64,000 bases of DNA, taken from positions 32,001 to 96,000 of IMG/VR virus record IMGVR_UViG_3300028374_000002. The stretch is one strand, 5' to 3'. Numbering within the stretch: position 1 is the stretch's first letter; every line of letters begins with the position of its first letter. The translations under genes and the position numbers were made by a program. Positions 1-64,000 of the stretch are shown piece after piece. The notes below the pieces were generated by a model. It did no database searches. It saw only the letters and a list, made by a program, of their open reading frames with translations, and was not told the DNA's origin. This DNA is from a virus (Duplodnaviria > Caudoviricetes).

Positions 1-1
1 A

Positions 2-541
2 CAAAGATTTAGTCAATATTCGGAAAAGTTAAATGAGATGAATGATACACCAGAGAGTTATATAGCCACAGCACTTAATAAGCTTAAAAGAAAAGTTGAT
101 AAAATGTTTGCATATTTGGATGGTAAAACACAAGGTGGTAAGATATTAACACCAGAGGGCTTAGAAAAAGTAGATCCGAAAGATATAACGTTTAAAGATT
201 TAGGACTTCATTTAGATAGTTCTGAGGTCTCTAAATATTCTAAGTTATATGACTCATTTACTATAAAGTTTAGAGATGCTAACAACGCATATACAATGAT
301 TGTAATGATTGGTGTTGAGGAGGCTATGCCTGAAGAGTCAGAAGAACAATTTGGACAAGATAATATAGAAAATGCTTATATAAAATTTAAGAAGTATGGT
401 AGTGAGGGTATGGACTTAATTGGACAAATGGATAAAAATGTGAAAATAAAAGATATTGATGAAGCATTCTTGATAGATTTGAAGATTGAACTAGATGATG
501 AGTATGATGAAAATGAGGATGAATTCGAAATACAAACATAA
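2..541 (+). CDS. Acidic hypothetical protein, 5'-truncated by the window edge
   Basis: The frame stays open upstream of the called ATG at 38 (QRFSQYSEKLNE-M...), so the real start is probably just before base 1. The N-terminus resembles the recurring MKxIKxF/YxxFxE motif. Confidence 0.75.
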   Translation, partial: QRFSQYSEKLNEMNDTPESYIATALNKLKRKVDKMFAYLDGKTQGGKILTPEGLEKVDPKDITFKDLGLHLDSSEVSKYSKLYDSFTIKFRDANNAYTMIVMIGVEEAMPEESEEQFGQDNIENAYIKFKKYGSEGMDLIGQMDKNVKIKDIDEAFLIDLKIELDDEYDENEDEFEIQT

Positions 542-549
542 ATTAAAAT

Positions 550-1053
550 ATGGTTATACACGTAGTTACAAACATGCAAATAATAAGTAGTATATCAAAA
601 TCTAAATACTTTGCTAAGAATTTGGGTTTTGTCTCAACAGTAGAAAAAAATGGAAAAAGAATCCCTAATGATAAAGATAATTTCTCACATCGTTATATGA
701 ACTTATATAGATCAAGTATATATGCACAGGGTAACGTAGGGAATATAAAGTTTTATACTGACCACTACATAAATGACCAAGTTATGGCAGTTTATTATGG
801 TGAAGAATTAGAAGAATTTATATTTAATTTTGATAGTGAATTTGTTACAAAGAAAGGCATTGACTCTTTTCTAGGGAAGATACTCAAAGAACTAGAGGAA
901 AGATATGAAGAAAGGATTAAAACAAAAGAAAGCGAAAAAGTAGTAGAAAAGCCTAGGGGTAACTCTGATAAAATATTTAGTAATCCTGGTGATGTTACCT
1001 ATGAAGATTTAAAAGAGTACCTTCGAAAGAAAAAAGAAGAAAAAGAAATGTAA
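550..1053 (+). CDS. Hypothetical protein (167 aa)
   Basis: Long ORF in series with the upstream gene and ending at a terminator; no motif recognised. Confidence 0.75.
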   Translation: MVIHVVTNMQIISSISKSKYFAKNLGFVSTVEKNGKRIPNDKDNFSHRYMNLYRSSIYAQGNVGNIKFYTDHYINDQVMAVYYGEELEEFIFNFDSEFVTKKGIDSFLGKILKELEERYEERIKTKESEKVVEKPRGNSDKIFSNPGDVTYEDLKEYLRKKKEEKEM

Positions 1054-1056
1054 ATT

Positions 1057-1092
1057 AAAAAACCCCTCTTAAATTATTAAGAGGGGTTTTTT
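1057..1092. terminator. Bidirectional intrinsic terminator
   Basis: AAAAAACCCCTCTTAA-ATTA-TTAAGAGGGGTTTTTT perfect hairpin between convergent genes. Confidence 0.9.
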
Positions 1093-1109
1093 GTAATTAC
1101 ACATATTTA

Positions 1110-2978
1110 TTATTTGACTTCTTCAAAATCCACGTCCTCTGTATCATCAGATTCATTCTTTGTGGTTTCTTCCTCATTATTATATAATTTTGAACTTATA
1201 TCATTCCAAGATGTATTGAGTTTTTCAACCTTTTCATCTATTGCCTCTGCTTCTTCTGACTTATACGCATCTTTGAGTTCGTTTAAGCTATTGCTAAGGA
1301 CTTCTTTATCATCGCTTGATAACTTATCATCAAACTCTTTTAACTGCTTCTCTGTTTGGAAAATAAGCGTATCTGCTTTATTCATCTTATCGACTTTCTC
1401 TTTCTCTAGGTTATCAGCCTCTGCATTTGCCTCTGCTTCTTCTTTCATTTTGCTTATCTCTTCCTTAGAGAGTTGGGAACCACCTTCAATTCTTATTTTA
1501 TTTTCCTTACCAGATGCCTTATCTTTAGCAGATACTGATAGAACACCATTTGCATCAATATCTAAAGATACTGTAATCTGTGGAACTCCTCTAGGGGCTG
1601 GCAAAATGCTATCTAGATGAAATCTGCCCAAAGATTTATTATCTTTAGCCATTGGTCTTTCACCTTGTAAGACATGTATCTCAACACTTGACTGGTTATC
1701 TGATGCAGTTGAGAAGGTTTCTTCTTTTGATGTTGGTATAGTTGTATTGCCTTCAATTAGTTTTGATAATATCCCACCCATAGTTTCGATACCTAATGAT
1801 AGTGGTATAACATCTAATAAAAGAACATCATCTATACTTCCTGTTAGTACTGCTCCTTGTATAGAAGCACCAAGTGCTACAACTTCATCGGGATTTACCG
1901 ACTTATTAGCCTTCTTATTTAAAAACTTCTCTAGTGCTTCTTGAATAGCTGGTATTCTTGTTGAGCCACCAACTAATATAATCTCATCAATATCTGATGG
2001 ATTTAGTTTAGCATTTTTAAGTGCAGACTTTGCACAATCTATTGTTCTTTTAACTAAATTAGATGTTAGTTGTTCAAATTTAGCCTTTGTCAAGGTTTTA
2101 ACAAAATGAAGTGGTCCAGAATTACTTACCGTTATATATGGAAGATTTATTTCTGTTGTACTTGAAGAAGATAACTCTACCTTAGCCCTTTCCCCCGCAT
2201 CTTTTAGCCTCTGTAAAGCCATTGGATCTTTAGACAAATCAATAGAGTTTTCTTTCTTAAAGTCATCTACCATCCAATCAATAATAGCATCATCAAAGTC
2301 ATCTCCACCTAAGTGTGTATCACCATCAGTTGACTTAACCTCAAATACACCATCTCCAATTTCTAATACCGATACATCATGTGTCCCTCCACCGCAATCA
2401 AACACTAGAATCTTAGAATCTGCATCTTTCTTATCAAAACCATATGCTAATGCGGCTGCCGTTGGTTCATTAATAATTCTCTCAACCTTTAAACCCGCAA
2501 TTTCACCTGCCTCAATTGTTGCAGTTCTTTCAACATCTCCAAAATATGCAGGTACTGTGATTACTGCTCTAGTCACTTCTTGACCTAAAAAGTCTTCTGC
2601 TGTTTTTTTCATTTTCTGTAAAATCATTGCAGAAAGTTCTTGTGGAGTAAAAGTTCTATCACCTATCTTCACACTAGGTACATCATTACCACTGCTTACA
2701 ACATTGTATGGTACTCTTGATACCTCCTCTTTTAATTTTGAAAAGCTTTTACCCATAAATCTCTTTATAGAATAAATAGTATTCTCTGGGTTAGTTACTG
2801 CTTGTCTCTTAGCAGAGTCTCCCACTTTTCTTTCACCATCACTTGTAAAGGCTAGTATAGATGGTGTTGTTCTTTTTCCTTCTGAATTAGCTATGATTTG
2901 TGGTTCACCACCTTCAACAACTGAAACACAGCTATTTGTAGTACCAAGGTCAATTCCGATAATTACGTCTTTTTTCAT
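1110..2978 (-). CDS. dnaK: Hsp70 chaperone DnaK
   Basis: [45 protein letters not shown] and a DVDFEEVK tail. Start moved to MKKDVIIG (2978). Confidence 0.98.
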
Positions 2979-3005
2979 ATATTTATTATTTTTTAGTATA
3001 AATAG

Positions 3006-3020
3006 CCAATAAATATGCCA
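3006..3020 (-). promoter_or_regulatory. Sigma54-like -24/-12 element upstream of dnaK
   Basis: Minus strand TGGCAT-ATTTA-TTGG fits the TGGCAC-N5-TTGC spacing with two mismatches. Confidence 0.35.
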
Positions 3021-3031
3021 TTTGTTTTTAC

Positions 3032-3046
3032 ATGACAAAATGTCAT
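3032..3046. promoter_or_regulatory. Palindromic operator-like site upstream of dnaK
   Basis: ATGACA-AAA-TGTCAT perfect inverted repeat. Confidence 0.45.
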
Positions 3047-3292
3047 ATTTAACTGACTATGTGTTATATAATCAAAAGTTATAAAGTTTAGTAGTTTATA
3101 ATTTTACCTTCTTGTGTCTATGTCTAAATCTTTTTCATTATCAAAATTATCTTCAAATAGTTTAATATATTATGTGAAAAACATGCAACATCATGATATA
3201 TAAATAATAATTAATTAATATTCACGTTAAATAAGCAATATCAATCACTATTCGTGGTAAGTAACTATTATTCATACGACATATATAATAAA

Positions 3293-3301
3293 TAATATAT
3301 A
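3293..3301 (+). promoter_or_regulatory. Putative phage (late) promoter TAATATATA
   Basis: Motif ends 4 nt before the ATG at 3306; the same motif and spacing recur across the window. Confidence 0.6.
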
Positions 3302-3305
3302 CTGT

Positions 3306-4565
3306 ATGAATAATTATTTAAAACGATTTAAAACTTTTGAACTAGTTACCTCTCGTGATGAGTTAAATAGCACAAGAGATAGAAGGTCTAGCCTAGTAGA
3401 ACCAGCACTCATGGAACTAGAAGACTATCTAGAATTACTAGGTGCTAACAAGCAACATCCCTCATCTGCGTATCAATTTAACCTATCCGATTCGGAAAAA
3501 TTTGAAAATAAAGACCTTTATGACTATTTGAACACAAAAAAACATGGCTCTGTGTCAGTAAAATACTATATTAGAAATGATAAAGAGCATAACAATTCCT
3601 ATGTTAAAACAAATGATGAAGGTCATGTAGTACGTGATACAAAGGGTATGGCAGTTTATTTAAATAATGATGAATTAAAGGAAAAAGACCTATTAAATAA
3701 ATATGATAAGAATATAGTAGCTATTCATAATGATATTATAGTTGGGTCTGCTCAAGATGAATGGGGTTGTGTCTTAGTGTATGTGGTTGATGAATTTAAA
3801 GGTATAGGGATAGGTCAAGAATTAGTTGAATATTATAGAAAGATATACCCTGATAAGGTATCTGGAGGCACAACAGAGGATGGTTACAAGAACTTAATTA
3901 AATACTATAAGTATCAAGTTAAATTATACCTAAGAAATGGCATATATTCAGACATGGTCAAAAATGGTGATATTTCTAAAGAAAAAGTCAAGAAGATAAC
4001 AGATAGTGTAAAGGGAACGAAATACACCAAATACAAAGATACTATTTATAGTAAATATTTAAATATTGATAGTTATAATAAAGCTTTTGTTTATTCTGAT
4101 GGTGATATTGTATTAATAAATGATAAAATACTAGATTTCTATAATGATTATGATGGAACTGGTAAAGACTTTTATGAAAAATTCGTGTTTGGACACTCAC
4201 ACATTGTAGACAATGAGTATAATCAAAGATTATACTTTATAGAGGGAAAAAGCAATAAAGATATAGAAAGTGTTATAAAGCATTCACTATGCTTTATAAA
4301 TTCATATTATAAAAAAGATTTTGCTACATATTTTGTAACAGAGAATACATCTGACATAGTTAGAAAGTTTTTCAAGAGTATTGATAAAAATACAGATTTT
4401 AAAGTAGAATGGTATGAGAAAGACAGATGTAAAATATACTTTGACAAATGTGACTCTCTGAAAAAAGATTTATTAACAGGAACTAAATGGTTCTATTCTT
4501 TAGATGATAAATATGATGAAATAAAAAACCAATTAATAGAGAACGTTTACTCAACATTTGAATAA
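3306..4565 (+). CDS. GNAT acetyltransferase-domain protein with CTS-like N-terminus
   Basis: VYVVDEFKGIGIGQELVEYY fits GNAT motif A (acetyl-CoA binding); N-terminus MNNYLKRFKTFE. Confidence 0.65.
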   Translation: MNNYLKRFKTFELVTSRDELNSTRDRRSSLVEPALMELEDYLELLGANKQHPSSAYQFNLSDSEKFENKDLYDYLNTKKHGSVSVKYYIRNDKEHNNSYVKTNDEGHVVRDTKGMAVYLNNDELKEKDLLNKYDKNIVAIHNDIIVGSAQDEWGCVLVYVVDEFKGIGIGQELVEYYRKIYPDKVSGGTTEDGYKNLIKYYKYQVKLYLRNGIYSDMVKNGDISKEKVKKITDSVKGTKYTKYKDTIYSKYLNIDSYNKAFVYSDGDIVLINDKILDFYNDYDGTGKDFYEKFVFGHSHIVDNEYNQRLYFIEGKSNKDIESVIKHSLCFINSYYKKDFATYFVTENTSDIVRKFFKSIDKNTDFKVEWYEKDRCKIYFDKCDSLKKDLLTGTKWFYSLDDKYDEIKNQLIENVYSTFE

Positions 4566-4569
4566 TAAT

Positions 4570-4830
4570 TTAGTTATTAATCCATTTAAGTATTCTTCTT
4601 AAAAATATAACCTTGCTATCTCTATATGCATTATTTCGCTTATCAAGCTTATGTCTTGTTTCCCCACTTAATTCACTTTTAACCCAATTGGCTATATCTA
4701 ATCTATTTTTTTGAAATAGTGAAATTTTTTCATTATGAAGTTCCATTATATTACTAACTATCTCATCAACATTTGACTTTTGGTCATTAAGTTTAATCAC
4801 TTGTTCTTTTATATTTTGTTCTATACTCAT
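4570..4830 (-). CDS. Hypothetical protein (86 aa)
   Basis: ORF in series with neighbouring minus-strand genes. Confidence 0.65.
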   Translation of the reverse strand: MSIEQNIKEQVIKLNDQKSNVDEIVSNIMELHNEKISLFQKNRLDIANWVKSELSGETRHKLDKRNNAYRDSKVIFLRRILKWINN

Positions 4831-4848
4831 TCTTTCTATATTAAAAAA

Positions 4849-5529
4849 TTAATTAAATACTTCTTCATAGACTTCAACATTCTTAATCTTAAATCTTAGT
4901 TTGAATCTTTTTTCACCAGCACCTAAAATAAGTTCAACCCAGTAACCCCTAATTTTTTTAGCTAGACTATATGTAAAGTATACTCTGTCATCTACTTTGA
5001 ACCATACCATCTGTTCTCCCAAAAATGAGAATCTTATGGACAGATACTCTCCTTTGTTATCAGAGAACTCACCCTTACTATTTACATATTTTAGATTAGC
5101 TGAGTGATACCATTTACTCACAGTATTAGGTCTAGTTACCTCACCTACTTGGTGGATAAGCTGTGCATCACCTACTCTTGGTTTGAATATTTGATAGTGA
5201 TTCCAAGCTGGGTTTCTCTGTGCAGACCACATATAAGATAATTTAAATCTATTCCAGGGCGTGGTTGGATAAAGGTTTTTCGCAATGAAAAACCATTCGT
5301 AACCTAAATCATTAGACTTACCATCATTAAGATATATCCATAGTGGAAGAGCTATAAATCTTAATAACATATTATTTGATTCATGATACATCCACCTTAA
5401 CTGTTTTCTTAGAAGATAAGCTAGTGGATATATCACTAGTGCAGTAACTGCAAAAAACCCTGATACTATCATATTTATTAAATATTCTAGTATTGATAAT
5501 GTTTTAATTTTAATACTTGGTTTATACAT
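4849..5529 (-). CDS. Hypothetical membrane protein (226 aa)
   Basis: N-terminal hydrophobic helix (MIVSGFFAVTALVIYPLAYLL), aromatic-rich RNPAWNHY segment, TAATATATA upstream. Confidence 0.75.
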   Translation of the reverse strand: MYKPSIKIKTLSILEYLINMIVSGFFAVTALVIYPLAYLLRKQLRWMYHESNNMLLRFIALPLWIYLNDGKSNDLGYEWFFIAKNLYPTTPWNRFKLSYMWSAQRNPAWNHYQIFKPRVGDAQLIHQVGEVTRPNTVSKWYHSANLKYVNSKGEFSDNKGEYLSIRFSFLGEQMVWFKVDDRVYFTYSLAKKIRGYWVELILGAGEKRFKLRFKIKNVEVYEEVFN

Positions 5530-5608
5530 ATTGTTTCCTTTTTTTTAGTATATATTAATTTATAATTAGACAATAGTCCAACCTTATGTACAAATTGTTT
5601 ATAAAATA

Positions 5609-5815
5609 TCAATTGGAATCAGAGTTTTTTAATTCTTCAACTAAAGATTTAACATCATCGAATTCTATATATTTACCGTAAACCCATTCTGTCTTTGTAC
5701 CATCTTCTTCTATATCAAAGGCTTTAAATTGTAACATATCTAACTTTTCGATAACATCAGACACTTTTAATTTTTTATCTTTTTCCTCTTTCATTTTATT
5801 ATTTTCATTATTCAT
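5609..5815 (-). CDS. Small hypothetical protein (68 aa)
   Basis: Preceded by a TAnnTTTG box. Similar in style to 6118-6309 (VIEKLDMLQ/VIILLNKLQRFD ... YIEFDDVKSLVEELK/YVDSYEIDDLINKLK). Confidence 0.65.
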   Translation of the reverse strand: MNNENNKMKEEKDKKLKVSDVIEKLDMLQFKAFDIEEDGTKTEWVYGKYIEFDDVKSLVEELKNSDSN

Positions 5816-5850
5816 AACCTCTAATTATATTATTGTTTCTAATTATAAAA

Positions 5851-5858
5851 CAAATATA
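5851..5858 (-). promoter_or_regulatory. Bacteroidota sigmaA -7 box (TATATTTG)
   Basis: Exact TAnnTTTG 35 nt upstream of the ORF start at 5815. Confidence 0.6.
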
Positions 5859-5923
5859 CATCAAATAAATATATTATTAAGTAAAATCATTAGATATATT
5901 TATTTTATATAATTCACCAAGTC

Positions 5924-6118
5924 TCATATATTTCTATAATGGTTATACTTAATTATTATTTCACCATCAACTGAAAACTCATCTAATATTGTTTCTAAAT
6001 TATTATTAAGATATTTTACAGCTTCTATTATATCCTTAAATCCTAAATCTTTATAAACCTCATCATATCTTTTATCGGGTGTCTCTTGATACCATGTTTT
6101 CAATATTATTTCGTACAT
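5924..6118 (-). CDS. Small hypothetical protein (64 aa)
   Basis: Start overlaps the stop of the upstream ORF (TAATG coupling). Confidence 0.65.
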   Translation of the reverse strand: MYEIILKTWYQETPDKRYDEVYKDLGFKDIIEAVKYLNNNLETILDEFSVDGEIIIKYNHYRNI

Positions 6119-6309
6119 TATAAAGTGCTTTTTAATTTATTAATCAAATCATCTATTTCATAAGAATCAACATATTCCCCATTATCGTTATTTTCACGTT
6201 CTGTATCAATGCCATACTCACCCTCTCGATAATTAGTTAAATCGAATCTTTGTAACTTATTTAAAAGTATTATAACACTATGTGTACTATATTCTTTTTT
6301 ATCATCCAT
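6118..6309 (-). CDS. Small hypothetical protein (63 aa)
   Basis: Coupled ORF; likely a distant paralogue of 5609-5815. Confidence 0.65.
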   Translation of the reverse strand: MDDKKEYSTHSVIILLNKLQRFDLTNYREGEYGIDTERENNDNGEYVDSYEIDDLINKLKSTL

Positions 6310-6323
6310 TCTATTAATGTTTA

Positions 6324-6467
6324 TTAATTAATATTTCTACCACATTTTAAACATAGTGATCTATATCCATTTGTCTGTATTATATCATCTTCTGGGTGAT
6401 CACATAATTTTAATTCAGTATGACTCTTGCTATTTTTTTCTTTAATAAATTCTTTAGTCTTATTCAT
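6324..6467 (-). CDS. Small Cys/His protein (47 aa, below the ORF-track cutoff)
   Basis: MNKTKEFIKEKNSKSHTELKLCDHPEDDIIQTNGYRSLCLKCGRNIN; C-x-H...C-x2-C zinc-ribbon-like pattern. Confidence 0.55.
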   Translation of the reverse strand: MNKTKEFIKEKNSKSHTELKLCDHPEDDIIQTNGYRSLCLKCGRNIN

Positions 6468-6608
6468 TTTATTCTATTAACTAGGTTAAAATACATTTCT
6501 ATGGGGTAAATATAGTTTAATTTACCTCACTATGGGTAAATTACATTTTGATAGCATAAAATATACTGTTTATGAATTACCATATGTGCTATACAACAAG
6601 TTATTATA

Positions 6609-6947
6609 TTAATTCTTTAAATAATTAACAATCTTAATTGGATTAATTGACTTATTCTTCGTTACAAATGTTGATAAATCACCCACTTTACGCTTAATAT
6701 CATCAATTATATCACTAGAATTAGCACCATCAGGATACTTATTACTAAACCAATCTTTATCCGATATCATTGTATTAACTCATGTTTGTAAAGTCTCAAT
6801 ACCATACTCATCTAATCCTAGTGACGTTAAATACTTATTCTTTGGCATTGGACTACCATGGTGGTCTCCTTTGAATTGTGAAACAAGATCATAATTTTCA
6901 TTTATGAATAATGTAAAGTTTTTTATCTTGCTCTTTGGTGTTTCCAT
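6609..6947 (-). pseudogene. 112-codon gene interrupted by one in-frame TGA (6780-6782)
   Basis: METPKSKIKNFTLFINE...IETLQT*VNTMISDKDWF...YLKN; the frame is continuous on both sides of the TGA. TTTATATATA lies 20 nt upstream. Confidence 0.55.
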
Positions 6948-7049
6948 CTATCTTATTATTTTACCTTTATATATAAAATAATAAAAATACATAACCCAAT
7001 ACTATTTAATTATATCCCAACTTTATGTATAGCAAGACTAGGTAATAAT

Positions 7050-7292
7050 TTATCTATTTATCTTCCATTTATCTAATTCTTCATGGGTACACATTTTATT
7101 AGTAAGTCTGCAATGTTCCGAAAATCCTAATACCTCATCAGTAGTAAACAAATCTTTATTAGATGAAACGTTTAAATTAATTACTTCTTCTAGACAAACT
7201 ATATATTTTGAAGTTCGTATTGGTATATTAGGTTTGTCCTTATCTGAATACGTTTTCCATTCACTTAAACTTTTCCCTCTCTTTTTGCTCAT
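7050..7292 (-). CDS. Small hypothetical protein (80 aa)
   Basis: ORF in the minus-strand series. Confidence 0.6.
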   Translation of the reverse strand: MSKKRGKSLSEWKTYSDKDKPNIPIRTSKYIVCLEEVINLNVSSNKDLFTTDEVLGFSEHCRLTNKMCTHEELDKWKINR

Positions 7293-7307
7293 GTCTATTA
7301 ACTGTTT

Positions 7308-7634
7308 TTACTTATGTCTATTAACTGTAGTCCAAAAAGTGCTATTACACTTTGTACAATGCTTGGTATGTTCTATACAATGTCGCCCTTTACAATTAGG
7401 ACAAGTTGGTACATTTTTTTCACTTTTAAAGTCATGTATATTTAAGGCATTTCTAACTATCTGTCTCATTTCATTAGGTCCTTCTTTGTGATCTGGTAAC
7501 CCATACTCATAGGAGTCATATATTAAAGCATACTTATCCAAGTCAGAAACTATTTTATCCAATACATTTGGGGATATGCGACTTATGATATCGCCTATAT
7601 GCAATTCTTCACCATTTTCATTAAATATTTTCAT
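7308..7634 (-). CDS. Hypothetical protein with C-terminal zinc ribbon
   Basis: CPNCKGRHCIEHTKHCTKCNSTF. Confidence 0.65.
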   Translation of the reverse strand: MKIFNENGEELHIGDIISRISPNVLDKIVSDLDKYALIYDSYEYGLPDHKEGPNEMRQIVRNALNIHDFKSEKNVPTCPNCKGRHCIEHTKHCTKCNSTFWTTVNRHK

Positions 7635-7654
7635 ATGTATATTTTATAAATAAA

Positions 7655-7861
7655 TTAAAGCGTTTCTCTGTAATCACTTATCAAATCACTTGAATACCAA
7701 GTGCTTACTAAAAGACAATCACCACTTTTTATAAGCGAGTATTTATCTTCATTATTTTTAGCAAATTCTATAAACCCATCATACCTAAATAACTTCCTAT
7801 CATTTCTCTTTGATGATAGTTCAGAATATCTTTTTGATATTTTTTCTATTGAATGTAACAT
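7655..7861 (-). CDS. Small hypothetical protein (68 aa)
   Basis: TAnnTTTG box 25 nt upstream. Confidence 0.6.
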   Translation of the reverse strand: MLHSIEKISKRYSELSSKRNDRKLFRYDGFIEFAKNNEDKYSLIKSGDCLLVSTWYSSDLISDYRETL

Positions 7862-7886
7862 ATTCGTATTTTAGTATTTATAACAA

Positions 7887-7894
7887 CAAACATA
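7887..7894 (-). promoter_or_regulatory. Bacteroidota -7 box (TATGTTTG)
   Basis: Exact TAnnTTTG upstream of 7861. Confidence 0.55.
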
Positions 7895-8170
7895 AATCAT
7901 GCCTTTATATCTCTTTTTAAATCTAAGTACTCATTCACAAAATATAAAGTCTAAAGTCTTTGTTTTTGGTGTTGATTTACTCCCCACACGAACATATTCA
8001 CATATTAAAATAATTTCTTATAAATAAAACTTCATAATTCTAGTATTTATATTTAATTAGTGAAAATATTATTTGCTATTGGGTTTTAGTAAAATTTGTA
8101 TAATCTACTCAATATATATTGTATAAATGATAGTTCTAATTTATTTCCAATAGTCTCATATCTACTTGTT

Positions 8171-8500
8171 TTAGTTATGCTCTATAAATTTTTTCGCTAA
8201 TTTATTGAGTCCAGTATCATCTTCATTTATTTCAAACTCACCTCTAATAAAGTCATAGTTTCTAAGCATATGACCACAATAACTTTCTGAGTTAGCTAGT
8301 TCATTAAGCCAAGTCATATAATCTAAGGGCTTGTCATTATCTTCTATATGTTCTGTTCTTAATAAAATTATTTCCATAGACCCATGTCCACTTAGTAACT
8401 TTTTTGTTAAAGCGAAATCCTTTATAGTTCCTTTAAACTCTTTCTTAGTTCCCCATCCAAATTCGGGAAGTTTTTGAAATAGACTAATTAAGTTTTCCAT
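8171..8500 (-). CDS. Hypothetical protein (109 aa)
   Basis: ORF with normal composition. Confidence 0.7.
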   Translation of the reverse strand: MENLISLFQKLPEFGWGTKKEFKGTIKDFALTKKLLSGHGSMEIILLRTEHIEDNDKPLDYMTWLNELANSESYCGHMLRNYDFIRGEFEINEDDTGLNKLAKKFIEHN

Positions 8501-8610
8501 ACCTATTTTTTGTTATGTATAATAACAAATGTTATTAATATTTCTTTATACATCAAAAGTAATCATTATCTATAAGACATACAAGCTTATGTCTAACTAT
8601 TTATGATATT

Positions 8611-8745
8611 GATTCAAAAAGGGCTACATCTAAACTAACCGATATTCCTTTTGGGTCAAGCCGAAGCCCCCTCGGTAGGAACAGATAACAGGCTTTAGAC
8701 ACCTTCAGTTTTAAAATCTTATCTGTTGTTTGTACACCCACTAAG
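8611..8745 (-). ncRNA. Candidate structured RNA (family unknown)
   Basis: GC-enriched intergenic stretch. Stems UGGGU/ACCCA and AACAGAUA/UAUCUGUU, a cUUCGg tetraloop hairpin, and a final hairpin with a U-run. Confidence 0.4.
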
Positions 8746-8790
8746 TATATGCATTTAATCCCTTTTTAAATCAATAATAATTTTTTATAA

Positions 8791-9033
8791 TCATAAGGTT
8801 GTGTCTAAAGAGTCCCACTTTTTCCTAGATAGTTCTCGATGCCTTTTATCATCAATTTTTTTATCTACGCTATACCCCCAGGTGAGTACATATTCTAAAG
8901 AAACTAGTTCTTGCCATTCTTTATCAGTCAAGCAACCTTGTGGGTAGTCGAAGTGTTGACTGGTAATATGTGTGTGTAAAAAGCGTTTTATTACCAATTT
9001 AAATCTATTGGGGGTTTTATTTAGTCTATTCAT
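8791..9033 (-). CDS. Small hypothetical protein (80 aa)
   Basis: ORF in the minus-strand series. Confidence 0.65.
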   Translation of the reverse strand: MNRLNKTPNRFKLVIKRFLHTHITSQHFDYPQGCLTDKEWQELVSLEYVLTWGYSVDKKIDDKRHRELSRKKWDSLDTTL

Positions 9034-9050
9034 TATTCAAATTTATAATC

Positions 9051-9329
9051 CTAACACTTTTCACCACCTTTACCATCAAGACTTTTAAGTAAATGATTTG
9101 ATCCAGCTAAGTCAGTTAGTATTCTTAATTCTTCAAAACTCAAGGTGTTCCTTGCTACTAGTTGACCATCTTTGTGTCTTTCAAGCTGAATTCCTAATGC
9201 AGAAGTCTCTGGTACTATCCTATAGGTTTCATTAGTTTCTGTATTGTGTATATTAGTAATTCCATCAATGTCAGTATAGATATGACACCATTTGTTGGCA
9301 TTTGGTAATTTTTCTCTTGTCTTATTCAT
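9051..9329 (-). CDS. Small hypothetical protein (92 aa)
   Basis: ORF in the minus-strand series. Confidence 0.65.
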   Translation of the reverse strand: MNKTREKLPNANKWCHIYTDIDGITNIHNTETNETYRIVPETSALGIQLERHKDGQLVARNTLSFEELRILTDLAGSNHLLKSLDGKGGEKC

Positions 9330-9339
9330 TTCTTCTTAT

Positions 9340-9879
9340 TTATAATTTATAATTTTTGAAAATATATCTATGAAACTCATCATAATCCATTGATGGTGCA
9401 ATTTCTCTTATTGGATTAATCTTTATTTCTAAATTTATATTAAGTTCCTTATTCAATATTTTAGCAGCCGAATACCTATGATGACCATCTTCGATATAAA
9501 ACCCCTTCTTGTGCTTATCATCTTGCCAGTAAGAGACATCTATTGGCTCTGATAAATCTATTGTCATTGCCCACTTCTTTTTTGATAAAACACTTTTAGA
9601 TATTTCATATCTTACATTTTCTATATCATCATCCCATCTAATTTTTAAGTATTTTGGTTCTAATGTTTTGATATCACCTTCTGAGAACCCATGTGCTAAC
9701 CTATCTAGTGTTTCGATTGAAATACCACCACCCCTTAATAGTTCTTCATCGGTATCATACTTTGCTAGTTCTTTTTTTAAAGAATCTATAAACTCAGTTT
9801 TTAAATAAACTTTATTGCTTTCTATTTGCTCATTAATATATTCACTTATAGTAGTTGATATAAATTTCCGTGATTTCAT
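9340..9879 (-). CDS. ParB/Srx-like domain protein
   Basis: EPIDVS...GFYIEDGHHRYSAAKIL is the DGHHR signature; CTS-like N-terminus ending ...SEYINE. Confidence 0.65.
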   Translation of the reverse strand: MKSRKFISTTISEYINEQIESNKVYLKTEFIDSLKKELAKYDTDEELLRGGGISIETLDRLAHGFSEGDIKTLEPKYLKIRWDDDIENVRYEISKSVLSKKKWAMTIDLSEPIDVSYWQDDKHKKGFYIEDGHHRYSAAKILNKELNINLEIKINPIREIAPSMDYDEFHRYIFKNYKL

Positions 9880-10060
9880 AGTATTCTATAATTTATTCTA
9901 TATATAAATATTAAATGAACAAAACCCTATGTATTAATGTCTTTGTGTAATTTGTCAATACTTTTTTCTAATTATAAATGTTTATATATTAGCATTCTTA
10001 TTAGACTCCCTTTCGGTAAATCATCATAAAGTTTAGATAACTCTCCCTTATCCATATAAT

Positions 10061-10315
10061 TTAATGTTTTTCTAACATTTCCTTACAAGCCAAATCTTCA
10101 CACCATTGTGAACATGGATTGTTATATACAAGTGCATCAGATGAAACACAGTAAAAAGAATCAATACTATCGAGTAATATTGATTCTTTATTTAGTTTTT
10201 CAATTGAAGCATCTAGCATAAATTGTAATGTTTCGCTAGGAACTGACATATTCTTCTCTCTTAGAAAAACATACGCTTCTCTAATCTCTTTTTCTAATTG
10301 TTTTTTAGCACTCAT
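10061..10315 (-). CDS. Small hypothetical protein (84 aa)
   Basis: ORF with a Cys-rich C-terminus. Confidence 0.6.
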   Translation of the reverse strand: MSAKKQLEKEIREAYVFLREKNMSVPSETLQFMLDASIEKLNKESILLDSIDSFYCVSSDALVYNNPCSQWCEDLACKEMLEKH

Positions 10316-10341
10316 ATCTTTTATAATTAGGATTAAATTTA

Positions 10342-10581
10342 CTATTCTATAATTAACTTGTGTGTAATAGTTTGTTTATTTTTTATCAAAAAATAACCAC
10401 CAATTGCCAAACCACCAATAAGACCTAACCAAATTTGTCCATCAATAGGAGCTGGAACATCTTTTACAGTACCATCACCAGGCAGCATAGGAGGATTTCC
10501 TCCTGCACCAGGTTGGGCTATAAGAGATCCTACTGAAAAAAGTGAGAGGATAAGAATAAAAAGTATTTTTTTAGTTTTCAT
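10342..10581 (-). CDS. PID-CTERM-type small secreted/membrane-anchored protein
   Basis: Signal peptide, Pro/Gly linker, then PIDGQIWLGLIGGLAIGGYFLIKNK (PID + TM + basic tail), directly downstream of a T9SS cargo gene. Confidence 0.7.
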   Translation of the reverse strand: MKTKKILFILILSLFSVGSLIAQPGAGGNPPMLPGDGTVKDVPAPIDGQIWLGLIGGLAIGGYFLIKNKQTITHKLIIE

Positions 10582-10612
10582 AATTTTGTTTTTATTTATA
10601 TAATTAAAAATA

Positions 10613-13600
10613 TTATTCTACAATTAATTTGTGTGTAGTCGTCTGAGTTTGATAGGTCAGTCTAATTAGATAAACACCAGTGTTCAGACTGCTTGTATTT
10701 AGTTTTAATTCTGATGTAGATATACGTTCATTTTGAATCTCTATATTTTGACCTATGACATTAAAAACTGAAACCTTTAATTCGTTGTTGAAATATGGAT
10801 TATGCGTAATATATACAAATCCCGAATTTGAAGGGTTTGGATAAAGTTGTGTACTTGCTATCCTCTCGTCTTGGGATGTACATAAAGTGCTATCTTGTTC
10901 AAACATAATTTTAAATCTATCTGAATTTACAGAACCTGGTATTGAAGAGTCAATATCAAAAGCAATATCGTTTTCACCTTCATTCAATTGATGATCCTCT
11001 TCAGTGTAAGTATCTCTTAAGAATACATCATAATCTGGCATGTTTTCAACTTCAATATTCATGATATAATCTACATCTCTGTAATTGTCAATCCAAAAGC
11101 TAAATACATCATCGTCTTTAGGAAAAGGTCTTTTTTCGATAGCTAAATAATTTCCATCAGATTGAATTCCGATAGTTTCATCATCATTCCAGAATTTTAA
11201 AGCATCATCAGGACCAGCTTCTTCATTGTAAGTAGCATCAAATTTAAATCTTACACCATCCATCAATTCATTATTAGAGATACTGAAGATATTTAAATCT
11301 ATTTTTGAGGTAGGAACGTCTCTGAAAACTTCATTAGTTGAAGTACTGTCTGTTTTAAATTCTTCTTTAAAAGTCAATGAAGGGGCTTCATTTTCTGGAA
11401 CGACACTATTAGTCTGAACAAATACAGATTGATTGACTTGTAAATAGCGAAATTTTTCTGGACTTATATTAGGAATATTAGGGACGTATTCTATAGGTTC
11501 AGAACTTAAATCAACTGTAACATAACCACCTCTATCACCAATATTTGGTTTATAAGCATAGTAAAACCTTTTGCCCAAATGTGTTGAACTATTTTTTAGA
11601 GTTGCTTTCATATCAACTTCAGCTTGGTATGGATTACCAATTAAAGAAAAACCTTCTGGATTAGGATTTAAATCATCATTTATGTTTACATCACCAGTCA
11701 AAATAGTCCCCAAAGATCTCAATCTTGTATCATCGCCTTTAGCTAAATTATTTAAATACATATTTGTGCCTCTATCACCCCTAATCAAAATTCCGTAGGC
11801 TTTACCAGCTTCTAAAGTGTTTGTGTTTGTATTGGAAATTGTTGACCAAATCCCATTTTGTGAATTCCAAGAAAATAGAGATGGATTTCCAGTGCGTGTG
11901 GCATCAAGTCCATTAGCACCAGTTGTACTGCCTGTAATGTGTGTGCCATAACCAGGATTTGGGTCTTTATTTTCTTCGTAATCATTAACTGTATTGTTAA
12001 CCCCTTCTTGCCAGTTTTCATTTATGGAAGTTGTGGTATTTACAGAAGTGGTCATAAATCTAAAAGCTCTATTTCCCATAGGAATGTAACGTTCAATCAT
12101 AACCTCACCAACTATAGTATTATCATTTTCAATTTCACTAATAATAGCTGTGTGAGTAGCATTAGATTTAAAAGTTACTAGGTTATTATCTGGAATAGCA
12201 TGGTCATAATTTGTGATTAAATCACCAGTTATTAAATTTAAACTACCTAACACATTTACATTACCAGATACTAGATTTAAGCTGTGACCGTTATCGATAG
12301 TCAAGCTGTATACTGAAGTAGTACTATCTGTAGAAAAATTCTGAATTCCAGCTCCTTTAAATGCCAAAGTTGAGTTTCCTGGATTATAGGTACCATTATT
12401 TTCAAAATCACCATAAATATCAATTTGAGATTCATTGGTTTGTGAGACACTAGCACCATTAGCGATCAACAAATTTTTAATTTCTACATTCTCTGAAAAA
12501 ATGGGATCATTTGGTGTGATATTAATCACAATATCACTATTTCTATCAGGGAAGCCATTACTCCAATTGTTTATATTTTCAGCATCAGTAGAAACTACAC
12601 CAATCCAAACGGTTGGCTCTGGTGTACAATCTTCTATACCAACTGTTCCGTTAAACACCCAATTTCTGTCTGGGGGAATTTCTGAGAAACTAGGGATTGT
12701 AATTGCACTTTCATTGTTGGCAGTAATTCTACCTCCCCATCCAGCAACTTCTCCATTTAGGATAATTTTATTACAACCTGAGCTGGATTCTATAAGGCCA
12801 GCATGACTTGTTAAGTTATTAAAAATGATTTCTTCACCGAATTGAATTGTGCCCGTAGAATTGATTACAGTACTTCCAATAATTTCAAAACCAGCATTAG
12901 CTGCAATTTTACCACTCCACACTTTTAAATCACAATTGACAATAAAACTGTTTTCGACAATAAGTTCGGCATTGTTAGAATTGCTTTCTAGATCTCCTAA
13001 AATGGTTAAATCACCAGAAATATTAGCGTATGAATCATTTCTGAATTTTTGAGAGAAATTTATCGTTCCAGAAGAATTGATAGAACCATTACTGTTGGCA
13101 AGATTGTCTTCAAAAGTTGTAGAACCTTCATTATTTAAAGTAAATCCATTGCCCATTTGTTCATACGAACCAGAATTAACATTAAGGACACTACCAGTAT
13201 AAACGTTGATAAGACCACTGTCAAAGTTGGTACCGCCACCAACTAAATTTGTTGATGCCCCATCATAGGAATTTAAAGTACCATTTTGTAATTTTACTAC
13301 AGTAGTAAGTGTACCGTAATTATTTATTACAGAATTATTTTTAATTAAAATCGTAGATTGAGTTCCATGATTAAAATTTCCGTAATTATTAAGTGTTAAA
13401 TTATTTCCGCTATTTGGCCAGTTAAGACCTTGTGAGTTAAATGTTACGCCTTCACCAATACATAATGTTCCATTGTTTCCAATATCTTTCCAATTAGCAT
13501 TGTACGTAAAGTTACCACTTAAACATATTGTTTTATTATTCAAATTACCAGTAGGCCAATCATCATCAGAATCATCAATGACATAATCACAATCGCAATC

Positions 13601-13756
13601 CAAATTTATATCTTGAGAATTTGATTTAATATTAATTAAAACATCACTATTTCTATCAGATTTATTGTTGACTAATTGTTGGTCTTGTGCCATTGAGACA
13701 ATGGATGTCATCAAACCAATTATCAAATAAATCATTACTTTTCTAAATTTATTCAT
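10613..13756 (-). CDS. Large secreted protein with T9SS type A (Por) C-terminal sorting domain
   Basis: Signal peptide ending ...SMA-Q; Asn/Gly/Thr-rich beta-solenoid-like body; C-terminal LYPNPS...VSVFNVIGQ...LNTGVYLIRL...THKLIVE. Confidence 0.9.
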   Translation of the reverse strand: MNKFRKVMIYLIIGLMTSIVSMAQDQQLVNNKSDRNSDVLINIKSNSQDINLDCDCDYVIDDSDDDWPTGNLNNKTICLSGNFTYNANWKDIGNNGTLCIGEGVTFNSQGLNWPNSGNNLTLNNYGNFNHGTQSTILIKNNSVINNYGTLTTVVKLQNGTLNSYDGASTNLVGGGTNFDSGLINVYTGSVLNVNSGSYEQMGNGFTLNNEGSTTFEDNLANSNGSINSSGTINFSQKFRNDSYANISGDLTILGDLESNSNNAELIVENSFIVNCDLKVWSGKIAANAGFEIIGSTVINSTGTIQFGEEIIFNNLTSHAGLIESSSGCNKIILNGEVAGWGGRITANNESAITIPSFSEIPPDRNWVFNGTVGIEDCTPEPTVWIGVVSTDAENINNWSNGFPDRNSDIVINITPNDPIFSENVEIKNLLIANGASVSQTNESQIDIYGDFENNGTYNPGNSTLAFKGAGIQNFSTDSTTSVYSLTIDNGHSLNLVSGNVNVLGSLNLITGDLITNYDHAIPDNNLVTFKSNATHTAIISEIENDNTIVGEVMIERYIPMGNRAFRFMTTSVNTTTSINENWQEGVNNTVNDYEENKDPNPGYGTHITGSTTGANGLDATRTGNPSLFSWNSQNGIWSTISNTNTNTLEAGKAYGILIRGDRGTNMYLNNLAKGDDTRLRSLGTILTGDVNINDDLNPNPEGFSLIGNPYQAEVDMKATLKNSSTHLGKRFYYAYKPNIGDRGGYVTVDLSSEPIEYVPNIPNISPEKFRYLQVNQSVFVQTNSVVPENEAPSLTFKEEFKTDSTSTNEVFRDVPTSKIDLNIFSISNNELMDGVRFKFDATYNEEAGPDDALKFWNDDETIGIQSDGNYLAIEKRPFPKDDDVFSFWIDNYRDVDYIMNIEVENMPDYDVFLRDTYTEEDHQLNEGENDIAFDIDSSIPGSVNSDRFKIMFEQDSTLCTSQDERIASTQLYPNPSNSGFVYITHNPYFNNELKVSVFNVIGQNIEIQNERISTSELKLNTSSLNTGVYLIRLTYQTQTTTHKLIVE

Positions 13757-13819
13757 TTTTTTTAATTATTTTTATTTCCCGCACTATCAAATACCCTAGT
13801 GTATTAGTGTTCTATGTAA

Positions 13820-14041
13820 CTATATTGGTAGGTATACCCCTACTTTAAAATTAATATCAAAATCTGTCTTATTTATTGTTAGATAAAATTCTTTTGCTTT
13901 ACCTAGCGTTGTTTTTTCTTTTTTACACCAAAGGACTATAATAAAATCATCAACAATCCCTCTTACTTCGCAATATGAAATATTATTTATATTGTTTTCA
14001 TTGTAATACTTTTTAAACTTCAATCCTTTCTTAAGCTTCAT
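13820..14041 (-). CDS. Small hypothetical protein (73 aa)
   Basis: ORF in the minus-strand series. Confidence 0.6.
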   Translation of the reverse strand: MKLKKGLKFKKYYNENNINNISYCEVRGIVDDFIIVLWCKKEKTTLGKAKEFYLTINKTDFDINFKVGVYLPI

Positions 14042-14060
14042 AATTCAAATATTATTAATA

Positions 14061-14231
14061 CTAACCAAGTAATTGTACACGATAAGTTCTGCCCTTATCA
14101 TCTTCCCAAACACTTCTACAATTAATCATGTTTATTTCATCACCGTGTACATTTCGAACATGTCTTAGGTTCAGGCTTTTTGCCTTCTCTATAGTTATAA
14201 CACAAAATGTTCTTAGATACAAATTAAACAT
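14061..14231 (-). CDS. Possible small protein (56 aa, below cutoff)
   Basis: MFNLYLRTFCVITIEKAKSLNLRHVRNVHGDEINMINCRSVWEDDKGRTYRVQLLG fills the gap and overlaps the upstream stop. Confidence 0.4.
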   Translation of the reverse strand: MFNLYLRTFCVITIEKAKSLNLRHVRNVHGDEINMINCRSVWEDDKGRTYRVQLLG

Positions 14232-14427
14232 ATTGGCTTAATGTATCAATAGCGTTTTCAATTTCCCTTTTACCACTCTCAAGTCCATCAGTTGCTTCAT
14301 CAAAACTCTCTAATAATTCACTAAGCTCACTAAATAAATCACGAAGCTTATCTCTTTCTTTTGAAATTACAATCTTTGATTCTTCAATACCTGATAATAC
14401 CTTGTCTAATTCTTCTTTAGTTACCAT
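14224..14427 (-). CDS. Small coiled-coil protein (67 aa)
   Basis: Heptad-like Leu/Glu pattern. Confidence 0.7.
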   Translation of the reverse strand: MVTKEELDKVLSGIEESKIVISKERDKLRDLFSELSELLESFDEATDGLESGKREIENAIDTLSQYV

Positions 14428-14488
14428 ATCTAGTTAATACTTTATTTTGCCTACTCTATTAAGTTTTCGGCTTCTCTTATTTAGAGTA

Positions 14489-14496
14489 CAAATATA
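14489..14496 (-). promoter_or_regulatory. Bacteroidota -7 box (TATATTTG)
   Basis: Exact match in the intergenic region upstream of 14427. Confidence 0.55.
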
Positions 14497-14578
14497 GCAA
14501 TGTTTTTTGGATTACAGAAAGATTACTATATTTTTTATATTCATTTCTGTGTAATTAGATTCATTTGAAGCATTTGTT

Positions 14579-15799
14579 TTACCATATGTTTTTAAATCCT
14601 CTTTTCATTAACCATTCCCTTGCTAATTCTAACCTCTTAGTCTCATTTATTATAGAACTTACAACTAAGTTATAAGTCTCTCTAGATTCTAAGTATCTCT
14701 TATACTTATCATAAGACTCAAAATTATCTTCGATATCTTCTAAAGACATATCTTTAGCTAAAGAATAGTTTTTCATAGATAATATAAATGGTGCATCTTT
14801 ATTACCTTTGAGGTGATTTACTGCATATTCTTTCAATGATAAGCCCTTATACTTATTATATTCATTTTCTAAATATTCAACTCTGTCTTTTGTATAGGAT
14901 TTTACAACGGAAACCAATCTATCTATTCTATCGATAGATTCTATATCTTCCTCTGGTATCTCTGAGATAAGATCATCTATATCATCATTTAAAATATGTT
15001 TTATAAGGATATTTTCTCTGTATAAATCATCTGTTAAAAGTCCGTGTAAATTTCTATACCATTCAGTTTTAACTTTCAATACTATACCTTCCATTTCAAC
15101 AACCCATCCTTCTTTATTCTCAACAGTCTTGGCTAATTCAATAATATCATCTAATGTATAACATTCAAATTCAGCTTTCTTTATATTAACCCCACTTATA
15201 TCGATATACTCACCAGTCAAGTTGTTACGTAATTTTAGTAGAATAAGTTCTTCTTTCATATATCTTAAAACTATTCTATTAGAAGGTGCTACATATTCAA
15301 ATATAGGAACAATGTCATTGTCTAAACAATCATTTACAAAGTTTTTTATTTCCTCATTATCATTATAAACTCTATTAATCCCATCGGCTTGTGAATTATC
15401 AAATCCTATCTTAGATTTGCCAACTATCTTGCCATTTGGTAGCTTTATAAAGGTGGCTAATGAACCATCTTCTTTATTATTGACATTTATAACATTATAA
15501 TCTTTAACAACATCATATAGAGTCTCTGGAACTTGGTTCAAGTTGAAAAACTTCTTTAGTAGCAAGTATCTTTTAAATAAACTACCATCTTCATTAAATA
15601 CAAATGTTAATCCTCTTAACTCATAGGCACTTATATCTGAATCTTCTCCAAAAGGTTTGGCGAAGTCTGACCATTGTGCTAGTCTATAGTTAAATACAGA
15701 AATATTAAAACCTTCAACATTTACTTTAGTTTCATAAAATGCGGAATCTACTAGATTACACAAATCAACACATTGTTTATAAGTTATTAATTCTGACAT
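14579..15799 (-). CDS. T4 Rnl1-like RNA ligase
   Basis: ELRGLTF, KKFFNLNQ, motif I KEDGSL, IFEY, EGWVV, LKVKTEWY. Start moved to MSELITY (15799). Confidence 0.9.
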   Translation of the reverse strand: MSELITYKQCVDLCNLVDSAFYETKVNVEGFNISVFNYRLAQWSDFAKPFGEDSDISAYELRGLTFVFNEDGSLFKRYLLLKKFFNLNQVPETLYDVVKDYNVINVNNKEDGSLATFIKLPNGKIVGKSKIGFDNSQADGINRVYNDNEEIKNFVNDCLDNDIVPIFEYVAPSNRIVLRYMKEELILLKLRNNLTGEYIDISGVNIKKAEFECYTLDDIIELAKTVENKEGWVVEMEGIVLKVKTEWYRNLHGLLTDDLYRENILIKHILNDDIDDLISEIPEEDIESIDRIDRLVSVVKSYTKDRVEYLENEYNKYKGLSLKEYAVNHLKGNKDAPFILSMKNYSLAKDMSLEDIEDNFESYDKYKRYLESRETYNLVVSSIINETKRLELAREWLMKRGFKNIW

Positions 15800-15820
15800 C
15801 TTTTTATTTTTAGTTGAAAA

Positions 15821-15828
15821 CAAATATA
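15821..15828 (-). promoter_or_regulatory. Bacteroidota -7 box (TATATTTG) for the RNA ligase
   Basis: Exact match 21 nt upstream of the ATG at 15799. Confidence 0.6.
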
Positions 15829-15867
15829 CAACTTTTTTATATATAAATTAAATAAAATATACTTATT

Positions 15868-16485
15868 ATGAAATTATACGAATTACTAAAAGAATATGGC
15901 ATACCAGCTAAAGAAGCCAAGCAGAGGTTGGCTAATAAACAAGTTAAAATAAATGGTGAAATAACTGGCGGGGAGTTTAGACTAGGTAATGTGACTGATG
16001 TTTATGACCAAGGATTTTTCTTAGAGGAATTATACTCTAAGACAGATTACTCTAAATATTCTAAACAAATAATATTCTTTGGTTTAGAGAATTTATTTGG
16101 TAGTAACATAGAAAATGAGGTGGTTGACTTTTTAGCAGACTATAAAATGATAGAAATAGCAAAAGAAAATGTTATATTTCTAAAAATAGACAAGGGAATT
16201 CAAAAAACAAGGCTTAACGTAACATACCATATAGAATCAGAATCTAATTTTGATAGAGAGTATGAAATGCCAAAAGAAATAGATGAGTCTGATATACTTA
16301 ATAAGTTAAAGTCTGATCTAGAAAAGGTAGAAACACAATTATCAAATAAAGGATTTGTGGACAATGCACCATCTTTTAAGGTTGAAGCGGCTAGAAAAAG
16401 ACTAGAGAACATAAAATCAAAAATTGACGAAATAACTAAAAATGAGAAAGTATATTCATTTGAAAGATTTAACAAGCTAAAATAA
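15868..16485 (+). CDS. S4-like RNA-binding domain fused to a ValRS C-terminal tRNA-binding coiled-coil arm
   Basis: N-terminal LYELLKEYGIPAKEAKQRLANKQVKING (S4-like); C-terminal LKSDLEKVETQLSNKGFVDNAPSFKVEAARKRLENI (ValRS arm: KLSNxxFVxxAP). Confidence 0.7.
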   Translation: MKLYELLKEYGIPAKEAKQRLANKQVKINGEITGGEFRLGNVTDVYDQGFFLEELYSKTDYSKYSKQIIFFGLENLFGSNIENEVVDFLADYKMIEIAKENVIFLKIDKGIQKTRLNVTYHIESESNFDREYEMPKEIDESDILNKLKSDLEKVETQLSNKGFVDNAPSFKVEAARKRLENIKSKIDEITKNEKVYSFERFNKLK

Positions 16486-16488
16486 GAA

Positions 16489-16511
16489 AACCCACCTATA
16501 ATAAGTGGGTT
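16489..16511. terminator. Imperfect hairpin, probable terminator between convergent genes
   Basis: AACCCACCTAT-A-ATAAGTGGGTT. Confidence 0.5.
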
Positions 16512-16540
16512 CTCCATCGAGTAATTAAAACCATTAAAAA

Positions 16541-16957
16541 TTACCCAATCATTTGCTCTAGGTTAGCATTTCTATTTATCATCTTATCACCACCTAATTC
16601 TTTTTTTATCATAGAAACTCTGCATTTTAAATTTCTGTCACTATCACAACTCGTTATAACAGGATATATACTGTTTCTAGGCTTAATATTAGAGATAGTT
16701 CTCTTATGACCGAATCTGTCTGTAAAAGACATTCCAATTACATTTTGTGTAAATCCAACTTTCCTACATAACATTCTTTGTATTTCATAATTTTTACCAA
16801 CATTTTTAGACAATGAGAGTTCGATGTTTATGTTGCAAGATAATACGTTGCTACTATGTTCACTTATTAAATATTCTAGACCTTCTCTTTTTGTAATATC
16901 AGAAATGGCTTTATCTATTTCTTTCTTGATACTGTCAATTTTAATTTTAGTAAGCAT
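16541..16957 (-). CDS. Hypothetical protein (138 aa)
   Basis: Host-type promoter upstream; ends in the shared RNANLEQMIG motif. Confidence 0.7.
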   Translation of the reverse strand: MLTKIKIDSIKKEIDKAISDITKREGLEYLISEHSSNVLSCNINIELSLSKNVGKNYEIQRMLCRKVGFTQNVIGMSFTDRFGHKRTISNIKPRNSIYPVITSCDSDRNLKCRVSMIKKELGGDKMINRNANLEQMIG

Positions 16958-16981
16958 TGTGTATATTTTTTAAGTTGAATA

Positions 16982-17012
16982 CAAATATATAACATAATAT
17001 GGTATATACAAA
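16982..17012 (-). promoter_or_regulatory. Complete Bacteroidota sigmaA promoter
   Basis: TTTG (17012-17009) - N19 - TATATTTG (16989-16982). Confidence 0.75.
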
Positions 17013-17033
17013 GTATTTGTGCTATTATTTAAA

Positions 17034-17069
17034 AATACTCCCTTGTTATATCTAAAACAAGGGAGTATT
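17034..17069 (-). terminator. Intrinsic terminator after the M42 peptidase
   Basis: 14-bp perfect stem AATACTCCCTTGTT/AACAAGGGAGTATT followed by a T-run on the minus strand. Confidence 0.85.
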
Positions 17070-17074
17070 AGTTT

Positions 17075-18133
17075 TTAGACTATGAAGTCAGATTTTAGTT
17101 CCTTTAGTGTAGCAAGAAATACTTTTATAGCATTATCAACATCATCCTTGTGTGACATCTCAACTGTTGAGTGCATATACTTAAGTGGTGTTGCAATCAT
17201 GGCAGTTTCTATACCTTCTCTAAAAAAAGATAATGTATCATTACCAATAGATCCAATTTCGATTTGTAGTGGTATTTTATTTTCTTTTGCAACATTTCTT
17301 ATCAAAGCATTAATCCTTTTAGAATTCTGGTGTGTATAATGGACACTTGGTCCCTTACCACCTATAACATCACCGTGCTTAGCTTTATTATAAGAAGGTG
17401 TCGTTGTGTTGTGGCAAACATCATGCACTAATGCTAAATTAGGTCTTATTTTCTTGGCCATATGATTTGCACCCTCTAGTCCAACTTCTTCTTGGGAAGA
17501 ATTCACGACATAAAGGTCAAAATCAAGTTGTATTTTTTTACTAACAACAAGCCTTGCTACCTCTGCAATAATAAATCCACCAATCTTGTTATCCACACTT
17601 TTACAAGTGTAGTAATCTCCAATCATAGAGAATTTAGTATCATTTGTAATCAGATTACCCACTTCAACACCACTTTCCAAAACGGCATCCTTATCTTTTA
17701 ATCCTAAGTCAATATAAAGTTCGTGTTGATCAGGGCCATTTTCAACACTATTGTTTCTAGTATGAATAGCAGCCCACCCAAATACACCATTAGAAGTGTT
17801 TCCATTATGGTGGTGTATAATTACTGGTCTTGATGGTGCAATCATATTATCACTACCACCGTTTCTCTTAACTCTTAATAATCCACTATCTTCTATATGT
17901 GAAATCATCCATCCAATTTCATCAACATGTGCCTCTATGACAACTTTTTTTGCATCTGGTTTACCACATCTTATAATGCCATATGAACTATGATAAACAT
18001 CTCTGTGTATGTTTTCTCTGTCTATAAATTTAGACAAATATTCTTCCCATACATCTTGTGCTTCTTTTTCATTACCAGATGGTGAATGTGTGTTTAGATA
18101 ATTCTCTAAAAATCTTTTACTCTTCTTTCTCAT
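17075..18133 (-). CDS. M42 family metallopeptidase (TET aminopeptidase-like)
   Basis: SPSGNE, EAHVDEIG, KSVDNKIG, QEEVGLEGA, DVCH, PLKYMHSTVE. Start moved to the ATG at 18133. Confidence 0.92.
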   Translation of the reverse strand: MRKKSKRFLENYLNTHSPSGNEKEAQDVWEEYLSKFIDRENIHRDVYHSSYGIIRCGKPDAKKVVIEAHVDEIGWMISHIEDSGLLRVKRNGGSDNMIAPSRPVIIHHHNGNTSNGVFGWAAIHTRNNSVENGPDQHELYIDLGLKDKDAVLESGVEVGNLITNDTKFSMIGDYYTCKSVDNKIGGFIIAEVARLVVSKKIQLDFDLYVVNSSQEEVGLEGANHMAKKIRPNLALVHDVCHNTTTPSYNKAKHGDVIGGKGPSVHYTHQNSKRINALIRNVAKENKIPLQIEIGSIGNDTLSFFREGIETAMIATPLKYMHSTVEMSHKDDVDNAIKVFLATLKELKSDFIV

Positions 18134-18155
18134 TTTTGCTTTTTTCAATTTATAT

Positions 18156-18353
18156 TTAGTTTAAGTCTTTTAATAATGATTTAGCAGTCTTATACTGCCT
18201 TTCGCTTAGTATTCTTATATTTCGCTTGCCAATATTAACTTTTTCTAAGTATTTATTACTCTTTAATTGCTTTTTTAAGGATGTTAAGAAGGTATTTTCT
18301 CCTTTATAAGTTCTTATTTCTTTATTCAATTCTATCTTTTGTTCCAGTTCCAT
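18156..18353 (-). CDS. Small basic hypothetical protein (65 aa)
   Basis: YKGENTFLTSLKKQL...LSERQ; -7 box upstream. Confidence 0.7.
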   Translation of the reverse strand: MELEQKIELNKEIRTYKGENTFLTSLKKQLKSNKYLEKVNIGKRNIRILSERQYKTAKSLLKDLN

Positions 18354-18378
18354 TATTTGTATGTGGTTAATATTCGTG

Positions 18379-18386
18379 CAAATATA
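18379..18386 (-). promoter_or_regulatory. Bacteroidota -7 box (TATATTTG)
   Basis: Exact match 25 nt upstream of 18353. Confidence 0.6.
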
Positions 18387-18463
18387 CTAAAAAATATAAA
18401 TAAGAACCTATAATATTAAACTTTTATACCATTTTATGTTATAATATAAAAATAAATACATAT

Positions 18464-18949
18464 ATGAAAATTTTAATTACACCAGATGATATAATAAAAA
18501 GAGGGTGTTGGGATTCCTATGTATATTACATTATTGGTTCAGACAAGGATGCCCATAAATTATTAGAGGACAATGAAGAGATTGATATGTCCGAAAATGA
18601 TGCACTTGTCATCGGTCTTCTAAAAGTTATTGAGACTAACAATCTAATACACAAGTTTAATACATACATAACAGAGATACTTAGCAACAAGTCTTCAAAG
18701 CAAGAAAAAACACTAATGATCAGAAAGAAAACATTAGATTTTGCATTAGAAAAGTTTTTAAACAAATTTCCCGATTATTGGAACCCCAATGATTACTGGT
18801 TAGTACCATTAGGGGAACTCAGAGTTTATATAGATAACATGAAGGTTAAGATAGATAATCTTGAAATTCATACTATATCTGAAAGAAACTTTGTGAGCGA
18901 ATTCTATACAACTAATAACGTTAAAAAGCTTCTAAAATTTAATTACTAA
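18464..18949 (+). CDS. Hypothetical protein (161 aa)
   Basis: First gene of a tightly packed plus-strand operon. Confidence 0.75.
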   Translation: MKILITPDDIIKRGCWDSYVYYIIGSDKDAHKLLEDNEEIDMSENDALVIGLLKVIETNNLIHKFNTYITEILSNKSSKQEKTLMIRKKTLDFALEKFLNKFPDYWNPNDYWLVPLGELRVYIDNMKVKIDNLEIHTISERNFVSEFYTTNNVKKLLKFNY

Positions 18950-18950
18950 T

Positions 18951-19865
18951 ATGGAAAATGAAAAGAGTGTGATAATAATAGGTTCTGGACCAGCAGGATA
19001 TACTGCTGCATTGTATGCAGCAAGAGCTGGTTTAAAACCACTAATGATAACTGGGCAGAAAATAGGAGGGCAATTAACTGATACAAATGATGTTGAAAAC
19101 TTCCCAGGATATAGAGAGCCAGTAACTGGTCCAAAAATGATGGAAGATTTTAGATATCAAGCAGAAAAGTTTGGCACTGAAATCATAGAATCCTATATTG
19201 AATATGTTGACACTTCACAATATCCCTACGTTATAAAAGACCATAGAGGTACAGCATATAAAGCTAAGTCAATAATAATATCAACTGGTGCAGAAACCAA
19301 ATGGTTAGGTATTGAATCCGAGACTAAATATAGAGGAATGGGTGTCTCATCATGTGCAACATGTGATGGGTTCTTTTATAAAGACCTTACAGTTATCGTG
19401 ATTGGAGGCGGAGATACCGCTGCCGAGGAAGCCCTTTATCTTTCTAACATATGCAAGTCTGTGATAGTTTTAGTTAGAGGGAATGATATGAAGGCATCCA
19501 AAATAATGCAAAATCGTTTGTTTGATAATGACAAGATAATAGTTCATTTTAATACACATATTGAAGAAATATTAGGTGAGGAAAATAAGGGTGTTACTGG
19601 TGTAAGGATAGGTTCAGGAGATGTGCTTCAGTGTGATGGTGTCTTTGTTGCCATTGGACATAATCCAAGCACAGAAATATTCAAAAATATAATTGATTTA
19701 GACGATGATGGATACATAATAACTAAGCCTAAAAGTACCGAAACTAGTATAGATGGTGTATTTGCATGCGGTGATGTACAAGACAAAAAATATAGACAAG
19801 CTATAACAGCCGCAGGTACTGGATGTATGGCGGCATTAGATGCAGAAAAGTACCTATCAAAATAA
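18951..19865 (+). CDS. trxB: Thioredoxin-disulfide reductase
   Basis: IIGSGPAGYTAA, GGQL, ENFPG, CATCDG, GGGDTAAEEA, GVFACGDV, QAITAAGTG. Confidence 0.97.
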   Translation: MENEKSVIIIGSGPAGYTAALYAARAGLKPLMITGQKIGGQLTDTNDVENFPGYREPVTGPKMMEDFRYQAEKFGTEIIESYIEYVDTSQYPYVIKDHRGTAYKAKSIIISTGAETKWLGIESETKYRGMGVSSCATCDGFFYKDLTVIVIGGGDTAAEEALYLSNICKSVIVLVRGNDMKASKIMQNRLFDNDKIIVHFNTHIEEILGEENKGVTGVRIGSGDVLQCDGVFVAIGHNPSTEIFKNIIDLDDDGYIITKPKSTETSIDGVFACGDVQDKKYRQAITAAGTGCMAALDAEKYLSK

Positions 19866-19881
19866 ATAAAAATAATAAACT

Positions 19882-20406
19882 ATGGAAGATATAACTAAAT
19901 TTTTAAGGGATCGGGGAGTCATAGATGATAACTCAATAAAATTAACTATCATAAAAGATGATGGTGGAGAAATTAACCTTAATGAACTCATAGAGGAATA
20001 CTCTTCTTCTTATAATGAAAAATATATTAGGACACTTGCAGAACTAGAAAATTTCAAAAAACGTGTTAGTAAACAGAAAGAACAACTTAAAAAAGAAGTT
20101 CAATTAAAAACTCTTGAATCTGTTCTTGATATACATAATGAACTATCTATTGCAGTTGAAAAGACTATAAGCGAAGAGGCTAGAAGAAACTTCCAATCAA
20201 TGTTAAAAAAACTTGATAATTCCTTTAAAAGTATAGGTCTTGAAAAGGTTAAGAATAAGCAATATGATGTTGATATACATGAGGTTATAAGTATTGTTGA
20301 TTGTGAAAAGCATGGCATATATGAAGTTGTATCAAATGGTTATATAATGAATGATGAGATAATAAGATATCCTAAGATAATCTTGGGTAAATGTGATGGG
20401 GAATAA
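19882..20406 (+). CDS. grpE: Nucleotide exchange factor GrpE (divergent)
   Basis: EKYIRTLAELENFKKR, YDVDIHEVI, GYIMNDEIIRYPKIIL. Confidence 0.85.
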   Translation: MEDITKFLRDRGVIDDNSIKLTIIKDDGGEINLNELIEEYSSSYNEKYIRTLAELENFKKRVSKQKEQLKKEVQLKTLESVLDIHNELSIAVEKTISEEARRNFQSMLKKLDNSFKSIGLEKVKNKQYDVDIHEVISIVDCEKHGIYEVVSNGYIMNDEIIRYPKIILGKCDGE

Positions 20407-20409
20407 ATT

Positions 20410-20925
20410 ATGGAAGATTTAGATAAAAGTCAAATGAAAAGGCAAATTATAATAGATTCTTTGTGTACAGGTATTGTAAATACCTCTGACTTCATAGACG
20501 ATATAAACTACTTAATAGATAAAAGGATGTGTGACTTATCTGACGTTTTATATAATATTAGTATATACGATGGTGAAGATGATAAAATCATAGATCTTAT
20601 ATTACCCACATATAGAAAGGTGTGGTCTTCTGTTTATATAAACATTCCAACATATTTCGAATATACATCTAGAGATAGAGATGAAACATTAAAGCTATAT
20701 CAAATAATGTTTAATGCTGATGATTTCTTTGATCATTTTATAGAAGTCATAGATAAGACTAGAGGATCTTTTGAAAGATTTGATTATATAGATAAGACGG
20801 TTACTCATGTTAGTGTTATAGCGGATGATTATATATGCTACTTGATAGATCGTGTCTTAAATTGCAAAGATGTAAAAATGGAGATTAGAAATGCAAAATT
20901 GAAACAAATAAACAGAAGTAAGTAA
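20410..20925 (+). CDS. Hypothetical protein (171 aa)
   Basis: Operon member; C-terminal IRNAKLKQI motif. Confidence 0.75.
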   Translation: MEDLDKSQMKRQIIIDSLCTGIVNTSDFIDDINYLIDKRMCDLSDVLYNISIYDGEDDKIIDLILPTYRKVWSSVYINIPTYFEYTSRDRDETLKLYQIMFNADDFFDHFIEVIDKTRGSFERFDYIDKTVTHVSVIADDYICYLIDRVLNCKDVKMEIRNAKLKQINRSK

Positions 20926-20930
20926 CAAGC

Positions 20931-21257
20931 ATGAGCAAACTAAAAAATTGGAAGCTTAAATCAACTAATATTTCTATTAATGATACTACTAGGAAACGTT
21001 GTGAAACTAATGCTGAAATATACATGAATAAGTTTAAAATAATATTTGAAAACTTATTCGAATCGTCTTATTATTGTGGTGGTAATGTACCTACAAAACA
21101 AGAAGTAGAATCCCATTTAAACTCACTTGGATTTAAACTAACTATAAAAAAAGATGGAACTATGGTTTTGAAGTATAGTAGATACTTTGACATAGTACTT
21201 GATAGCAATACAAATTCAATAATAAGAGCAATTAAATTAAAAAATATTTTAAAATGA
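20931..21257 (+). CDS. Hypothetical protein (108 aa)
   Basis: Operon member; C-terminal IRAIKLKNILK motif. Confidence 0.7.
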   Translation: MSKLKNWKLKSTNISINDTTRKRCETNAEIYMNKFKIIFENLFESSYYCGGNVPTKQEVESHLNSLGFKLTIKKDGTMVLKYSRYFDIVLDSNTNSIIRAIKLKNILK

Positions 21258-22315
21258 AAGATAACTATTACGAAACACTAGGAATTGACAAAAACGCAAG
21301 TCAAGATGAAATAAAGAAAGCATATAGAAAGATGGCTTTAAAATATCATCCTGATAAAAACCCAGATGATATAGAAGCAGAGGGGAATTTCAAAAAAGCA
21401 GCTGAGGCTTATGATACACTAAAGGATGAATCTAAAAGAAATAATTATGACAGATTTGGAACTAGTGGAAACTCTAATACTGGTCAAAGTTCCAGCCAAG
21501 GCCATGGATTTGGTTTTGAAGACATATTCAATCAATTCGGTGATGTTTTTGGGAATTATTCAAAACAAAGATATAACAATTCTACACAACCTAAAAAGAA
21601 AGGTTCTAATCTTAGACTAAAGGTCAGTTTAACAATAGAAGATATACTAAATGGTGTGAATAAAACATTAAAGTATAATAGAAGGAAACATTGTAACACT
21701 TGTTCTGGTAAAGGTGGTAATGAAAGTTCTTCTTGTAATAAATGTAGTGGTAGTGGATATAAAATAATCATACAAGAAACACCATTTGGTAGTATGAGGC
21801 AACAAGTAATATGTTCTGAATGTGATGGAGATGGTACTCAAATAAAAAACAAGTGTAAAGACTGTGGTGGTCTAGGTACTAAAGAAGAATCAGAAAAACT
21901 AGATGTTGACATACCAGCAGGTGTTACATCTGGTATGAAGATAGGTATGAGTGGGTACGGCAACTATGCTAAGAATGGTATAGCGGGGGATTTACATATT
22001 TTTATTGATGAAATAAAAGAAGATTATTTCACCAGGGATAACAATAATATACTTATAAACAAAGAGATAAATGTAATAGATGCTATACTAGGTAATGAAG
22101 TTGAGGTAAAAACACCAAGAGGCACAATTAAATTAAATATAAACCCAGGTACTAAAGATGGACACGTGGCTAGATTCTCTGGTAAAGGAATACCTGATGT
22201 GAACTATGGTATGGGAAATATGTATGTTAGTATAAAAATAAGAATTCCAGCTGATATAAACGGAGAAGAAAGAAAAGTTTTAGAGAAACTAAAAGGCTCT
22301 GTTAATTTTAAATAA
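21254..22315 (+). CDS. dnaJ: Chaperone DnaJ
   Basis: J-domain with HPD, G/F linker, four CxxCxGxG repeats, C-terminal GDLHI...PGT. Confidence 0.97.
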   Translation: MKDNYYETLGIDKNASQDEIKKAYRKMALKYHPDKNPDDIEAEGNFKKAAEAYDTLKDESKRNNYDRFGTSGNSNTGQSSSQGHGFGFEDIFNQFGDVFGNYSKQRYNNSTQPKKKGSNLRLKVSLTIEDILNGVNKTLKYNRRKHCNTCSGKGGNESSSCNKCSGSGYKIIIQETPFGSMRQQVICSECDGDGTQIKNKCKDCGGLGTKEESEKLDVDIPAGVTSGMKIGMSGYGNYAKNGIAGDLHIFIDEIKEDYFTRDNNNILINKEINVIDAILGNEVEVKTPRGTIKLNINPGTKDGHVARFSGKGIPDVNYGMGNMYVSIKIRIPADINGEERKVLEKLKGSVNFK

Positions 22316-22492
22316 TTAAACATCACCTATATCGTTCATATATGAGAAAAGAAGTATAAGACAACTTGAAAATATACAAGCTATCGAAATATTGGTAATT
22401 ACGTTATAACCATTCACAGAGTTACTAGAAATGATAAACCACATAATAGATATGGTGATGAATGTTCTTCTGTATTTTGCTATTCTTTTCAT
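22316..22492 (-). CDS. Small two-TM membrane protein (58 aa, below cutoff)
   Basis: MKRIAKYRRTFITISIMWFIISSNSVNGYNVITNISIACIFSSCLILLFSYMNDIGDV fills the gap exactly. Confidence 0.6.
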   Translation of the reverse strand: MKRIAKYRRTFITISIMWFIISSNSVNGYNVITNISIACIFSSCLILLFSYMNDIGDV

Positions 22493-22517
22493 AGGATGGT
22501 AAATATACTAAAACTAA

Positions 22518-23153
22518 TTATATAATTGACACTTTAGCCTTTCTTTCGTTTAAAAGTATTTGTAATTCATCTTTTCTAAATGTTTTTAGATAAATATCGT
22601 TCATAGCATCTGTGTTTTGTAAATCCCATTCACTACCATTTGATGTTTGGTATATATATCTCTCATCACCATCAATAATCTCGATACTTCTAGATGTTAA
22701 CTTTTCATAAAACTTTTTAACATCATCATTTACTTTATACATCTTAGCATCTTCCCATCTATCCAAAGAAGAATTCCATGTTTGGAATAACATATAGTCT
22801 GGGTTTTCTAATTCATTAGCATTCATGTCATATATGAACATAAATTTACAGGCTTTATTTAAAAATGTTTGAAAATCATCACTATTCTTAACATCAGACT
22901 TCTTAAGTCCTATGCTAGACAAAGAATTTATAAATTCTATATTATCCGATAGAAATTCAATATCTAAATTATCAACATACACATCTGTTGGTAGGTCTAG
23001 TGTAGTAAATATGTTAACTTCTTCTGCATTTATAGAACTTATTAATGAATCATGCCATATATTTAGTGATTCCATTAAATCATCAAAATGTTCATATTCA
23101 AAATTGAATTGAATTGATTCTTTATAGCTATTGTAGTCCTTGATATATCTCAT
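22518..23153 (-). CDS. Hypothetical protein, CTS-like N-terminus
   Basis: MRYIKDYNSYKES; TAATATATA upstream. Confidence 0.8.
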   Translation of the reverse strand: MRYIKDYNSYKESIQFNFEYEHFDDLMESLNIWHDSLISSINAEEVNIFTTLDLPTDVYVDNLDIEFLSDNIEFINSLSSIGLKKSDVKNSDDFQTFLNKACKFMFIYDMNANELENPDYMLFQTWNSSLDRWEDAKMYKVNDDVKKFYEKLTSRSIEIIDGDERYIYQTSNGSEWDLQNTDAMNDIYLKTFRKDELQILLNERKAKVSII

Positions 23154-23239
23154 ATGTATAATTGGTTGTAAAGATATATATTAATTTTTAAAAACAACAA
23201 TGGTATTTTAATATATAAAGAAAACATATTTATAATTAG

Positions 23240-24607
23240 ATGAAATGGATTAGAAATTACGAGATATTCAAAGAGAGTAAATCATATTCAAATAAAAATT
23301 TAGTTAAAGAAATATGTACTTCAATGGTACTTCTTAACAATACGTTTTTAGATGATTTACTAGACAAAGGTATAAAGGCTAGATATTCGTCAAATTCTGA
23401 TGTATTCCTAACTGATTTAAAAAATCTATTAATTACTAAGAATAGATTAGAGTTAGGTAAGTACATTGATGGTAAATGTCAAAAAGATGATGAAATATCC
23501 AAAGTAATCGAACATTTTGAAGGTGTTAAGTTTGATATAGAGAAAGACTGGAAGTTGTTAGTAGATTCAAGAACTACTGCTAGAAGTATTATTGATAAAC
23601 TTTTAGCAGAGGAAAAGCTAGAAGAGAGTAGAATAAAGAAAGTATATTGGTTAGGACCAAACAAGACAGATGAATATGGTGAAGATATCGTTGTTGAGTT
23701 AAATGATGGTAGACAATTCTCTTTCTTCCTTGATAAAAGCTTATCAAAAACAAAAACAGCATCATTTAATAAGCTATCAGAAGAATTAATAGGTAATGAT
23801 TTAGATAATCTATTCAAGGGTGATTATCTTGAAAAATGGTCAATGCTAACACAAGAATGGATTACACTAATTTATGAGAATGTAAATAAAAATATACAAT
23901 CTCATATTGAAAAATTCATAGACACAAAAAATATTGATAAAATAGGATATTTTGATTTCTTTTCGATAAGACACAATGATTCTAGATATAGACACCTTGG
24001 GGAATATATGAAAGAGTTTGATAGAAACATACTTAATCTTTCTGATTTATTAATAGAAGTTTGGAAGGATAAGAAAATGTTTTTTAAAGATGAAGAATTA
24101 GTAACTAAAAAGTGGAATGAGACAAAAGTTGTTTTGCTCAACTCTAAAATACTAGAAAAGTTATTTACTGATTCTTTCAAAGAAAACTATCTAGATGACA
24201 TCGATAAACTAGATAATAATTTCAAACTAGCAACTGGTGAACTGAAAATGAAGTTATTTAAAATAATTGTTGAAAAATTAGGTTGCGAAGAAAGAAATAT
24301 TTATTACTTAGATAAGGGTAAATCATTCGAGATGATACCTTCTAGACAATTCTTTAGAAGATATTTTGATGATTTAGATATAATGTTTGACTATCACGTA
24401 GATTTTACAACTGATTCTGAAGATGATAATAATTTTGGGATTGTTATAAGAGTCGAAATGGATACTGATAAATTATTAGATTTAGACATTGATATAAAGT
24501 TTGCTGGTGGTGAGATGTCTGGTAAATTGAATGCTAAGTATAGTTTTGATATTTCTAAAAATTTTAACTATTTAGTATCTAAAAAGCAAACGTTTAAAGA
24601 ACAATAA
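23240..24607 (+). CDS. Hypothetical protein (455 aa), CTS-like N-terminus
   Basis: MKWIRNYEIFKES; TAATATATA about 21 nt upstream. Confidence 0.85.
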   Translation: MKWIRNYEIFKESKSYSNKNLVKEICTSMVLLNNTFLDDLLDKGIKARYSSNSDVFLTDLKNLLITKNRLELGKYIDGKCQKDDEISKVIEHFEGVKFDIEKDWKLLVDSRTTARSIIDKLLAEEKLEESRIKKVYWLGPNKTDEYGEDIVVELNDGRQFSFFLDKSLSKTKTASFNKLSEELIGNDLDNLFKGDYLEKWSMLTQEWITLIYENVNKNIQSHIEKFIDTKNIDKIGYFDFFSIRHNDSRYRHLGEYMKEFDRNILNLSDLLIEVWKDKKMFFKDEELVTKKWNETKVVLLNSKILEKLFTDSFKENYLDDIDKLDNNFKLATGELKMKLFKIIVEKLGCEERNIYYLDKGKSFEMIPSRQFFRRYFDDLDIMFDYHVDFTTDSEDDNNFGIVIRVEMDTDKLLDLDIDIKFAGGEMSGKLNAKYSFDISKNFNYLVSKKQTFKEQ

Positions 24608-24611
24608 CTAA

Positions 24612-24995
24612 TTACTGCTCTTGTGAAAACATTTCTATGAATTCTTCATCAAAGTCACCATTATCATCAAAAACTGGGACTTCGTCATAACCTATTTCAC
24701 ACATAAATGGAAAACTTGACTTAGAGTTGTATGTGGTTTTCATAATGACATCCTCTCCATTTACAGTAATATGGTAATTTGATACATAAAGACCATCACT
24801 ACCTAAATCTATTTCAAAAGGCTCACCACTTTCTTCTATGATTATACTTATACCTTCTGGTAATTGATGGTCTAATATTTTAAGAGCTAGGACACCCATA
24901 CATTTAAGTAATTTACTTTCATTAAAGAAATCTCTAGGTATTACTCTTTTGTAGTCACTATTATACGATTCGAATGTTTTTATGTTTTTTTCCAT
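24612..24995 (-). CDS. Acidic hypothetical protein, CTS-like N-terminus
   Basis: MEKNIKTFESYNS; TAATATATA 4 nt upstream. Confidence 0.8.
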   Translation of the reverse strand: MEKNIKTFESYNSDYKRVIPRDFFNESKLLKCMGVLALKILDHQLPEGISIIIEESGEPFEIDLGSDGLYVSNYHITVNGEDVIMKTTYNSKSSFPFMCEIGYDEVPVFDDNGDFDEEFIEMFSQEQ

Positions 24996-25005
24996 ATGAT
25001 ATATA

Positions 25006-26298
25006 TTAAATTCTTATAGTAATATTGTTAGAACCATCTGTTCTTGTATATCTAGTATTCTCTGAAAATATCACATTATAAGTTGATCTTAAACCATCTA
25101 ATTCTTCTTCTGATAGACCGATTATCTTCTCCCCATTTGGTAGCTCAACATCAAAGACAACTATATCCTCATTTACATTCTCTTCAAAGTCACCAGATAT
25201 ACCAGTTAAATCTTTAACATTAACTACCACATTATCTAAATTATCTAATTCTTTAAGTAATTCATCTATACTAACTTTTCTCTTAACCTCTCCTAGTGTT
25301 GCTTCTATCTTAGTCTGGTCTATATATTTACCAGTTTTAACAACTTCCCAATCTTCTAATATCCTCTCAACCTCATCTATATCATCCTCATCAACACGCA
25401 CAAAGTCATTATTGGGCAGATATTCCATAGAGCGTAATCTTCTAGCTATTGTTCTAGCCCTTCTACCTTCTTTGTCGCTAGAGGTACTATTTTTTATAGC
25501 TGATATAGCTCTTTTTATAAAATCCTCTATTGAAAGAAGTATAGACAATATAGAATTTTTTAAAATTCTATATAATTTACTTAGTATAGCTGATATAGTG
25601 TTTAGTGCGGCTTCTGAACAAAGAACATTGAGTACAGAAAAAAAGGGGAATATAGATAAAGCATCTAATGCCTTTGATTTTAATGACAAAAGTAGCATTA
25701 TTATATCTAATATCATAGTAATCATACCAGGCACATTAAATGCAAATGGTGCTAACATACCAACACCACCTGATATACTTGTTCCGATTGTAACAACTGC
25801 AAAAGCTATTTCTTTCACGAGTTCTACTACCTTTCTAACAAATTCCATTATTTTTTGTTTTATAGTTGCTTTAAGGCTTCTTGCTTTTTTATAGTATGGT
25901 GAATCTTCTGTAAGTGGATATTGTTTTTGTGTGTCTACTTGTTTTTTTATAGACTCATCAATAAGATTTTTTTTAAAAGGTGTATCACCCAATTCTGATA
26001 GATTAGTTAGTTGGTCTTCACTCTGTGATATTCCTTGTGAGGTAAGACCTAAACTTGGTCTAGAAGCTGTGTCTTGGGCTTCCTCGTCCGTAGCATCTGT
26101 GTTAGTTCCTAGATTTTTAAAACCATCTGTCATAAGTTCTATGTCTGCTGGTGGCATTGCGGGATTTTCGTCAGCTATAAGCTTTTTAACTATTTCTTTG
26201 TCATCTAATAAGAACTGGTTTATATCAAAACCAGGAATAGCTGAGCCTAGCTCCCCTTCTATTGAAGTTATATCTTGTAAAAGTTTATTATATGACAT
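25006..26298 (-). CDS. Hypothetical protein with central hydrophobic helices (possibly structural)
   Basis: Start moved to MSYNKLL (26298), 4 nt after AAATATATA; hydrophobic segments such as IAFAVVTIG...MILDIIMLLLSL. Confidence 0.8.
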   Translation of the reverse strand: MSYNKLLQDITSIEGELGSAIPGFDINQFLLDDKEIVKKLIADENPAMPPADIELMTDGFKNLGTNTDATDEEAQDTASRPSLGLTSQGISQSEDQLTNLSELGDTPFKKNLIDESIKKQVDTQKQYPLTEDSPYYKKARSLKATIKQKIMEFVRKVVELVKEIAFAVVTIGTSISGGVGMLAPFAFNVPGMITMILDIIMLLLSLKSKALDALSIFPFFSVLNVLCSEAALNTISAILSKLYRILKNSILSILLSIEDFIKRAISAIKNSTSSDKEGRRARTIARRLRSMEYLPNNDFVRVDEDDIDEVERILEDWEVVKTGKYIDQTKIEATLGEVKRKVSIDELLKELDNLDNVVVNVKDLTGISGDFEENVNEDIVVFDVELPNGEKIIGLSEEELDGLRSTYNVIFSENTRYTRTDGSNNITIRI

Positions 26299-26370
26299 AC
26301 TGTATATATTTTTTATGTAACTTCTCCTAAACATTTTAATAAATATGTATATAACAATAAAATATTTATT

Positions 26371-26595
26371 ATGCCAAAAAGTAAAAATAGAAAAGAACAC
26401 AAATCAAAAGTTCATAAAAGAAATTCTAAAAAAGAGCAAGATAAGAAAGATGTAGAGAGACGTAGGGCAAATTACATAAACCAACTCATAGAAAAAGAGC
26501 AAGAAAATGGTGTGTTTGATAATGTAGAGCCTTATGATGAGATAGATAATGATAAAGAAAGTGATGGTGGTCAAGAACAGAAACCGTTAACTTAA
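26371..26595 (+). CDS. Small protein, basic N-terminus and acidic C-terminus
   Basis: MPKSKNRKEHKSKVHKR...; strongly charge-segregated. Confidence 0.7.
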   Translation: MPKSKNRKEHKSKVHKRNSKKEQDKKDVERRRANYINQLIEKEQENGVFDNVEPYDEIDNDKESDGGQEQKPLT

Positions 26596-26808
26596 TTTAG
26601 GTTTTACTTCTGCCTCTGTCTCTTGGAGTTCTTTTATATCTTCTTCAATATAGTGATTGCTTAATACAATATTCATTTCATGTCTTAGGTAATTTCTGAT
26701 TAAACTTATAGATTTAAAGTTAGAAGATGAAAGACAAGATGATGTAAGAAACCAATTTATTAAAAGAATATAATTAATATCCTTTATGTGCTTTATATCT
26801 TTATCCAT
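26587..26808 (-). CDS. Small hypothetical protein (73 aa)
   Basis: Start moved to MDKDIKHIK (26808), 20 nt after TTTATATATA. Confidence 0.55.
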   Translation of the reverse strand: MDKDIKHIKDINYILLINWFLTSSCLSSSNFKSISLIRNYLRHEMNIVLSNHYIEEDIKELQETEAEVKPKLS

Positions 26809-26889
26809 TTGTGTTATAATTTTAACCTTATATATAAAAACTAAAAAATGAATTTTGACTTTTTTCACAGAATACCTAAACAAATCCAA

Positions 26890-26904
26890 ATATATATATA
26901 TATA
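26890..26904. repeat. (AT)7 microsatellite overlapping the promoter motif
   Basis: ATATATATATATATA ending 7 nt before the ATG at 26912. Confidence 0.8.
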
Positions 26905-26911
26905 CGTAAAT

Positions 26912-27238
26912 ATGATTAAAGATTTAAACGATAAGGAATTACTAGACTTTCTTATGAACTCAGACTACGAAGAAGATTTAAAACCAGAAGATTTAACTTA
27001 TTTACTCTTTAGGTTTAAATACTTCTATAGAATCTTACATGGTAGAATGGAAAACGCTAAGAGTGAGAAAGGTGCAGAACTTATGAACTTAAAAGATGAT
27101 TTAAAGTCAATAAGTAAAAAAATGATAGATGTTAAAACGGAACTAGCTGATAAAAAAAACTATATAGACCAATTTGAATCTAGAAAGCTAACACTTTCAG
27201 AGCGTTGGAAAGGTAAACTAAATATTAAAAATAGATGA
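26912..27238 (+). CDS. Coiled-coil hypothetical protein
   Basis: Start moved to MIKDLND; ATGA overlap with the next gene. Confidence 0.75.
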   Translation: MIKDLNDKELLDFLMNSDYEEDLKPEDLTYLLFRFKYFYRILHGRMENAKSEKGAELMNLKDDLKSISKKMIDVKTELADKKNYIDQFESRKLTLSERWKGKLNIKNR

Positions 27239-28341
27239 AAGTAGAAAAATTTAAAGAATTAGATCAACAGATGAATAACTATAGTTTTAATACTAGTTAT
27301 AGCAACATAAACAAAATAATGAAGGGGTTGTCATACTTTGGTAATATGACATCAATATTCCTTGCTTATTTCTTTATGTCCGATATATTATCTGGGCCAA
27401 TTGGTGATAACCAAGCACTAGTTGTTGCAGCATCGTTAATTATATTAATAGGTGTGGAACTTCTAAAAAGAGATATATTTGACAAGTTTTCCATTCAATC
27501 CCTAAAGGATAATACAATAAAAAAGACTGCCTTACCATTGGCAATATTAAGTGTATTGCTTATATTTTTATCATTTTATTCATCCTTGAGTGGTGCTAAA
27601 AAGTTTTCATTAAAGTCTGATGAAATAGAAGTTAAGACGGTGAATAAACTAGATGTTTATAGAGATAGTTTAACTACTATCTATGATACTAAGATAGGTG
27701 TTATTGAGAATAGGAATAAAATATTGTTTAATCAAAACATAAAATTTGATGAAGAAGCAGCTGAACTACCAGGTAATTATATATCTGCTAAAGAAAATAT
27801 TAGAAGTAACAAAAAGGTAAACTTAGAACAGATTAGTATAAACAAAGAAGAGATAGACGAACTCAAAGAAGAGTTTAAGACTAGGGTAGATGCAAAAAGT
27901 AATTCACTGACTAACAAATCTTCTAAAGAAAAAGAAAAGAATTCAGATAACTCTTTCCTTTTTATCATATTGTCAACATTTATAGAACTTATTATATTAG
28001 GTGGTGTCTATTTCAACCAATACTATAGATTTAGGTCTTATAAAGAATTTAGAAAAAAGATAGAAAAAGATCCAAAATATCAGAAATGGTTATTATATGA
28101 TGAGATACTATCAAATATCGTGTCTAGTGAGACTAAGATGAATGAGAAATTACCATCTAACAAATCAATAATAGACACTTGTAAAGTAAATGATATAATC
28201 ATACTACCCAAGGATATAAAGGACTTTATGAAAGTGTTATTAGGTCTTGGTATAATAAAATCTAGTGGGAGTGCTAGGTATATTATAAAAGAAAGGGAAA
28301 TGGCTAAAGAAACATTAAGAAATCATTTTAATATAAAATAA
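27235..28341 (+). CDS. Multi-pass membrane protein with a long coiled coil
   Basis: Three N-terminal hydrophobic helices, a coiled-coil loop, a fourth TM (FLFIILSTFIELIILGGVYF). Confidence 0.85.
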   Translation: MKVEKFKELDQQMNNYSFNTSYSNINKIMKGLSYFGNMTSIFLAYFFMSDILSGPIGDNQALVVAASLIILIGVELLKRDIFDKFSIQSLKDNTIKKTALPLAILSVLLIFLSFYSSLSGAKKFSLKSDEIEVKTVNKLDVYRDSLTTIYDTKIGVIENRNKILFNQNIKFDEEAAELPGNYISAKENIRSNKKVNLEQISINKEEIDELKEEFKTRVDAKSNSLTNKSSKEKEKNSDNSFLFIILSTFIELIILGGVYFNQYYRFRSYKEFRKKIEKDPKYQKWLLYDEILSNIVSSETKMNEKLPSNKSIIDTCKVNDIIILPKDIKDFMKVLLGLGIIKSSGSARYIIKEREMAKETLRNHFNIK

Positions 28342-28343
28342 TT

Positions 28344-28583
28344 ATGGTAAGATACTTTTGTGATAAATGTAAAAAAGATACTAAAGGGAATAGACTATTA
28401 ACTATCCCTATTTATAGACATATTAAAGACGACAATCCTTTAGATGGGTATTCTGTTATTAATGATGATGGTAATCTAGAACAGATTAGTGGAGTGAGTG
28501 ATGATATAGACCTTTGTATCACTTGTTATAATGTTGTGATGAAACCAATGTGGAATTCTATAAAAAATGAAATAAATGGATAA
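28344..28583 (+). CDS. Small zinc-binding protein
   Basis: YFCDKCKK ... DLCITCY. Confidence 0.7.
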   Translation: MVRYFCDKCKKDTKGNRLLTIPIYRHIKDDNPLDGYSVINDDGNLEQISGVSDDIDLCITCYNVVMKPMWNSIKNEING

Positions 28584-29388
28584 TTATATTAAGACACCTT
28601 TTAATTATACAGGTAGTAAATTTAAGATACTAAATCAGATAATACCAGAGATGGATTATAATAAGCCATACTTTTGTGACTTATTTTGTGGTGGTGGTTC
28701 TGTTTATACAAATATACTAGAACATTACGACAAAATATTAGCAAATGATATAATAGAAGATTTAATAGACATACATAAGCTTATATTAGTAGATGATAGC
28801 ATCATAGAAGATACAAAAGCATTATGTCCTGGTAAAGATAACAAAGAAGGATTTCTGTCGCTTAGAAGCTCTTATAATGAACATAAAACACCTTCTAAAT
28901 TATGGGCATTAATGCTATCATCAACAAATAATATGATGAGATTCAATAAGAAATTTCTATACAATCAAACTTATGGGAATAGGGGATGGAATCCTAACAC
29001 AGATAATAAAGTTAATGAGTTCAAAACAGAATTAAGAAAATATGGACATAAGATAAGATATACTTCTAAAAGCTTTAGTGATGTTAAAATATCATCTGAT
29101 AAAGTAATGTTATATTGTGATCCACCATATTCAAATACAGAAGCTGGTTATAATGCTTATTGGGAAAAGGATGATGACCAGAAGCTATATGAATATCTGA
29201 AAAATATAGATTCGAGTGGTTCTTCATTTATGGTTTCTGGTTCTTTAAAACATGATAATAAATCTTGCTTTTTACTAGATGAATTAATAAAGGATGGTTA
29301 TTCAGTAAAAAAGATAGAACACAATTATAACAAAGTATCTAGAAGCGGTAATAAGAAGACAGAGGAAATAATTATAATAAACTACTAG
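28576..29388 (+). CDS. dam: DNA adenine methyltransferase (Dam/D12 class)
   Basis: PFNYTGSK, DLFCGGGSV (motif I), ANDII, YCDPPY (motif IV). Confidence 0.92.
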   Translation: MDNYIKTPFNYTGSKFKILNQIIPEMDYNKPYFCDLFCGGGSVYTNILEHYDKILANDIIEDLIDIHKLILVDDSIIEDTKALCPGKDNKEGFLSLRSSYNEHKTPSKLWALMLSSTNNMMRFNKKFLYNQTYGNRGWNPNTDNKVNEFKTELRKYGHKIRYTSKSFSDVKISSDKVMLYCDPPYSNTEAGYNAYWEKDDDQKLYEYLKNIDSSGSSFMVSGSLKHDNKSCFLLDELIKDGYSVKKIEHNYNKVSRSGNKKTEEIIIINY

Positions 29389-29410
29389 GGATATATTAAA
29401 TAGTTTAATT

Positions 29411-29419
29411 TAATATATA
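29411..29419 (+). promoter_or_regulatory. Putative late promoter at the head of the LRR array
   Basis: TAATATATA 4 nt before the first ATG; no other intergenic space exists inside the array. Confidence 0.6.
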
Positions 29420-29423
29420 CTCT

Positions 29424-30155
29424 ATGAAACACATAAAATCTTACAAGATATTCGAGAGTGCTAGTCCTAACTTCCCAACTACAAGAGAGGAAGTTATAGA
29501 AGTTTGTGAAAAATATAAAATAGAAAAATATAGTATTAATGATGATTTAAGTATTGATGTTGATGGTGATGTTTATTTAGATGGTCAAAGCTTAGAATAC
29601 TTACCACTTAAATTTAATTATATAGAGGGTAGCTTTGATTGTCATTTTAATGAATTAAAATCATTAGAGGGTTGTCCAGAAAAAGTGGGTGGAACTTTTA
29701 ACTGTTCTTTTAATCAATTAAAAACATTAGAAGGTAGCCCACGAACAATAAATGGTCGTTTTAGTTGTTCTAATAATGAATTAAAAACATTAGAATTTAG
29801 CCCACAAACAGTAGGTGGTACTTTTCGTTGTATACATAATGAATTAAAGACATTAAAAGGTAGCCCACAAACAGTAGGTGGTAATTTTTCTTGTTCTCAT
29901 AATGAATTAAAAGATTTAGAACATTTCCCAGAAGTAAATAGTAGAATAGACATATTTGAAAACACAGTAAATTTATTAGTGTATACCTTTATTAAAAAAG
30001 CTGATAGCTTTATGATAGAAGACTTTGTAGATTATGAAATAGTCAGAAACAGAGATACTGTTATGCTAGATAGGCTTCAAACTTTTATAAGAGATAACGA
30101 TTTAGAAATGCCTGATTTGGAAGAAATTAAAAAAGAATATAAAATAATAGAATAG
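29424..30155 (+). CDS. LRR-like array paralogue 1 (4 internal repeats)
   Basis: MKHIKSYKIFES cap; LxxLEGxPxxVxGxFxCxxNx repeats; conserved ...YKIIE cap. Confidence 0.95.
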   Translation: MKHIKSYKIFESASPNFPTTREEVIEVCEKYKIEKYSINDDLSIDVDGDVYLDGQSLEYLPLKFNYIEGSFDCHFNELKSLEGCPEKVGGTFNCSFNQLKTLEGSPRTINGRFSCSNNELKTLEFSPQTVGGTFRCIHNELKTLKGSPQTVGGNFSCSHNELKDLEHFPEVNSRIDIFENTVNLLVYTFIKKADSFMIEDFVDYEIVRNRDTVMLDRLQTFIRDNDLEMPDLEEIKKEYKIIE

Positions 30156-30156
30156 A

Positions 30157-30888
30157 ATGAAACATATAAAACCTTATAAAATATTCGAGAATAAAAGTCC
30201 TAACTTCCCAACTACAAGAGAGGAAGTTATACAAGTGTGTGAAAAGTATGAAATAGAAAATTATACCATAAACGATGATTTAAGTATTGGTGTTGATGGT
30301 AGTGTATATTTAGAGAAGAAAAAATTAGAATACTTACCACTTAAATTTAATTATGTGAGTGGTACATTTATATGTTCTAGTAATAAATTAAAGTCATTAG
30401 AAGGTTGTCCACAAACAGTAAGTGGTAGTTTTTATTGCTTTAATAATAAACTAGAATCATTAGAAGGTAGTCCACAAACAGTAAATGGGGATTTTTATTG
30501 CTTTAATAATAATTTAAAAACATTAAAAGGGTGTCCACAAACAGTAAATGGTAATTTCAGTTGTGACAATAATGAATTAAAATCATTAAAAGGTTGCCCA
30601 CAAACAGTAAATGGTAATTTTGGCTGTAAAGATAATGAATTAAAAGACTTAGAACATTTTCCAGAAGTAAATGGTATTATAGACATAAGGGGAAATCCAG
30701 TAAATCTCTTAACATATACCTTTATCAAAAATGCTGATAGCTTTATGATAGAAGATTTTAACGACTATGAAATAGTTAGAAATAGAGATACTGTTATGTT
30801 AGATAGATTAAAAACCTTCATAGAAGGATTTGATTTAGAAATGCCTAATTTGGAAGAAATTAAAAAGCACTATAAAATAATAGAATAA
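30157..30888 (+). CDS. LRR-like array paralogue 2 (4 repeats)
   Basis: Same architecture; first 208 nt identical to paralogue 7. Confidence 0.95.
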   Translation: MKHIKPYKIFENKSPNFPTTREEVIQVCEKYEIENYTINDDLSIGVDGSVYLEKKKLEYLPLKFNYVSGTFICSSNKLKSLEGCPQTVSGSFYCFNNKLESLEGSPQTVNGDFYCFNNNLKTLKGCPQTVNGNFSCDNNELKSLKGCPQTVNGNFGCKDNELKDLEHFPEVNGIIDIRGNPVNLLTYTFIKNADSFMIEDFNDYEIVRNRDTVMLDRLKTFIEGFDLEMPNLEEIKKHYKIIE

Positions 30889-30890
30889 AC

Positions 30891-31622
30891 ATGAAACACA
30901 TAAAACCTTACAAAATATTTGAGAGTGCTGAGCCTAACTTCCCAACTACAAGAGAAGAAGTTATAAAGGTATGTAGAAGATATAAAATATATAGCTACAC
31001 TATTAATGATGATTTAAGTATTGATGTTGATGGTGATGTTGAATTATATAGTAAAAATTTAGAATACTTACCGCTTAAATTTAATTATGTAAATGGTTAT
31101 TTTAATTGTGATTATAACAACTTAAAAACATTAGAAGGGTGTCCACAAACGGTAGATGGGGTTTTTGATTGCTCTCAAAATGAATTAAAATCATTAAAAG
31201 GTTGCCCACAAACAATAGGAATGGATTTTTATTGTAGCTTTAATGAATTAGAAACACTAGAAGGTAGTCCATCAGTAGTGAATGCTAATTTTCTATGTGA
31301 TGATAATGAATTAACGACATTAAAAGGTTGTCCACAAACAGTAAGTGGTGGCTTTAACTGTAAATTTAATAAATTAACAGATTTGGAACACTTCCCAGAA
31401 GTAAATGGTATTATAGCCATAAGGGGAAATCCAGTAGATTTATTAGTACATACTTTTATCGAAACTGCTGATAGCTTTATGATCGAAGATTTTGTAGATT
31501 ATGAGATTGTTAGAAATGGTGATACTGTTATGTTAGATAGACTTCAGACCTTCATTAGGGATAACGATTTAGAAATGCCTAACTTGGAAGACATCAAAGA
31601 ACACTATAAAATAATAGAATAG
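30891..31622 (+). CDS. LRR-like array paralogue 3 (4 repeats)
   Basis: Same architecture. Confidence 0.95.
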   Translation: MKHIKPYKIFESAEPNFPTTREEVIKVCRRYKIYSYTINDDLSIDVDGDVELYSKNLEYLPLKFNYVNGYFNCDYNNLKTLEGCPQTVDGVFDCSQNELKSLKGCPQTIGMDFYCSFNELETLEGSPSVVNANFLCDDNELTTLKGCPQTVSGGFNCKFNKLTDLEHFPEVNGIIAIRGNPVDLLVHTFIETADSFMIEDFVDYEIVRNGDTVMLDRLQTFIRDNDLEMPNLEDIKEHYKIIE

Positions 31623-31623
31623 A

Positions 31624-32229
31624 ATGAAACATATAAAACCCTATAAAATATTCGAGAGTGTTAGTCATAACTTCCCAACTACAAGAGAGGAAGTTGTAAA
31701 AGTGTGTGAATATTACAAAATAGAAAATTACACTATTAATGATGATTTAAGTATTGATGTTGATGGATCTATTGGCTTATATAATAAAAATTTAGAACAC
31801 TTGCCACTTAAATTTAACTATGTAGATGGTGGTTTTCATTGTAATCGTAATAAATTAAAATCATTAGAAGGTTGTCCAAAAACAGTAAATGGTGATTTTT
31901 ATTGCTTTACTAATGAATTAGAGACATTAGAAGGTTGTCCGCAAACAGTAGGTGGTGATTTTTATTGCTTTACTAATGAATTAAAAGACTTAGAACATTT
32001 CCCAGAAGTAAATGGTAGAATAGATATAGAGGAAAATCCAGTAGATTTATTAGTACATACTTTCATTGATAATGCTGATAGCTTTATGATAGAAGATTTT
32101 AACGACTATGAAATAGTTAGAAACAGAGATACTGTTATGTTAGATAGGCTTCAAACATTTATTAGAGATAACGATTTAGAGATGCCTAATTTGGATAACA
32201 TTAAAGAACACTATAAAATAATAGAATAA
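31624..32229 (+). CDS. LRR-like array paralogue 4 (2 repeats)
   Basis: Same architecture, 201 aa. Confidence 0.95.
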   Translation: MKHIKPYKIFESVSHNFPTTREEVVKVCEYYKIENYTINDDLSIDVDGSIGLYNKNLEHLPLKFNYVDGGFHCNRNKLKSLEGCPKTVNGDFYCFTNELETLEGCPQTVGGDFYCFTNELKDLEHFPEVNGRIDIEENPVDLLVHTFIDNADSFMIEDFNDYEIVRNRDTVMLDRLQTFIRDNDLEMPNLDNIKEHYKIIE

Positions 32230-32230
32230 A

Positions 32231-32899
32231 ATGAAACATATAAAACCTTATAAAATATTCGAGAGCAATAGTCCTAAATTTCCAACTACAAGAGAGGAAG
32301 TTATACAAGTGTGTAAAAAGTATAAAATAATAGATTATACTATTAATGATGATTTAAGTATTGATGTTGATGGTGATGTTGAATTATATAGACAAAGATT
32401 AGAATATCTACCACTTAAATTTAATTATGTAAGTGGTAATTTTAATTGTTTTGTTAATAAATTAAAAACATTAGAAGGTAGTCCACAAACAGTATTTGGA
32501 TATTTTAACTGTGGTGGCAATGAATTAAAATCGTTAGAAGGTAGTCCACAAACAGTAGGTGGGCGTTTTAATTGTTATTTTAATGAGTTAGTATCATTAG
32601 AAGGTAGTCCACAAACAGTAGATGGTGATTTTGATTGTTCCTATAATGAATTAAAAGACTTAGAACATTTCCCAGAAGTAAATGGAACTATAGATATAGA
32701 AGATAATATAGTATATTGTTTAGTATATACCTTTATTAATAAAGCGGATAGCTTTATGATAGAAGATTTTATAGACTATGAAATAGTTAGAAACAGAGAT
32801 ACTGTTATGTTAGATAGGCTTCAAACTTTTATAAGAGATAACGATTTAGAAATGCCTAATCTGGAAGAAATTAAAAAAGACTATAAAATAATAGAATAA
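32231..32899 (+). CDS. LRR-like array paralogue 5 (3 repeats)
   Basis: Same architecture, 222 aa. Confidence 0.95.
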   Translation: MKHIKPYKIFESNSPKFPTTREEVIQVCKKYKIIDYTINDDLSIDVDGDVELYRQRLEYLPLKFNYVSGNFNCFVNKLKTLEGSPQTVFGYFNCGGNELKSLEGSPQTVGGRFNCYFNELVSLEGSPQTVDGDFDCSYNELKDLEHFPEVNGTIDIEDNIVYCLVYTFINKADSFMIEDFIDYEIVRNRDTVMLDRLQTFIRDNDLEMPNLEEIKKDYKIIE

Positions 32900-32901
32900 A
32901 C

Positions 32902-33951
32902 ATGAAACATATAAAACCTTATAAAATATTCGAGAATAAAAGTCCTAACTTCCCAACTACAAGGGATGAAGTTATAGAAGTGTGTAAAAGATATGGTATA
33001 GAAGACTACACTATTAATGATAATTTAAGCATTGATGTTGATGGTGATGTTGATTTAGGGAGGGTATACTTAGAATATTTACCACTTAAATTTAATTATG
33101 TGAGTGGTTATTTTGATTGTAATTATAATGAATTAAAGACATTAGAAGGTTGTCCAACAACAGTAGGGGGTAGCTTTTATTGCTATGGTAATCAATTAGA
33201 GACATTAGAAGGTTGTCCACAAACAATAGGTGGTGATTTTTATTGTAACATCAATATTTTAGAAACATTAGAAGGTTGTCCACAAACAGTAGAGGGTTAT
33301 TTTGATTGTAGCCATAATGGATTAACGTCATTAGAAGGTAGTCCACAAACAGTAACTGGGGGTTTTGGTTGTTCTAGCAATGAATTAACAACATTAAAAG
33401 GTTGTCCACAAACAGCGGGTAAGTATTTTGATTGCTCTTCTAATAAAAAATTAAAATCATTGAAGGGTTGTCCACAAAAAGTAGAGGGGGATTTTAATTG
33501 TAGTGGAAATAACTTAAAAACATTAGAAGGTGGCCCACAGACAGTGGGTGGTAATTTTCAGTGTTATTATAATAGTTTGGAAACATTAAAAGGTTGTCTA
33601 CAAACAGTAGATGGGGATTTTAATTGTCATTTTAATAAATTAGAAACACTAGAGGGTGGTCCACAAACAGTAAATGGGAATTTTCGTTGTTTTAATAATA
33701 AATTAAAAGACTTAGAACACTTCCCAGAAGTAAATGGTAGAATAGATATAAAGAAAAACACAGTAAATTTATTAGTATATACCTTTATTGAAAATGCTGA
33801 TAGTTTTATCGTAGAAGATTTTAACGACTATGAAATAGTTAGAAACAGAGATACTGTTATGTTAGATAGGCTTCAAACATTTATTAGAGATAACGATTTA
33901 GAGATGCCTAATTTGGATAACATTAAAGAACACTATAAAATAATAGAATAA
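32902..33951 (+). CDS. LRR-like array paralogue 6 (9 repeats)
   Basis: Same architecture, 349 aa. Confidence 0.95.
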   Translation: MKHIKPYKIFENKSPNFPTTRDEVIEVCKRYGIEDYTINDNLSIDVDGDVDLGRVYLEYLPLKFNYVSGYFDCNYNELKTLEGCPTTVGGSFYCYGNQLETLEGCPQTIGGDFYCNINILETLEGCPQTVEGYFDCSHNGLTSLEGSPQTVTGGFGCSSNELTTLKGCPQTAGKYFDCSSNKKLKSLKGCPQKVEGDFNCSGNNLKTLEGGPQTVGGNFQCYYNSLETLKGCLQTVDGDFNCHFNKLETLEGGPQTVNGNFRCFNNKLKDLEHFPEVNGRIDIKKNTVNLLVYTFIENADSFIVEDFNDYEIVRNRDTVMLDRLQTFIRDNDLEMPNLDNIKEHYKIIE

Positions 33952-33952
33952 A

Positions 33953-34684
33953 ATGAAACATATAAAACCTTATAAAATATTCGAGAATAAAAGTCCTAAC
34001 TTCCCAACTACAAGAGAGGAAGTTATACAAGTGTGTGAAAAGTATGAAATAGAAAATTATACCATAAACGATGATTTAAGTATTGGTGTTGATGGTAGTG
34101 TATATTTAGAGAAGAAAAAATTAGAATACTTACCACTTAAATTTAATTATGTGAGTGGTAATTTTTATTGTCATCATAATAAATTAAAATCGTTAGAAGG
34201 TAGTCCACAAACAGTAGAGGGGGATTTTAAATGTGCTTATAATAAATTAAAGACATTAGAAGATAGCCCACAAACAGTAGGTGGGCGTTTTATTTGTTAT
34301 TTTAATGAGTTAGTATCATTAGAAGGTAGTCCACAAACAGTAGATGGTGATTTTGATTGTTCCTATAATGAATTAGAAACACTAGAGGGTGGTTCACAAA
34401 CAGTAAATGGTAATTTTGATTGTTATAGTAATGAATTAAAGGACTTAGAACATTTCCCAGAAGTAAATGGAACTATAGATATGGGGGCAAATCTAGTAAA
34501 TCTATTAGTATATACTTTTATTGAAAATGCTGATATCTTTATGATAGAAGATTTTATAGATTATGAAATAGTTAGAAATAGAGATACTGTTATGTTTGAC
34601 AGATTAGAAACTTTTATAAGAGATAATGATTTAAAAATGCCTGATTTGGAAGAAATTAAAAAACACTATAAAATAATAGAATAA
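33953..34684 (+). CDS. LRR-like array paralogue 7 (4 repeats, mosaic)
   Basis: Segments identical or near-identical to paralogues 2, 10 and 5. Confidence 0.95.
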   Translation: MKHIKPYKIFENKSPNFPTTREEVIQVCEKYEIENYTINDDLSIGVDGSVYLEKKKLEYLPLKFNYVSGNFYCHHNKLKSLEGSPQTVEGDFKCAYNKLKTLEDSPQTVGGRFICYFNELVSLEGSPQTVDGDFDCSYNELETLEGGSQTVNGNFDCYSNELKDLEHFPEVNGTIDMGANLVNLLVYTFIENADIFMIEDFIDYEIVRNRDTVMFDRLETFIRDNDLKMPDLEEIKKHYKIIE

Positions 34685-34686
34685 AC

Positions 34687-35484
34687 ATGAAACATATAAA
34701 ACCTTATAAAATATTCGAGAGCAATGGGCCTAACTTTCCAACTACAAAAGAGGAGGTTATAGAAGTGTGTAAAAAGTATAAAATAATAGATTATACTATT
34801 AATGATGATTTAAGTATTGATGTTGATAGTTATGTTAGATTAGATAGTAAAAATTTAGAATACTTACCACTTAGATTTAATTATGTGAGTGGTGGATTTT
34901 CTTGTTGTAGAAATATATTAGTATCGTTAGAAGGTAGTCCACAAACAGTAGGTGGTGATTTTGACTGTCAAGGTAATGAATTAAAAACATTAGAAGGTAG
35001 TCCACAAACAGTGGGTACTAACTTTGAATGTTCTTATAATAACAAACTAGAAACATTAGAAGGTTGTCCACAAACAGTTGGTGGTTATTTTGGTTGTTCA
35101 CTTAATGAATTAAAATCATTAAAAGGTTGTCCACAAACAGTAGGTGGTGATTTTGATTGTTTTGGAAATGAATTAAAATCATTAGAAGGTTGTCCATCGG
35201 TAGTTAATGGTAATTTTAATTGTTCTTTTAATAAATTAAAAGATTTAGAACACATATCAGAAGTAAGTGGTAATATAGACATAAGACACAATGTAGTATA
35301 TTTACTGATGTATACCTTCATTGATAAAGCTGATAGCTTTATGATAGAAGATTTTATAGACTATGAAATAGTTAGAAATAGAGATACTGTTATGTTAGAT
35401 AGGCTTCAAACATTTATTAGAGATAACGATTTAGAGATGCCTAATTTGGATAACATTAAAGAACACTATAAAATAATAGAATAA
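34687..35484 (+). CDS. LRR-like array paralogue 8 (5 repeats)
   Basis: Same architecture, 265 aa. Confidence 0.95.
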   Translation: MKHIKPYKIFESNGPNFPTTKEEVIEVCKKYKIIDYTINDDLSIDVDSYVRLDSKNLEYLPLRFNYVSGGFSCCRNILVSLEGSPQTVGGDFDCQGNELKTLEGSPQTVGTNFECSYNNKLETLEGCPQTVGGYFGCSLNELKSLKGCPQTVGGDFDCFGNELKSLEGCPSVVNGNFNCSFNKLKDLEHISEVSGNIDIRHNVVYLLMYTFIDKADSFMIEDFIDYEIVRNRDTVMLDRLQTFIRDNDLEMPNLDNIKEHYKIIE

Positions 35485-35486
35485 AC

Positions 35487-36098
35487 ATGAAACATATAAA
35501 ACCTTATAAGATATTCGAGAGTGTTGGTCCTAACTTCCCAACTACAAGAAAGGAAGTTATACAAGTGTGTAATGGGTATAGAATAAAAAACTATACTATT
35601 AATGATGATTTAAGTATCGATGTTGATGGTGATGTTCATTTATATAGTAAAAATTTAGAATACTTACCACTTAGATTTAGTTATGTGAGTGGTGCATTTC
35701 TATGTTATGATAATGAATTAAAAACATTAGAAGGTTGTCCACAAACAGTAGGTAGGTCTTTTTCCTGTTCTAATAATTTTTTAGTATCGTTGAAAGGATG
35801 TCCACAAACAGTACGTGGTAGTTTTAATTGCTCTTATAATAAAATAACAGACTTAGAACACTTTCCAGAAGATAGTCAGGTCATATACATAGAAAATAAT
35901 CCAATATACAATCTAATAAATACGTTTATTTTTAAACCAAAAACTGATAGCTTTATGATAGAAGACTTTATAGATTATGAAATAGTTAGAAACAGAGATA
36001 CTGTTATGTTAGATAGACTTCAAACATTCATTAGAGATAACGATTTAGAAATGCCTGACTTAGAAGAAATTAAAAAAAAATATAAAATAATAGAATAG
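35487..36098 (+). CDS. LRR-like array paralogue 9 (2 repeats)
   Basis: Same architecture, 203 aa. Confidence 0.95.
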   Translation: MKHIKPYKIFESVGPNFPTTRKEVIQVCNGYRIKNYTINDDLSIDVDGDVHLYSKNLEYLPLRFSYVSGAFLCYDNELKTLEGCPQTVGRSFSCSNNFLVSLKGCPQTVRGSFNCSYNKITDLEHFPEDSQVIYIENNPIYNLINTFIFKPKTDSFMIEDFIDYEIVRNRDTVMLDRLQTFIRDNDLEMPDLEEIKKKYKIIE

Positions 36099-36100
36099 AC

Positions 36101-36832
36101 ATGAAACATATAAAACCTTATAAGATATTCGAAAGCAATGGTCCTAAATTTCCAACTACAAGAGAGGAAGTTATACAAGTGTGTAAAAAGTATAAAATAA
36201 TAGATTATACTATTAATGATGATTTGAGCATTGATGTTGATGGTGGTGTATATTTAAACAGAAGATACTTAGAATATTTACCACTTAAATTTAATTATGT
36301 GAGTGGTAATTTTTATTGTCATCATAATAAATTAAAATCGTTAGAAGGTAGTCCACAAACAGTAGAGGGGGATTTTAAATGTTATTTTAATAAATTAAAG
36401 ACATTAGAAGGATGTCCACAAACGATTAGTGGTAGTTTTAATTGCTCTGATAATTATTTGAAACTATTAAAAGGTTGTCCACAAACAGTAGATGGTAGCT
36501 TTGATTGTTCATATAATAAATTAATATCATTAGAGGATGGTCCACAAACAGTAGGTGGTTATTTTGAATGCGATAATAATAAATTAACTGATATGGAACA
36601 CTTCCCAGAAGTAAATGGTCCTATAATCATAGATGGGAATCCAGTAAACTCTTTAATATTTACCTTTATCAAAAACGCAGATAGTTTTCTCATAGAAGAT
36701 TTCGTAGATTATGAAATAGTTAGAAATGGCGATACTGTTATGTTAGATAGGCTTCGAACTTTAATTAATGATAATGATTTAAAAATGCCTGACTTAGAAG
36801 GTATTAAAAAGCACTATAAAATAATAGAATAA
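36101..36832 (+). CDS. LRR-like array paralogue 10 (4 repeats)
   Basis: Same architecture, 243 aa. Confidence 0.95.
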   Translation: MKHIKPYKIFESNGPKFPTTREEVIQVCKKYKIIDYTINDDLSIDVDGGVYLNRRYLEYLPLKFNYVSGNFYCHHNKLKSLEGSPQTVEGDFKCYFNKLKTLEGCPQTISGSFNCSDNYLKLLKGCPQTVDGSFDCSYNKLISLEDGPQTVGGYFECDNNKLTDMEHFPEVNGPIIIDGNPVNSLIFTFIKNADSFLIEDFVDYEIVRNGDTVMLDRLRTLINDNDLKMPDLEGIKKHYKIIE

Positions 36833-36835
36833 TGA

Positions 36836-37108
36836 TTAAATATCACTTAAATCAAAATTTGTTGTTTTTATTTTATAACAATTTGTCCAAAACTCAGTCA
36901 CAAAGTCTATAACAGTATCTGATTTAATTCTATCATTTTTATTTATCTCATTCTTTTCAGTATCACTAGAACATCTTTGGACATCAGCAATACCAGCAAA
37001 GAAGAATATATAAGCTTCTCCAATTTCTATGACATCAGTGTTTTCATAACATTCAAAATCATACTCTACATTTGAATGTCCTTCAATTTCTCTCTTAAAA
37101 TTTTTCAT
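36836..37108 (-). CDS. Hypothetical protein (90 aa)
   Basis: Start moved to MKNFKREIE (37108); -7 box upstream. Confidence 0.7.
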   Translation of the reverse strand: MKNFKREIEGHSNVEYDFECYENTDVIEIGEAYIFFFAGIADVQRCSSDTEKNEINKNDRIKSDTVIDFVTEFWTNCYKIKTTNFDLSDI

Positions 37109-37129
37109 AGTACAAATTGTTTTATAAAG

Positions 37130-37137
37130 CAAATATA
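37130..37137 (-). promoter_or_regulatory. Bacteroidota -7 box (TATATTTG)
   Basis: Exact match 21 nt upstream of 37108. Confidence 0.6.
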
Positions 37138-37198
37138 CAACATATAATATGAAAACCTAATAAATATAGATAATAATTATAAAGGGAGGTGTTTATAT

Positions 37199-37303
37199 TA
37201 ATATATACGTTAGCTGTTCACTGCTTATGTCGGATATCATTATGGTGTCTTAAAGATTTGATTAAGAATCAAAGATATAGGTTTAAAAATAAAAAGAATA
37301 ACT
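37199..37303 (+). promoter_or_regulatory. TAATATATA promoter plus a structured 5' leader of about 92 nt
   Basis: Hairpins GGAUAUCA-UUA-UGGUGUCU (pairs only with G-U wobble on the + strand) and UUUGAUU-AAG-AAUCAAA. Confidence 0.45.
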
Positions 37304-38140
37304 ATGAAAAAACAAATTTTAAATCCTAAGCCTAATGCTTGGGTCGTATCTTCTAAAGACAAAGGAAGAAAATCGATTAAAAATGGAAAAGTTTATCTAA
37401 AAAATAAAGAAAACTTTGAAATAGAATTATTTAATCCACTAAGTGAAAATATCTTAGCAGATATTAAGATAAATAAGACTTCTATTTCAGAAAATGGACT
37501 CATTGTAAAACCAGGACAAAGAGTATATTTAGACTGCTTTATTGACGACTTAAAAAAGTTTATATTTGAAACATATAATATTGAGGAATCACCAGAAGCC
37601 AAAGAAGCTATTTCTAATAATGGTGTGGTTGATGTATATTTCTATAAAGAAGAAGTGAAACAATTTAACATACCATTGAACCAATATTGGTATGGTGGAT
37701 ATCAGAAATATCCAATTACTTACCCCCATCCCTATCCTTGGTGTACATACACTACTAATACTGGAACGAGTTTTAATTTAAATAGTGGTAATTATACATT
37801 AACTAATAATAGTTCATCTAATTCAACGTTAACTAGTGATGTTCTTGGATTAGATGTAAGTAGTAGTATTGAAACTGGAAGAGTTGAAAGGGGTGATGTT
37901 TCAAATCAAAACTTTCAAAGTGTAGAAATGGATTTCGAAAGCTATTGTATATCTTCTGTTTCTATTATGCTATTACCAGAGAGTATAAAGCCTATTGAAA
38001 TAATTAAAAAGAAAGGTAAATCAAAAAATTCAGATGGTGTTATAGAATTAATAAACAAATTACATAATTTACTTGAAAGTGATGTTATAACAGAAGAAGA
38101 ATTTTCTAATAAAAAGAAAGAACTCCTCAATAGAATATAA
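37304..38140 (+). CDS. Conserved-looking phage protein with C-terminal SHOCT-like domain
   Basis: FEIELFNP...KPGQRVYL...ETGRVERG; C-terminal IELINKLHNLLESDVITEEEFSNKKKELL fits the SHOCT pattern. Confidence 0.75.
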   Translation: MKKQILNPKPNAWVVSSKDKGRKSIKNGKVYLKNKENFEIELFNPLSENILADIKINKTSISENGLIVKPGQRVYLDCFIDDLKKFIFETYNIEESPEAKEAISNNGVVDVYFYKEEVKQFNIPLNQYWYGGYQKYPITYPHPYPWCTYTTNTGTSFNLNSGNYTLTNNSSSNSTLTSDVLGLDVSSSIETGRVERGDVSNQNFQSVEMDFESYCISSVSIMLLPESIKPIEIIKKKGKSKNSDGVIELINKLHNLLESDVITEEEFSNKKKELLNRI

Positions 38141-38161
38141 ATTAATAATCGAACAGCTATT

Positions 38162-38191
38162 AAAAACCACTATGAACACATAGTGGTTTTT
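38162..38191 (+). terminator. Intrinsic terminator
   Basis: AAAAACCACTATG-AACA-CATAGTGGTTTTT, immediately followed by the next TAATATATA. Confidence 0.9.
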
Positions 38192-38218
38192 TAATATATA
38201 ATAAAAATAACCATAAAT

Positions 38219-39460
38219 ATGTTCATTAAGAAATATATAGAATTCATAAAAGAGGCAAATGAGGCGAATGTCAAATTAGACATACCGAAAAAATTCACAA
38301 GACAAGATATAGAGGAATTTTTCTTAGATTTTACTGATAATGAATGGGATATGTATATAAATAAAGATATTATAGAGACAGCTCTTCTAAGAGAAGAATA
38401 TCATATAAGAGACTTAATGATAGGATTAGATGAAGAATATTACCTAGTATATGATGTGGAGTTTAGTGCTAATTCAAACACATCAAGTGATAATGTTTCT
38501 TTAATATCTGCAATAGAGTTTATTACTAACTATACAAAGTCATTAACTGATTATGATGTAGTTATAAAGATAGACAACGGTATAGTTGATGTGGATGAGA
38601 TATTCATTAATGAAAATAATGAATTTATAGATAAAAGAACAGGATCTAATTTAGGAAATTATGGGATAATCACAATAGTTGATCACTTAATAGGGAGTAT
38701 AACAGCTAAGCAGCTCTTCCAACATTATGACTTTAAATATGATTATGAGAAAGATGGTAATGTATTTGTGGATATAGCATATACCGAACTTATAAAATAT
38801 GTGAATGATGAGGATTATGAGAATATTTTAAATAATGGATATACAGAATATGAAGATTATGGAGACTATGATATGAATTTACATGATTTGCTTTCTTTAT
38901 TAAACAAAGAAAATTTTTATTTGTTAATAGACATCTTTGTAAAAGAGCAAAATGGATGGGAATCATATTATGAAAATGAGTTTAAAGAACTAAATATAGA
39001 AGAAGGTATAGATTCTATTGATAAATTTAAAAGCTTCTTATATAATGAAAGATTCCATGATACATCAGATGAAGTATTTGATACTAGTGATGATACCATA
39101 ATATCTTTAAAACTTACTATTAGAGATTTGGAATTAAGAAGATTAGAATTTGATTATTTCAAGATAGTAGAAAATGCATTTGAAAAAAAGATTTTAGAAT
39201 CAATAGGTGGTGAAGTTATTACCAAAGAAAATAAAGAATCTAGTGATAAATTTTTTAGAGTACCATATAAGCAAGAATGGGTAGAGGGATCAGATTTTGA
39301 TGTTAATGATATGACACAGTGTGATATCGATGAAATTTTTGAGGAATATATGTCAAATTCTTGGTCATATGATTTAAAAATATCAGCACCAGAATCTTCA
39401 TCAATTAATAATGATGAACTAAACCAAGGTATTAATGAATTCTTGAAAGGTATTAGCTAA
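38219..39460 (+). CDS. Highly acidic protein (413 aa), CTS-like N-terminus
   Basis: MFIKKYIEFIKEANE; rich in Asp, Glu and Tyr. Confidence 0.85.
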   Translation: MFIKKYIEFIKEANEANVKLDIPKKFTRQDIEEFFLDFTDNEWDMYINKDIIETALLREEYHIRDLMIGLDEEYYLVYDVEFSANSNTSSDNVSLISAIEFITNYTKSLTDYDVVIKIDNGIVDVDEIFINENNEFIDKRTGSNLGNYGIITIVDHLIGSITAKQLFQHYDFKYDYEKDGNVFVDIAYTELIKYVNDEDYENILNNGYTEYEDYGDYDMNLHDLLSLLNKENFYLLIDIFVKEQNGWESYYENEFKELNIEEGIDSIDKFKSFLYNERFHDTSDEVFDTSDDTIISLKLTIRDLELRRLEFDYFKIVENAFEKKILESIGGEVITKENKESSDKFFRVPYKQEWVEGSDFDVNDMTQCDIDEIFEEYMSNSWSYDLKISAPESSSINNDELNQGINEFLKGIS

Positions 39461-40026
39461 TAATCAGATACATTTAAATACTCTTTAAGCTTTAAAATCA
39501 TATAGTCAGTTATCAAATCAGATGTATTTAGTGAATCTACGAATTTAGCATCAACCTTGACAGATTTACTCATAGACTCAGCCTTAGAACCATCACCACT
39601 AGCTAATCCTTCATCATAATCTCTCTCACTCAAAGGAATTATATAGCCATAATATTTATTAGTATGAGCTTTATTTATAAAGAGTGGTTTTAGTTCATCA
39701 AATAAGTAACCATCTTTTATTATTATACCAGCTTCTTCTTCTAATTCTCTTAACACTGCTTCTTCTTTAGACTCCCCCTCTTCTACACCACCACTAAGGA
39801 CTGTTATATGGTACTCCTGCCCTTCTCTATACTTATATGTCGGTATGTACTCATGGCGTATTAAAAATTGATTAGACTCTATGAAATAAGGTATACAGAC
39901 AACTAAATCCTTTTCTTCAATTATAGACCAACCTTCGTAATCAATTACTTTAATATATTCGTTATCAAAGAGAATATTATCTTTCTTTTCTTTAGGTTTC
40001 TTTTTTAAGCTAGAAAATTTGTCCAT
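39457..40026 (-). CDS. NUDIX hydrolase
   Basis: Nudix box GGVEEGESKEEAVLRELEEEAG. Confidence 0.92.
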   Translation of the reverse strand: MDKFSSLKKKPKEKKDNILFDNEYIKVIDYEGWSIIEEKDLVVCIPYFIESNQFLIRHEYIPTYKYREGQEYHITVLSGGVEEGESKEEAVLRELEEEAGIIIKDGYLFDELKPLFINKAHTNKYYGYIIPLSERDYDEGLASGDGSKAESMSKSVKVDAKFVDSLNTSDLITDYMILKLKEYLNVSDY

Positions 40027-40070
40027 TATTAGATATTAATTTTACTTATATATTAAAAACAATACATTGC

Positions 40071-40649
40071 TTAACACTCAAAAGGAGGATCTCTGAACAA
40101 ATGGATGTAATCAACACCAAAAATATGCCCTAAATCTTGATGGTTTTTTAAACCACCCATCCTTATTTTTTCATTTATTATATTGAGTGGGTTGTCTAGA
40201 ACATAACCACATATCTCACCATTTTCACAACCTATTTGCTTATCATCTCTCGTAAAAATATCAATTAATAATATCTCTTCCTTGTCCCTTATTCTACCTA
40301 TTAATTTAGATATAAATCCCCTAACAACCTTTTGCTTATGTGGTATTTCAATATATCCTAGTCTATTTACCTCTATATCATTGTCATAGCAATCTCTTAG
40401 AACAAAGGTTTTATATTTATGCGAACAACTTTTTTTAATGATTATATCATAATCATTTGGAAGTCTGTCTATAACTCCGTAAATATATAAGCAAGCTGAT
40501 CCAGTTATTATATAATCTTCTATTTCTTCATCGATAGAATTATATTTATCCTTAAGAATATTAAATCTATCCAAGGAAGGCTTTAAAATAGTTTTGTCAT
40601 TAATTATAGATATTTTATAATTCCTGAAGCACTCTTTAATATTACTCAT
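40071..40649 (-). CDS. Nucleotidyltransferase-fold protein
   Basis: YIITGSACLYIYGVIDRLPNDYDIII (GS...DxD) and a later IDIF strand. Confidence 0.6.
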   Translation of the reverse strand: MSNIKECFRNYKISIINDKTILKPSLDRFNILKDKYNSIDEEIEDYIITGSACLYIYGVIDRLPNDYDIIIKKSCSHKYKTFVLRDCYDNDIEVNRLGYIEIPHKQKVVRGFISKLIGRIRDKEEILLIDIFTRDDKQIGCENGEICGYVLDNPLNIINEKIRMGGLKNHQDLGHIFGVDYIHLFRDPPFEC

Positions 40650-40730
40650 AATTTTATTTTTAATATGTGTTATCTAGGTATTTTCTAAACTAATTAGTAT
40701 ATCAACTCTGTTAAATGAACTACACAAACA

Positions 40731-41672
40731 TCATTCATTTTTTTTTAAATCTTCTATCTCTTTTAATAACTTCTTAATTTTATCATCAGAATCTATGTTA
40801 ATATTTTTATTAGATTCTTTGCTTTTTAGTTCACTAGCGTTAGTACTAAATAAATCCCCTTTAAAGTTAATAGTCCCATCCTGTGATAAAGTTGATATGT
40901 ATTCAAAATGAACTTGATAGTATTGATTTAGATTAACACCATTCAGTAGTTCGTGTCTATAACCATCAAAAAATGACCACAATTCTCTGCTTATATCAAC
41001 CATTCTATAATTACTAATAACTCTAGCTACTATATATTTATTGCTTCCGAACGTTTTAATCTTTAAAACCTCTCCCTCTTTATATTTTACTTTTGAGGTA
41101 AATGCAGTCTTTCTTTCTGTCTGTATTAACTTTTCTACTGTGTATATTTTAGCGTTCAGATGCTCTGGTATAAATAAGCCATTATTTACAGGTTGTATTA
41201 TTTCTTTATTACTATTTATTAAGTTTAAATACTTACCATCCATAAGTTCGTCATAACCAGGAACTCTATTGTATTTAGTACCTTTTCTATTATCAAATTT
41301 GAAATGCCTTAACAAGATATTACATAGGTGGTTAAATGTCTGTGGGGCTACCTCTGGTAACTTTGACAACCCAGTACCATAGCCACCACTAGAAAATACG
41401 ATTGTGTTTCCCTCTAGTGCAAGTTTTTTTAATCTTAATACATCATCATCAATTTTTTGAGTATTAGATTTTAAATCTTTATCATTATAGAAAGATAGTG
41501 GCTTATTATTAGGTCCTATTTTAGTTCTGATTCCAAAGGTATTATCCAGACCTCTTATTACAGCTTGTCCACCTTTCCCAACCCTAGCGTTATTATCACC
41601 AAATACAAAAATATCACGACTACCAAGTACATCCTTCCTCTGCCAATTCCCCTCAAATATTTTTATCTTCAT
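40731..41672 (-). CDS. Protein with N-terminal FVFGDN-x3-G-x-GGQA domain (possible nucleotide/ADP-ribose-binding fold)
   Basis: IFVFGDNNARVGKGGQAVIRGLDNTFGIRTK...GYGTGLSKLPEVAP; function is inferred only. Confidence 0.5.
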   Translation of the reverse strand: MKIKIFEGNWQRKDVLGSRDIFVFGDNNARVGKGGQAVIRGLDNTFGIRTKIGPNNKPLSFYNDKDLKSNTQKIDDDVLRLKKLALEGNTIVFSSGGYGTGLSKLPEVAPQTFNHLCNILLRHFKFDNRKGTKYNRVPGYDELMDGKYLNLINSNKEIIQPVNNGLFIPEHLNAKIYTVEKLIQTERKTAFTSKVKYKEGEVLKIKTFGSNKYIVARVISNYRMVDISRELWSFFDGYRHELLNGVNLNQYYQVHFEYISTLSQDGTINFKGDLFSTNASELKSKESNKNINIDSDDKIKKLLKEIEDLKKNE

Positions 41673-42019
41673 TATTTAATTTTTTGTTTTGGTAAATTTG
41701 AAAATGTTGGTCTTTTTACACCAACCTCACCTTTGAATATAATATCCATTTTTCGGTGACGTTCCATTGATAAAGACTTAAAAGAATTTAAATCTATTTG
41801 TATTGCATTAATGTTATATTCCTTAATTAAAGCTTTTTCATGCTTGCCATACTCTACATAATTAAATTCTTCTAAATAGGTAAGTTCATCATAGTAATCA
41901 TCATTATAAAAGAATCTATAAAATGCATCATCATCACAATCTAAATTATTGTAATACACCTCATCTGATAAACAAGATTGGTGTCTTTTCTCATCCGAAA
42001 CTTTATATACATAACACAT
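41672..42019 (-). CDS. Acidic hypothetical protein (115 aa)
   Basis: Coupled to the next gene; contains RHRKMDIIF. Confidence 0.65.
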   Translation of the reverse strand: MCYVYKVSDEKRHQSCLSDEVYYNNLDCDDDAFYRFFYNDDYYDELTYLEEFNYVEYGKHEKALIKEYNINAIQIDLNSFKSLSMERHRKMDIIFKGEVGVKRPTFSNLPKQKIK

Positions 42020-42035
42020 AATCTATCTATTAAAT

Positions 42036-42305
42036 TCATCCGACTATCTCTTTTATTTTACATTCTCTGGTTATTCCTTTATTATAGTTAAATATAACCT
42101 TAATGTTTATTACATCACCATTTGATGTAATAACAAGGCTATATTCTATATCTTTTAATTTATTAGGTAGATAAGACATTACAAACAATCTAGCATCATC
42201 CATATTCATTAAATTATTAGTATTGTATCTAATAATATTCTGACTGAATAATATGTGATTGTTTGAATCTTTACACTTCTCTATATACATTTCTATATTA
42301 ACCAT
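42036..42305 (-). CDS. Small hypothetical protein (89 aa)
   Basis: C-terminal RECKIKEIVG motif. Confidence 0.65.
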   Translation of the reverse strand: MVNIEMYIEKCKDSNNHILFSQNIIRYNTNNLMNMDDARLFVMSYLPNKLKDIEYSLVITSNGDVINIKVIFNYNKGITRECKIKEIVG

Positions 42306-42364
42306 ATTAATTTTTATCAGTTTTAAATTGAAATTTAGTTATTATGTTTTATTTTTTTGATAAG

Positions 42365-42395
42365 CAAATATAGTGTATTTATAATACACTAGCAA
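42365..42395 (-). promoter_or_regulatory. Bacteroidota promoter with a palindrome in the spacer
   Basis: TTG-N20-TATATTTG; TAGTGTATT-TAT-AATACACTA inverted repeat at 42371-42391. Confidence 0.55.
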
Positions 42396-42396
42396 T

Positions 42397-42436
42397 AATT
42401 TAACCCCATATTTCTTTATAGATATGGGGTTAAATT
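42397..42436. terminator. Terminator-like hairpin after 42468-42926
   Basis: 15-bp perfect stem AATTTAACCCCATAT/ATATGGGGTTAAATT. Confidence 0.75.
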
Positions 42437-42467
42437 ATTATGATAAGAGAACTTAATTAATTAAATT

Positions 42468-42926
42468 TTATTTAATGTTATTACCATCAGATTGTACCTT
42501 TTTCATTTGTTTTTGATTCAATCCTTTTAATGAAGTTAACTGATTATTTCTACAATCGAAATTACGAGCGTGTGAAGGAGATCCTACCAAAGTCTCTAAT
42601 TTATTATATGAACAATCAAAATCACGAACATGTGAAGGGGATCCTTTCAAATTTTTCAATTTATTTTTACTACAGTCAAAGTCCTTTACAACCTCTTTAG
42701 GAGACCCAACTAATGACTCTAATTTATTGTCTTGACAATAGAAACTCCCACCGACCATTGAAAAGGTGATTGGTAATTTGGCTAAATTTTTATTAGCTAA
42801 ATTAACATCGCCTTTTACATCGATACTACCATTGCTATTTACTGTGTAATTCTTTATGCCAAATTTTTCACATAGTGTGTCTATATCACTTTCTACGCTT
42901 TCATTAAATGTTTTCAAATGCTTCAT
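42468..42926 (-). CDS. Orphan LRR-like paralogue of the array family (no C-terminal cap)
   Basis: MKHLKTFNES; FGIKNYTVNSNGSIDVKGDVNL; LESLVGSPKEVVKDFDCSKNK repeats. Confidence 0.9.
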   Translation of the reverse strand: MKHLKTFNESVESDIDTLCEKFGIKNYTVNSNGSIDVKGDVNLANKNLAKLPITFSMVGGSFYCQDNKLESLVGSPKEVVKDFDCSKNKLKNLKGSPSHVRDFDCSYNKLETLVGSPSHARNFDCRNNQLTSLKGLNQKQMKKVQSDGNNIK

Positions 42927-42972
42927 AACTTTTTTTATAGTTATATATAAAAGTTTTTATATGATAAATATA

Positions 42973-43575
42973 TTAATTTTTATAATTTTCTATAATTACC
43001 CTATTATTCATTATTTCTCTTATTTCAACATATGATTTTGGTGTATAGTTAATAACATTACAGCCTACATCTTCAATTTTTCTTCTATATAGAATATCTT
43101 TCTGTGTAGCATATAAAGACCCATGTGTATGTCCGTGTAGCATCCAAGACCCTACATGGCATTTGTTCCATACTATAATAGGATAATGCGATAATACAAT
43201 CATTTGAAAGCCACCATTTCTTTCAGTATCTACAATACTTTCATCCTTTACATAAATCTCAGTACCATAACTTATTATATCTTCAAATCTATTAGTTTTT
43301 AAGATGTTTTTATAACTATCGTGGTTTCCTAGTATAAAATAAATAGTACCATTTAAGGAATCTGCTATTTCTTTTCTTATAGCTGTGCCACTAAAGCTAA
43401 AATCACCTAAAAAGTATACTATATCACCATCTTTTACCACTGAGTTCCAGTTATTTATTAAACATTCATTCATATCATCAATGTTTGGAAATGGTCTCTT
43501 GTCAAAATCTAATATTTTTTTGTGACAAAAATGTAAATCACTTATAAAAAATATATTTTGTTTAAAATGTTTCAT
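42973..43575 (-). CDS. Calcineurin-like metallophosphoesterase
   Basis: ISDLHF, LGDFSF, LGNHD, HYP, LHGHTH. Confidence 0.93.
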   Translation of the reverse strand: MKHFKQNIFFISDLHFCHKKILDFDKRPFPNIDDMNECLINNWNSVVKDGDIVYFLGDFSFSGTAIRKEIADSLNGTIYFILGNHDSYKNILKTNRFEDIISYGTEIYVKDESIVDTERNGGFQMIVLSHYPIIVWNKCHVGSWMLHGHTHGSLYATQKDILYRRKIEDVGCNVINYTPKSYVEIREIMNNRVIIENYKN

Positions 43576-43591
43576 CTATTTAGTTTTTGTA

Positions 43592-43599
43592 CAAATATA
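43592..43599 (-). promoter_or_regulatory. Bacteroidota -7 box (TATATTTG)
   Basis: Exact match 16 nt upstream of 43575. Confidence 0.55.
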
Positions 43600-43629
43600 G
43601 GGTAAATGGTTCAATATAATATATAATCT

Positions 43630-43923
43630 ATGAAAAAATTTACAAAAGTATTAGAAGGTAAGGAGTTGGGTTATACAGATTTCTTTGGTAATAAAGTGAG
43701 TCCAGAAAAAGATTTTATCAAAATGTTAAAATCTGGCATTACCCATATTATGATGGAAGAAGGAGAGATTTCAGAAAAAGCTTTTAAAGAAATTGATGAA
43801 GTTATAGAACAAGTAGATAAATTGATTACTAAAGAATTAGTACAAGAGGCTATGGATATGCATAGACAAGATAAAAGAATTAAATTAATTTGTGAGTTTA
43901 TATATGATAAATATATAAACTAA
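43630..43923 (+). CDS. Small hypothetical protein (97 aa)
   Basis: MKKFTKVLE; TAATATATA 4 nt upstream. Confidence 0.75.
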   Translation: MKKFTKVLEGKELGYTDFFGNKVSPEKDFIKMLKSGITHIMMEEGEISEKAFKEIDEVIEQVDKLITKELVQEAMDMHRQDKRIKLICEFIYDKYIN

Positions 43924-43960
43924 TTAATATTTTAGTATATAATAGTAAAATAATAGTAAA

Positions 43961-44212
43961 ATGAGCAAAATTCCTACATCAACCAATCTTATATCATCTA
44001 ATCTTATATCATCTAATCTTACAAACAATACGAGTTTAGTATTTAGTGATAATAATACTTTCACTAATTGTGTCACTGCTACTTCAATAACCCTCAAAGA
44101 TGAAAAAGATGGAAGTGAATGGTGTATAAAGATATATGATGGTGAACTAATAATAGAGCCTGTTGATAAGGTTGCTAAGCGAAACTATAATATTAAGAGA
44201 GTTTTGAAATAG
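43961..44212 (+). CDS. Small hypothetical protein (83 aa)
   Basis: Low-complexity SSNLI repeat at the N-terminus; C-terminal RNYNIKRVLK motif. Confidence 0.65.
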   Translation: MSKIPTSTNLISSNLISSNLTNNTSLVFSDNNTFTNCVTATSITLKDEKDGSEWCIKIYDGELIIEPVDKVAKRNYNIKRVLK

Positions 44213-44485
44213 TTATTTTTTAATTATTCTTATTATTAGATTACCATTACCCTTTATTATCCTATGGTAGGTCTCTTTAGGTATAAATGTATTTTCTGTT
44301 ATGCTTTTAGGTAATTCGTTATCCAATTGTATTTTCCAATTACACTCATTTATACATGTAATATATCTATCCTCTTCATCACGATGCCAAACCATTTCAT
44401 TAGATGGAATAGCTTGTGAAAACTCTCTTATGAAAGTGTTTTTACTTATCTTATTTTCTGTATAAGGATTCTCCATATTCACCAA
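44213..44485 (-). CDS. Small cupin-like protein
   Basis: EMVWHRDEEDR ... FIPKETYHRIIKG resembles the two His-containing cupin motifs. Confidence 0.55.
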   Translation of the reverse strand: MVNMENPYTENKISKNTFIREFSQAIPSNEMVWHRDEEDRYITCINECNWKIQLDNELPKSITENTFIPKETYHRIIKGNGNLIIRIIKK

Positions 44486-45072
44486 TAGCTATTTGATTGA
44501 CCACTAATACCTAAAGAATCTGCATATCTTGGCAACCTACATGACCAATATCCAGCAGTTGTCTTATCTTTTTTATTCTTACAGTCATGCCTAGCCGCAA
44601 AGTTTTTACTAGCTTCTTTATCATCTAATTTAACACTAAGTCCACCTTTTTTATCACCAAAGTTTATCTTTATTATATTCCCAGTATCTGGATTTTTAAC
44701 ATATACTTTATATTTCTTTGGACCACTTGACCGAGTTGGTTTGTTTATTTCTACTTTTTTACCACCTTTATATTCGTGTTTCTTCTCTTCTATTATGTAC
44801 TCATCTGATTCAGAAGGTATATCTAATGGTACTTTTATACCTTTATAAATCCCATATCTGCCTATATCAGTATTTTCATAGAGTTCCATATCTAAATCAA
44901 CCAATTCTATAACACCATCTTCGTATAGATTTCTAACTTCTTCTAGAAGTATGTAAAATGACTCAGAACCAGTTCTAAATATATTATTTGTAAAACTTAT
45001 ACTATTATCAATGTGATATTTTATATTTTCTGATACTAATCTATAATCACTAAATTTTTTAATTATCCCCAT
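44479..45072 (-). CDS. Phage protein with basic C-terminal FAARHxC...YWSC domain, CTS-like N-terminus
   Basis: MGIIKKFSDYRLVSE; KKYKVYVKNP...INFG...FAARHDC...AGYWSCR. Confidence 0.75.
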   Translation of the reverse strand: MGIIKKFSDYRLVSENIKYHIDNSISFTNNIFRTGSESFYILLEEVRNLYEDGVIELVDLDMELYENTDIGRYGIYKGIKVPLDIPSESDEYIIEEKKHEYKGGKKVEINKPTRSSGPKKYKVYVKNPDTGNIIKINFGDKKGGLSVKLDDKEASKNFAARHDCKNKKDKTTAGYWSCRLPRYADSLGISGQSNSYW

Positions 45073-45430
45073 GTTTGTTTATTATTTTATCAAAAACCAT
45101 TTGACATTTTTCATATTCTTCGTTTAATTCCAATGTTTTCAAATATACCATTAATTCCCTTTTATCAGATAACATATACCTTATTAAGAACTTTATTTCC
45201 ATTATCTGGTCTATATCTTCGGATTTAGTAAATATTATAGAATTGACTATATCTTGGTCTATATCTTTCATGTTATTATAAGAGTTCCAATCATTTATTC
45301 CTTTATCTTTTATTAATTTAAGTATTTCTTTAGATATTAGTTTAGACCTAACACATCTTTTATATTTTTTACTAAACACTCTCCGTAGAAAACTATCATT
45401 TAAATATTTGATGTATCTCCTAATATTCAT
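45059..45430 (-). CDS. Hypothetical protein (123 aa)
   Basis: Start moved to MNIRRYIK (45430), 4 nt after TAATATATA. Confidence 0.7.
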   Translation of the reverse strand: MNIRRYIKYLNDSFLRRVFSKKYKRCVRSKLISKEILKLIKDKGINDWNSYNNMKDIDQDIVNSIIFTKSEDIDQIMEIKFLIRYMLSDKRELMVYLKTLELNEEYEKCQMVFDKIINKHGDN

Positions 45431-45499
45431 ACTATATATATTAAAACACACTAGCAAGAAAGACTAAAATTAATATATAAATCAAATATAATATCTTGA

Positions 45500-48400
45500 A
45501 TGTCTAATCACGAAAATCTAATTTGGTTTAATAAAGAAGGAGATTTCCTTAATTTCAATTATAATGAATCAGTTAATAGATTCGAGGGAGATATACTCTT
45601 CCATGAGAGCTCTACTGATATATATAAAACATACGGACTTTATATGTTTGAAGACGTACCATCATTTGACTTTGAAAGACCTAATGAATTAACTACAAGA
45701 AAGTTTCAGTTGTTTAATGAGAGGGGAATACACTTTTATGGCACTGACTTAAAAAGCCAAGACATAACTAAAATAGAACCAGTAAACAACGATGTCGGAT
45801 TTTATTCTAAATGGATATATGGTGATGATTTCCAAGCTAAGTTTCCAATTGGAACTATTGTATCATTCGATAATCCTTTCTTGGAGTTCAATAACCCTAA
45901 TAAGACCTACGTAGTTTCTGGTAATAAAAGCAATGCTATACTTATACTATCACAAGTAGATAATAAAAGCTTTGAAATAGATTATCAACAACTCTATGAA
46001 AATGAAAACTCTTATATAAACCAAAAATTATCTGGTGTCAATTGTATTGGTGTTTATGATTATATAGATATAGAAACTTATAAAGAAAAGTTATCAGATT
46101 GGAGCGAACCAGAATTTTATGATAAATATTTTATAGGCAAAAAATTGAATATAATAAATTCTAAATTAAACGACAAAGTAGTTACTGTTGATAACACAAA
46201 ACTTATTGACTTAATCCACTATGAATATTTATTACATAAGGATGAATTACCAGATGATAAAGACTTTATTATTGAGGTGATATCAAAAACCGATTTACCA
46301 AGGATATATAATGGGGGAATAGTTATAGATAGTGATAGTAGGATAAACATAGATCCAAACTTTTATCCAGCTATCATAAAACCTGGTACTGAGTTCAAAA
46401 TAGAGGGAAGTATAAACAGTGATGTGTTTTTAAGAGTATCTGATTTGAGAAATTGGGATGGGATATTAACAACAACCGATTTTATAGTGGGTGACCAAGT
46501 TACATTCAACAACAGAATATTTCAGTGTAAAGAGAATTATGTACAATCTTTTTCAAATATTGAAACATCATCAATCACACCTAGTAATAGCGAAAAATGG
46601 GGTAGACCCGATTATATAAAAATAGAACAAATATTACAACCAGATAATATATCATTAGGTCAGTTATACCTTACTACAGATAGATTTTATTTCACTTATA
46701 GTTGGGATACTAACAAAGAAATAACACTAGCATCTGCAATAGAAAAATATAAAGATGATTTAAATTTATTTAACATAGACCTATATTATGAGAATAATCA
46801 GGTTAATGCTGATTTGGTTTATCCAAGCCAGTATGCTAATGTCAATTTTTATCACACTGAGGCTATAAATACCAATAAAATTGGAGGATTTTTTAAAGCC
46901 ATAGAAAGACTAGTTGGTGTTGGAGAAGATTTAGATTACGAACTTAATTATAATAATTCAGAACTTTTTGATTTTAAAATAGTTTTTACAGACATAGATG
47001 AATTTGGTATAAAGGTAAATATAAATGGTATGATATATGAAGAAGAAGTTAGCTTTATATTTTCGGGAAACTCTATTGATGTAGAAAGAACAATAGATAG
47101 AACACTTAGAAACTGGTTGAGTAGAAATTATATCGAATTATTTAAACTAGGTATAGATATTCAACTTAGATTTTCTGGAAACACTACTTCTCTTTTCTAT
47201 AATTCAATCAGAGTATTATCACAATATCCAAATGTACCTGTTAGCGTGGATGATGTATTAGTTGGGACAACTGCTAATTATTATATAGAACATTCAAGAG
47301 TATTATTTAGAGACTTGGGTGGGTATCTAGATATAAGAATAAATGGTATATCATATGGTGTACAAACTATTTATAATAGTAGTACTAACACACCAGATGT
47401 GATATCAACAATAAGCAAATGGGTTAGAGAACACAATAATAGATTGAATGATTTTGGTATAATTGTCAAAAACATAAATCAACTTTTGATATTTGATATA
47501 AAAGACCTAAAGAGAAGATTAGACTATACTATAACAACTGGTAAGGTTAATATACCTGGGTTAAAAGACTTTGAGATAAATAACTTAATAAAGGGCAATG
47601 AGGGTGTTATAATATCATCAAATGAAATCCTATTACCAAGAGATAGAGATGAGAGTTTAGAAGATTTTGAAGAATATGGATTTGCAACTGGTATGGCTTT
47701 GAGTATAAACAATACTATATATTCTTTAGTTAATCAAGAATATACTATCCAATACCTAGACCCACTCATAATGAATATAAGTTATGAAGGCCCATTTTGG
47801 GGACTTACATCTAGTATTTGTAATTCATCTGCATTTGTAACATTGGCATTTGATAATGGTTATGGTTTAACTGGATGTGGTGAACCGTTATCCCCAGATA
47901 GAACAATTACAAGTCCGTTTAATACTGAATTTAGAAACTTAGAGCCAGATAATAATTTAAATCTAGATAAAAGTAATAGTCAGTTTAAGATTGATTTTAA
48001 TGCTAATGACTATGAAGTTATCGAATTTGATTTAAATAGATTTTCTGGTGCTGATAATATGGTTGATATAATCTATATACAGAACTCTAACTCTATATAC
48101 ACACTAGCAGACTCTCTTATAGTTCACAATGCATCAACATCAAATATTGTTACAATAATTGACCTAATAAATAACATCGGAAGTATAAAACTTAAATATA
48201 ATAATATTAATAATTATTTGTATGCACTAACTATTAATAGCATGTATATTATAAATCCCTTAACAAATATGGTAATTGGGATTGTAGAATTTCAAAATAA
48301 TGGAGAAGCTTTTGATATAGACTTTAATCCATTGAATGGTGATGTTTATGTAACATTTTCTAATCTACCAGAAATATCAATATGGGGGAGTATAAACTTA

Positions 48401-51298
48401 TCAAACATACCATCTAGGACAATAGATAGCAATATAAATGAATTTCCATTAAATGTTAGTAATACTAAAAACATAGTATTTAACGACTTTGAAGGAGATA
48501 TGTATGTATCAACAGATAATGGATTTATAATTAGAATAAACTCCAACAGAACTATACAAAATGTATATGATGCTGGTGTGTTAAAATCAGAACTATTCTA
48601 TGAACCAGTCGAGGAATCTATTTATTTTTTCACAGATACACATTTGAGTAAGATAGATAATGGTGTGTTAGAGGATATAGAAGAATATAGTAATGACTTT
48701 AATGAAATTTTATTTAATAACTTAACGGGTAATATGAATATATCTACTGGTAGTTCTAATGATGGAGATTTCTTAAAAGTCGATATAATAAGTGATTCCG
48801 TAGAAAGCTATGATATAGATACTTATGGATTTTTGGGCATAAATCAGTTTGATGGTGATGTTTATTTAACATCACAAACACTAGATGTTGTTTATGTTAT
48901 AAATCCTATCAACGGAACTATACTACACACACAGAACTTAACTAGTGGGGCAACTCAAATAATCAATAACCCCGAACGAAATTCGATGTGGGTTATACAA
49001 CCTAGTAATAAACGAATAATAGAAATGTCAGTTGAAGTGAACACTACGATCACACCATTCGAACAAGAGCCAGAAGTAGTAGGCGAGAACCTTTATGGTA
49101 CACTAAATCCTGATTATGTTAAAAGAGAATCTATGTGGTTAAAGACCAAGGATTATATAAGAAAGCCTAGGGAAAATTTTGAAGGAGATACACAAGTTAG
49201 CTTGTACTGGAAATGGGAAGATAATCAAACACCAGAATTTTTCATATATGATTTTACTGGTGATCAGCTAGAAAATAATGGCTCTTATTCATACACGGGT
49301 ATTAAACCATTTGATAAGATTGTTCTTAATAAATCGCCTAATAAAGATATAAATAGAATTAATCAACCAGAGTTTCAACAAACTATATTTGATAAGATAT
49401 CATATGAATTACCATTTATAGATGACCAAAGAAACGTATCTACTGATGTTGAGCCTTTGGAACTCTTTTTAGGATATAAGTCTACGCTAGAGGGGGCATA
49501 TCAATCTATTTTAAAATTATATAAAAAAGAAAGTGTTAGATTTGATATCGAATCAGATTCTATGACAGATATAACATTAGAAATAATAGAGGGTAGTGAT
49601 AGAAGAGGTATAATATATCTAAATAATACTTCTCCAATTAGTTTATCAAATAGAGGCTTAAAACCTGAACAATTACTTGTTTTATATCTAAATGACATAT
49701 CTAATGAATCTAATCAATATACATCAGTAAACAATGCCTCGGTGTTTAAGATAAGACAAGTTTTTAGTAAAAGTATAATAATAGACTTTATAAACTCAAA
49801 TGATTTTATTTCTGACGAAAATACAGTTATTGATAATTACCCAAGCGTTGGTGATACTACTTATCTATCAACAACCTTCAAAATTATTGATAAGGAAATA
49901 GGTAGATTTAATGTTTATGGACAAACTGAAGATGAAGACGAGAGGTTTAAGATAAACCTAGCAAACGAAGGTAAGCTTATTGGACCAGATGAGGTATTTA
50001 TATTCAAACAATATGATATACAAGAAGGTGGTATTGATTGGACATTTTTAAATAAAAAGAGAAAGGAGATGCTTATGATGAAACAACTTATATATCCTTA
50101 TATAGGTGCTTATAAATCAATAATAAATGCTATCAATTTTTTTGGATATAACGACTTACAATTAAACGAGTATTATAGAAACGTAAATCCAGAGTCCGAG
50201 AGTTTTTCTAAATTATTTAAGGTAGAAATACCAGATATTTTTGATAATTCAACAGAAGGATGGGATGATAATGATTTCATTAAAAACACATATCCCAATA
50301 CTAACTTTGAAGAAACTAAGTTATTCAACCTAACCTATAAGATAACTGATAAAGAAGGTAATAGAGTTATAAACTATACACTTGATGAAGTAATTATAAA
50401 ATTACAAGGATTGAAGTATTGGCTTAAAAATAATATTATACCACTTACTCATAAAATAGAAGATATAACAGGACTTGCTTATGTAAAAACTTCGAACTAT
50501 ATACAACACAGATTGCATGATATAAGGATAATAAATATTAAGGAAAATATGACACCTATTTCGTGTAAAATGAATGAGGCATATCTGATGCCTATAAATT
50601 CTGGATCGACTGTATATAATTGTGCAATTGACTTCTATTCAATAGTAGAGGGTATTGGAAAAAGTGATTATACAACAGAGGGTGTTAAAGCATATGATGG
50701 GTTTAAACTAGAAATCCCCGATAGTTTTGACATAGAAATTCGAACATATAAAACTTATAAAGAATGGGAGCCATTTTCAACATATAATAGAGGTGATAAA
50801 GTTAGATATTTAGATTTTTTGTATGAATCAGTAATAGATTTTAATAGGACTAATAATCCTTCTAAATATAATACTGCTTTACCATGGTCACCAAACATAA
50901 ATTATAAAGTAGGAAGTATAGTATTATACAATAATAACTATTATTCTTTAAGAACTAGTGCTTTGATGTCATCAACACCCCCTTTATCTGATTCTGTTAA
51001 CTGGTTAAAGATTTCACAATGGATTAGGATAAGCTTAGAACCAGTTCAAACAGTACAAGAGTTTAGAAAAGGTAGTAACTTATTGCCATATAGTTTCACA
51101 ATTGATTCCAACATTGATCCTTTTATAACTATTGAGGTTACATCTGATAATGGGTATGGTGAGATTTATAGGGATAGAAAAAATTATGAATTAAAAGGTG
51201 CTAATGACTTAGGTTTAATGAGAGTTAATCAAGTAAATTTACCAACTCTTAGGTCTCCACTTACACCAATATTTGATGTCCCAACTGATAATACTTAA
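45500..51298 (+). CDS. Very large putative virion structural protein (baseplate/tail)
   Basis: 1932 aa, beta-rich; central repeat region resembling a beta-propeller; GAYKSIINAINFFGY segment; three short chitin/CBM-like motifs; late-type promoter. Confidence 0.6.
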   Translation: MSNHENLIWFNKEGDFLNFNYNESVNRFEGDILFHESSTDIYKTYGLYMFEDVPSFDFERPNELTTRKFQLFNERGIHFYGTDLKSQDITKIEPVNNDVGFYSKWIYGDDFQAKFPIGTIVSFDNPFLEFNNPNKTYVVSGNKSNAILILSQVDNKSFEIDYQQLYENENSYINQKLSGVNCIGVYDYIDIETYKEKLSDWSEPEFYDKYFIGKKLNIINSKLNDKVVTVDNTKLIDLIHYEYLLHKDELPDDKDFIIEVISKTDLPRIYNGGIVIDSDSRINIDPNFYPAIIKPGTEFKIEGSINSDVFLRVSDLRNWDGILTTTDFIVGDQVTFNNRIFQCKENYVQSFSNIETSSITPSNSEKWGRPDYIKIEQILQPDNISLGQLYLTTDRFYFTYSWDTNKEITLASAIEKYKDDLNLFNIDLYYENNQVNADLVYPSQYANVNFYHTEAINTNKIGGFFKAIERLVGVGEDLDYELNYNNSELFDFKIVFTDIDEFGIKVNINGMIYEEEVSFIFSGNSIDVERTIDRTLRNWLSRNYIELFKLGIDIQLRFSGNTTSLFYNSIRVLSQYPNVPVSVDDVLVGTTANYYIEHSRVLFRDLGGYLDIRINGISYGVQTIYNSSTNTPDVISTISKWVREHNNRLNDFGIIVKNINQLLIFDIKDLKRRLDYTITTGKVNIPGLKDFEINNLIKGNEGVIISSNEILLPRDRDESLEDFEEYGFATGMALSINNTIYSLVNQEYTIQYLDPLIMNISYEGPFWGLTSSICNSSAFVTLAFDNGYGLTGCGEPLSPDRTITSPFNTEFRNLEPDNNLNLDKSNSQFKIDFNANDYEVIEFDLNRFSGADNMVDIIYIQNSNSIYTLADSLIVHNASTSNIVTIIDLINNIGSIKLKYNNINNYLYALTINSMYIINPLTNMVIGIVEFQNNGEAFDIDFNPLNGDVYVTFSNLPEISIWGSINLSNIPSRTIDSNINEFPLNVSNTKNIVFNDFEGDMYVSTDNGFIIRINSNRTIQNVYDAGVLKSELFYEPVEESIYFFTDTHLSKIDNGVLEDIEEYSNDFNEILFNNLTGNMNISTGSSNDGDFLKVDIISDSVESYDIDTYGFLGINQFDGDVYLTSQTLDVVYVINPINGTILHTQNLTSGATQIINNPERNSMWVIQPSNKRIIEMSVEVNTTITPFEQEPEVVGENLYGTLNPDYVKRESMWLKTKDYIRKPRENFEGDTQVSLYWKWEDNQTPEFFIYDFTGDQLENNGSYSYTGIKPFDKIVLNKSPNKDINRINQPEFQQTIFDKISYELPFIDDQRNVSTDVEPLELFLGYKSTLEGAYQSILKLYKKESVRFDIESDSMTDITLEIIEGSDRRGIIYLNNTSPISLSNRGLKPEQLLVLYLNDISNESNQYTSVNNASVFKIRQVFSKSIIIDFINSNDFISDENTVIDNYPSVGDTTYLSTTFKIIDKEIGRFNVYGQTEDEDERFKINLANEGKLIGPDEVFIFKQYDIQEGGIDWTFLNKKRKEMLMMKQLIYPYIGAYKSIINAINFFGYNDLQLNEYYRNVNPESESFSKLFKVEIPDIFDNSTEGWDDNDFIKNTYPNTNFEETKLFNLTYKITDKEGNRVINYTLDEVIIKLQGLKYWLKNNIIPLTHKIEDITGLAYVKTSNYIQHRLHDIRIINIKENMTPISCKMNEAYLMPINSGSTVYNCAIDFYSIVEGIGKSDYTTEGVKAYDGFKLEIPDSFDIEIRTYKTYKEWEPFSTYNRGDKVRYLDFLYESVIDFNRTNNPSKYNTALPWSPNINYKVGSIVLYNNNYYSLRTSALMSSTPPLSDSVNWLKISQWIRISLEPVQTVQEFRKGSNLLPYSFTIDSNIDPFITIEVTSDNGYGEIYRDRKNYELKGANDLGLMRVNQVNLPTLRSPLTPIFDVPTDNT

Positions 51299-51313
51299 AA
51301 TATTTATTATATT

Positions 51314-51643
51314 TTAAATAATTTCTTCACCTAGTATATTTAACGTAAGTGACACTTTTGTTGTGTTGTTAAATATATTACCAATAACTAGACTTCTGTC
51401 GATGGTATGTACTATAATTTCTTCGTCTCGGTCTAATATTATAACTCTATCAGAGTTCATGATATTGACTTTCGTTCCTTTTAACAAATTAAACCTTTGC
51501 TTTGAGTTAAGGCTTAGTTCTATAAAATCAATTCTGGTAGATAAATCTTTTAGGTAATTTCTTAATTTTCTATAGAATGCTATAATGAAACCCATGACGG
51601 TCATTGATGCTGCAACTATTCCTACTATTGATATAATACTCAT
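51314..51643 (-). CDS. Hypothetical protein with N-terminal TM helix
   Basis: MSIISIVGIVAASMTVMGFIIAFY followed by basic residues. Confidence 0.7.
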   Translation of the reverse strand: MSIISIVGIVAASMTVMGFIIAFYRKLRNYLKDLSTRIDFIELSLNSKQRFNLLKGTKVNIMNSDRVIILDRDEEIIVHTIDRSLVIGNIFNNTTKVSLTLNILGEEII

Positions 51644-51663
51644 AAGTTTTTAAGCTATATATA

Positions 51664-51697
51664 AAAAACCCCCTCTTATTTATAAGAGGGGGTTTTT
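51664..51697. terminator. Intrinsic terminator
   Basis: AAAAACCCCCTCTTAT-TT-ATAAGAGGGGGTTTTT. Confidence 0.9.
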
Positions 51698-51715
51698 ATT
51701 TTTTTATAAAATAGA

Positions 51716-52369
51716 TTATGCCTGTTCTACTTTAGCATCAGTATCCTTTGTAACATTAGGCTCAAATTTGGCCACCCAGTCTTGAATGTCACCAGAAAGT
51801 GTTTTACCAGTATTATCATAATAGTTTACAATTTTACTAATATCACCAATTCTTTTTAATACATTACCAAAGTTATAAGCACTTTTATCAAGACCCTTTA
51901 CTTTGTATTTAGATATCAAATGGTAGATATAGGTAATTTCTGTTGCATCAACTTCAAACCCTTCTAGTACTTTATCATCAGGGAAGTTGCTTTTTAGCTT
52001 CATATTACCCATAGTGTTAGTAAGTTCAATAGCTAGAAATACAGTATTTACATCATATTCCATTTTCTTTGTTATAGTGTCTGTTAAAAAGTTATATTGT
52101 TGTCTGTTTAAATAGAAAACATATTTAGCATTTCTTAGTTCTGTTGCATAATCACCCCATAGGATTTGTGCTTGTTTATAAAGTTCATCTTTTTCATCAG
52201 AAGTTTTTCCAAAACCCTCATTTTCTGACATATATTTTAGAATTGTAGCCTCGCTTTTATCTAATGCGACCTCATACTTTTTATCTAAAATTACATGCTC
52301 TAATTTATTTTCATTAAAGCTTAATCTTGGTTTTACTACATTTGTTTGTATATTCTCTTTATTATTCAT
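51716..52369 (-). CDS. Hypothetical protein (217 aa)
   Basis: Long ORF in the minus-strand operon. Confidence 0.8.
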   Translation of the reverse strand: MNNKENIQTNVVKPRLSFNENKLEHVILDKKYEVALDKSEATILKYMSENEGFGKTSDEKDELYKQAQILWGDYATELRNAKYVFYLNRQQYNFLTDTITKKMEYDVNTVFLAIELTNTMGNMKLKSNFPDDKVLEGFEVDATEITYIYHLISKYKVKGLDKSAYNFGNVLKRIGDISKIVNYYDNTGKTLSGDIQDWVAKFEPNVTKDTDAKVEQA

Positions 52370-52388
52370 TTGTTTATGTTTTTTTTAT

Positions 52389-52637
52389 TTATCCATTAAT
52401 TTTATCTTCTCTATCAAAAATCTCTTTGATAGATTCTAGTTTTCCCTTAGAGTCTTGGTATTTTTGTAACCACTTATCTTGCTCATCTTGTAAATCAGAG
52501 TGTTCCCCAATTGCAGTTAATCTATCAGATGTGTATAATCTTAATGTTGCTACTGCTGTTTTAATCTCTGATTCGTATCTTAGTACTAGAGCATCTAAAT
52601 ACTCTTTCCCAACTCCTTCTGCCTTTATCTTTCCCAT
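52389..52637 (-). CDS. Small helical phage protein (AIGEHxD motif)
   Basis: AIGEHSDLQDEQDKWL...GKLESI resembles, from recall, a small protein family of T4-like myoviruses. Confidence 0.65.
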   Translation of the reverse strand: MGKIKAEGVGKEYLDALVLRYESEIKTAVATLRLYTSDRLTAIGEHSDLQDEQDKWLQKYQDSKGKLESIKEIFDREDKING

Positions 52638-52638
52638 A

Positions 52639-53064
52639 TTATATTAAATCTGCGGTTTGTCCATCTGCTTTTTGTTCTTGATATAAATCTTCAACTTGAT
52701 TAGCCTTAGCTACTTTTTCAACACCATACTTATTAACTATTGATGAAAATGTATTTAAGTCTGTTTTTCTCAACTTAATTTTACCAGTTTCTAAGTTACA
52801 TTCTAACTTATCTAGCTCTTGTTCAATTAATATTTGAATTGATTCTTCATCAAACACATCCATTAATTCTTCATTCATAATTACCTTTACTTCTTTATCC
52901 AATATAAAAGAAATATCTTCGGGGATTCTAGAGATTTTGATAATTGTTTTTTGTTTGTAATCTCCTATGAATTGAAATTTGATGTCAATAGGAAATGATT
53001 TCTTATTAAAAACGTCATAAAAGTCTTTAATAGTGTCTTCTGATAATTCTGTGTATCTGTCCAT
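52639..53064 (-). CDS. Phage metallopeptidase-like protein with degenerate active site
   Basis: ILIEQELDKL where HExxH would be, followed by GKIKLRKTDLNTFSSIVNKYG. Confidence 0.5.
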   Translation of the reverse strand: MDRYTELSEDTIKDFYDVFNKKSFPIDIKFQFIGDYKQKTIIKISRIPEDISFILDKEVKVIMNEELMDVFDEESIQILIEQELDKLECNLETGKIKLRKTDLNTFSSIVNKYGVEKVAKANQVEDLYQEQKADGQTADLI

Positions 53065-53103
53065 AATTTTTGTTTTTATTTGTATTATTAATTCTGTAAA
53101 AGT

Positions 53104-53532
53104 TTAAATATAAATGTAAAATAATGTAGCTGTTCCTAAAATAACTAAAGGTGTAAACACATAATACATGAAGTTATAGTACTTGTGGCTTTTGAACAAA
53201 GAAAATCCAAATATTAATAAGAAAGAATATTTACCAACCTTTTCTACTGTGTATGTCTTGTGTAATTCTTTTAATTCTATTGAATCTAGATAAATGCCTA
53301 ATTCTGTAACATACTCTTTAAGATAAGTCTGTGATATTCTTTCAATATCAGACCTCTTTAAAGAATATGCTTCACCAATTAAATTTTCTGGTATATTTAG
53401 AACAGTATACATTCTATCAGCTTTATCAATGCGTACATTATATTTTAGCTTTAAGTTATCTTGTACAGTCTTAATTCTCTTTTTATAGAAATTAAATAGT
53501 TTTATATTTTTAAATACATTACTCATAAACAT
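53104..53532 (-). CDS. Hypothetical protein with C-terminal TM anchor
   Basis: FMYYVFTPLVILGTATLFYIYI at the C-terminus. Confidence 0.75.
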   Translation of the reverse strand: MFMSNVFKNIKLFNFYKKRIKTVQDNLKLKYNVRIDKADRMYTVLNIPENLIGEAYSLKRSDIERISQTYLKEYVTELGIYLDSIELKELHKTYTVEKVGKYSFLLIFGFSLFKSHKYYNFMYYVFTPLVILGTATLFYIYI

Positions 53533-53561
53533 TATACTGTTATAAAGTAAAATGTTTTAAA

Positions 53562-56450
53562 TTAATTTGCTTTATTTATCATTTTATTAAAAGTTCCCTC
53601 TGGATCATCCTCTGAATCACCTGAAAATTCCATTAAAACACTATTCAAAGAAGATGTAGACCTATCTATATTAGTGAGTAATTCTATAACTCTATCTAAT
53701 TTTTCCTCTAGTTGGCTATTATCAACTGATTGGATTTGTGTTCTTGTCTCGATAATACCCGATTGGTTAGTTGAATCACCACCAACAGTTTGTTCATTTT
53801 GCAATTGAAAAGACTCTGGATTACTCATTTGTCCAGTAAATCTAACCATATCTCTGAAATCAGTTATGTTTAATGATTTCATTGATGAACTAAGATTTAT
53901 AAGTGAAGATGCTAATTTATCATAACTTTCTGACAATACAGATATTCTCTTAGCTATCTGTACAATAGGATCGGTTTCAAATATAGCACTAGCACTATCT
54001 CTTAACCCACTAAACATCCCACCTTCATCATCTGCTGTTAGTTCTTTGACCATTTCGTTAAAATCTATCATGTTTTTAGATAAACTCTGCATATAGTCTG
54101 GACTTATGCTAGTTGTGAACATACCATCTTTATCATGTAATATTTTTGCAACCGATGATATTTTGTTAGCAGTGTATAATACTTTTTTATAATTAACATC
54201 TTCTTCGTCTATATAATTTGCTAACATTGTAAAATCCTTTACAACGTTCTCAATACTACTACTCCACTTTTTATCTGGGTAGCTTTCCCATGTTACACCA
54301 TCACTTGAAAATATCTTAGCAACACTAACAATGGTTTCTGCTATGCCACTTATACCAGCTTTTATATCGTTTATAACAGACTTCCCTGATTTCCAAAATC
54401 CAGACTTTTCCATTAATAAATCATAGACTGGTGCAAATGCACCAATTGCCGCCCCAACACCAGCTGACCATTGCTCACTAGGATAAGATCCAGTAAATTT
54501 AGATGCGTTGCTAGCAAAAAAATCAGCAGAACTGACTATACTCTTAGAAATGGTAGTAATAGCATCATTCATATCAGAAAGAGAAACACCTCCACCAAAA
54601 AAACTGTTATTCTTAGAGATAGCCTCATAAACTACTGAGAATGCACCAATTGCCAATGCAGTTCCCTTTGCCCAACTTTCATCTGGTCCACCAGCATAAC
54701 TCCCTTTTTGTAATTTAAAAGACAATGCAACAATTGTATCTCCAATGCTTAACATCATTGCTTTAGCTTTATCCCAAGGGCTTTCTGCACCAAAAAACTT
54801 AACAACAGATGATGCTAATCCAACTGCACCTAATGCAACCATTATTGGTGCAAACGTGGAGAATAACAATGCAGTTGATTTTGCCCATTCTGTCATATTG
54901 GGAATGTTATAATTACCCTCTCTAAGTATTTTAGATGTAGCCACTATAGTTCCAGCCACACCAAGTATAGCAACTAAACCTGCTGCAAAAACAAGTGCTT
55001 GTGGACCAGCAACAAACAATCCTAGTCCAATTGCGGCAGCACCAAAACCCAAGAGTGACAAACCAACACCAGTTATCCAATCCATATCTGGGAAATCTTC
55101 ATAATTACCTAGGTTAAGTAATTGAGAAGATGCCGCAATCACACCAGCAAGTGCTATAATAGACAAGCCACCTTTTGCAATAGCACCAGGTGATAGTTTT
55201 AATTTATCAATCAATTTTATAGGTAATACCATAAGAGAGACAACTATAGCCATTGTTGATCCTAATAATAATATATTAAGCATTTTAGAAGAATCTATAT
55301 CAGCAGTTTCTTTCAAAAAATGCGAAGAAGCCATAATAGCTAGGGATAGTCCAGTAAATATAGCAGGTGCTGCCAATGATGCAACAATAGCAGTTTTAAA
55401 GTCCATTCCTTTAAACGATGTGATTATTTGTCTTAGACCAAATGACAGTAAAACAAATATACCACTTACCATAGCCGCTGAAAAGAATTGTGTTAGACCT
55501 AGAGGTTGTACATCTTTTAAAAAGTGAGAGGAAGCCATAATAGCCATAGAAAACCCAATGAAGATAACTGATGCCAAACCAGCTGCCAAAGCAGCAGTTC
55601 CTAAGTCCATTCCTTTAAATGCTGATATTATATTCCTAAGACCATATGACATTACTACAAATATTCCCATAGTCATTATAGCACCAAAGAATGACACTAA
55701 GCCTAACGGTTGAGTATTTGCTAAATATTCCGAGGATTTTGATACTGCCCAAGATATTACTGGTAATATAATTGGTATGAATAAAGATGCAGTTATTATA
55801 TCTGTAAATGATGCCCCTCTAAACGCATCTATCATATTCTTAACACCATATGACAGTATTGCAAATGCTGATGACATTACTATAAGGCTTGCGAACTGTT
55901 CGCCTGATATTGGCTTAGACTGTGATAAAAAATAGCTAGATATAGTAAGTGCAATAGATGCTAGTACTAACGCACCAGATGCTATTGCGGCACTTTCTAG
56001 ACTTAGATTTAAACTAGCGACCTTTTCAAAGGCAATAGATAATATTGTAATTGCTAGAGAAAGTCCGATAACTGACATAACATCTACTGAACCAACTAAA
56101 TTAAATGCTGATCCAATGGCTAAGACAGCAACTGCAATCATAAGGATTGTCCCAACACCCCTCTCTATTTTTTCCTTTTTATCTTCACCAACTTGGATAC
56201 CTTCTGTTTTTTCGCCCTCTTTTTGTTTAGAGAGTTCTATAATAGTCTCTTGATTTTTTAGTATGTCTTGTGTATTAGCCTTTATCTCATTTATACTAAT
56301 AGATATGGTTTGTAATTGTTTACCAAAATCACCACTTTGTATGGCTTGTGCAGTAGCAGATTTAGGAGTATCCTTACTTTCTAAGGATCTTGCTAATTCC
56401 TCTAAGCCATAACTTATATTATCTAGTGCATCTAATAATCTCTTATCCAT
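53562..56450 (-). CDS. Tape-measure-like protein
   Basis: 962 aa, rich in Ala, Gly, Ile and Ser, with long amphipathic or hydrophobic repeats (e.g. IMASSHFLK x2) between charged termini. Confidence 0.6.
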   Translation of the reverse strand: MDKRLLDALDNISYGLEELARSLESKDTPKSATAQAIQSGDFGKQLQTISISINEIKANTQDILKNQETIIELSKQKEGEKTEGIQVGEDKKEKIERGVGTILMIAVAVLAIGSAFNLVGSVDVMSVIGLSLAITILSIAFEKVASLNLSLESAAIASGALVLASIALTISSYFLSQSKPISGEQFASLIVMSSAFAILSYGVKNMIDAFRGASFTDIITASLFIPIILPVISWAVSKSSEYLANTQPLGLVSFFGAIMTMGIFVVMSYGLRNIISAFKGMDLGTAALAAGLASVIFIGFSMAIMASSHFLKDVQPLGLTQFFSAAMVSGIFVLLSFGLRQIITSFKGMDFKTAIVASLAAPAIFTGLSLAIMASSHFLKETADIDSSKMLNILLLGSTMAIVVSLMVLPIKLIDKLKLSPGAIAKGGLSIIALAGVIAASSQLLNLGNYEDFPDMDWITGVGLSLLGFGAAAIGLGLFVAGPQALVFAAGLVAILGVAGTIVATSKILREGNYNIPNMTEWAKSTALLFSTFAPIMVALGAVGLASSVVKFFGAESPWDKAKAMMLSIGDTIVALSFKLQKGSYAGGPDESWAKGTALAIGAFSVVYEAISKNNSFFGGGVSLSDMNDAITTISKSIVSSADFFASNASKFTGSYPSEQWSAGVGAAIGAFAPVYDLLMEKSGFWKSGKSVINDIKAGISGIAETIVSVAKIFSSDGVTWESYPDKKWSSSIENVVKDFTMLANYIDEEDVNYKKVLYTANKISSVAKILHDKDGMFTTSISPDYMQSLSKNMIDFNEMVKELTADDEGGMFSGLRDSASAIFETDPIVQIAKRISVLSESYDKLASSLINLSSSMKSLNITDFRDMVRFTGQMSNPESFQLQNEQTVGGDSTNQSGIIETRTQIQSVDNSQLEEKLDRVIELLTNIDRSTSSLNSVLMEFSGDSEDDPEGTFNKMINKAN

Positions 56451-56511
56451 ATAAAACTTTTAGTTATAACTATATATAAAAATGTAAGTATTCTTATTAA
56501 ATATATACCAT

Positions 56512-56922
56512 ATGAAAACTATTATAAACAAAGAGATATTAAAAAGTTTAGTCAGATTTAATAAAATAAAGGACAGAATATCTAGAAACGAGAAGAATGA
56601 GTTATATAGTACAATATATAGTAATGAAAAGAACTATATGATGTTATCTAAAAATATTACGTTTTATAGGTTAAAAGATATGCTTGATAAGAAAGTTAAG
56701 ATAGTTTGTAACTTAAAAGACAGAAATGGTAAGATAGGTGAAAGAGTTTTGAATATAATATCTAATATAGATACTAGTTATGATTTATTATTATCAAGAA
56801 ATACGCCTTGTAAATTAGAAGACCGTTTTCTTTATAATATAAAATATAATGAGAAGAAGAAATATTATTCCTTGGAAGAGCATAGTGAGTATTTTGAAAA
56901 AATAAAAATAAATAATGATTAA
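56512..56922 (+). CDS. Basic hypothetical protein (136 aa)
   Basis: AAATATATA 4 nt upstream. Confidence 0.7.
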   Translation: MKTIINKEILKSLVRFNKIKDRISRNEKNELYSTIYSNEKNYMMLSKNITFYRLKDMLDKKVKIVCNLKDRNGKIGERVLNIISNIDTSYDLLLSRNTPCKLEDRFLYNIKYNEKKKYYSLEEHSEYFEKIKINND

Positions 56923-57187
56923 AAAGTTTAAACAATTCAACGAAGAAATATCTGGTACAGAGTTAGTTGGACCAATTGGACCAGCTTATGGAGAGACTGG
57001 ATTACAGAATAAAACTGTTAATTCACATGATACTAATGTAATATTTTGTGATATAAATAATAACTTTTACACTATTGATGAGTATAATAATTTATATGCA
57101 GATTATTTAAAAGAGGGTGGGAGTCCATTATATGGATTTAACTTAGAAAATATACATACTATAATTTCATTTTTAGAAAGTGAATAA
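56915..57187 (+). CDS. Small protein, CTS-like N-terminus
   Basis: MIKKFKQFNEEIS. Confidence 0.75.
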   Translation: MIKKFKQFNEEISGTELVGPIGPAYGETGLQNKTVNSHDTNVIFCDINNNFYTIDEYNNLYADYLKEGGSPLYGFNLENIHTIISFLESE

Positions 57188-57215
57188 CATTGATAAAAAC
57201 AAAAATCAAGAATAA

Positions 57216-58544
57216 ATGAGTAAATTAATAACACTAAATGGATTGGACGAGGCTGATTTAATAAGCGATATGCTTAGTACGGAAATACTAGTATATGAGG
57301 ATGTGCAAGGTAGTAAAATATGGGTTAATTGGGATGGTAAAGAATTTACCATAAAGCCAAAATCTATATCTAGCGAACCTATAAATCTTATAGATTTAGC
57401 AATGCAAAATTATTATAATGCTGCTATTGATTATTTTAATACACTAGATAAAAGAGTTCAATCCCTTCTTAATAAAAAATGGTGGTTTTGTTTTGAATAT
57501 TTCCCAGATAACCAACCAGCTAATATTGAGTATAATGATACACCTAGAAATAATATGGTTCTTACTTCAATTAACAAATCTGGTAAATATGACTTTAACA
57601 TTGAAGAATTAGAAGAATATGCCAGGCTATTTAATGTTGATGTAATACCTGTTATATTTCAAGGTAAGTTAACTGAAAGTATGAAGGAAGCAATAAAGTA
57701 CTTTTTAAATACAAGTGAGGATGATTTAGAATATATATTTGGTGAGAAATCTTTTGCATACTTTTTTTATAAGATATTAAATCCATCTTTGAATAATTCT
57801 TTTCTGATGGATAGTGATTACTTTCAAGAAAATATAGAAAAGCTTATAATAAATACAATAAATAATGATATATCATTTGAACTTTTAAATCCATTATACA
57901 CAAGGGTTGATAATACTAATAATACTGAGTTTGTTGAAATATATACACTTATACTTGTTAATTTCCTTAATTTTTGTCAGTCGGTAAATATTGAGGAAAT
58001 TAAAATTAAAGAGGATAGTAAGGACGAAGCTTACATATATCTTATGTCCAAACTATTTAACATATATGTTTCCCAAGTTAAAGAAGATTTATTAAAATTC
58101 GATTTTATTGTTCCAGAATTCTTTGATAAAGATAAATTCAAGATAAACACTGAATTAATTAGCAACAAATTGACTAAAGATTATATAAGCCAAGACCGTA
58201 AGTTAGAGTATATATTCAAAGTTGTACTTGGATCTTTTAAATCAAAGCGAAAAAAACCAATTGGTATATTTACTGAGAATACTGTCATATTATTCAATAA
58301 ATTTGTTAACGATATTAGCAAGATAATAGAGAGACACCTTGGTAAGATACATGAAGTTGAATTGAATAAGTCAGGTCTTCTAGATTTTGGGGATTTCTTT
58401 GATATAAAATATGATACAGATGCAGAAGGTCAAGTATATCCAGATGTTTATGATGAATTCGAGAAGGGTCAAGATAATAGTAAGAAAGGTAAGAAAGGTA
58501 AAGGTGGTAAGTTTGATATACCTTCTAAAGACGATCTTAAATAG
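57216..58544 (+). CDS. RNA/DNA ligase-fold-like protein lacking the catalytic Lys
   Basis: VYEDVQGS where ExKxDGS is expected; FCFEY; LEEYARLFNVDVIPVIFQG. Confidence 0.45.
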   Translation: MSKLITLNGLDEADLISDMLSTEILVYEDVQGSKIWVNWDGKEFTIKPKSISSEPINLIDLAMQNYYNAAIDYFNTLDKRVQSLLNKKWWFCFEYFPDNQPANIEYNDTPRNNMVLTSINKSGKYDFNIEELEEYARLFNVDVIPVIFQGKLTESMKEAIKYFLNTSEDDLEYIFGEKSFAYFFYKILNPSLNNSFLMDSDYFQENIEKLIINTINNDISFELLNPLYTRVDNTNNTEFVEIYTLILVNFLNFCQSVNIEEIKIKEDSKDEAYIYLMSKLFNIYVSQVKEDLLKFDFIVPEFFDKDKFKINTELISNKLTKDYISQDRKLEYIFKVVLGSFKSKRKKPIGIFTENTVILFNKFVNDISKIIERHLGKIHEVELNKSGLLDFGDFFDIKYDTDAEGQVYPDVYDEFEKGQDNSKKGKKGKGGKFDIPSKDDLK

Positions 58545-58583
58545 AAATATACAAATTTAAAAAATCAACCACATTATATAGCT

Positions 58584-59822
58584 ATGGTAAAAAAAGAATC
58601 TAGTATTTATGCTAAAAGCGAGAAGAAGCTATCTGGATTACACAAGAACTTAAATAATAAGAAATTCGTATATCAATTCCTACCTCATTTCTTTAATGAT
58701 ATGATAGATCAGAAAAAGATACGTCATAAAGAAAAGAATTTAAAAGTAGATTACCTGATTGATATAATTAATAACCTTATACTTAAACATTATATAAATA
58801 AACGTAATGGATTTCCATTAAATTCGAGTGTTTTAAAGGAGAGATATGGTATGAATTATAATTATTATATCGATTACTTACTTTGTATAAAAGTTATTAA
58901 CTTAGATAAGGACTATCTAAAATCTGTATCTTCTAGGATATATTCTTTAAAGCCTATTGTGTTCAGTAAGAAGATGACACGTTATGAGAACAAAGACAGT
59001 TTTGTATTAAAAAAGTATACAAAACGTGTTTTAGAAGATTATGAAATATGTAAAAAAGATGGAAACCTTATAGAGTTTTTTGTTAGGGAAAAACTTATAG
59101 AAGACTTATTTTCAGTTGAAATAGATGAACAAAGGTCTATGTCTTTCCTAAACACGATCAAAGGGGATGGAACGGAGTCTTATAACAAGAATAGCTATGC
59201 AGTTGAGTGTGTTAGAAATAATCATATATTCTACCACTTTGATAAGTATGGTAGGATGCATACTAACTTTACAATACTTAAGTCATTTATAAGAAAAAAC
59301 TGCTTGAAAATTAATGGTAGTGATGTTAGAGAGATTGATATATCAAATTCCCAACCTTTATTTTTGACTAAGCTTATTGAAGAGTCTGGGACTAAATGGG
59401 TTAATAAAGAAGAATTTGATATTTTTAAGGCGTTGACAAAAAATGGTAATTTCTATAAATACCTTATGACTAAACTAGATATTAGAGATAGAAAAAAAGC
59501 AAAAACTATGACATATAGTGTTTTATTTGGAAATCATATTTATAAGTCAAAAAGTGATAAAATGTTTCAAAAATTATTTCCAACTATATTTAATTTTATA
59601 AATCTATATAAAAGGGATTGTGGTAATTATAAAAAATTATCATGTGACTTACAGAGAATGGAATCTAATGTTATATTTAATAGAATAGTTAAAACAGTAA
59701 TGGAGCGTAATCCTAGTATCAAAATGATAACAGTACACGATAGTATCATTGTTCCAATAGAGCATTATGACTATGTTAATGATATCTTCCAAAAAATCTT
59801 ATTATCAGAGTTCTCTTTTTAA
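58584..59822 (+). CDS. Compact family-A polymerase-like protein
   Basis: YGRMHT, EIDISNSQP (motif A), RKKAKTMTYSVLFG (motif B), LQRMES, ITVHDSII (motif C); no exonuclease domain. Confidence 0.7.
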   Translation: MVKKESSIYAKSEKKLSGLHKNLNNKKFVYQFLPHFFNDMIDQKKIRHKEKNLKVDYLIDIINNLILKHYINKRNGFPLNSSVLKERYGMNYNYYIDYLLCIKVINLDKDYLKSVSSRIYSLKPIVFSKKMTRYENKDSFVLKKYTKRVLEDYEICKKDGNLIEFFVREKLIEDLFSVEIDEQRSMSFLNTIKGDGTESYNKNSYAVECVRNNHIFYHFDKYGRMHTNFTILKSFIRKNCLKINGSDVREIDISNSQPLFLTKLIEESGTKWVNKEEFDIFKALTKNGNFYKYLMTKLDIRDRKKAKTMTYSVLFGNHIYKSKSDKMFQKLFPTIFNFINLYKRDCGNYKKLSCDLQRMESNVIFNRIVKTVMERNPSIKMITVHDSIIVPIEHYDYVNDIFQKILLSEFSF

Positions 59823-59833
59823 TATATAGTAAA

Positions 59834-60373
59834 ATGGACTTAGAAAACAAGAAATCGTCTTTTATACTTATAACATGTGATAAAATAGAAGATATAATAT
59901 CTGTTTTATACGCTAAGGAGTATAAAATAATAGAACTGAAGCAATATTATAGGGGCCATCATAAGCCTAGTATTATTGCATATAGCAACACTGGTAATGA
60001 CTGCCTTAGAGATGATGCTATTTTTATACTAGACCACTTTAAAGAGCCTTCAATGGTTATTAAATACTTGGGGGAGGAAGTTGTAAAACAAATAAGATTT
60101 GATGGCTCAGAGAGCCTATTAGAAGTATCTATGTTTAATACTGATAACGACAGAACATGTTATTTACTAAACGGTGTCTCATTTTCTTTTGTAGATATAG
60201 ATAGATACTGGAATCCTGTTAATAAGGATGATTTAAGAGATGGTATGATAGTTGAATATATGAACAATAGTATTTGGTATGAGAAGAAAATAACTAATGT
60301 AAATGAGGATTATGATAACTTTTTTAAGCTTCTTATGAAATATGATAAGGTCAGAGTGAAATCAAGGCCTTAA
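59834..60373 (+). CDS. Hypothetical protein (179 aa)
   Basis: TAATATATA 5 nt upstream, overlapping the previous stop. Confidence 0.75.
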   Translation: MDLENKKSSFILITCDKIEDIISVLYAKEYKIIELKQYYRGHHKPSIIAYSNTGNDCLRDDAIFILDHFKEPSMVIKYLGEEVVKQIRFDGSESLLEVSMFNTDNDRTCYLLNGVSFSFVDIDRYWNPVNKDDLRDGMIVEYMNNSIWYEKKITNVNEDYDNFFKLLMKYDKVRVKSRP

Positions 60374-61140
60374 ATAATATTAAACCAACAAAGATTGTTC
60401 TCTAAAGATAACCCTTCATCTAAATAGTAGCAATTATTAGTTTTGTCAATCATTAACTTCAAACCATTATTACTATTATTAACTATTATTATTTTATTGG
60501 GATTAATTCTTTGGTCACAAATAGAATTATAATTTTTATCTATAGGATATTCTAAGTTTAGAAGGGATAATATATCCATAACACGTGTTCCTACTAATAA
60601 AGTTTTTTTACCAGTAAAGTGTTCATTGTCCCCAATTGATGACCAATCAATATCATAACTCATTTGCATATCATAATTTTGTATTGAAAAATATATTTTG
60701 TTAGCATTATCTATCATATTATCATAGTTTGTGTTTCTTATATCATTCTTCAAAGAAATATCATTGAGCTGTGTTTTCCCTATAGTTTTTTTATATTTAG
60801 TCTTGTTATCTATAGTGCTTACAATATCTTCGTAAGTAACTAAATCATTTATTATCCTATTAGGTCTAATCACTTTTTCAATAGTTTCAAAGTAAGAAGT
60901 TTCTGTCCAAAATCTTGTATCTGTGTATAACATATCTACTTCCCTTTTTTTTGCTTTATAAGCCTCTTCACAACACTCATCATTTATATAGAAAATACTG
61001 ATTTCTCTTAATTCTTTTTTTGCTTTATTAATGCTTTCTTCTCTTGATAGTTTTTTATGTTGAACATAACTTATTCTTAAGTCTCTACCTTCATTATTAA
61101 CTTCTTTATACATTGTTAATAATTTTGCTTTTTCTATCAT
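60370..61140 (-). CDS. Hypothetical protein (256 aa)
   Basis: Coupled to the upstream glycosyltransferase C-terminal frame (ATGA overlap). Confidence 0.7.
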   Translation of the reverse strand: MIEKAKLLTMYKEVNNEGRDLRISYVQHKKLSREESINKAKKELREISIFYINDECCEEAYKAKKREVDMLYTDTRFWTETSYFETIEKVIRPNRIINDLVTYEDIVSTIDNKTKYKKTIGKTQLNDISLKNDIRNTNYDNMIDNANKIYFSIQNYDMQMSYDIDWSSIGDNEHFTGKKTLLVGTRVMDILSLLNLEYPIDKNYNSICDQRINPNKIIIVNNSNNGLKLMIDKTNNCYYLDEGLSLENNLCWFNII

Positions 61141-61891
61141 AATTGGTATTTGTTTTTTAAACCTTTATTATTTAAATGTTTAATATTTACACTTAATTCA
61201 CCTTTACTCATTAATCTGTATTTGTTGAATAGATTTAGATTCCTCTTATAAGCATCAACATCTGTAAGACCCCTTGTATGATATAAGTGATAGCAATTCC
61301 CTGTTAGTTCAATATGGTTTAAGAAGTGTTTACTTTTTATCGATTGGAAGTCATCTTCTGCACCCATCCAACAAATAGTTCATTCCATCCATGTATTTTT
61401 TCAATAGCACTTCTAGTAAACATAGCTATCCCACCGCATATATTTATTTTCTGTATATCTTCATCACCTCTACCTAGTCTGTTTATACTCATAATGTTTT
61501 TCATTGGTAAATTTGATTCACACTCGTTTAAGTCTATGACTTTATTGTATGGACTAACCATATCATATTTATCCAATAGGTTTATACTTTCTATAAACTT
61601 ATTGGGATTCATAACTATATCAGTATCAGAAAATATAATTTTATTGGTAGTAGAATATTTAAGACCAACGTTAAATCCCCATGATTTATTAAATAATTCA
61701 CTAGATTCTATAAAGATATGCTTAGCATCTAAGTTTAATTCTGATATTTTTGAATTAGTGTCTTGTTCGACTAGAATAATTTCTGCACCCGCAAATAAAT
61801 TAATCCAATCAATAACCTTTTTTAATGGGTTTAACCTATCAGTTCTGTGTCTGTAGCATATTATAAACGAAAATTTGTAATTGTTTTTCAT
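61137..61891 (-). pseudogene. GT2/GT7-type glycosyltransferase split by a 1-nt frameshift
   Basis: N-part: FIICYR, ILVEQD, FNKSWGFNVG, FSDTD, GWNELFVGW. C-part in another frame: GAEDDFQ...CYHLYH. TGGGT is present where TGGGGT would restore WGAEDD (G-run at 61363-61365). Confidence 0.85.
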
Positions 61892-61902
61892 GTTGATATA
61901 TT

Positions 61903-61910
61903 TATGTTTG
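61903..61910 (+). promoter_or_regulatory. Bacteroidota -7 box (TATGTTTG)
   Basis: Exact match upstream of the pyruvyl transferase. Confidence 0.45.
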
Positions 61911-61957
61911 TATTAAATTAAACTTAAATGTTTAAAATTATATAATAAATAAAGCTA

Positions 61958-62716
61958 TTGTACATGAATAATATAAAATTATTGTGGTTTCCTAGTGATA
62001 ACTGGGGAGATGCATTGAGTCCACACATGGTTAGGTTCATAAGTGGTAAAAATGTTGTATACTCTGCTCCTAATAAGTACGAAGATAAATATAGTTGTAT
62101 AGGAAGTATATTATCACATTCAAATGATAAAACAATCGTGTGGGGATCAGGATTGATATCTAGCAATAGTAATATTATATCTCAGCCTGATATAAGAGCA
62201 GTAAGAGGACCATTGACTAGAGATTTAATACTAAAACAAGGATATAAATGCCCAGAAGTTTATGGAGATCCAGCACTTCTTATGTCACATTTTTATGACG
62301 TTGATATAGATAAAAAATTCAAAGTCGGTATTTTACCACACTATGTGGACAAGGAGTCATATTGGGTAGTTAAAAATAAAACTGAGAAAGATGTTTTATT
62401 TATTGATATAAAAGGTGGTTTAGAAAAAGTTATTAACCAAGTTAAATCATGTGATTATATAATAACTAGTTCTCTACATGGTATAATATGTGCAGATACA
62501 TATGGTGTTAAAAGTATATGGATAAAAATATCTAATGATATAGAAGGTGGTAGCTTTAAATTTAATGATTATTTTTTGTCGATTGGTCAAGGGATTAAAC
62601 AACCTTTAGTTGTTAAGAGAGATACAACCATAAAGCAAGTTTTAAATAAATATATACCTTATTCTGTTAATATAGATTTGGAAAAACTTGCTGATGCTTG
62701 TCCTTTCTTTGATTAG
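61958..62716 (+). CDS. Polysaccharide pyruvyl transferase family protein
   Basis: NWGDALS, GSIL, AVRGPLT, GDPALL, GILPHY, SSLHGII.ADTYG, FKFNDY. Confidence 0.88.
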   Translation: MYMNNIKLLWFPSDNWGDALSPHMVRFISGKNVVYSAPNKYEDKYSCIGSILSHSNDKTIVWGSGLISSNSNIISQPDIRAVRGPLTRDLILKQGYKCPEVYGDPALLMSHFYDVDIDKKFKVGILPHYVDKESYWVVKNKTEKDVLFIDIKGGLEKVINQVKSCDYIITSSLHGIICADTYGVKSIWIKISNDIEGGSFKFNDYFLSIGQGIKQPLVVKRDTTIKQVLNKYIPYSVNIDLEKLADACPFFD

Positions 62717-62845
62717 CTATTCATATCATATATTAAATGGTATTGGTATTGGTATTGGTGCTGAAACTAACATTATTTATATTTACTTTCAAACATTTAA
62801 ATATATAAAATCTATAACTACAAATTATATTAAGACTTGATACTT

Positions 62846-63370
62846 ATGGTACAATTAAATCAAAAGAACTTTATAACTGGATTCCGTTTCGATATAGAAA
62901 TGTCATTCTACAAAATATTTGACTTTTTTGAGTTATCTGGACTCAATTGCTTGTATATGAATGATATTAATTCATCTTCTAAGCAAGTATATAAAATTTC
63001 TCAAATAGATTTTAAATCAGAAGTTGACGTATGTAAAATTTTAAGTGATGAATCAAACTTATTTAGAATAGATTTAATTGTTATAAATCTATTTAATTAC
63101 TCTATTGACCAAATTTTATACATAAAGGAATGTCTTACTAGTACAAATATTAAGTTTGTAATACTATCAAGGGATTACTCTTACTCCCATAATGATAATA
63201 TAAACGTGTATAATATATCTAGAAGGGTGTATATAAAGTCGAATAATATTGATTATAATACAGATACTACATACGTTGTGATAGATCTTATTAACAAAAA
63301 TAGTTATTCGTTTGATGAATATTTAAAAGCCTATAAAAGGGGTGTTAAAATTAAAAATATATTAGGATAA
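62846..63370 (+). CDS. Hypothetical protein
   Basis: Start moved to the ATG at 62846; C-terminal RGVKIKNILG motif. Confidence 0.7.
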   Translation: MVQLNQKNFITGFRFDIEMSFYKIFDFFELSGLNCLYMNDINSSSKQVYKISQIDFKSEVDVCKILSDESNLFRIDLIVINLFNYSIDQILYIKECLTSTNIKFVILSRDYSYSHNDNINVYNISRRVYIKSNNIDYNTDTTYVVIDLINKNSYSFDEYLKAYKRGVKIKNILG

Positions 63371-63499
63371 CTATTTAAATTCTGTCGATTTGACTATGAA
63401 TAGCCTCTGTTGTGGTGTTAGGTTGTTGGGATTCCAATTCTTCTCTTTGCAAATTTTATTTATTGCTACTTCTTTCTTGTATATATTTATATTTTTCAT
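63371..63499 (-). CDS. Small basic protein (42 aa, below cutoff)
   Basis: MKNINIYKKEVAINKICKEKNWNPNNLTPQQRLFIVKSTEFK; ATGA overlap with the upstream stop. Confidence 0.65.
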   Translation of the reverse strand: MKNINIYKKEVAINKICKEKNWNPNNLTPQQRLFIVKSTEFK

Positions 63500-63891
63500 A
63501 ATTTTGTAAATATTATTATTACTATTAATAAGATTTGAACTGAGATTCCGATTACCATACTATTAATATTTTTTTTTTGAGTATATTTTGTAGTTGAGTA
63601 CTTTATATTTTTAACAGCACAATCAGAAGATAACGTTGTTAAATACCTGAACAATAGAATGTATGATATGATAAGTGGTATAGCATAAAAATCTATGTAT
63701 TTAAATGTAATATAAGCCATTAGAGTGAGAAATAATATAGCTTGTATTTTGAATATTTTTCGATAATCAATTGATATCTCTCTCCTTGTGTTTTCTTCGT
63801 AAACTTGAACCATACCTTCCCTTACTCCTTCAAAAAAGCAGTAAGCGAGCCAAAATATATTAGCTAAAAGTATGATTAACAAGTAGTTCAT
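63496..63891 (-). CDS. Multi-pass membrane protein (131 aa)
   Basis: Four hydrophobic segments; TAATATATA 20 nt upstream. Confidence 0.8.
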   Translation of the reverse strand: MNYLLIILLANIFWLAYCFFEGVREGMVQVYEENTRREISIDYRKIFKIQAILFLTLMAYITFKYIDFYAIPLIISYILLFRYLTTLSSDCAVKNIKYSTTKYTQKKNINSMVIGISVQILLIVIIIFTKL

Positions 63892-63931
63892 ATTATTTTT
63901 TATTGTTAATCTATATATTAAAATATTTTTG

Positions 63932-63939
63932 TACCTTTG
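63932..63939 (+). promoter_or_regulatory. Bacteroidota -7 box (TACCTTTG) for a gene beyond the window
   Basis: Exact TAnnTTTG in the terminal intergenic region. Confidence 0.4.
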
Positions 63940-64000
63940 TAAATGTTTAAATCAAAAGGTATATTATATTTTAATCCAATAAATGTTACTAAAAAACATT

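Follow-up and report, generated by a model that had tools for sequence, protein, structure and literature searches.

A common N-terminal start on genes of a huge T4-type phage

The window, the whole 64,000-nucleotide stretch of DNA analyzed here, is part of a 201-kb fragment from an uncultured huge lake phage of the T4 type, the full genome of which is roughly 600-700 kb. LR745206 and LR756502 are the nearest relatives of the phage. About one-tenth of the genes of this phage open with a common start of 10-13 amino acids (the tag), and 20 ORFs of the window have the consensus M-K-[YH]-[IL]-[KR]-x-[FY]-x(1-3)-E-[SNA], exactly or in variant form. These are listed below with an untagged control; scores in bits refer to a matrix trained on LR745206 (cut-off 10 bits).

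2..541, + strand: 182-residue protein with the degenerate tag MKIQRFSQYSEKLNE; the Met is at genome position 31993, just outside the window start
3306..4565, + strand: 419-residue protein, MNNYLKRFKTFE, tag shifted by one residue (19.3 bits)
6780..6947, - strand: 55-residue ORF, core KIKNFTLFINEN from residue 7 (core pattern only)
14579..15799, - strand: untagged protein, homologous to r470485, which is tagged in LR745206; the control for tag portability
22518..23153, - strand: 211-residue protein, MRYIKDYNSYKES (14.4 bits)
23240..24607, + strand: 455-residue protein, MKWIRNYEIFKES (14.8 bits)
24612..24995, - strand: 127-residue protein, MEKNIKTFESY, tag shifted by one residue (15.4 bits)
29424..36832, + strand: array of 10 tandem LRR genes encoding proteins of 201-349 residues that start MKHIK[PS]YKIFE[SN] (21.5-21.9 bits with the matrix from the other genome); a single copy of the promoter-like TTAATATATA precedes the array
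38219..39460, + strand: 413-residue protein, MFIKKYIEFIKEA, full-core variant Y-x-E-F-I-x-E-A, the form that matches the core of T4 and the scaffold repeat described below
42468..42926, - strand: shortened member of the LRR family, MKHLKTFNES (24.9 bits), with 41% identity to the array and weak Pfam LRR matches
44479..45072, - strand: 197-residue protein, MGIIKKFSDYRLVSEN, a marginal tag candidate (<5 bits on the trained matrix)
56915..57187, + strand: 90-residue protein, MIKKFKQFNEE, within the tail/structural gene block

The original prediction, which likened these starts to the T4 capsid-targeting sequence, counted about 20 such ORFs in the window, and all 20 are present where it placed them. 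The fullest form of the tag is M-K-Y-I-K-x-Y-x-x-F-[IL]-x-E-[AS], and the variant [FY]xx[FY][ILN]x(0-2)E is found on the ORFs at 38219-39460 (+), 56915-57187 (+) and 6780-6947 (-), the last of which is probably a tag with a short pre-extension. The marginal candidate at 44479..45072 has the hydrophobic residue at position 4, K5, F7 and Y10 in place and matches phrog_7595 (E 1.7e-11), a PHROG with no assigned function. Over the whole 201-kb fragment the tag heads 47 ORFs of 24 unrelated families, which have no BLAST similarity to one another past residue 20. The description of the tagged proteins as otherwise unrelated stands for these families, but not for the ORF at 42468-42926, which by its 41% identity belongs with the LRR array.

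Pfam, PHROGs and the Atlas yielded next to nothing for the tagged proteins, apart from sub-threshold GNAT and LRR matches and one HNH endonuclease, the latter on a protein that lies outside the window and has a weak tag. The GNAT assignment comes down to a single Pfam match under the threshold (Acetyltransf_7, E 0.008) on the 3306..4565 protein, which may contain a GNAT-like domain and also matches phrog_29287 (E 5e-20; no assigned function). ParB-like proteins had been named among the tagged set; neither Pfam nor PHROGs found such a domain in any tagged window protein. The 38219..39460 protein fell into no Pfam family and had no informative match in the Atlas search. Assignment of the protein at genome 163564-164178 as an isochorismatase was a guess that had no Pfam support and was dropped. 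The tagged proteins are acidic, as had been proposed (net charge per residue -0.075 vs -0.014), a marked acidity that would be odd for proteins amid packed DNA and speaks against a capsid-targeting role.

The array proteins have 21-residue repeats in variable number. None matched a Pfam family above threshold. An AlphaFold2 model of one of them has an LRR solenoid from about residue 21 (pLDDT ~97), and the best fold matches of the model were all LRR domains (IpaH, SspH1, YopM, VLR, InlJ), with weak E-values of at least 0.01. The repeats, the predicted solenoid and these fold matches agree with the LRR nature first claimed for the array. Residues 1-9 of the model have pLDDT <50, and the tag is predicted to be unstructured and to lie outside the fold.

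The tag is strongly enriched at N-termini and is selected as protein

A de novo EM motif search of all N-termini was swamped by the trivial Lys-2, and cross-validated and cross-genome matrices were used in its place. At >=10 bits the trained matrix picked out 34/239 N-termini vs 6/60,152 internal positions, an enrichment of more than 1000-fold that bears out the N-terminal character proposed at the outset; three of the six internal matches fall inside the first 16 residues. When a loose seed was used with one representative per family, 28/187 N-termini matched vs 6.4 expected. Cross-validation of the tag flanks, window against the remaining genome sequence, gave p = 5.6e-5 and 3.3e-5.

LR745206, a complete relative, has 112 tagged proteins among 915 (12%). 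Its tags lie in one register on 84 unrelated families, which likewise have no BLAST similarity past residue 20, with 80 observed vs 18.9 expected. At position 3, which was left out of the selection, 90% of the families have Y or H. The information content of the tag is at background by residue 12-13. Codons vary at every tag position, with both synonymous and conservative non-synonymous changes (Leu/Ile as TTA, CTA, TTG, CTT, ATT and ATA; Ser as TCN and AGY). Because synonymous codons vary within the tag, selection acts at the level of protein.

The tag is modular and portable between proteins. Orthologues in LR745206 retain the tag of the 22518..23153 protein (MRYIKSYKTFKES; 66% identity) and of the 23240..24607 protein (MKWLRNFELFKEA; 61%), that of the 56915..57187 protein starts MIKKFYQFINE (64%), and that of the degenerately tagged 2..541 protein has a clear tag, MKIRKYIEFITED (48%). 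The LR745206 homologue of the 14579..15799 protein, r470485 (49% identity), has MKLFKYIEFINEN as an additional N-terminal stretch, and its homologues in three genomes (the window phage, LR756504 and LR756501) are untagged. From the Pfam summary of tagged LR745206 proteins, r470485 is probably an RNA ligase of the T4 Rnl1 type. Homologues in the other genomes exist for only 18 of the 112 tagged LR745206 proteins. The tagged LR745206 proteins with recognizable domains include a SMODS-associated NUDIX protein, a NUDIX protein, an Acb1-like 2H phosphoesterase, the T4-type RNA ligase, a GH108 protein and an M15 peptidase, functions that would be useful on arrival in the host. One tagged protein with an RNase_T/PolB-exonuclease-like domain counts against a capsid-targeting reading.

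A promoter-like motif upstream of tagged and structural genes

Most tagged ORFs were said to be preceded by a TAATATATA-like motif. This held for 7/11 tagged transcription-unit heads in the window, but the motif also precedes about 30% of all genes (72/239), and TAATATATA was rejected as a tag-specific signal. The broader WWTATATA is common to structural genes. It was counted within 70 nt upstream of genes that follow an intergenic gap of 30 nt or more and was found ahead of 9/9 structural genes, 19/21 tagged genes and 5/12 replication and metabolism genes, vs 6% of random 70-nt windows, where the structural and replication classes are small sets assigned by eye. The promoter-like motif also lies ahead of about half of the other genes, a point against the capsid-targeting reading.

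Head genes and a scaffold repeat that resembles the tag

A T4-type head module lies on the minus strand outside the window, with a protease-scaffold gene between those of the portal and the major capsid protein (genome coordinates):

149919-151613, - strand: portal (Portal_T4, E 3e-53)
141303-143441, - strand: 712-residue protease-scaffold, immediately upstream of the capsid gene
139519-141222, - strand: major capsid protein (Pfam Gp23, E 5e-28)

A Peptidase_S77 family search of the fragment did not pick up the protease, which was later revealed by PHROGs (phrog_207, head maturation protease, E 2e-27); its Pfam Peptidase_S77 match is under the 27-bit cut-off (E 0.0025, 17.8 bits). By tblastn the 712-residue protein connects to annotated gp21-type proteases in 680 phage records, and by BLASTP it is 30% identical to T4 gp21 over 115 residues. 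The alignment pairs GEFDHP with GELNHP (T4 His85) and VSSRAAG with VSSRGLG (T4 Ser140), so that the His and Ser which we take to be catalytic in gp21 are kept. A sequence search against solved structures gave nothing meaningful for this protein.

The protease is fused to a scaffold made of 11 tandem 14-residue repeats with the unit ..K-N-I-N-Y-S-E-Y-I-A-E|N.., the core of which, Y-S-E-Y-I-A-E, matches that of the fullest tags as well as Y-Q-E-F-I-A-E of T4. The pattern [FY]xx[FY][ILV]xE has 24 internal occurrences in the genome, 11 of them within the protease-scaffold, and stands at 21 N-termini in LR745206. The strict repeat unit was found nowhere else in the six frames of the fragment. The link between tag and scaffold is visible only via this full-core variant: the canonical-tag matrix has no match on the scaffold protein, and alignment of the canonical prefix M-K-Y-L-K with the repeat requires a one-residue gap, which counts against capsid targeting. 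A predicted complex of two copies of scaffold residues 245-450 with residues 1-45 of the 38219-39460 protein scored 0.00 (partner pLDDT 32) and speaks neither for nor against binding. Repeats and tags occur together in all five repeat-bearing genomes (the window phage, LR745206, LR756501, LR756504 and LR756500), with a tag flavor that varies by genome. Lak-A1, which has a gp21-type protease and similar GC, lacks the repeats and has one match per tag type, which is background.

Comparison with T4 and giant-phage propeptides

In T4 (sequences from NC_000866) IPI starts MKTFKEF, and IPII and IPIII start MKTYQEFIAEA. The tag is in register with these capsid-targeting sequences at M1, K2, the hydrophobic residue at position 4, F7 and the Glu, and the full-core tags Y-x-E-F-I-x-E-A match Y-Q-E-F-I-A-E-A. 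The likeness to the T4 sequence seen at first reading is upheld by this register, by the homologues of gp20, gp21 and gp23, and by a scaffold repeat with the tag core. Residues 59-66 of T4 gp23 read FGSFLTE|A, which we take from the literature to be the maturation cut position. Among the LR745206 tags, 111/112 have a Glu at positions 8-16 vs 47% of untagged proteins. The putative P1' residue is Ser in 43% (7% in the background) and Ser, Asn or Ala in 63%, and 75% have F, I, L or Y as the putative P3 residue, although only 38% have Leu or Ile there. Many tags (F-N-E-S, T-F-E-S) do not follow the T4 cleavage rule, which calls for Leu or Ile at this site, and the distance from aromatic residue to Glu is variable, both of which are points against the capsid-targeting reading.

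The T4 sequence shares with the tag its place at the extreme N-terminus, its length of 10-20 residues, the M-K start, a position 4 that is hydrophobic or aromatic, Phe at 7, an end that in many of the tags has the form hydrophobic-x-Glu followed by a small residue, and its occurrence on proteins that evolve fast and are unrelated apart from it. In T4 and here alike, the core is similar to sites in the phage's own scaffold, T4 gp22 starting MLKEQLIAEA and having many I-A-E and L-A-E sites. The tag consensus differs from T4 in [YH] at position 3, [KR] at position 5, the variable Glu spacing and the Ser after Glu. Unlike T4, the window phage encodes protease and scaffold as a single fusion protein that contains a regular tandem repeat of 14 residues, and its tagged families include tandem arrays of diversified LRR proteins. 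The scale also differs: 24 families in the 201-kb fragment and ~112 proteins in LR745206 vs about five proteins in T4. With more than 100 tagged families, the number of packaged species would greatly exceed that of any phage studied, which weighs against the capsid-targeting reading.

The giant phages phiKZ, 201phi2-1 and SPN3US have N-terminal propeptides on head and ejection proteins that are cut at [SAG]-x-E by a gp21-related protease (PMC5694885, PMC10052503). Like the window phage they are very large and have a gp21-family protease; their many internal head proteins and the cut after Glu correspond to what is proposed for the window phage, and their propeptides too have been proposed to target the prohead (PMC5694885, PMC10052503). 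Unlike the tag, most of those propeptides exceed 100 residues, and they have no shared short consensus; only ~8-20 proteins are processed, and we know of no description of a scaffold repeat that matches them. In the literature library searched, no paper tied capsid-targeting sequences to metagenomic huge phages.

Interpretation

Given the N-terminal enrichment, the match to T4, the head genes, the scaffold repeat, its co-occurrence with the tag and the common promoter motif, the best reading, and one we consider fairly probable, is that the first 10-13 residues form a T4-like propeptide, portable between proteins, that targets the capsid and is removed by protease. As a mechanism we suggest that the tag mimics one 14-residue repeat unit of the phage's own gp21-type protease-scaffold fusion. 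Because it would imitate that unit, the tagged proteins, produced alongside the head proteins, could co-assemble with the scaffold core within the prohead. The protease would then cleave after Glu at the hydrophobic-x-E site to release the cargo within the head, and the cargo would probably travel with the DNA into the next host. Packaging, cleavage after Glu and injection of the tagged proteins are all steps that we infer from sequence features.

An unlikely alternative is that the tag is a label that has nothing to do with the capsid, read by a phage Hsp70 system, by timed proteolysis as a degron, or by some other intracellular sorting route, with the likeness to the scaffold owing to a shared helix type. 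The phage encodes DnaK (window 1110-2978, - strand) and DnaJ (21254-22315, + strand), and the basic-hydrophobic-basic-x-aromatic core of the tag resembles, on general knowledge, generic Hsp70-binding peptides. Such a label would also fit the acidity of the tagged proteins and their number, more than 100 families being many for one capsid. It leaves five things unexplained: why the tag is in register with the targeting sequences of T4, why Glu is near-obligatory and precedes Ser, Asn or Ala, why the full core is identical to that of the scaffold repeat, why tag and repeat co-occur across genomes, and why tagged and structural genes have a promoter motif in common.

The head-module and scaffold-mimicry evidence applies equally if the tagged proteins enter the prohead without being injected afterwards, serving as auxiliary core, inner-body or filler proteins in the construction or stabilization of a very large capsid, many of them degraded or expelled at maturation. 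Here the acidic tagged proteins would resemble the acidic tail of the scaffold, and there is precedent in the giant phages SPN3US and phiKZ, which have about 50 head proteins, many with no known role (PMC5694885). We consider this decidedly improbable, in that the cargo is hypervariable among close relatives (only 18/112 shared) and includes enzymes and diversified LRR binders, both of which fit a host-directed function better.

That the common start is no protein signal but a consequence of AT-rich codon usage, or of a nucleotide-level constraint on translation initiation, draws on the genome GC of 29%, the Lys common at position 2 across all genes, the many mRNAs that look leaderless and the promoter-like motif only 4-6 nt ahead of the ATG in many genes, but it is already disfavored and very unlikely indeed, given the synonymous and conservative codon variation at every tag position, the strong correlation of tag positions (the 80 observed vs 18.9 expected), the tagging of operon-internal genes as well and the lack of the tag in Lak-A1 (26% GC).

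To return to the capsid-targeting propeptide, it is possible, if short of probable, that the tag is a mimic of the scaffold repeat unit that marks, legibly in sequence, a packaged and injected proteome of ~100 families and ~12% of genes. If so, the injected set would comprise counter-defense enzymes (the Acb1-like phosphoesterase, NUDIX enzymes and RNA ligase), cell-wall hydrolases and hypervariable arrays of LRR binders. To our knowledge the mechanism of the T4 targeting sequence has never been pinned down structurally, and a concrete mechanism is suggested for it, in which the sequence would mimic a repeat unit or cleavage unit of the scaffold. Should the tag be a capsid-loading signal, the virion cargo of uncultured 600-700-kb phages could be listed from sequence, which direct proteomics cannot currently do. 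Part of the many genes of huge phages that have no assigned function would then be explained, and the tag would point to candidate counter-defense proteins of the first minutes of infection and to LRR binders. Huge phages would, if this is true, bring with their DNA a ready-made and fast-evolving arsenal against the host on a scale unmatched in studied phages.

A shared N-terminal tag that exceeds chance

The tag, a shared N-terminal stretch of 10-13 residues with the consensus M-K-[YH]-[IL]-[KR]-x-[FY]-x(1-3)-E-[SNA], is confirmed in the fragment (the whole virus record) and independently replicated in relatives. ORF calling on the fragment gave 239 ORFs, which formed 194 families when clustered after trimming the first 20 residues. 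In the fragment, 47 ORFs from 24 families carry the tag; the LRR family among these has 26 members, distributed over three arrays. The 20 tagged ORFs listed in the original prediction could all be located, and the tag is convincing in 18 of them. Its description of them as unrelated proteins agrees with the 24 tagged families fragment-wide but fails for 42468-42926, a paralogue of the array family (the ten tandem tagged LRR genes at window 29424-36832, plus strand).

Individual window ORFs
2-541 (+), degenerate tag; Met lies just 5' of the window start, and the LR745206 orthologue has a clear tag
6780-6947 (-), tag core offset, beginning seven residues in
42468-42926 (-), truncated array-family paralogue
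44479-45072 (-), marginal tag, score <5 bits

Three tests exclude chance as the source of the pattern. When each family is represented by a single member, aromatic residues show maxima at positions 7 and 10 (29 versus 17.7 expected at each), and the loose seed hydrophobic-[KRQ]-x-[FY] is present in 28 of 187 N-termini versus 6.4 expected from its internal density. A matrix trained on the flanks outside the window parted N-terminal from internal seeds inside it, as did the converse (p = 5.6e-5 and 3.3e-5). The N-terminal enrichment proposed as a check was found with a matrix trained only on LR745206, which at 10 bits or more matched 34 of 239 fragment N-termini versus 6 of 60,152 internal positions; half of these six fall inside the first 16 residues.

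The virus record is linear (201,264 bp, the window being bases 32001-96000), with a GC content of 28.8% and a CheckV completeness of 28%. The nearest records, all uncultured huge phages, are LR745206 (634,780 bp) and LR756502 (642 kb); further off are LR756501 and LR756503 (735 kb), LR756504 (636 kb) and LR756500 (462 kb), the Prevotella Lak phages being the most distant of the relatives named. Given this kinship, the window is a piece of a phage of ~600-700 kb.

The tag as a protein-level signal

The tag heads 112 of the 915 proteins (12%) of the complete relative LR745206. One register, M-x-x-[ILV]-[KRQ]-x-[FY], is common to 84 families without detectable similarity (80 co-occurrences versus 18.9 expected from marginal frequencies), and position 3, unused in selection, is Tyr in 58% and His in 32% of the tags. 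Information content reaches background by residue 12-13, and both synonymous and conservative codon variation occur at every tag position, with Ser encoded by both TCN and AGY. The tag is thus a signal of 10-13 residues acting at the protein level, neither a nucleotide element nor the opening of a shared fold. An AlphaFold2 model of one array protein has residues 1-9 unstructured (pLDDT <50) followed by a confident LRR solenoid, in agreement with the original LRR assignment.

The tag is, moreover, portable between proteins. A 420-aa LR745206 protein, probably a T4 Rnl1-type RNA ligase, bears the tag as an additional N-terminal stretch that is absent from its homologues in the window (14579-15799), LR756504 and LR756501.

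Resemblance to T4 capsid-targeting sequences and to a scaffold repeat

In the T4 record IPII and IPIII begin MKTYQEFIAEA and IPI begins MKTFKEF. These starts match the tag in register at M1, K2, hydrophobic-4, aromatic-7 and a Glu a few residues on, which upholds the claimed likeness to T4 targeting sequences. The T4 core [FY]-x-x-[FY]-[ILV]-x-E is complete in a subset of tags, the full-core tags (MFIKKYIEFIKEA in the window and ~21 in LR745206). As LR756500 combines both halves in one tag, MKYIKEYEEFILEA, the MKYLK-type (canonical) and full-core tags are versions of one signal. Glu is found at positions 8-16 in 111 of 112 LR745206 tags, whereas 47% of untagged proteins have one there. Around the putative cleavage site, 75% of the tags have F, I, L or Y at P3, and the residue following Glu is Ser in 43% versus a background of 7%.

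Beyond the window, the fragment has genes for three head proteins of T4 type.

Head proteins of the fragment
gp23-type capsid protein
gp20-type portal
genome 141303-143441 (-), locus L007:1303-3441:-, 712-aa protease-scaffold directly upstream of the capsid gene

The N-terminal ~200 residues of the 712-aa protein are predicted to be a gp21-type prohead protease: the protein matches phrog_207 (E 2e-27), tblastn links it to annotated proteases of gp21 type from 680 phage records, and it has 30% identity to T4 gp21, with conservation at the positions that align with T4 His85 and Ser140. Its Pfam Peptidase_S77 match was below threshold. The protease is 79% identical to its LR745206 counterpart. 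The remainder of the protein is scaffold-like: a coiled-coil stretch leads to a 14-residue unit repeated eleven times in tandem (consensus N-L-D-K-N-I-N-Y-S-E-Y-I-A-E), after which the sequence becomes very acidic. MHDEE-like units recur in the stretch rich in His, Asp and Glu that follows the repeats. Every repeat ends in I-A-E, which fits the (L/I)-x-E consensus for cleavage by T4 gp21; sites of this type recur in T4 gp22 (T4 record). Eleven of the 24 internal occurrences of [FY]xx[FY][ILV]xE in the fragment are in this protein, and the stricter repeat unit was found nowhere else in the six reading frames of the fragment. Hence, in its full-core form, the tag appears to copy the scaffold repeat.

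Scaffold repeats and tags in the whole of LR745206 and in a 400-kb portion of each of four other genomes; MKYLK-type and full-core counts may overlap in one protein, e.g. in the merged form
LR745206: 11 regular repeats, core Y-S-E-Y-[IL]-A-E; 112 tagged proteins, both forms
LR756501: regular Y-S-E-Y-I-A-E repeats; 31 full-core, 4 MKYLK-type
LR756504: regular Y-S-E-Y-I-A-E repeats; 26 MKYLK-type, 21 full-core
LR756500: degenerate repeats; 20 and 20, as the merged form
Lak-A1: no repeats, an acidic low-complexity region instead; 1 and 1, equal to background

Lak-A1 was translated with TAG as a sense codon, whereupon its coding density rose from 0.66 to 0.92. It encodes a gp21-type protease, its GC content is lower still and its tag counts are at background, and so it serves also as a control against an explanation by AT bias.

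Two other ORFs were seen in the relatives. An 83-aa LR745206 ORF (460435-460686, minus strand) adjoining a DnaJ-like gene contains three 14-residue units of the scaffold type, and MNYEDYIAES may be an internal start within it; by analogy with T4 gp67/gp68 it may encode a small protein of the prohead core, and no counterpart was found in the fragment. LR756501 has a second, shorter prohead protease domain paralogue (11440-11805, minus strand; 181-aa frame, E 5e-21 to residues 31-153), which recalls the reported diverged protease paralogue of SPN3US.

Upstream motif

The promoter-like motif WWTATATA, which we compared with the T4 late promoter TATAAATA, was scored up to 70 nt upstream of genes preceded by 30 nt or more of intergenic sequence.

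Occurrence of WWTATATA
Structural genes: 9/9
Tagged genes: 19/21
Replication and metabolism genes: 5/12
Random 70-nt windows: 6%

Tagged and replication genes differed (Fisher p = 0.005, for small sets with gene classes assigned by eye). The narrower TAATATATA originally noted upstream of most tagged ORFs is not specific to them and precedes 72 of 239 genes. Throughout the fragment [AT][AT]TATATA has two favoured spacings to ATG, 4-6 nt and ~18-24 nt (e.g. window 3290-3305, 29408-29423 and 24996-25011), the shorter of which implies leaderless or near-leaderless mRNAs for many genes.

Tagged proteins as possible cargo

Most tagged proteins of the window have no recognised function, the LRR family being the exception. 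The proposed GNAT was a sub-threshold match and no ParB-like domain was found in the window tagged proteins, whereas the acidic character ascribed to tagged proteins was borne out (net charge per residue -0.075 versus -0.014, p = 6e-5). Pfam domains on the few LR745206 tagged proteins that have them include a SMODS-associated NUDIX, another NUDIX, a T4-type RNA ligase, a 2H phosphoesterase with an Acb1-like match, GH108, an M15 peptidase and an RNase_T-like exonuclease. Most would be useful on arrival in the host, a suggestive but circumstantial point. Across the five other genomes that were sampled, only 18 of the 112 LR745206 tagged proteins have a homologue; the putative cargo thus turns over quickly.

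Among neighbouring genes, a DnaK (Hsp70) homologue (window 1110-2978, minus strand) and a DnaJ (21254-22315, plus strand) were judged by N-terminal sequences alone, and three tagged genes directly adjoin the latter. An HNH endonuclease encoded outside the window (genome 162541-163137, minus strand; Pfam E 3e-11) begins with MKVLENFKELKE, which weakly resembles the tag. An 18-member family of 300-600 aa, probably homing endonucleases, is dispersed over the fragment (e.g. genome 3104-4846, 21441-23273 and 153251-155035), its members often preceded by the promoter-like motif.

Interpretation

A literature search found no paper on this expanded, scaffold-repeat-matched tag. Several independent arguments at the sequence level back the original interpretation of a T4-like capsid-targeting tag marking packaged, injected proteins. 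As packaging, cleavage and injection of the tagged proteins are what we infer, we regard capsid targeting as the best available explanation and a reasonably likely one. The signal would then be of the same type as that of T4, differing in its expansion to about one-tenth of the proteome and in its match to the regular repeat of a fused protease-scaffold.

Follow-up and report, generated by a model that had tools for sequence, protein, structure and literature searches.

Phage-encoded cargo for type IX secretion (through the T9SS) has been reported for Cryophage (Bellas et al., 2020, PMC7468147), and the gene described here is a further example of this published idea. As in Cryophage, the carrier is an uncultured phage of Bacteroidota from a cold habitat, its type A sorting-domain genes vary between variants, and the host is presumed to supply the T9SS. 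The cargoes themselves differ: those of Cryophage are an endoglucanase, a GH39 protein and a PA14 protein, whereas the cargo here is predicted from its model to be a non-enzymatic, adhesin-like beta-helix. In contrast to Cryophage, the donor locus can be named here (exact identity over up to 605 nt) and the variation traced to host alleles; its genome, estimated at several hundred kb, also far exceeds that of Cryophage. A literature search for Psychroflexus with a huge phage found none.

Another closely related system is chromosomal. Genomic island 2 of Psychroflexus torquis holds a putative ice-binding/adhesin cluster beside proteorhodopsin, in a genome where no gene of definite phage origin was found (Feng et al., 2014, PMC3914696). 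The stalk and C-terminal domain (CTD) of the phage protein are 78–83% identical to the products of four tandem genes at 177–192 kb in a 4.3-Mb Psychroflexus genome, and the closest host ortholog likewise adjoins ice-binding and proteorhodopsin genes. Unlike the island 2 proteins, the phage protein has no DUF3494 domain, carries another beta-helix head and is virus-borne.

The window analyzed here is a stretch of 64,000 nucleotides from a virus record. Two open reading frames lie next to each other on its minus strand, both without internal stops, with the following features.

10342..10581, minus strand: small gene, 79 aa, with a signal peptide (ending LIA, then Gln), a variable Pro/Gly linker, PAPIDGQIW and a Gly-rich transmembrane helix, a basic stretch and a tail (ORF, alignment)
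10342..10374, minus strand: phage-specific tail QTITHKLIIE plus stop (alignment)
10379..10465, minus strand: small-gene core, with ≥90% identity to host copies; the hybrid contigs L023 and L024 cross over here (DNA comparison)
10582..10612, minus strand: 31-nt spacer between cargo and small gene (sequence)
10613..13756, minus strand: cargo gene, 1047 aa, intact, with signal peptide, beta-helix head, stalk and type A T9SS CTD (ORF, HMMs)
10616..10846, minus strand: type A C-terminal sorting domain, residues 971–1047 (HMMs, fold match)
10847..12634, minus strand: stalk, residues 375–970, in which another short beta-helix precedes beta-sandwich domains (models, homology)
12329..12933, minus strand: exact 605-nt match to the host chromosomal ortholog on contig L025 (DNA comparison)
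12635..13687, minus strand: adhesin-like head, residues 24–374, a right-handed parallel beta-helix in which Cys and NYG turns are conserved (model, structure matches)
13688..13756, minus strand: signal peptide, residues 1–23, with a basic N-terminal end, a hydrophobic core and SMA followed by Gln at +1 (read from the sequence)

The preliminary description had called the large gene an intact 1047-aa frame with a signal peptide, a beta-solenoid-like body and a canonical type A CTD, and each of these assignments was borne out. The Sec-type signal peptide typical of T9SS cargo, read from the sequence by eye, has a core of 14 hydrophobic residues. The head was modeled as a right-handed beta-helix with a pLDDT of 86.2 over residues 24–374. 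Its best structure matches (VIA-align) were the autotransporter and two-partner-secretion adhesin passengers Vag8 (Z = 21.2), EtpA (19.8), UpaB (19.1), HMW1 (19.0) and pertactin (18.2), with rmsd values of 2.9–3.9 Å over 253–302 residues. These proteins share only 8–16% identity with the head and no common sequence family. Likeness in fold is no proof of a common ligand; tailspikes and lyases also have this fold, at Z scores of 12–17. A Foldseek search of the head against the PDB gave nothing significant (best E = 0.18), and the head family is narrow, with 74 representatives at E ≤ 1e-3. In contrast to the type V adhesins, the phage cargo has no beta-barrel or TPS domain and bears a T9SS CTD for its predicted export; Pfam searches found no Autotransporter, Pertactin or PATR family in it. 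The stalk is a pre-CTD module common to many Flavobacteriaceae T9SS cargoes with differing heads. The DUF3494 ice-binding domain (PF11999) is present in paralogs with the same stalk, and the phage cargo gave no match to it in Pfam at E ≤ 0.1.

The C-terminal domain was recognized over the full length of the PF18962 Por_Secre_tail model (residues 971–1046, E = 1.7e-13, 51.1 bits, cut-off 27) and by the type A model TIGR04183 (45.5 bits, cut-off 23), while the type C model stayed below its cut-off (18.1 bits against 40). The modeled CTD superposes on solved CTDs, those of NucA, mirolase, PorZ and FspA: the match to the CTD of Flavobacterium johnsoniae NucA in the T9SS complex (8glk_D) has Z = 9.8 and rmsd 1.7 Å over 70 residues, and the mirolase CTD 8qb1 and 5m11 follow at Z = 9.7 and 9.3. 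The NucA (8glk) and FspA (8glj) CTDs lie within rmsd 1.7–2.5 Å of the phage CTD at 20–27% identity; their passenger domains, in contrast, are unrelated to that of the phage protein.

The virus record spans 201 kb, with an estimated completeness of about 28%, and is that of a genuine huge phage; its DnaK is 72–74% identical to the DnaK proteins of uncultured 630–640-kb phages. The preliminary description placed the pair among tiny phage ORFs, less AT-rich than its flanks, and this holds: a T4-type RNA ligase, small ORFs, DnaK, DnaJ and GrpE surround the two genes, whose GC contents (cargo 0.321, small gene 0.342) exceed those of the window (0.285) and the whole record (0.288). Both genes are oriented as their phage neighbors are, with short spacers, and no terminator-like site was found in the 31-nt spacer between them; a scan for sigma-70 promoters and terminators returned 32 sites against 26 expected. 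The nearest phage relative, identified through its RNA ligase, shows 40% identity. No CTD gene was found in a 44-kb fragment of this relative, too short a sequence for the time of capture to be judged from it. A tblastn search of the cargo against 50,697 GenBank phage records yielded no homolog, and no PHROG family matched either of the two proteins or the majority of their neighbors.

An assembly chimera of phage and host DNA could be suspected, given that the same samples contain host paralogs at ≥90% identity and that many contigs end within the cargo gene. Nevertheless, the region was found in 23 sequencing runs, and at least 10 other independent assemblies share the gene order on both sides of the cassette. 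Among them, the independent 65-kb contig L004 is 97.6–98.9% identical in DNA, and it shares the gene order with eight more contigs from other samples (L015–L022), with phage genes flanking the cargo on both sides. Both junctions are spanned within single contigs (L004, L015), and in each of three independent runs one contig bridges the joint between small gene and CTD end. Both junctions are also covered by a 26-kb contig in X1, which is a possible source of this DNA and is not independent. Moreover, the 5′ end of the phage copy and the tail of its small gene are both unique. A chimera is thus extremely unlikely, and chimeric assembly was rejected on the basis of the independent contigs; the cargo gene lies in a bona fide phage genome, a phage setting rather than misassembled host DNA.

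On sequence grounds, the donor genus is Psychroflexus (Flavobacteriaceae). Full-length relatives of the cargo occur in Psychroflexus aestuariivivens (67–71% identity), the stalk is about 80% identical to that of P. torquis ice-binding cargoes, and the stalk DNA is 87.7% identical to a host ice-binding cargo gene. Closest is the host ortholog P0002 on contig L025 (GC 0.348), with 93% DNA identity to the phage cargo; its neighbors are genes for ice-binding, proteorhodopsin and BrxC/YtxJ proteins. From this identity and from co-occurrence we infer that Psychroflexus is also the phage host. This presumed host genus has the required T9SS components: Psychroflexus sp. MES1-P1E encodes SprA (419 bits), PorU (1315 bits) and PorV (522 bits). 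None of the three was found in the 201-kb phage fragment; hence, the phage would depend on the host machine.

The small protein was initially described as a PID-CTERM partner of the cargo. Its general layout is as claimed, with a signal peptide, a PIDG motif, a transmembrane helix and a Lys-rich stretch; membership in the model family is not, with 14.7 bits against a PID_CTERM (NF046080) cut-off of 26. The phage protein and its 18 relatives all fall short of this cut-off (0/19), with weak matches in 13 of them (best E = 0.021), and a literature search for PID-CTERM found no paper. PAPIDGQIW is invariant in the family, and the mature part amounts to only about 20–35 residues, which are variable. 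The C terminus runs from PAPIDG through QIWLGLIGGLAIGGYF to K-N-K (K-K-R in host forms). Similarity to PID-CTERM and exosortase/archaeosortase signals thus lies in the PIDG, the hydrophobic helix and the basic cluster; in contrast to those signals, the chain continues past the cluster, by 8 residues in the host proteins and by 13 in the phage protein. Host homologs end in KKRAIKID and do not have the phage tail. That tail matches the last CTD codons of the cargo (10613–10642) at 27 of 30 nt, and is probably what remains of a CTD 3′ end at the point where recombination joined the two.

In hosts the small gene has a conserved locus of its own, where an MptA_B-type glycosyltransferase gene converges on it. 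Five host contigs and the complete genome have it beside glycosyltransferase genes and distant from cargo genes, and in the complete 4.3-Mb Psychroflexus genome 2.4 Mb separate it from the cargo cluster, so the genes did not descend as a pair. A functional two-gene unit, in which the small protein is a PID-CTERM/exosortase substrate or anchor working with the cargo, would fit the adjacency of the genes across the 31-nt spacer in all phage copies, the single host MAG contig with a cargo gene directly upstream of the small gene, the PIDG–helix–basic layout and the exosortase XrtF of a host genome (TIGR04128, 250 bits). Given the failure of the whole family to reach the NF046080 cut-off, the separate host loci and the absence of the small gene downstream of full-length host cargo orthologs, such a unit is very unlikely, and the proposed partnership is not upheld. 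Likewise, of the captured Flavobacteriaceae cassette that had been proposed, the cargo does come from Psychroflexus (93% DNA identity, 605-nt match), but an ancestral two-gene cassette does not stand. A profile search, the most sensitive of the searches made for it, found the small gene in 23 of 41 Psychroflexus genomes. The exact 33-nt small-gene core had no match in GTDB species genomes or IMG/VR, and a degenerate peptide-level pattern of the core hit only Psychroflexus sp. MES1-P1E, twice. Lineages show synonymous differences at 1–6 of about 19 codons of the core; nucleotide-level constraint (an att site or RNA element) was considered and set aside, as strong protein conservation and close kinship suffice.

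The cargo region is the site of marked variation. Pairwise identity of cargo copies is 92.5–100%, and between phage strains the cargo gene has patches of 80–91% identity, against 99–100% over most flanking genes; the RNA-ligase region (14100–15300) also has 90–91% patches. As in Cryophage, variation among phage variants is thus greater in the cargo than in the core genome. The differences are distributed patchily, trees of head and stalk conflict, and at 98 of the 107 sites that differ between two phage strains the host gene on L025 has one of the two alleles, a pattern that points to exchange with host genes. Homology between the phage cargo and the host ortholog begins at 13620 (residue 46), and the signal peptide and N terminus are the phage's own. 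Internal stops are absent from all 11 cargo copies in phage context, and dN/dS is 0.15 relative to a host ortholog; since capture was very recent, the intact frame and this low value tell little of selection within the phage. Between phage strains dN/dS is 0.48, a value based on about 108 changes that are mostly recombination imports. Among the 24 runs listed for the region, no RNA data set was found.

With modest confidence, we favor the explanation that these genes form a host-derived accessory block in a huge Psychroflexus phage, whose cargo is exported via the host T9SS so that its head is displayed or released and alters the cell surface. The large gene is a recent copy from a host adhesin/ice-binding surface-protein family that combines variable heads with a common stalk and a type A CTD and lies in a genomic island adjoining proteorhodopsin. 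During infection the cargo would be made and exported through Sec, and the host T9SS (SprA translocon, PorV shuttle, PorU sortase) would recognize its CTD. The beta-helix head would then remain on the infected cell's surface or be released from it, and could change cell adhesion or access to the cell surface. The small gene also derives from the host, but separately; its product is a membrane peptide with one transmembrane pass and a C-terminal signal of exosortase-like type. It is probably not a dedicated cargo partner, and its odd tail would mark a recombination joint beside the CTD end.

The block could instead be a neutral passenger, a by-product of frequent homologous recombination between phage and host that is carried for a time with no benefit to the phage. 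The very recent exchange (605-nt exact host match), the predominance of host alleles among strain differences, the varying gene content nearby (a 179-aa ParB-like ORF at 9340–9879 is absent from L004) and the distant RNA-ligase relative, whose 44-kb fragment has no CTD gene, all accord with this. We nevertheless consider it rather unlikely: the block is intact in all phage contigs seen, in samples from 2017 and 2019, and the phage copy differs from the host ortholog in its signal peptide and N terminus and lies in the orientation of its phage neighbors, with short spacers. Flavobacterium mutants in T9SS and gliding genes are often phage-resistant. Superinfection exclusion or a receptor decoy would make the host ortholog, or a paralog sharing its stalk, the receptor, which the phage copy masks or replaces; alternatively, the copy would soak up competing virions. 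The cargo follows host alleles closely, and a similar role was proposed for the variable T9SS cargo of Cryophage (PMC7468147), but no virion protein of matching variability was identified, and this role is unlikely.

A tentative possibility is that the huge phage and Psychroflexus continually trade alleles of the adhesin/ice-binding island, the phage acting as shuttle and diversifier and perhaps transiently recombining into the chromosome at the small-gene core. If so, it would directly show phages building up islands of adaptation to sea ice and cold brine, which Feng et al. (2014, PMC3914696) could only hypothesize. Two hybrid contigs from one sample, ENA assembly ERZ27317290, could be the two junctions of such an integration of the phage, or part of it. 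In L024 the cargo and the 5′ half of the small gene are from the phage, joined to the 3′ half and the MptA_B gene from the host; L023, reciprocally, joins host intergenic DNA and the host 5′ half to the phage tail and phage ORFs, with the crossing within a 38-nt identical stretch. However, both contigs are short, at 2.0 and 2.2 kb, and their crossing point is a repeat shared by two genomes abundant in the same sample, where an assembly cross-over may arise, and ordinary gene exchange yielding a host or phage variant also fits each of them. Contig-level data show host and phage forms with no bridging joint, and neither tyrosine (PF00589) nor serine (PF00239) integrases were found in the 201 kb, which at about 28% of the genome does not exclude them elsewhere. 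Integration junctions are thus decidedly unlikely.

Phage genes bearing a host type IX export tag suggest that Bacteroidota phages may re-dress the surface of infected cells. The present case is an unusually tractable one, in that donor and recipient copies are known and nearly identical, the host genus is cultivable and the cargo family is linked to life in ice and brine. Here a huge phage trades DNA with a genomic island of its host almost as we watch, which is relevant to the assembly of such islands. The phage itself comes from a salt-lake setting, with a flavobacterium, presumably Psychroflexus, as its host.

Both intact ORFs of the preliminary description were found on the minus strand where it had placed them: a 1047-aa cargo gene (10613-13756) and a 79-aa small gene (10342-10581). 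The parts of the cargo protein are:

Residues 1-23: signal peptide, with a basic start, a hydrophobic core, and SMA followed by Gln.
Residues 24-374: head, a right-handed parallel beta-helix in the AlphaFold model (mean pLDDT 86).
Residues 375-970: stalk, beta-rich (pLDDT 85 in a model that also takes in the C-terminal sorting domain, CTD).
Residues 971-1047: type A CTD, matching Por_Secre_tail and TIGR04183.

The modeled head bears out the beta-solenoid-like body described earlier, and the type A CTD is confirmed by scores of 51.1 bits for Por_Secre_tail (cut-off 27) and 45.5 bits for TIGR04183 (cut-off 23). The CTD model superposes on the NucA CTD in translocon complex 8glk_D (Z = 9.8, rmsd 1.7 Å) and on the mirolase CTD 8qb1 (Z = 9.7). 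Structurally, the head comes closest to the passenger domains of type V adhesins and two-partner adhesins (Vag8, Z = 21.2; EtpA, 19.8; UpaB, 19.1; HMW1, 19.0; pertactin, 18.2); tailspikes and lyases reached Z = 12-17, and 3p4g, the ice-binding adhesin domain of Marinomonas, reached 15.5. A Pfam search found neither a DUF3494 domain nor an enzyme family in the cargo. The head family is very small: a search of 1.84 billion proteins gave 74 representatives at E ≤ 1e-3. In every relative checked that has any Pfam match, this match is the CTD alone. Many Bacteroidota cargo clusters whose heads are unrelated (ice-binding, esterase, Ig, and LRR heads among them) have the same stalk shape ahead of the CTD. 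The most fitting description of the cargo is an adhesin-like, non-enzymatic surface protein.

The window belongs to a 201-kb virus record, ~28% complete by CheckV, and the phage DnaK is 72-74% identical to DnaKs of 630- to 640-kb uncultured phages. As noted before, the cassette of cargo and small gene is embedded among tiny phage ORFs, its neighbors being a T4 Rnl1-type RNA ligase, DnaJ, GrpE, and many small ORFs, and it is poorer in AT than the DNA around it: GC is 0.32 in the cargo and 0.34 in the small gene, as against 0.285 in the window. It holds the only CTD gene within the 201 kb. Chimeric assembly with host DNA, an outcome that the preliminary description had provided for, was checked and is excluded by phage contig L004, by eight further contigs from other samples with unchanged cassette gene order, and by single contigs, in three independent runs, that span the joint from CTD end to small gene. 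L004 is an independent 65-kb contig with 97.6-98.9% DNA identity to the phage over aligned blocks and the same gene order (RNA ligase, small ORFs, cargo, 79-aa gene, small ORFs, DnaK). The cassette stretch is present in 23 sequencing runs from lake-water and salt-lake metagenomes, and the runs listed include none of RNA.

The suggested Flavobacteriaceae origin was upheld and narrowed: the cargo family spans the Flavobacteriaceae, and its nearest members are all from Psychroflexus, the presumed host genus. P. aestuariivivens and related MAGs contain full-length relatives of 67-71% identity in ordinary chromosomal contexts, the stalk and CTD are ~80% identical to P. torquis "secreted ice-binding cell surface proteins," and a 4.3-Mb Psychroflexus genome carries four tandem cargo paralogs at 177-192 kb. 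The nearest host copy, P0002 on contig L025 (contig GC 0.348), is flanked by an ice-binding protein gene, a proteorhodopsin fragment, and a BrxC/YtxJ gene, a layout that agrees with the P. torquis island of putative ice-binding adhesins bordered by proteorhodopsin (Feng et al., 2014, PMC3914696). The phage and L025 cargo genes share 93% DNA identity (98.5-100% over codons 92-434), and their longest exact match, 605 nt, about equals the longest between the two phage strains, the window record and L004 (623 nt). From residue 46 to the stop codon the cargo is homologous to the L025 copy; residues 1-45, including the signal peptide, are specific to the phage. Host-like GC, the many host paralogs, the lack of a PHROG family for the cargo, and the lack of a homolog among 50,697 phage records point to transfer from host to phage.

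Bellas et al. (2020, PMC7468147) described phage-encoded T9SS type A cargo in "Cryophage," and the cargo here is therefore a further example, not the first. Unlike in that case, the donor island is identifiable and the carrier is a huge phage; near-identity to host alleles and traceable recombination with host genes are likewise distinctive.

Both export signals of the cargo, signal peptide and CTD, are present and intact. SprA, PorV, and PorU are encoded by Psychroflexus, and none was found in the 201-kb phage fragment. We infer that infected cells would produce the cargo and export it by Sec, that the host T9SS would then carry it to the cell surface, and that the displayed head would alter adhesion or surface accessibility.

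The two phage strains diverge in the cargo in patches, 100% identical stretches alternating with stretches of 80-91%. Of the 107 sites that differ, 98 show in the L025 gene the allele of one strain or the other; most phage cargo variation therefore appears to be common to phage and host genes through recombination and not to be mutational. The head and stalk trees conflict: the head falls with the P. aestuariivivens type, and the stalk is nested within the ice-binding paralogs. The stalks of paralogs from one host genome group together, a pattern suggestive of concerted evolution or gene conversion among paralogs; the same-genome stalks of P0003/P0015 and of P0004/P0016 group in the tree despite very different heads. 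Host copies of at least 90% identity co-occur with the phage in the same runs, visible as higher depth over the cargo gene and loose ends at 10379, 10465, 10614, and 13620, and many phage contigs have their break in that gene. Internal stops are absent from all 11 phage-context copies. Cargo dN/dS is 0.15 against a host ortholog and 0.48 between the phage strains, the latter resting on few, mostly imported changes. Beside cargo and small gene, host contig L008 (MAG GCA_041689385.1) carries two fragments (522-863 and 4278-4676), a 113-aa remnant of a phage-type head upstream of the ice-binding gene and, downstream of the small gene, a stalk piece with 90% identity to window 11648-12032; these indicate decaying tandem paralogs or a tangled assembly.

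The small gene has another history. Its product begins with a signal peptide (to LIA, then Gln), continues through a Pro/Gly linker to PAPIDG, and then has a Gly-rich hydrophobic helix followed by a Lys-rich stretch; across the family the linker varies (15-35 residues), the PAPIDGQIW-Gly-rich helix is invariant, and the end is KKRAIKID. The designation as PID-CTERM partner did not hold: NF046080 scores 14.7 bits (cut-off 26), none of 19 family members passes, and the gene has its own conserved host locus. There it follows a YdjM gene and is convergent, with a 14-nt overlap, with an MptA_B-type glycosyltransferase gene, after which come GT2 genes. Judged by sequence, its resemblance to exosortase-type signals in motif, helix, and basic cluster is real, and a host genome encodes XrtF. 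The family is present in 23 of 41 Psychroflexus species genomes. In the 4.3-Mb Psychroflexus genome, which is complete, 2.4 Mb separate the small gene from the cargo cluster; the small gene is absent downstream of host full-length cargo orthologs, and L008 is the only MAG contig with an ice-binding cargo upstream of it. Psychroflexus sp. MES1-P1E has the gene twice in tandem, ~1.5 kb apart and with differing linkers, one copy lacking the Gln after the signal peptide:

L009 / G001 contig C201, 22605-22826: small-gene copy.
L009 / G001 contig C201, 24116-24364: small-gene copy.

The phage small protein ends in KNKQTITHKLIIE, the final ten residues of which are absent in host forms. The corresponding ten codons and stop match the last cargo CTD codons at 27 of 30 nt, and we read this tail as a vestige: the small gene was joined to a CTD gene, the 3' end of which was left over. 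One sample yielded two short contigs, L024 and L023, that are reciprocal hybrids crossing inside a 38-nt identical part of the small-gene core (10379-10465). L024 joins the phage cargo and phage 5' half of the small gene to the host 3' half and host glycosyltransferase gene; L023 joins host intergenic DNA and the host 5' half to the phage tail and phage ORFs. They may be true recombinants, cointegrates, or assembly cross-overs. Neither of two integrase families searched for was found in the 201-kb phage fragment. Nucleotide-level constraint on the core was considered and rejected.

The RNA ligase (14579-15823, minus strand), with both domains PF09511 and PF20819, lies directly upstream of the cassette region. 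Gene content beside the cassette is flexible, since a ParB-like 179-aa ORF (9340-9879, minus strand; phrog_1033, E = 1.9e-5) is missing from L004 and region 5910-8536 differs between the two. The phage has a full chaperone set, a flavoprotein, and a peptidase, identified by Pfam families of near-identical L004 genes and by the DnaK match:

1110-3038, minus strand: DnaK.
19882-20406, plus strand: GrpE.
21254-22315, plus strand: DnaJ.
18951-19865, plus strand: thioredoxin-reductase-like flavoprotein.
17075-18148, minus strand: M42-type peptidase.

Ten ORFs of ~200-350 aa, many of exactly 243 aa, stand in tandem at 29424-36832. A 1932-aa ORF (45500-51298, plus strand) has CBM_5_12 near residue 1800 as its sole Pfam match, and a 962-aa ORF without a family (53562-56450, minus strand) lies in the GC-richest stretch of the window (0.36); either could be another host-derived gene or a virion gene.

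Follow-up and report, generated by a model that had tools for sequence, protein, structure and literature searches.

A phage-restricted protein with an S4-fold domain and a ValRS-type arm, encoded beside an RNA ligase 1 gene

We describe a 205-aa protein that joins an N-terminal domain of the S4 fold to a C-terminal coiled-coil arm of the ValRS type and has no synthetase catalytic domain. Its gene lies in a 64,000-nt stretch (the window) of IMG/VR record IMGVR_UViG_3300028374_000002, and the source genome is a huge phage of Bacteroidota. Our best explanation, offered tentatively, is that the protein serves as a small non-enzymatic RNA-binding accessory, a general tRNA handler within the phage's translation toolkit. 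The gene abuts a divergent gene for RNA ligase 1 (Rnl1), and an initial annotation had read this pair as a sign of joint action in tRNA repair. We concluded that the adjacency reflects chance in the local gene order and not a conserved partnership.

The gene and its two modules

When the 205-aa open reading frame was re-checked, it was present as first described (Table 1). Strain variants differed in this gene by eight synonymous codons and one non-synonymous codon, showing that it is a real gene under purifying selection. Because the family is also conserved (mean column identity of 66% over 10 homologues, with an invariant hairpin tip), the protein is more than a chance reading frame. The terminator-like hairpin downstream of the gene was 100% conserved in the strains.

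Table 1. Features of the 205-aa gene and its surroundings (positions in the window).
Feature	Position	Strand	Basis or remark
T4-type RNA ligase 1 (Rnl1), a neighbour and not a demonstrated partner	14579..15823	-	PF09511 and PF20819 above cut-off
AT-rich divergent intergenic region common to the 205-aa gene and Rnl1	15824..15867	.	95-100% identical in strains
CDS of the 205-aa S4-fold / ValRS-arm protein	15868..16485	+	ATG start; monocistronic, with a gap upstream and a hairpin downstream of its own
N-terminal domain, residues 1-112, S4 alpha-L fold (core 1-47 and 90-112)	15868..16203	+	AF2 model; structure searches
Acidic helical insert, residues 48-89, splitting the S4 core	16009..16134	+	Predicted secondary structure; charges
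Beta-strand linker, residues 113-138, only in the fused ~200-aa form	16204..16281	+	Least conserved part
ValRS-type antiparallel coiled-coil arm, residues 139-192	16282..16443	+	PF10458 above cut-off; conservation
Terminator-like hairpin, 14 pairs	16485..16515	.	Between the convergent 205-aa gene and 138-aa ORF

The initial annotation had called the N-terminus S4-like, and the predicted structure bears this out clearly, whereas sequence similarity stayed below threshold. The AF2 model of the N-domain had a pLDDT of 91.5 and a pTM of 0.81 (pLDDT 79 for the whole protein), and it has the two helices on a small beta-sheet that characterize the alpha-L fold. An exhaustive comparison with PDB structures (VIA) placed 42 of 48,161 chains at Z ≥ 2. 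The top ~31 were all S4 proteins, with Z from 5.8 to 3.0 and 50–62 residues aligned; they included 1vio (Z 5.8), the C-terminal domain of TyrRS (SYY_C-terminal / S4; PDB 6hb5_A, residues 357–424, Z 5.7, rmsd 2.6, 62 residues), YlmH (Z 5.2), RqcP (7aqc_Y, Z 5.1), MTRES1 (Z 4.4) and Hsp15 (Z 4.2). In the S4 structure alignments, 55–62 residues were scattered over model positions 1..106. The atlas search gave S4 matches with TM by target of 0.62–0.75, among them S4_2 (0.72), the TyrRS C-terminal domain (0.67) and an RqcP cluster (0.66). The match lists of these two independent searches consisted almost purely of tRNA- or rRNA-binding S4 proteins (TyrRS-C, RqcP, YlmH, Hsp15, uS4/eS4, RsuA/RluF, TlyA).

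The best S4 Pfam match (PF01479 / PF13275) was S4_2, with E 0.034 and 14.5 bits (cut-off 24.6), over residues 2–32 only. Among PDB sequences, phmmer and hmmsearch had no significant match, with keratin and ALBA as noise and uL29 reaching E 1.1, and the family profile retrieved neither ValRS nor S4 chains there at a significant E-value, eS4 at E 0.017 included. Foldseek against the PDB, one of the checks proposed at the outset, gave no match at E ≤ 0.001 for either model; even so, S4 proteins, TyrRS and ValRS dominated its lists of weak matches. Searched by features with the N-domain as query, the ESM atlas yielded no usable match.

The N-domain shares with the TyrRS C-terminal domain the alpha-L motif at its start. 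It differs in standing at the N-terminus, in lacking a basic character, in carrying the acidic insert of ~40 residues and in a sequence similarity that is below threshold. Net charge of the N-domain ranged from −5 to +2 among homologues, in contrast to the basic Hsp15, RqcP and uS4, and that of the insert from −2 to −6 in most of them. Three basic residues of the alpha-L motif (K8, K18 and R20) were conserved in 13/13 divergent full-length homologues.

The C-terminal coiled coil had been likened to the ValRS arm, and here the profile evidence was direct. Residues 144–191 matched Pfam PF10458 (Val_tRNA-synt_C) with 31.3 bits (E 2.4e-7), above the curated cut-off of 25.9, so that of the two profile matches proposed as checks the ValRS one was found and the S4 one fell short of its cut-off. 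The same model scored 33.9 bits in a six-frame search and had precomputed matches in 8/10 close homologues, and NCBIfam valS PRK05729 matched at E 4.9e-6, aligned to the model's last 100 positions. The LSNKGFVDNAP tip begins at residue 158, and the wider motif KQLSNxxFxxxAPxFK was invariant across 13 divergent homologues. Conserved Lys or Arg residues at 146, 148, 153, 156, 171, 176, 178 and 185 stand on both helices, and the arm is the basic part of the protein (net +1 to +5).

The AF2 model placed the arm helices at residues 141–159 and 169–191 with pLDDT 86–91. Residues 133–197 aligned with residues 795–862 of the ValRS arm in 1gax at Z 7.3 (rmsd 2.8, 22% identity, 65 residues), a score that generic hairpins tie; generic helical hairpins also swamped the VIA search with the whole model, so that this search does not diagnose the arm. 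1gax is the solved structure of T. thermophilus ValRS in complex with tRNA(Val), and the elbow of this tRNA is what the ValRS arm contacts. Bacterial ValRS has the same LSNxGFVxxAP tip on an antiparallel two-helix hairpin of ~55 residues. Unlike ValRS, however, the phage protein has no synthetase body and lacks the Rossmann fold and the editing and anticodon-binding domains, and an S4-fold domain precedes its arm.

Between the two modules, the strands of the linker (115–121, 128–133 and 136–138) were modelled at pLDDT 59–76. The NCBIfam alignment envelope hinted at ValRS-body homology over residues 84–140; we rejected this, the region being the least conserved and having no structure match. 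The annotated lack of synthetase catalytic motifs was confirmed: neither HIGH nor KMSKS occurs in the 205-aa protein, and the class Ia catalytic core PF00133 was found neither there nor anywhere in the 201-kb record. One source calls P0007 'valyl-tRNA synthetase', a name that is wrong because this core is missing.

Family, genomic context and candidate roles

The fused form occurs in about 20 lineages, as proteins of ~200 aa on large-phage or metagenome contigs without exception. The family is restricted to phages, and the hosts of most of them are apparently Bacteroidota. In the IMG/VR scan the close-homologue alignment found nothing and a broader alignment found 4 loci. A tblastn search with the 205-aa protein and a stand-alone N-domain relative had no match among 50,697 GenBank phage records, and neither the protein nor its relatives could be assigned to a PHROGs family. 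When longer fused forms were sought, the search returned one protein of 507 aa with an unannotated 300-aa extension and no ValRS-length relative; because that search was word-limited, the lack of longer forms is weak evidence. The literature searched contained no domain architecture of an S4 domain with a ValRS arm.

The N-domain also circulates alone, as a phage protein of ~105 aa (median pI 6.4) amid small early-type ORFs. These stand-alone proteins form >40 clusters without a Pfam or PHROG family, and R20 is kept in at least 90% of them. Homology of this ~110-aa family to T4 Vs, a ValRS modifier of similar size, was considered and rejected, as no PHROG or phage-record match was found.

The domain architecture supports the initial idea that the protein binds RNA or tRNA without catalysis. 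Both modules resemble appended tRNA grips of aminoacyl-tRNA synthetases (an S4 fold nearest to TyrRS-C, and the ValRS arm), and because the protein is built from two RNA-gripping modules of tRNA-charging enzymes it probably binds tRNA. The basic arm would lay its invariant tip and conserved Lys/Arg stripe on the corner (elbow) of the L-shaped tRNA, as in ValRS, while the S4 module may touch either another RNA surface or a partner protein. The tRNA would be held without any chemical action by the 205-aa protein itself. The concept has precedents in Trbp111, Arc1p and EMAP II-type proteins, in which a synthetase-appended tRNA module exists as a separate non-catalytic protein. Such free-standing binders hold tRNA, some of them in trans for synthetases. 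They use an OB fold where the phage protein has an S4 domain and a coiled coil; we found no homology, and the OB-fold tRNA_bind Pfam domain had no match in the 205-aa protein.

Genomic context fits a general tRNA handler as a loose theme only, because the gene neighbourhood is not conserved. Within 10 kb, the neighbours in independent lineages were repeatedly RNA- or translation-related: a LeuRS core, a class IIb core, Thg1 and a PF09414 ligase in L001; Thg1 and an AlaRS core in L006; an ArgRS-like protein and a split class IIb in L010; PDF and RNase R/II in L002; NusG in L009; and Rnl1 in the present genome. This genome also carries 7 tRNAs, Pnkp (phrog_505) and RNB. The toolkit served may comprise the tRNAs that the phages encode, synthetase cores, Thg1, deformylase, RNase R and Rnl1/Pnkp, with the 205-aa protein as a general tRNA handler and not as a dedicated RNA ligase subunit. 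Huge phages are known to carry translation toolkits, including tRNA ligation genes (PMC7162821). If tRNA binding is correct, recombination of two synthetase-appended modules has given rise to a phage-specific non-catalytic tRNA handler, which would be a new component of the means by which huge phages take over translation and would offer a handle on the stand-alone N-domain clusters.

An alternative that we consider unlikely is a ribosome-associated factor, in which the S4 module would sit on rRNA or P-site tRNA, in the manner of RqcP, YlmH, Hsp15 and MTRES1, and the coiled coil would reach another ribosomal site. During infection the protein would modulate translation in the host or the handling of nascent chains. 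RqcP, YlmH, MTRES1 and Hsp15 are indeed among the nearest folds, and RqcP/YabO, YlmH and Hsp15 (fold matches at Z 4.2–5.2) are likewise small, non-catalytic S4-fold proteins. On split 50S subunits these three contact both the P-site tRNA and 23S rRNA, and they act on tRNA-containing complexes. However, they are strongly basic, have no ValRS arm and do not include the phage protein at the sequence level; its N-domain lacks the strong positive charge of ribosome-binding S4 proteins, and its nearest folds are TyrRS-C as much as RqcP. The arm is also similar to the C-terminal domain of ABC-F (PF16326, E 0.096; Uup CTD 2lw1, TM 0.55) and the uL29 hairpin, but it matches the ValRS family better than ABC-F (13.4 bits for the latter). 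Neighbours with a role in translation or on the nascent chain (PDF, M42/M20-type peptidases, NusG) occur in some lineages, yet no conserved ribosomal context was seen.

We give a rather small probability to a protein-binding adaptor, in which the acidic N-domain derived from S4 would no longer bind RNA and would attach to a protein of the phage or of its host, with the arm serving oligomerisation or interfering with a host factor by mimicry of the ValRS arm. Because the N-domain is not basic and its insert is acidic, it may bind a protein and not RNA. The independent circulation of the N-domain and the 507-aa form are consistent with this reading, as is the translational coupling of the family gene to a metallopeptidase gene, beside capsid genes, in L032/L033. 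Against it, the basic residues of the alpha-L motif have been retained as described above, and the best-conserved part of the protein is the ValRS tip with its flanking Lys/Arg residues, which oligomerisation alone hardly explains.

It is very improbable, in our estimate, that the stripped-down synthetase cores of related huge phages use the protein as a detachable subunit that binds tRNA for them in trans. Those cores include a 416-aa LeuRS without editing, anticodon-binding or C-terminal domains, as well as a 277-aa class IIb core, a 292-aa AlaRS, a 393-aa ArgRS-like protein and a split AspRS-like pair. By restoring the tRNA grip now missing from the cores, such a subunit would give the phage a tRNA-charging system reserved to itself.

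The RNA ligase next door

The neighbour was annotated as an Rnl1 RNA ligase, and judged by its sequence it is a genuine T4-type Rnl1. It scored 68.5 bits with PF09511 and 31.1 bits with T4_Rnl1_C (PF20819), matched phrog_562 at E 2.8e-54, and has the KxDG lysine motif as KEDG at residue 117. TIGR02308 matched at E 7e-43 and 147 bits, which is below the equivalog cut-off of 242. The ligase is 414 aa long if translated from a TTG and 406 aa from the ATG at 15799. The divergent intergenic region of 68 nt given in the initial annotation (15800–15867) holds for the ATG start; counted from the TTG the gap is 44 nt.

We regard it as highly unlikely that the 205-aa protein is a tRNA shield, decoy or adaptor working with Rnl1 (and Pnkp) against host anticodon nucleases, as the initial annotation had proposed. 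The divergent pair with its 44–68 nt gap is kept in five strain variants, the phage encodes both enzymes of the T4 Rnl1-Pnkp tRNA repair pathway, and Rnl1 is fast-evolving (32 synonymous and 21 non-synonymous codon changes between strains), as expected of an arms-race gene. The 205-aa gene, however, is near-invariant while Rnl1 diverges, and hence the two do not co-vary. Rnl1 moreover has its own tRNA-specificity C-terminal domain (PF20819), and we know of no accessory tRNA-binding subunit in the T4 pathway. Pnkp and Rnl1 lie 108 kb apart in this genome; adjacency is therefore not its way of organising repair genes. We caution against taking the position of the 205-aa gene beside Rnl1 as a sign of a tRNA-repair complex.

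Linkage to Rnl1 or Pnkp in relatives was the check set in advance for a functional tie to tRNA repair, and it came out against one. The divergent pair was confined to the near-identical strains: in about 9 other lineages with usable flanks, none had Rnl1 within 10 kb of the family gene. A 271-kb relative (G001, 89%-complete) carries both genes, but 106 kb apart. Three complete Mahaphages (634–642 kb) have the closest Rnl1 (47–49% identity) and keep the h65-h138-Rnl1 block, yet no homologue of the 205-aa protein was found in them, whereas the present genome, used as a positive control, was recovered at 3e-39. Their equivalent slot is occupied by adenylate kinase and small ORFs.

Domain architecture of the 205-residue protein

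The protein encoded beside the T4-type RNA ligase 1 gene (Rnl1) joins two domains that are both already known, an S4-type N-domain and an arm of the kind found at the C-terminus of valyl-tRNA synthetase (ValRS). The Pfam model Val_tRNA-synt_C scored 31.3 bits over residues 144–191, exceeding its gathering cut-off of 25.9 (33.9 bits in a six-frame search), and NCBIfam valS PRK05729 was matched over the model's C-terminal 100 positions (E 4.9e-6). The motif LSNKGFVDNAP begins at residue 158. Neither HIGH nor KMSKS occurs in the 205 residues, and no class I catalytic domain was found in the protein or across the 201-kb record.

A helical hairpin was confidently predicted at residues 141–159 and 169–191. 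It aligned with the ValRS arm of 1gax (residues 795–862) at Z 7.3, rmsd 2.8 and 22% identity; because generic hairpins reach the same score, the arm fold by itself is not diagnostic. We take its sequence to be the diagnostic feature. The tip motif KQLSNxxFxxxAPxFK was invariant in 13 homologues with identities down to 31%, and Lys or Arg was retained in these at positions 146, 148, 153, 156, 171, 176, 178 and 185. The arm is the basic portion of the protein (net charge +1 to +5).

By sequence, the S4 assignment of the N-domain is weak: S4_2 fell under its cut-off (E 0.034), and a family profile reached eS4 at E 0.017, precisely at the S4 motif. On the predicted structure the assignment is strong. 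An AF2 model of residues 1–112, built on a 45-sequence alignment (pLDDT 91.5, pTM 0.81), gave Z≥2 with 42 of 48,161 PDB chains in an exhaustive comparison, and the top ~31 chains were S4-domain proteins without exception. These included the RsuA-type pseudouridine synthase 1vio (Z 5.8), E. coli TyrRS residues 357–424 (Z 5.7), YlmH, RqcP, RluF, eS4/uS4, MTRES1, Hsp15, TlyA and IMP3. An ESM-atlas shape search returned S4_2 proteins (TM 0.72 by target) along with the C-terminal domain of TyrRS (0.67) and RqcP (0.66). Because a helical segment at residues 48–89 sits inside the S4 core and interrupts it, the alignments cover just 55–62 residues, scattered across model positions 1 to ~106. The initial annotation's description of an S4-like N-terminus and a ValRS-type arm lacking synthetase catalytic motifs is upheld.

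We tentatively favor, as the best-supported reading, a non-catalytic RNA binder assembled from two modules of the kind appended to synthetases, with tRNA as its probable ligand. Of these, the ValRS-like arm is the likely tRNA contact and would bind the elbow by analogy with 1gax, in which the ValRS arm contacts that region; the S4-derived module would provide a second contact, with RNA or protein. Resemblance to RqcP, Hsp15 and YlmH raises the alternative of a ribosome-associated factor of that type, which we consider unlikely; the N-domain carries a net charge of −5 to +2, whereas ribosome-binding S4 proteins are strongly basic. The 48–89 insert is acidic, and a protein-binding adaptor, its acidic S4-derived domain no longer binding RNA, is a rather improbable reading. 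In the alpha-L motif, K8, K18 and R20 were kept in 13 of 13 divergent full-length homologues, and R20 in at least 90% of a wider set including stand-alone N-domains.

Free-standing synthetase-derived tRNA binders are an established concept, known from Trbp111 and Arc1p before the present protein. For the architecture, the insert-bearing S4 variant or its large stand-alone phage family, we found no published description in the literature and no curated family.

Linkage to the RNA ligase

The identity of Rnl1 was supported by PF09511 and T4_Rnl1_C, both over cut-off, by phrog_562 (E 2.8e-54) and by a KEDG motif at residue 117. Counted from the TTG start, the divergent gap measures 44 nt; the 68 nt counted in the initial annotation is obtained if Rnl1 starts at the ATG at 15799.

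That annotation also proposed a shield or adaptor acting with Rnl1 in tRNA repair, a functional tie that our comparisons did not bear out. Linkage is absent outside the strain cluster. No Rnl1 lay within 10 kb of the target gene in the other lineages with usable flanks (L001/L027, L006, L028, L002, L009, L010, L030/L031, L032 and L033); the ligase found at 8 kb in L001 is of another kind (PF09414). The closest Rnl1 proteins belong to three complete Mahaphages (47–49% identity, the third 37–44%), whose order h65, h138, slot, Rnl1 is that of our genome; the Mahaphage slot is occupied by adenylate kinase and small ORFs. Whole-genome profile searches with two queries (A1 and A2; own-genome control 3e-39) found no target homologue in these three. 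A 271-kb relative (G001, 89% complete) has both genes, 106 kb apart. In our own genome 108 kb separate Rnl1 from a T4-like polynucleotide kinase/phosphatase (AAA_33 P-loop kinase with HAD-type C-terminus), and thus the repair genes are unclustered. We regard the Rnl1-linked reading as very unlikely.

Compared with L016 and L017, the window has its h65–h138–Rnl1 order in common with the 635–642 kb Mahaphages. The M42 peptidase and target genes occupy variable slots of this block, filled in Mahaphages by an HD-domain-like protein (by eye), adenylate kinase and small ORFs.

Coordinates of features in the window and in related loci
Feature	Location	Strand	Remark
Target ORF	15868-16485	+	205 aa
Rnl1 ORF	14579-15823	-	414 aa from TTG start
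h65–h138–Rnl1 block	16541-18353, 14579-15823
M42 peptidase	17075-18148	-	two genes from target
M42 peptidase	L002:20387-20597		10 kb from target homologue
phrog_4191 M20/M28-like peptidase	L032:8859-10004, L033:9186-10001
Polynucleotide kinase/phosphatase	G000:C1:156455-157366 (own record) = L011:1486-2397		outside window; 303 aa; phrog_505 E 1.2e-15
Synthetase cores	L001:4844-6094, L001:7565-8398, L006:10396-11274, L010:5272-6453, L010:7925-9101, L014:5273-5902
Conserved ~200-aa protein	L001:9333-9929, L006:4657-5289, L028:9252-9887
N-domain-only proteins (examples)	L012:10001-10351, L014:2945-3280
Inserted 414-aa ORF	L024:10641-11885

Genomic context and synthetase cores

The linear IMG/VR record (201,264 bp, GC ~28%), of which the window covers bases 32,001–96,000, is an estimated 28% complete by CheckV and therefore represents part of a far larger phage. 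It carries seven clustered tRNA genes, and a 1047-aa protein is encoded just upstream of the target region. For several genes the nearest relatives were the Mahaphages LR745206.1, LR756502.1 and LR756504.1 (634–642 kb), assigned Bacteroidetes hosts by Al-Shayeb et al. 2020 (PMC7162821); the known cargo of huge phages includes tRNAs, as many as 15 synthetases and genes that ligate cleaved tRNAs (PMC7162821).

Homologue neighborhoods share a loose theme of translation and RNA: LeuRS core, class IIb core, Thg1 and RNA ligase (L001); Thg1 and AlaRS core (L006); ArgRS-like and split class IIb genes (L010); PDF and RNase R/II (L002); NusG (L009); and Rnl1 in the window. MH-clan metallopeptidases recur nearby, and in L032 and L033 the peptidase stop overlaps the start of the target homologue, which suggests translational coupling. 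In marine (Tara) lineages the divergent neighbor is a conserved ~200-aa protein instead of Rnl1, and a patatin-like lipase lies just downstream.

Related huge-phage contigs carry stripped-down synthetase cores, often beside Thg1. A 416-aa LeuRS-like core is without editing, anticodon-binding and C-terminal domains (top PDB match 3ziu, CP1-less Mycoplasma LeuRS); others are a 277-aa class IIb, a 292-aa AlaRS and a 393-aa ArgRS-like core, a split AspRS-like pair and a 209-aa HisRS-like piece. That the target serves such cores as a trans-acting tRNA grip is very unlikely; no truncated core was found in the 201-kb fragment, but this is only about a quarter of the genome.

Family distribution and strain variation

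Word-based and exhaustive searches collected ~20 full-length homologues (180–208 aa) and more than 40 clusters of ~105-aa N-domain-only proteins; none of these clusters has a Pfam or PHROG family. The N-domain-only proteins (P0019–P0060) make up a sizeable family in phages, each consisting of just the insert-bearing S4-like domain, and P0033 and P0044 have a further 60–80-residue insertion following the alpha-L motif. P0065 (507 aa, on a 2.7-kb contig) continues for ~300 unannotated residues past the arm, which reflects a genuine fusion or else an artefact of read-through or assembly. All family contexts look like large phages, with many small ORFs, Gp23-like capsid, DUF7487, T4 Y00F and synthetase fragments.

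Against five near-identical strains the target gene showed no more than 8 synonymous codon changes and 1 non-synonymous change; it is therefore a real gene under purifying selection. It is a monocistronic unit, marked by a 14-pair hairpin immediately 3' of its stop. Rnl1 differed from L026 by 32 synonymous and 21 non-synonymous changes. Divergence hot spots against L022–L026 fall within 14224–15823 (Rnl1 92–98% nucleotide identity, an adjoining 67-aa coiled-coil ORF 87–90%), and flanking genes are 99–100% identical, a pattern that points to diversifying pressure, or to recombination, acting on the ligase. One near-identical strain (L024) has a 414-aa ORF inserted after the target stop and ahead of the terminator hairpin. 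Judged by eye, it resembles a TnpB/IS605 OrfB-type transposon protein, and past it a 138-aa ORF is broken into two pieces.
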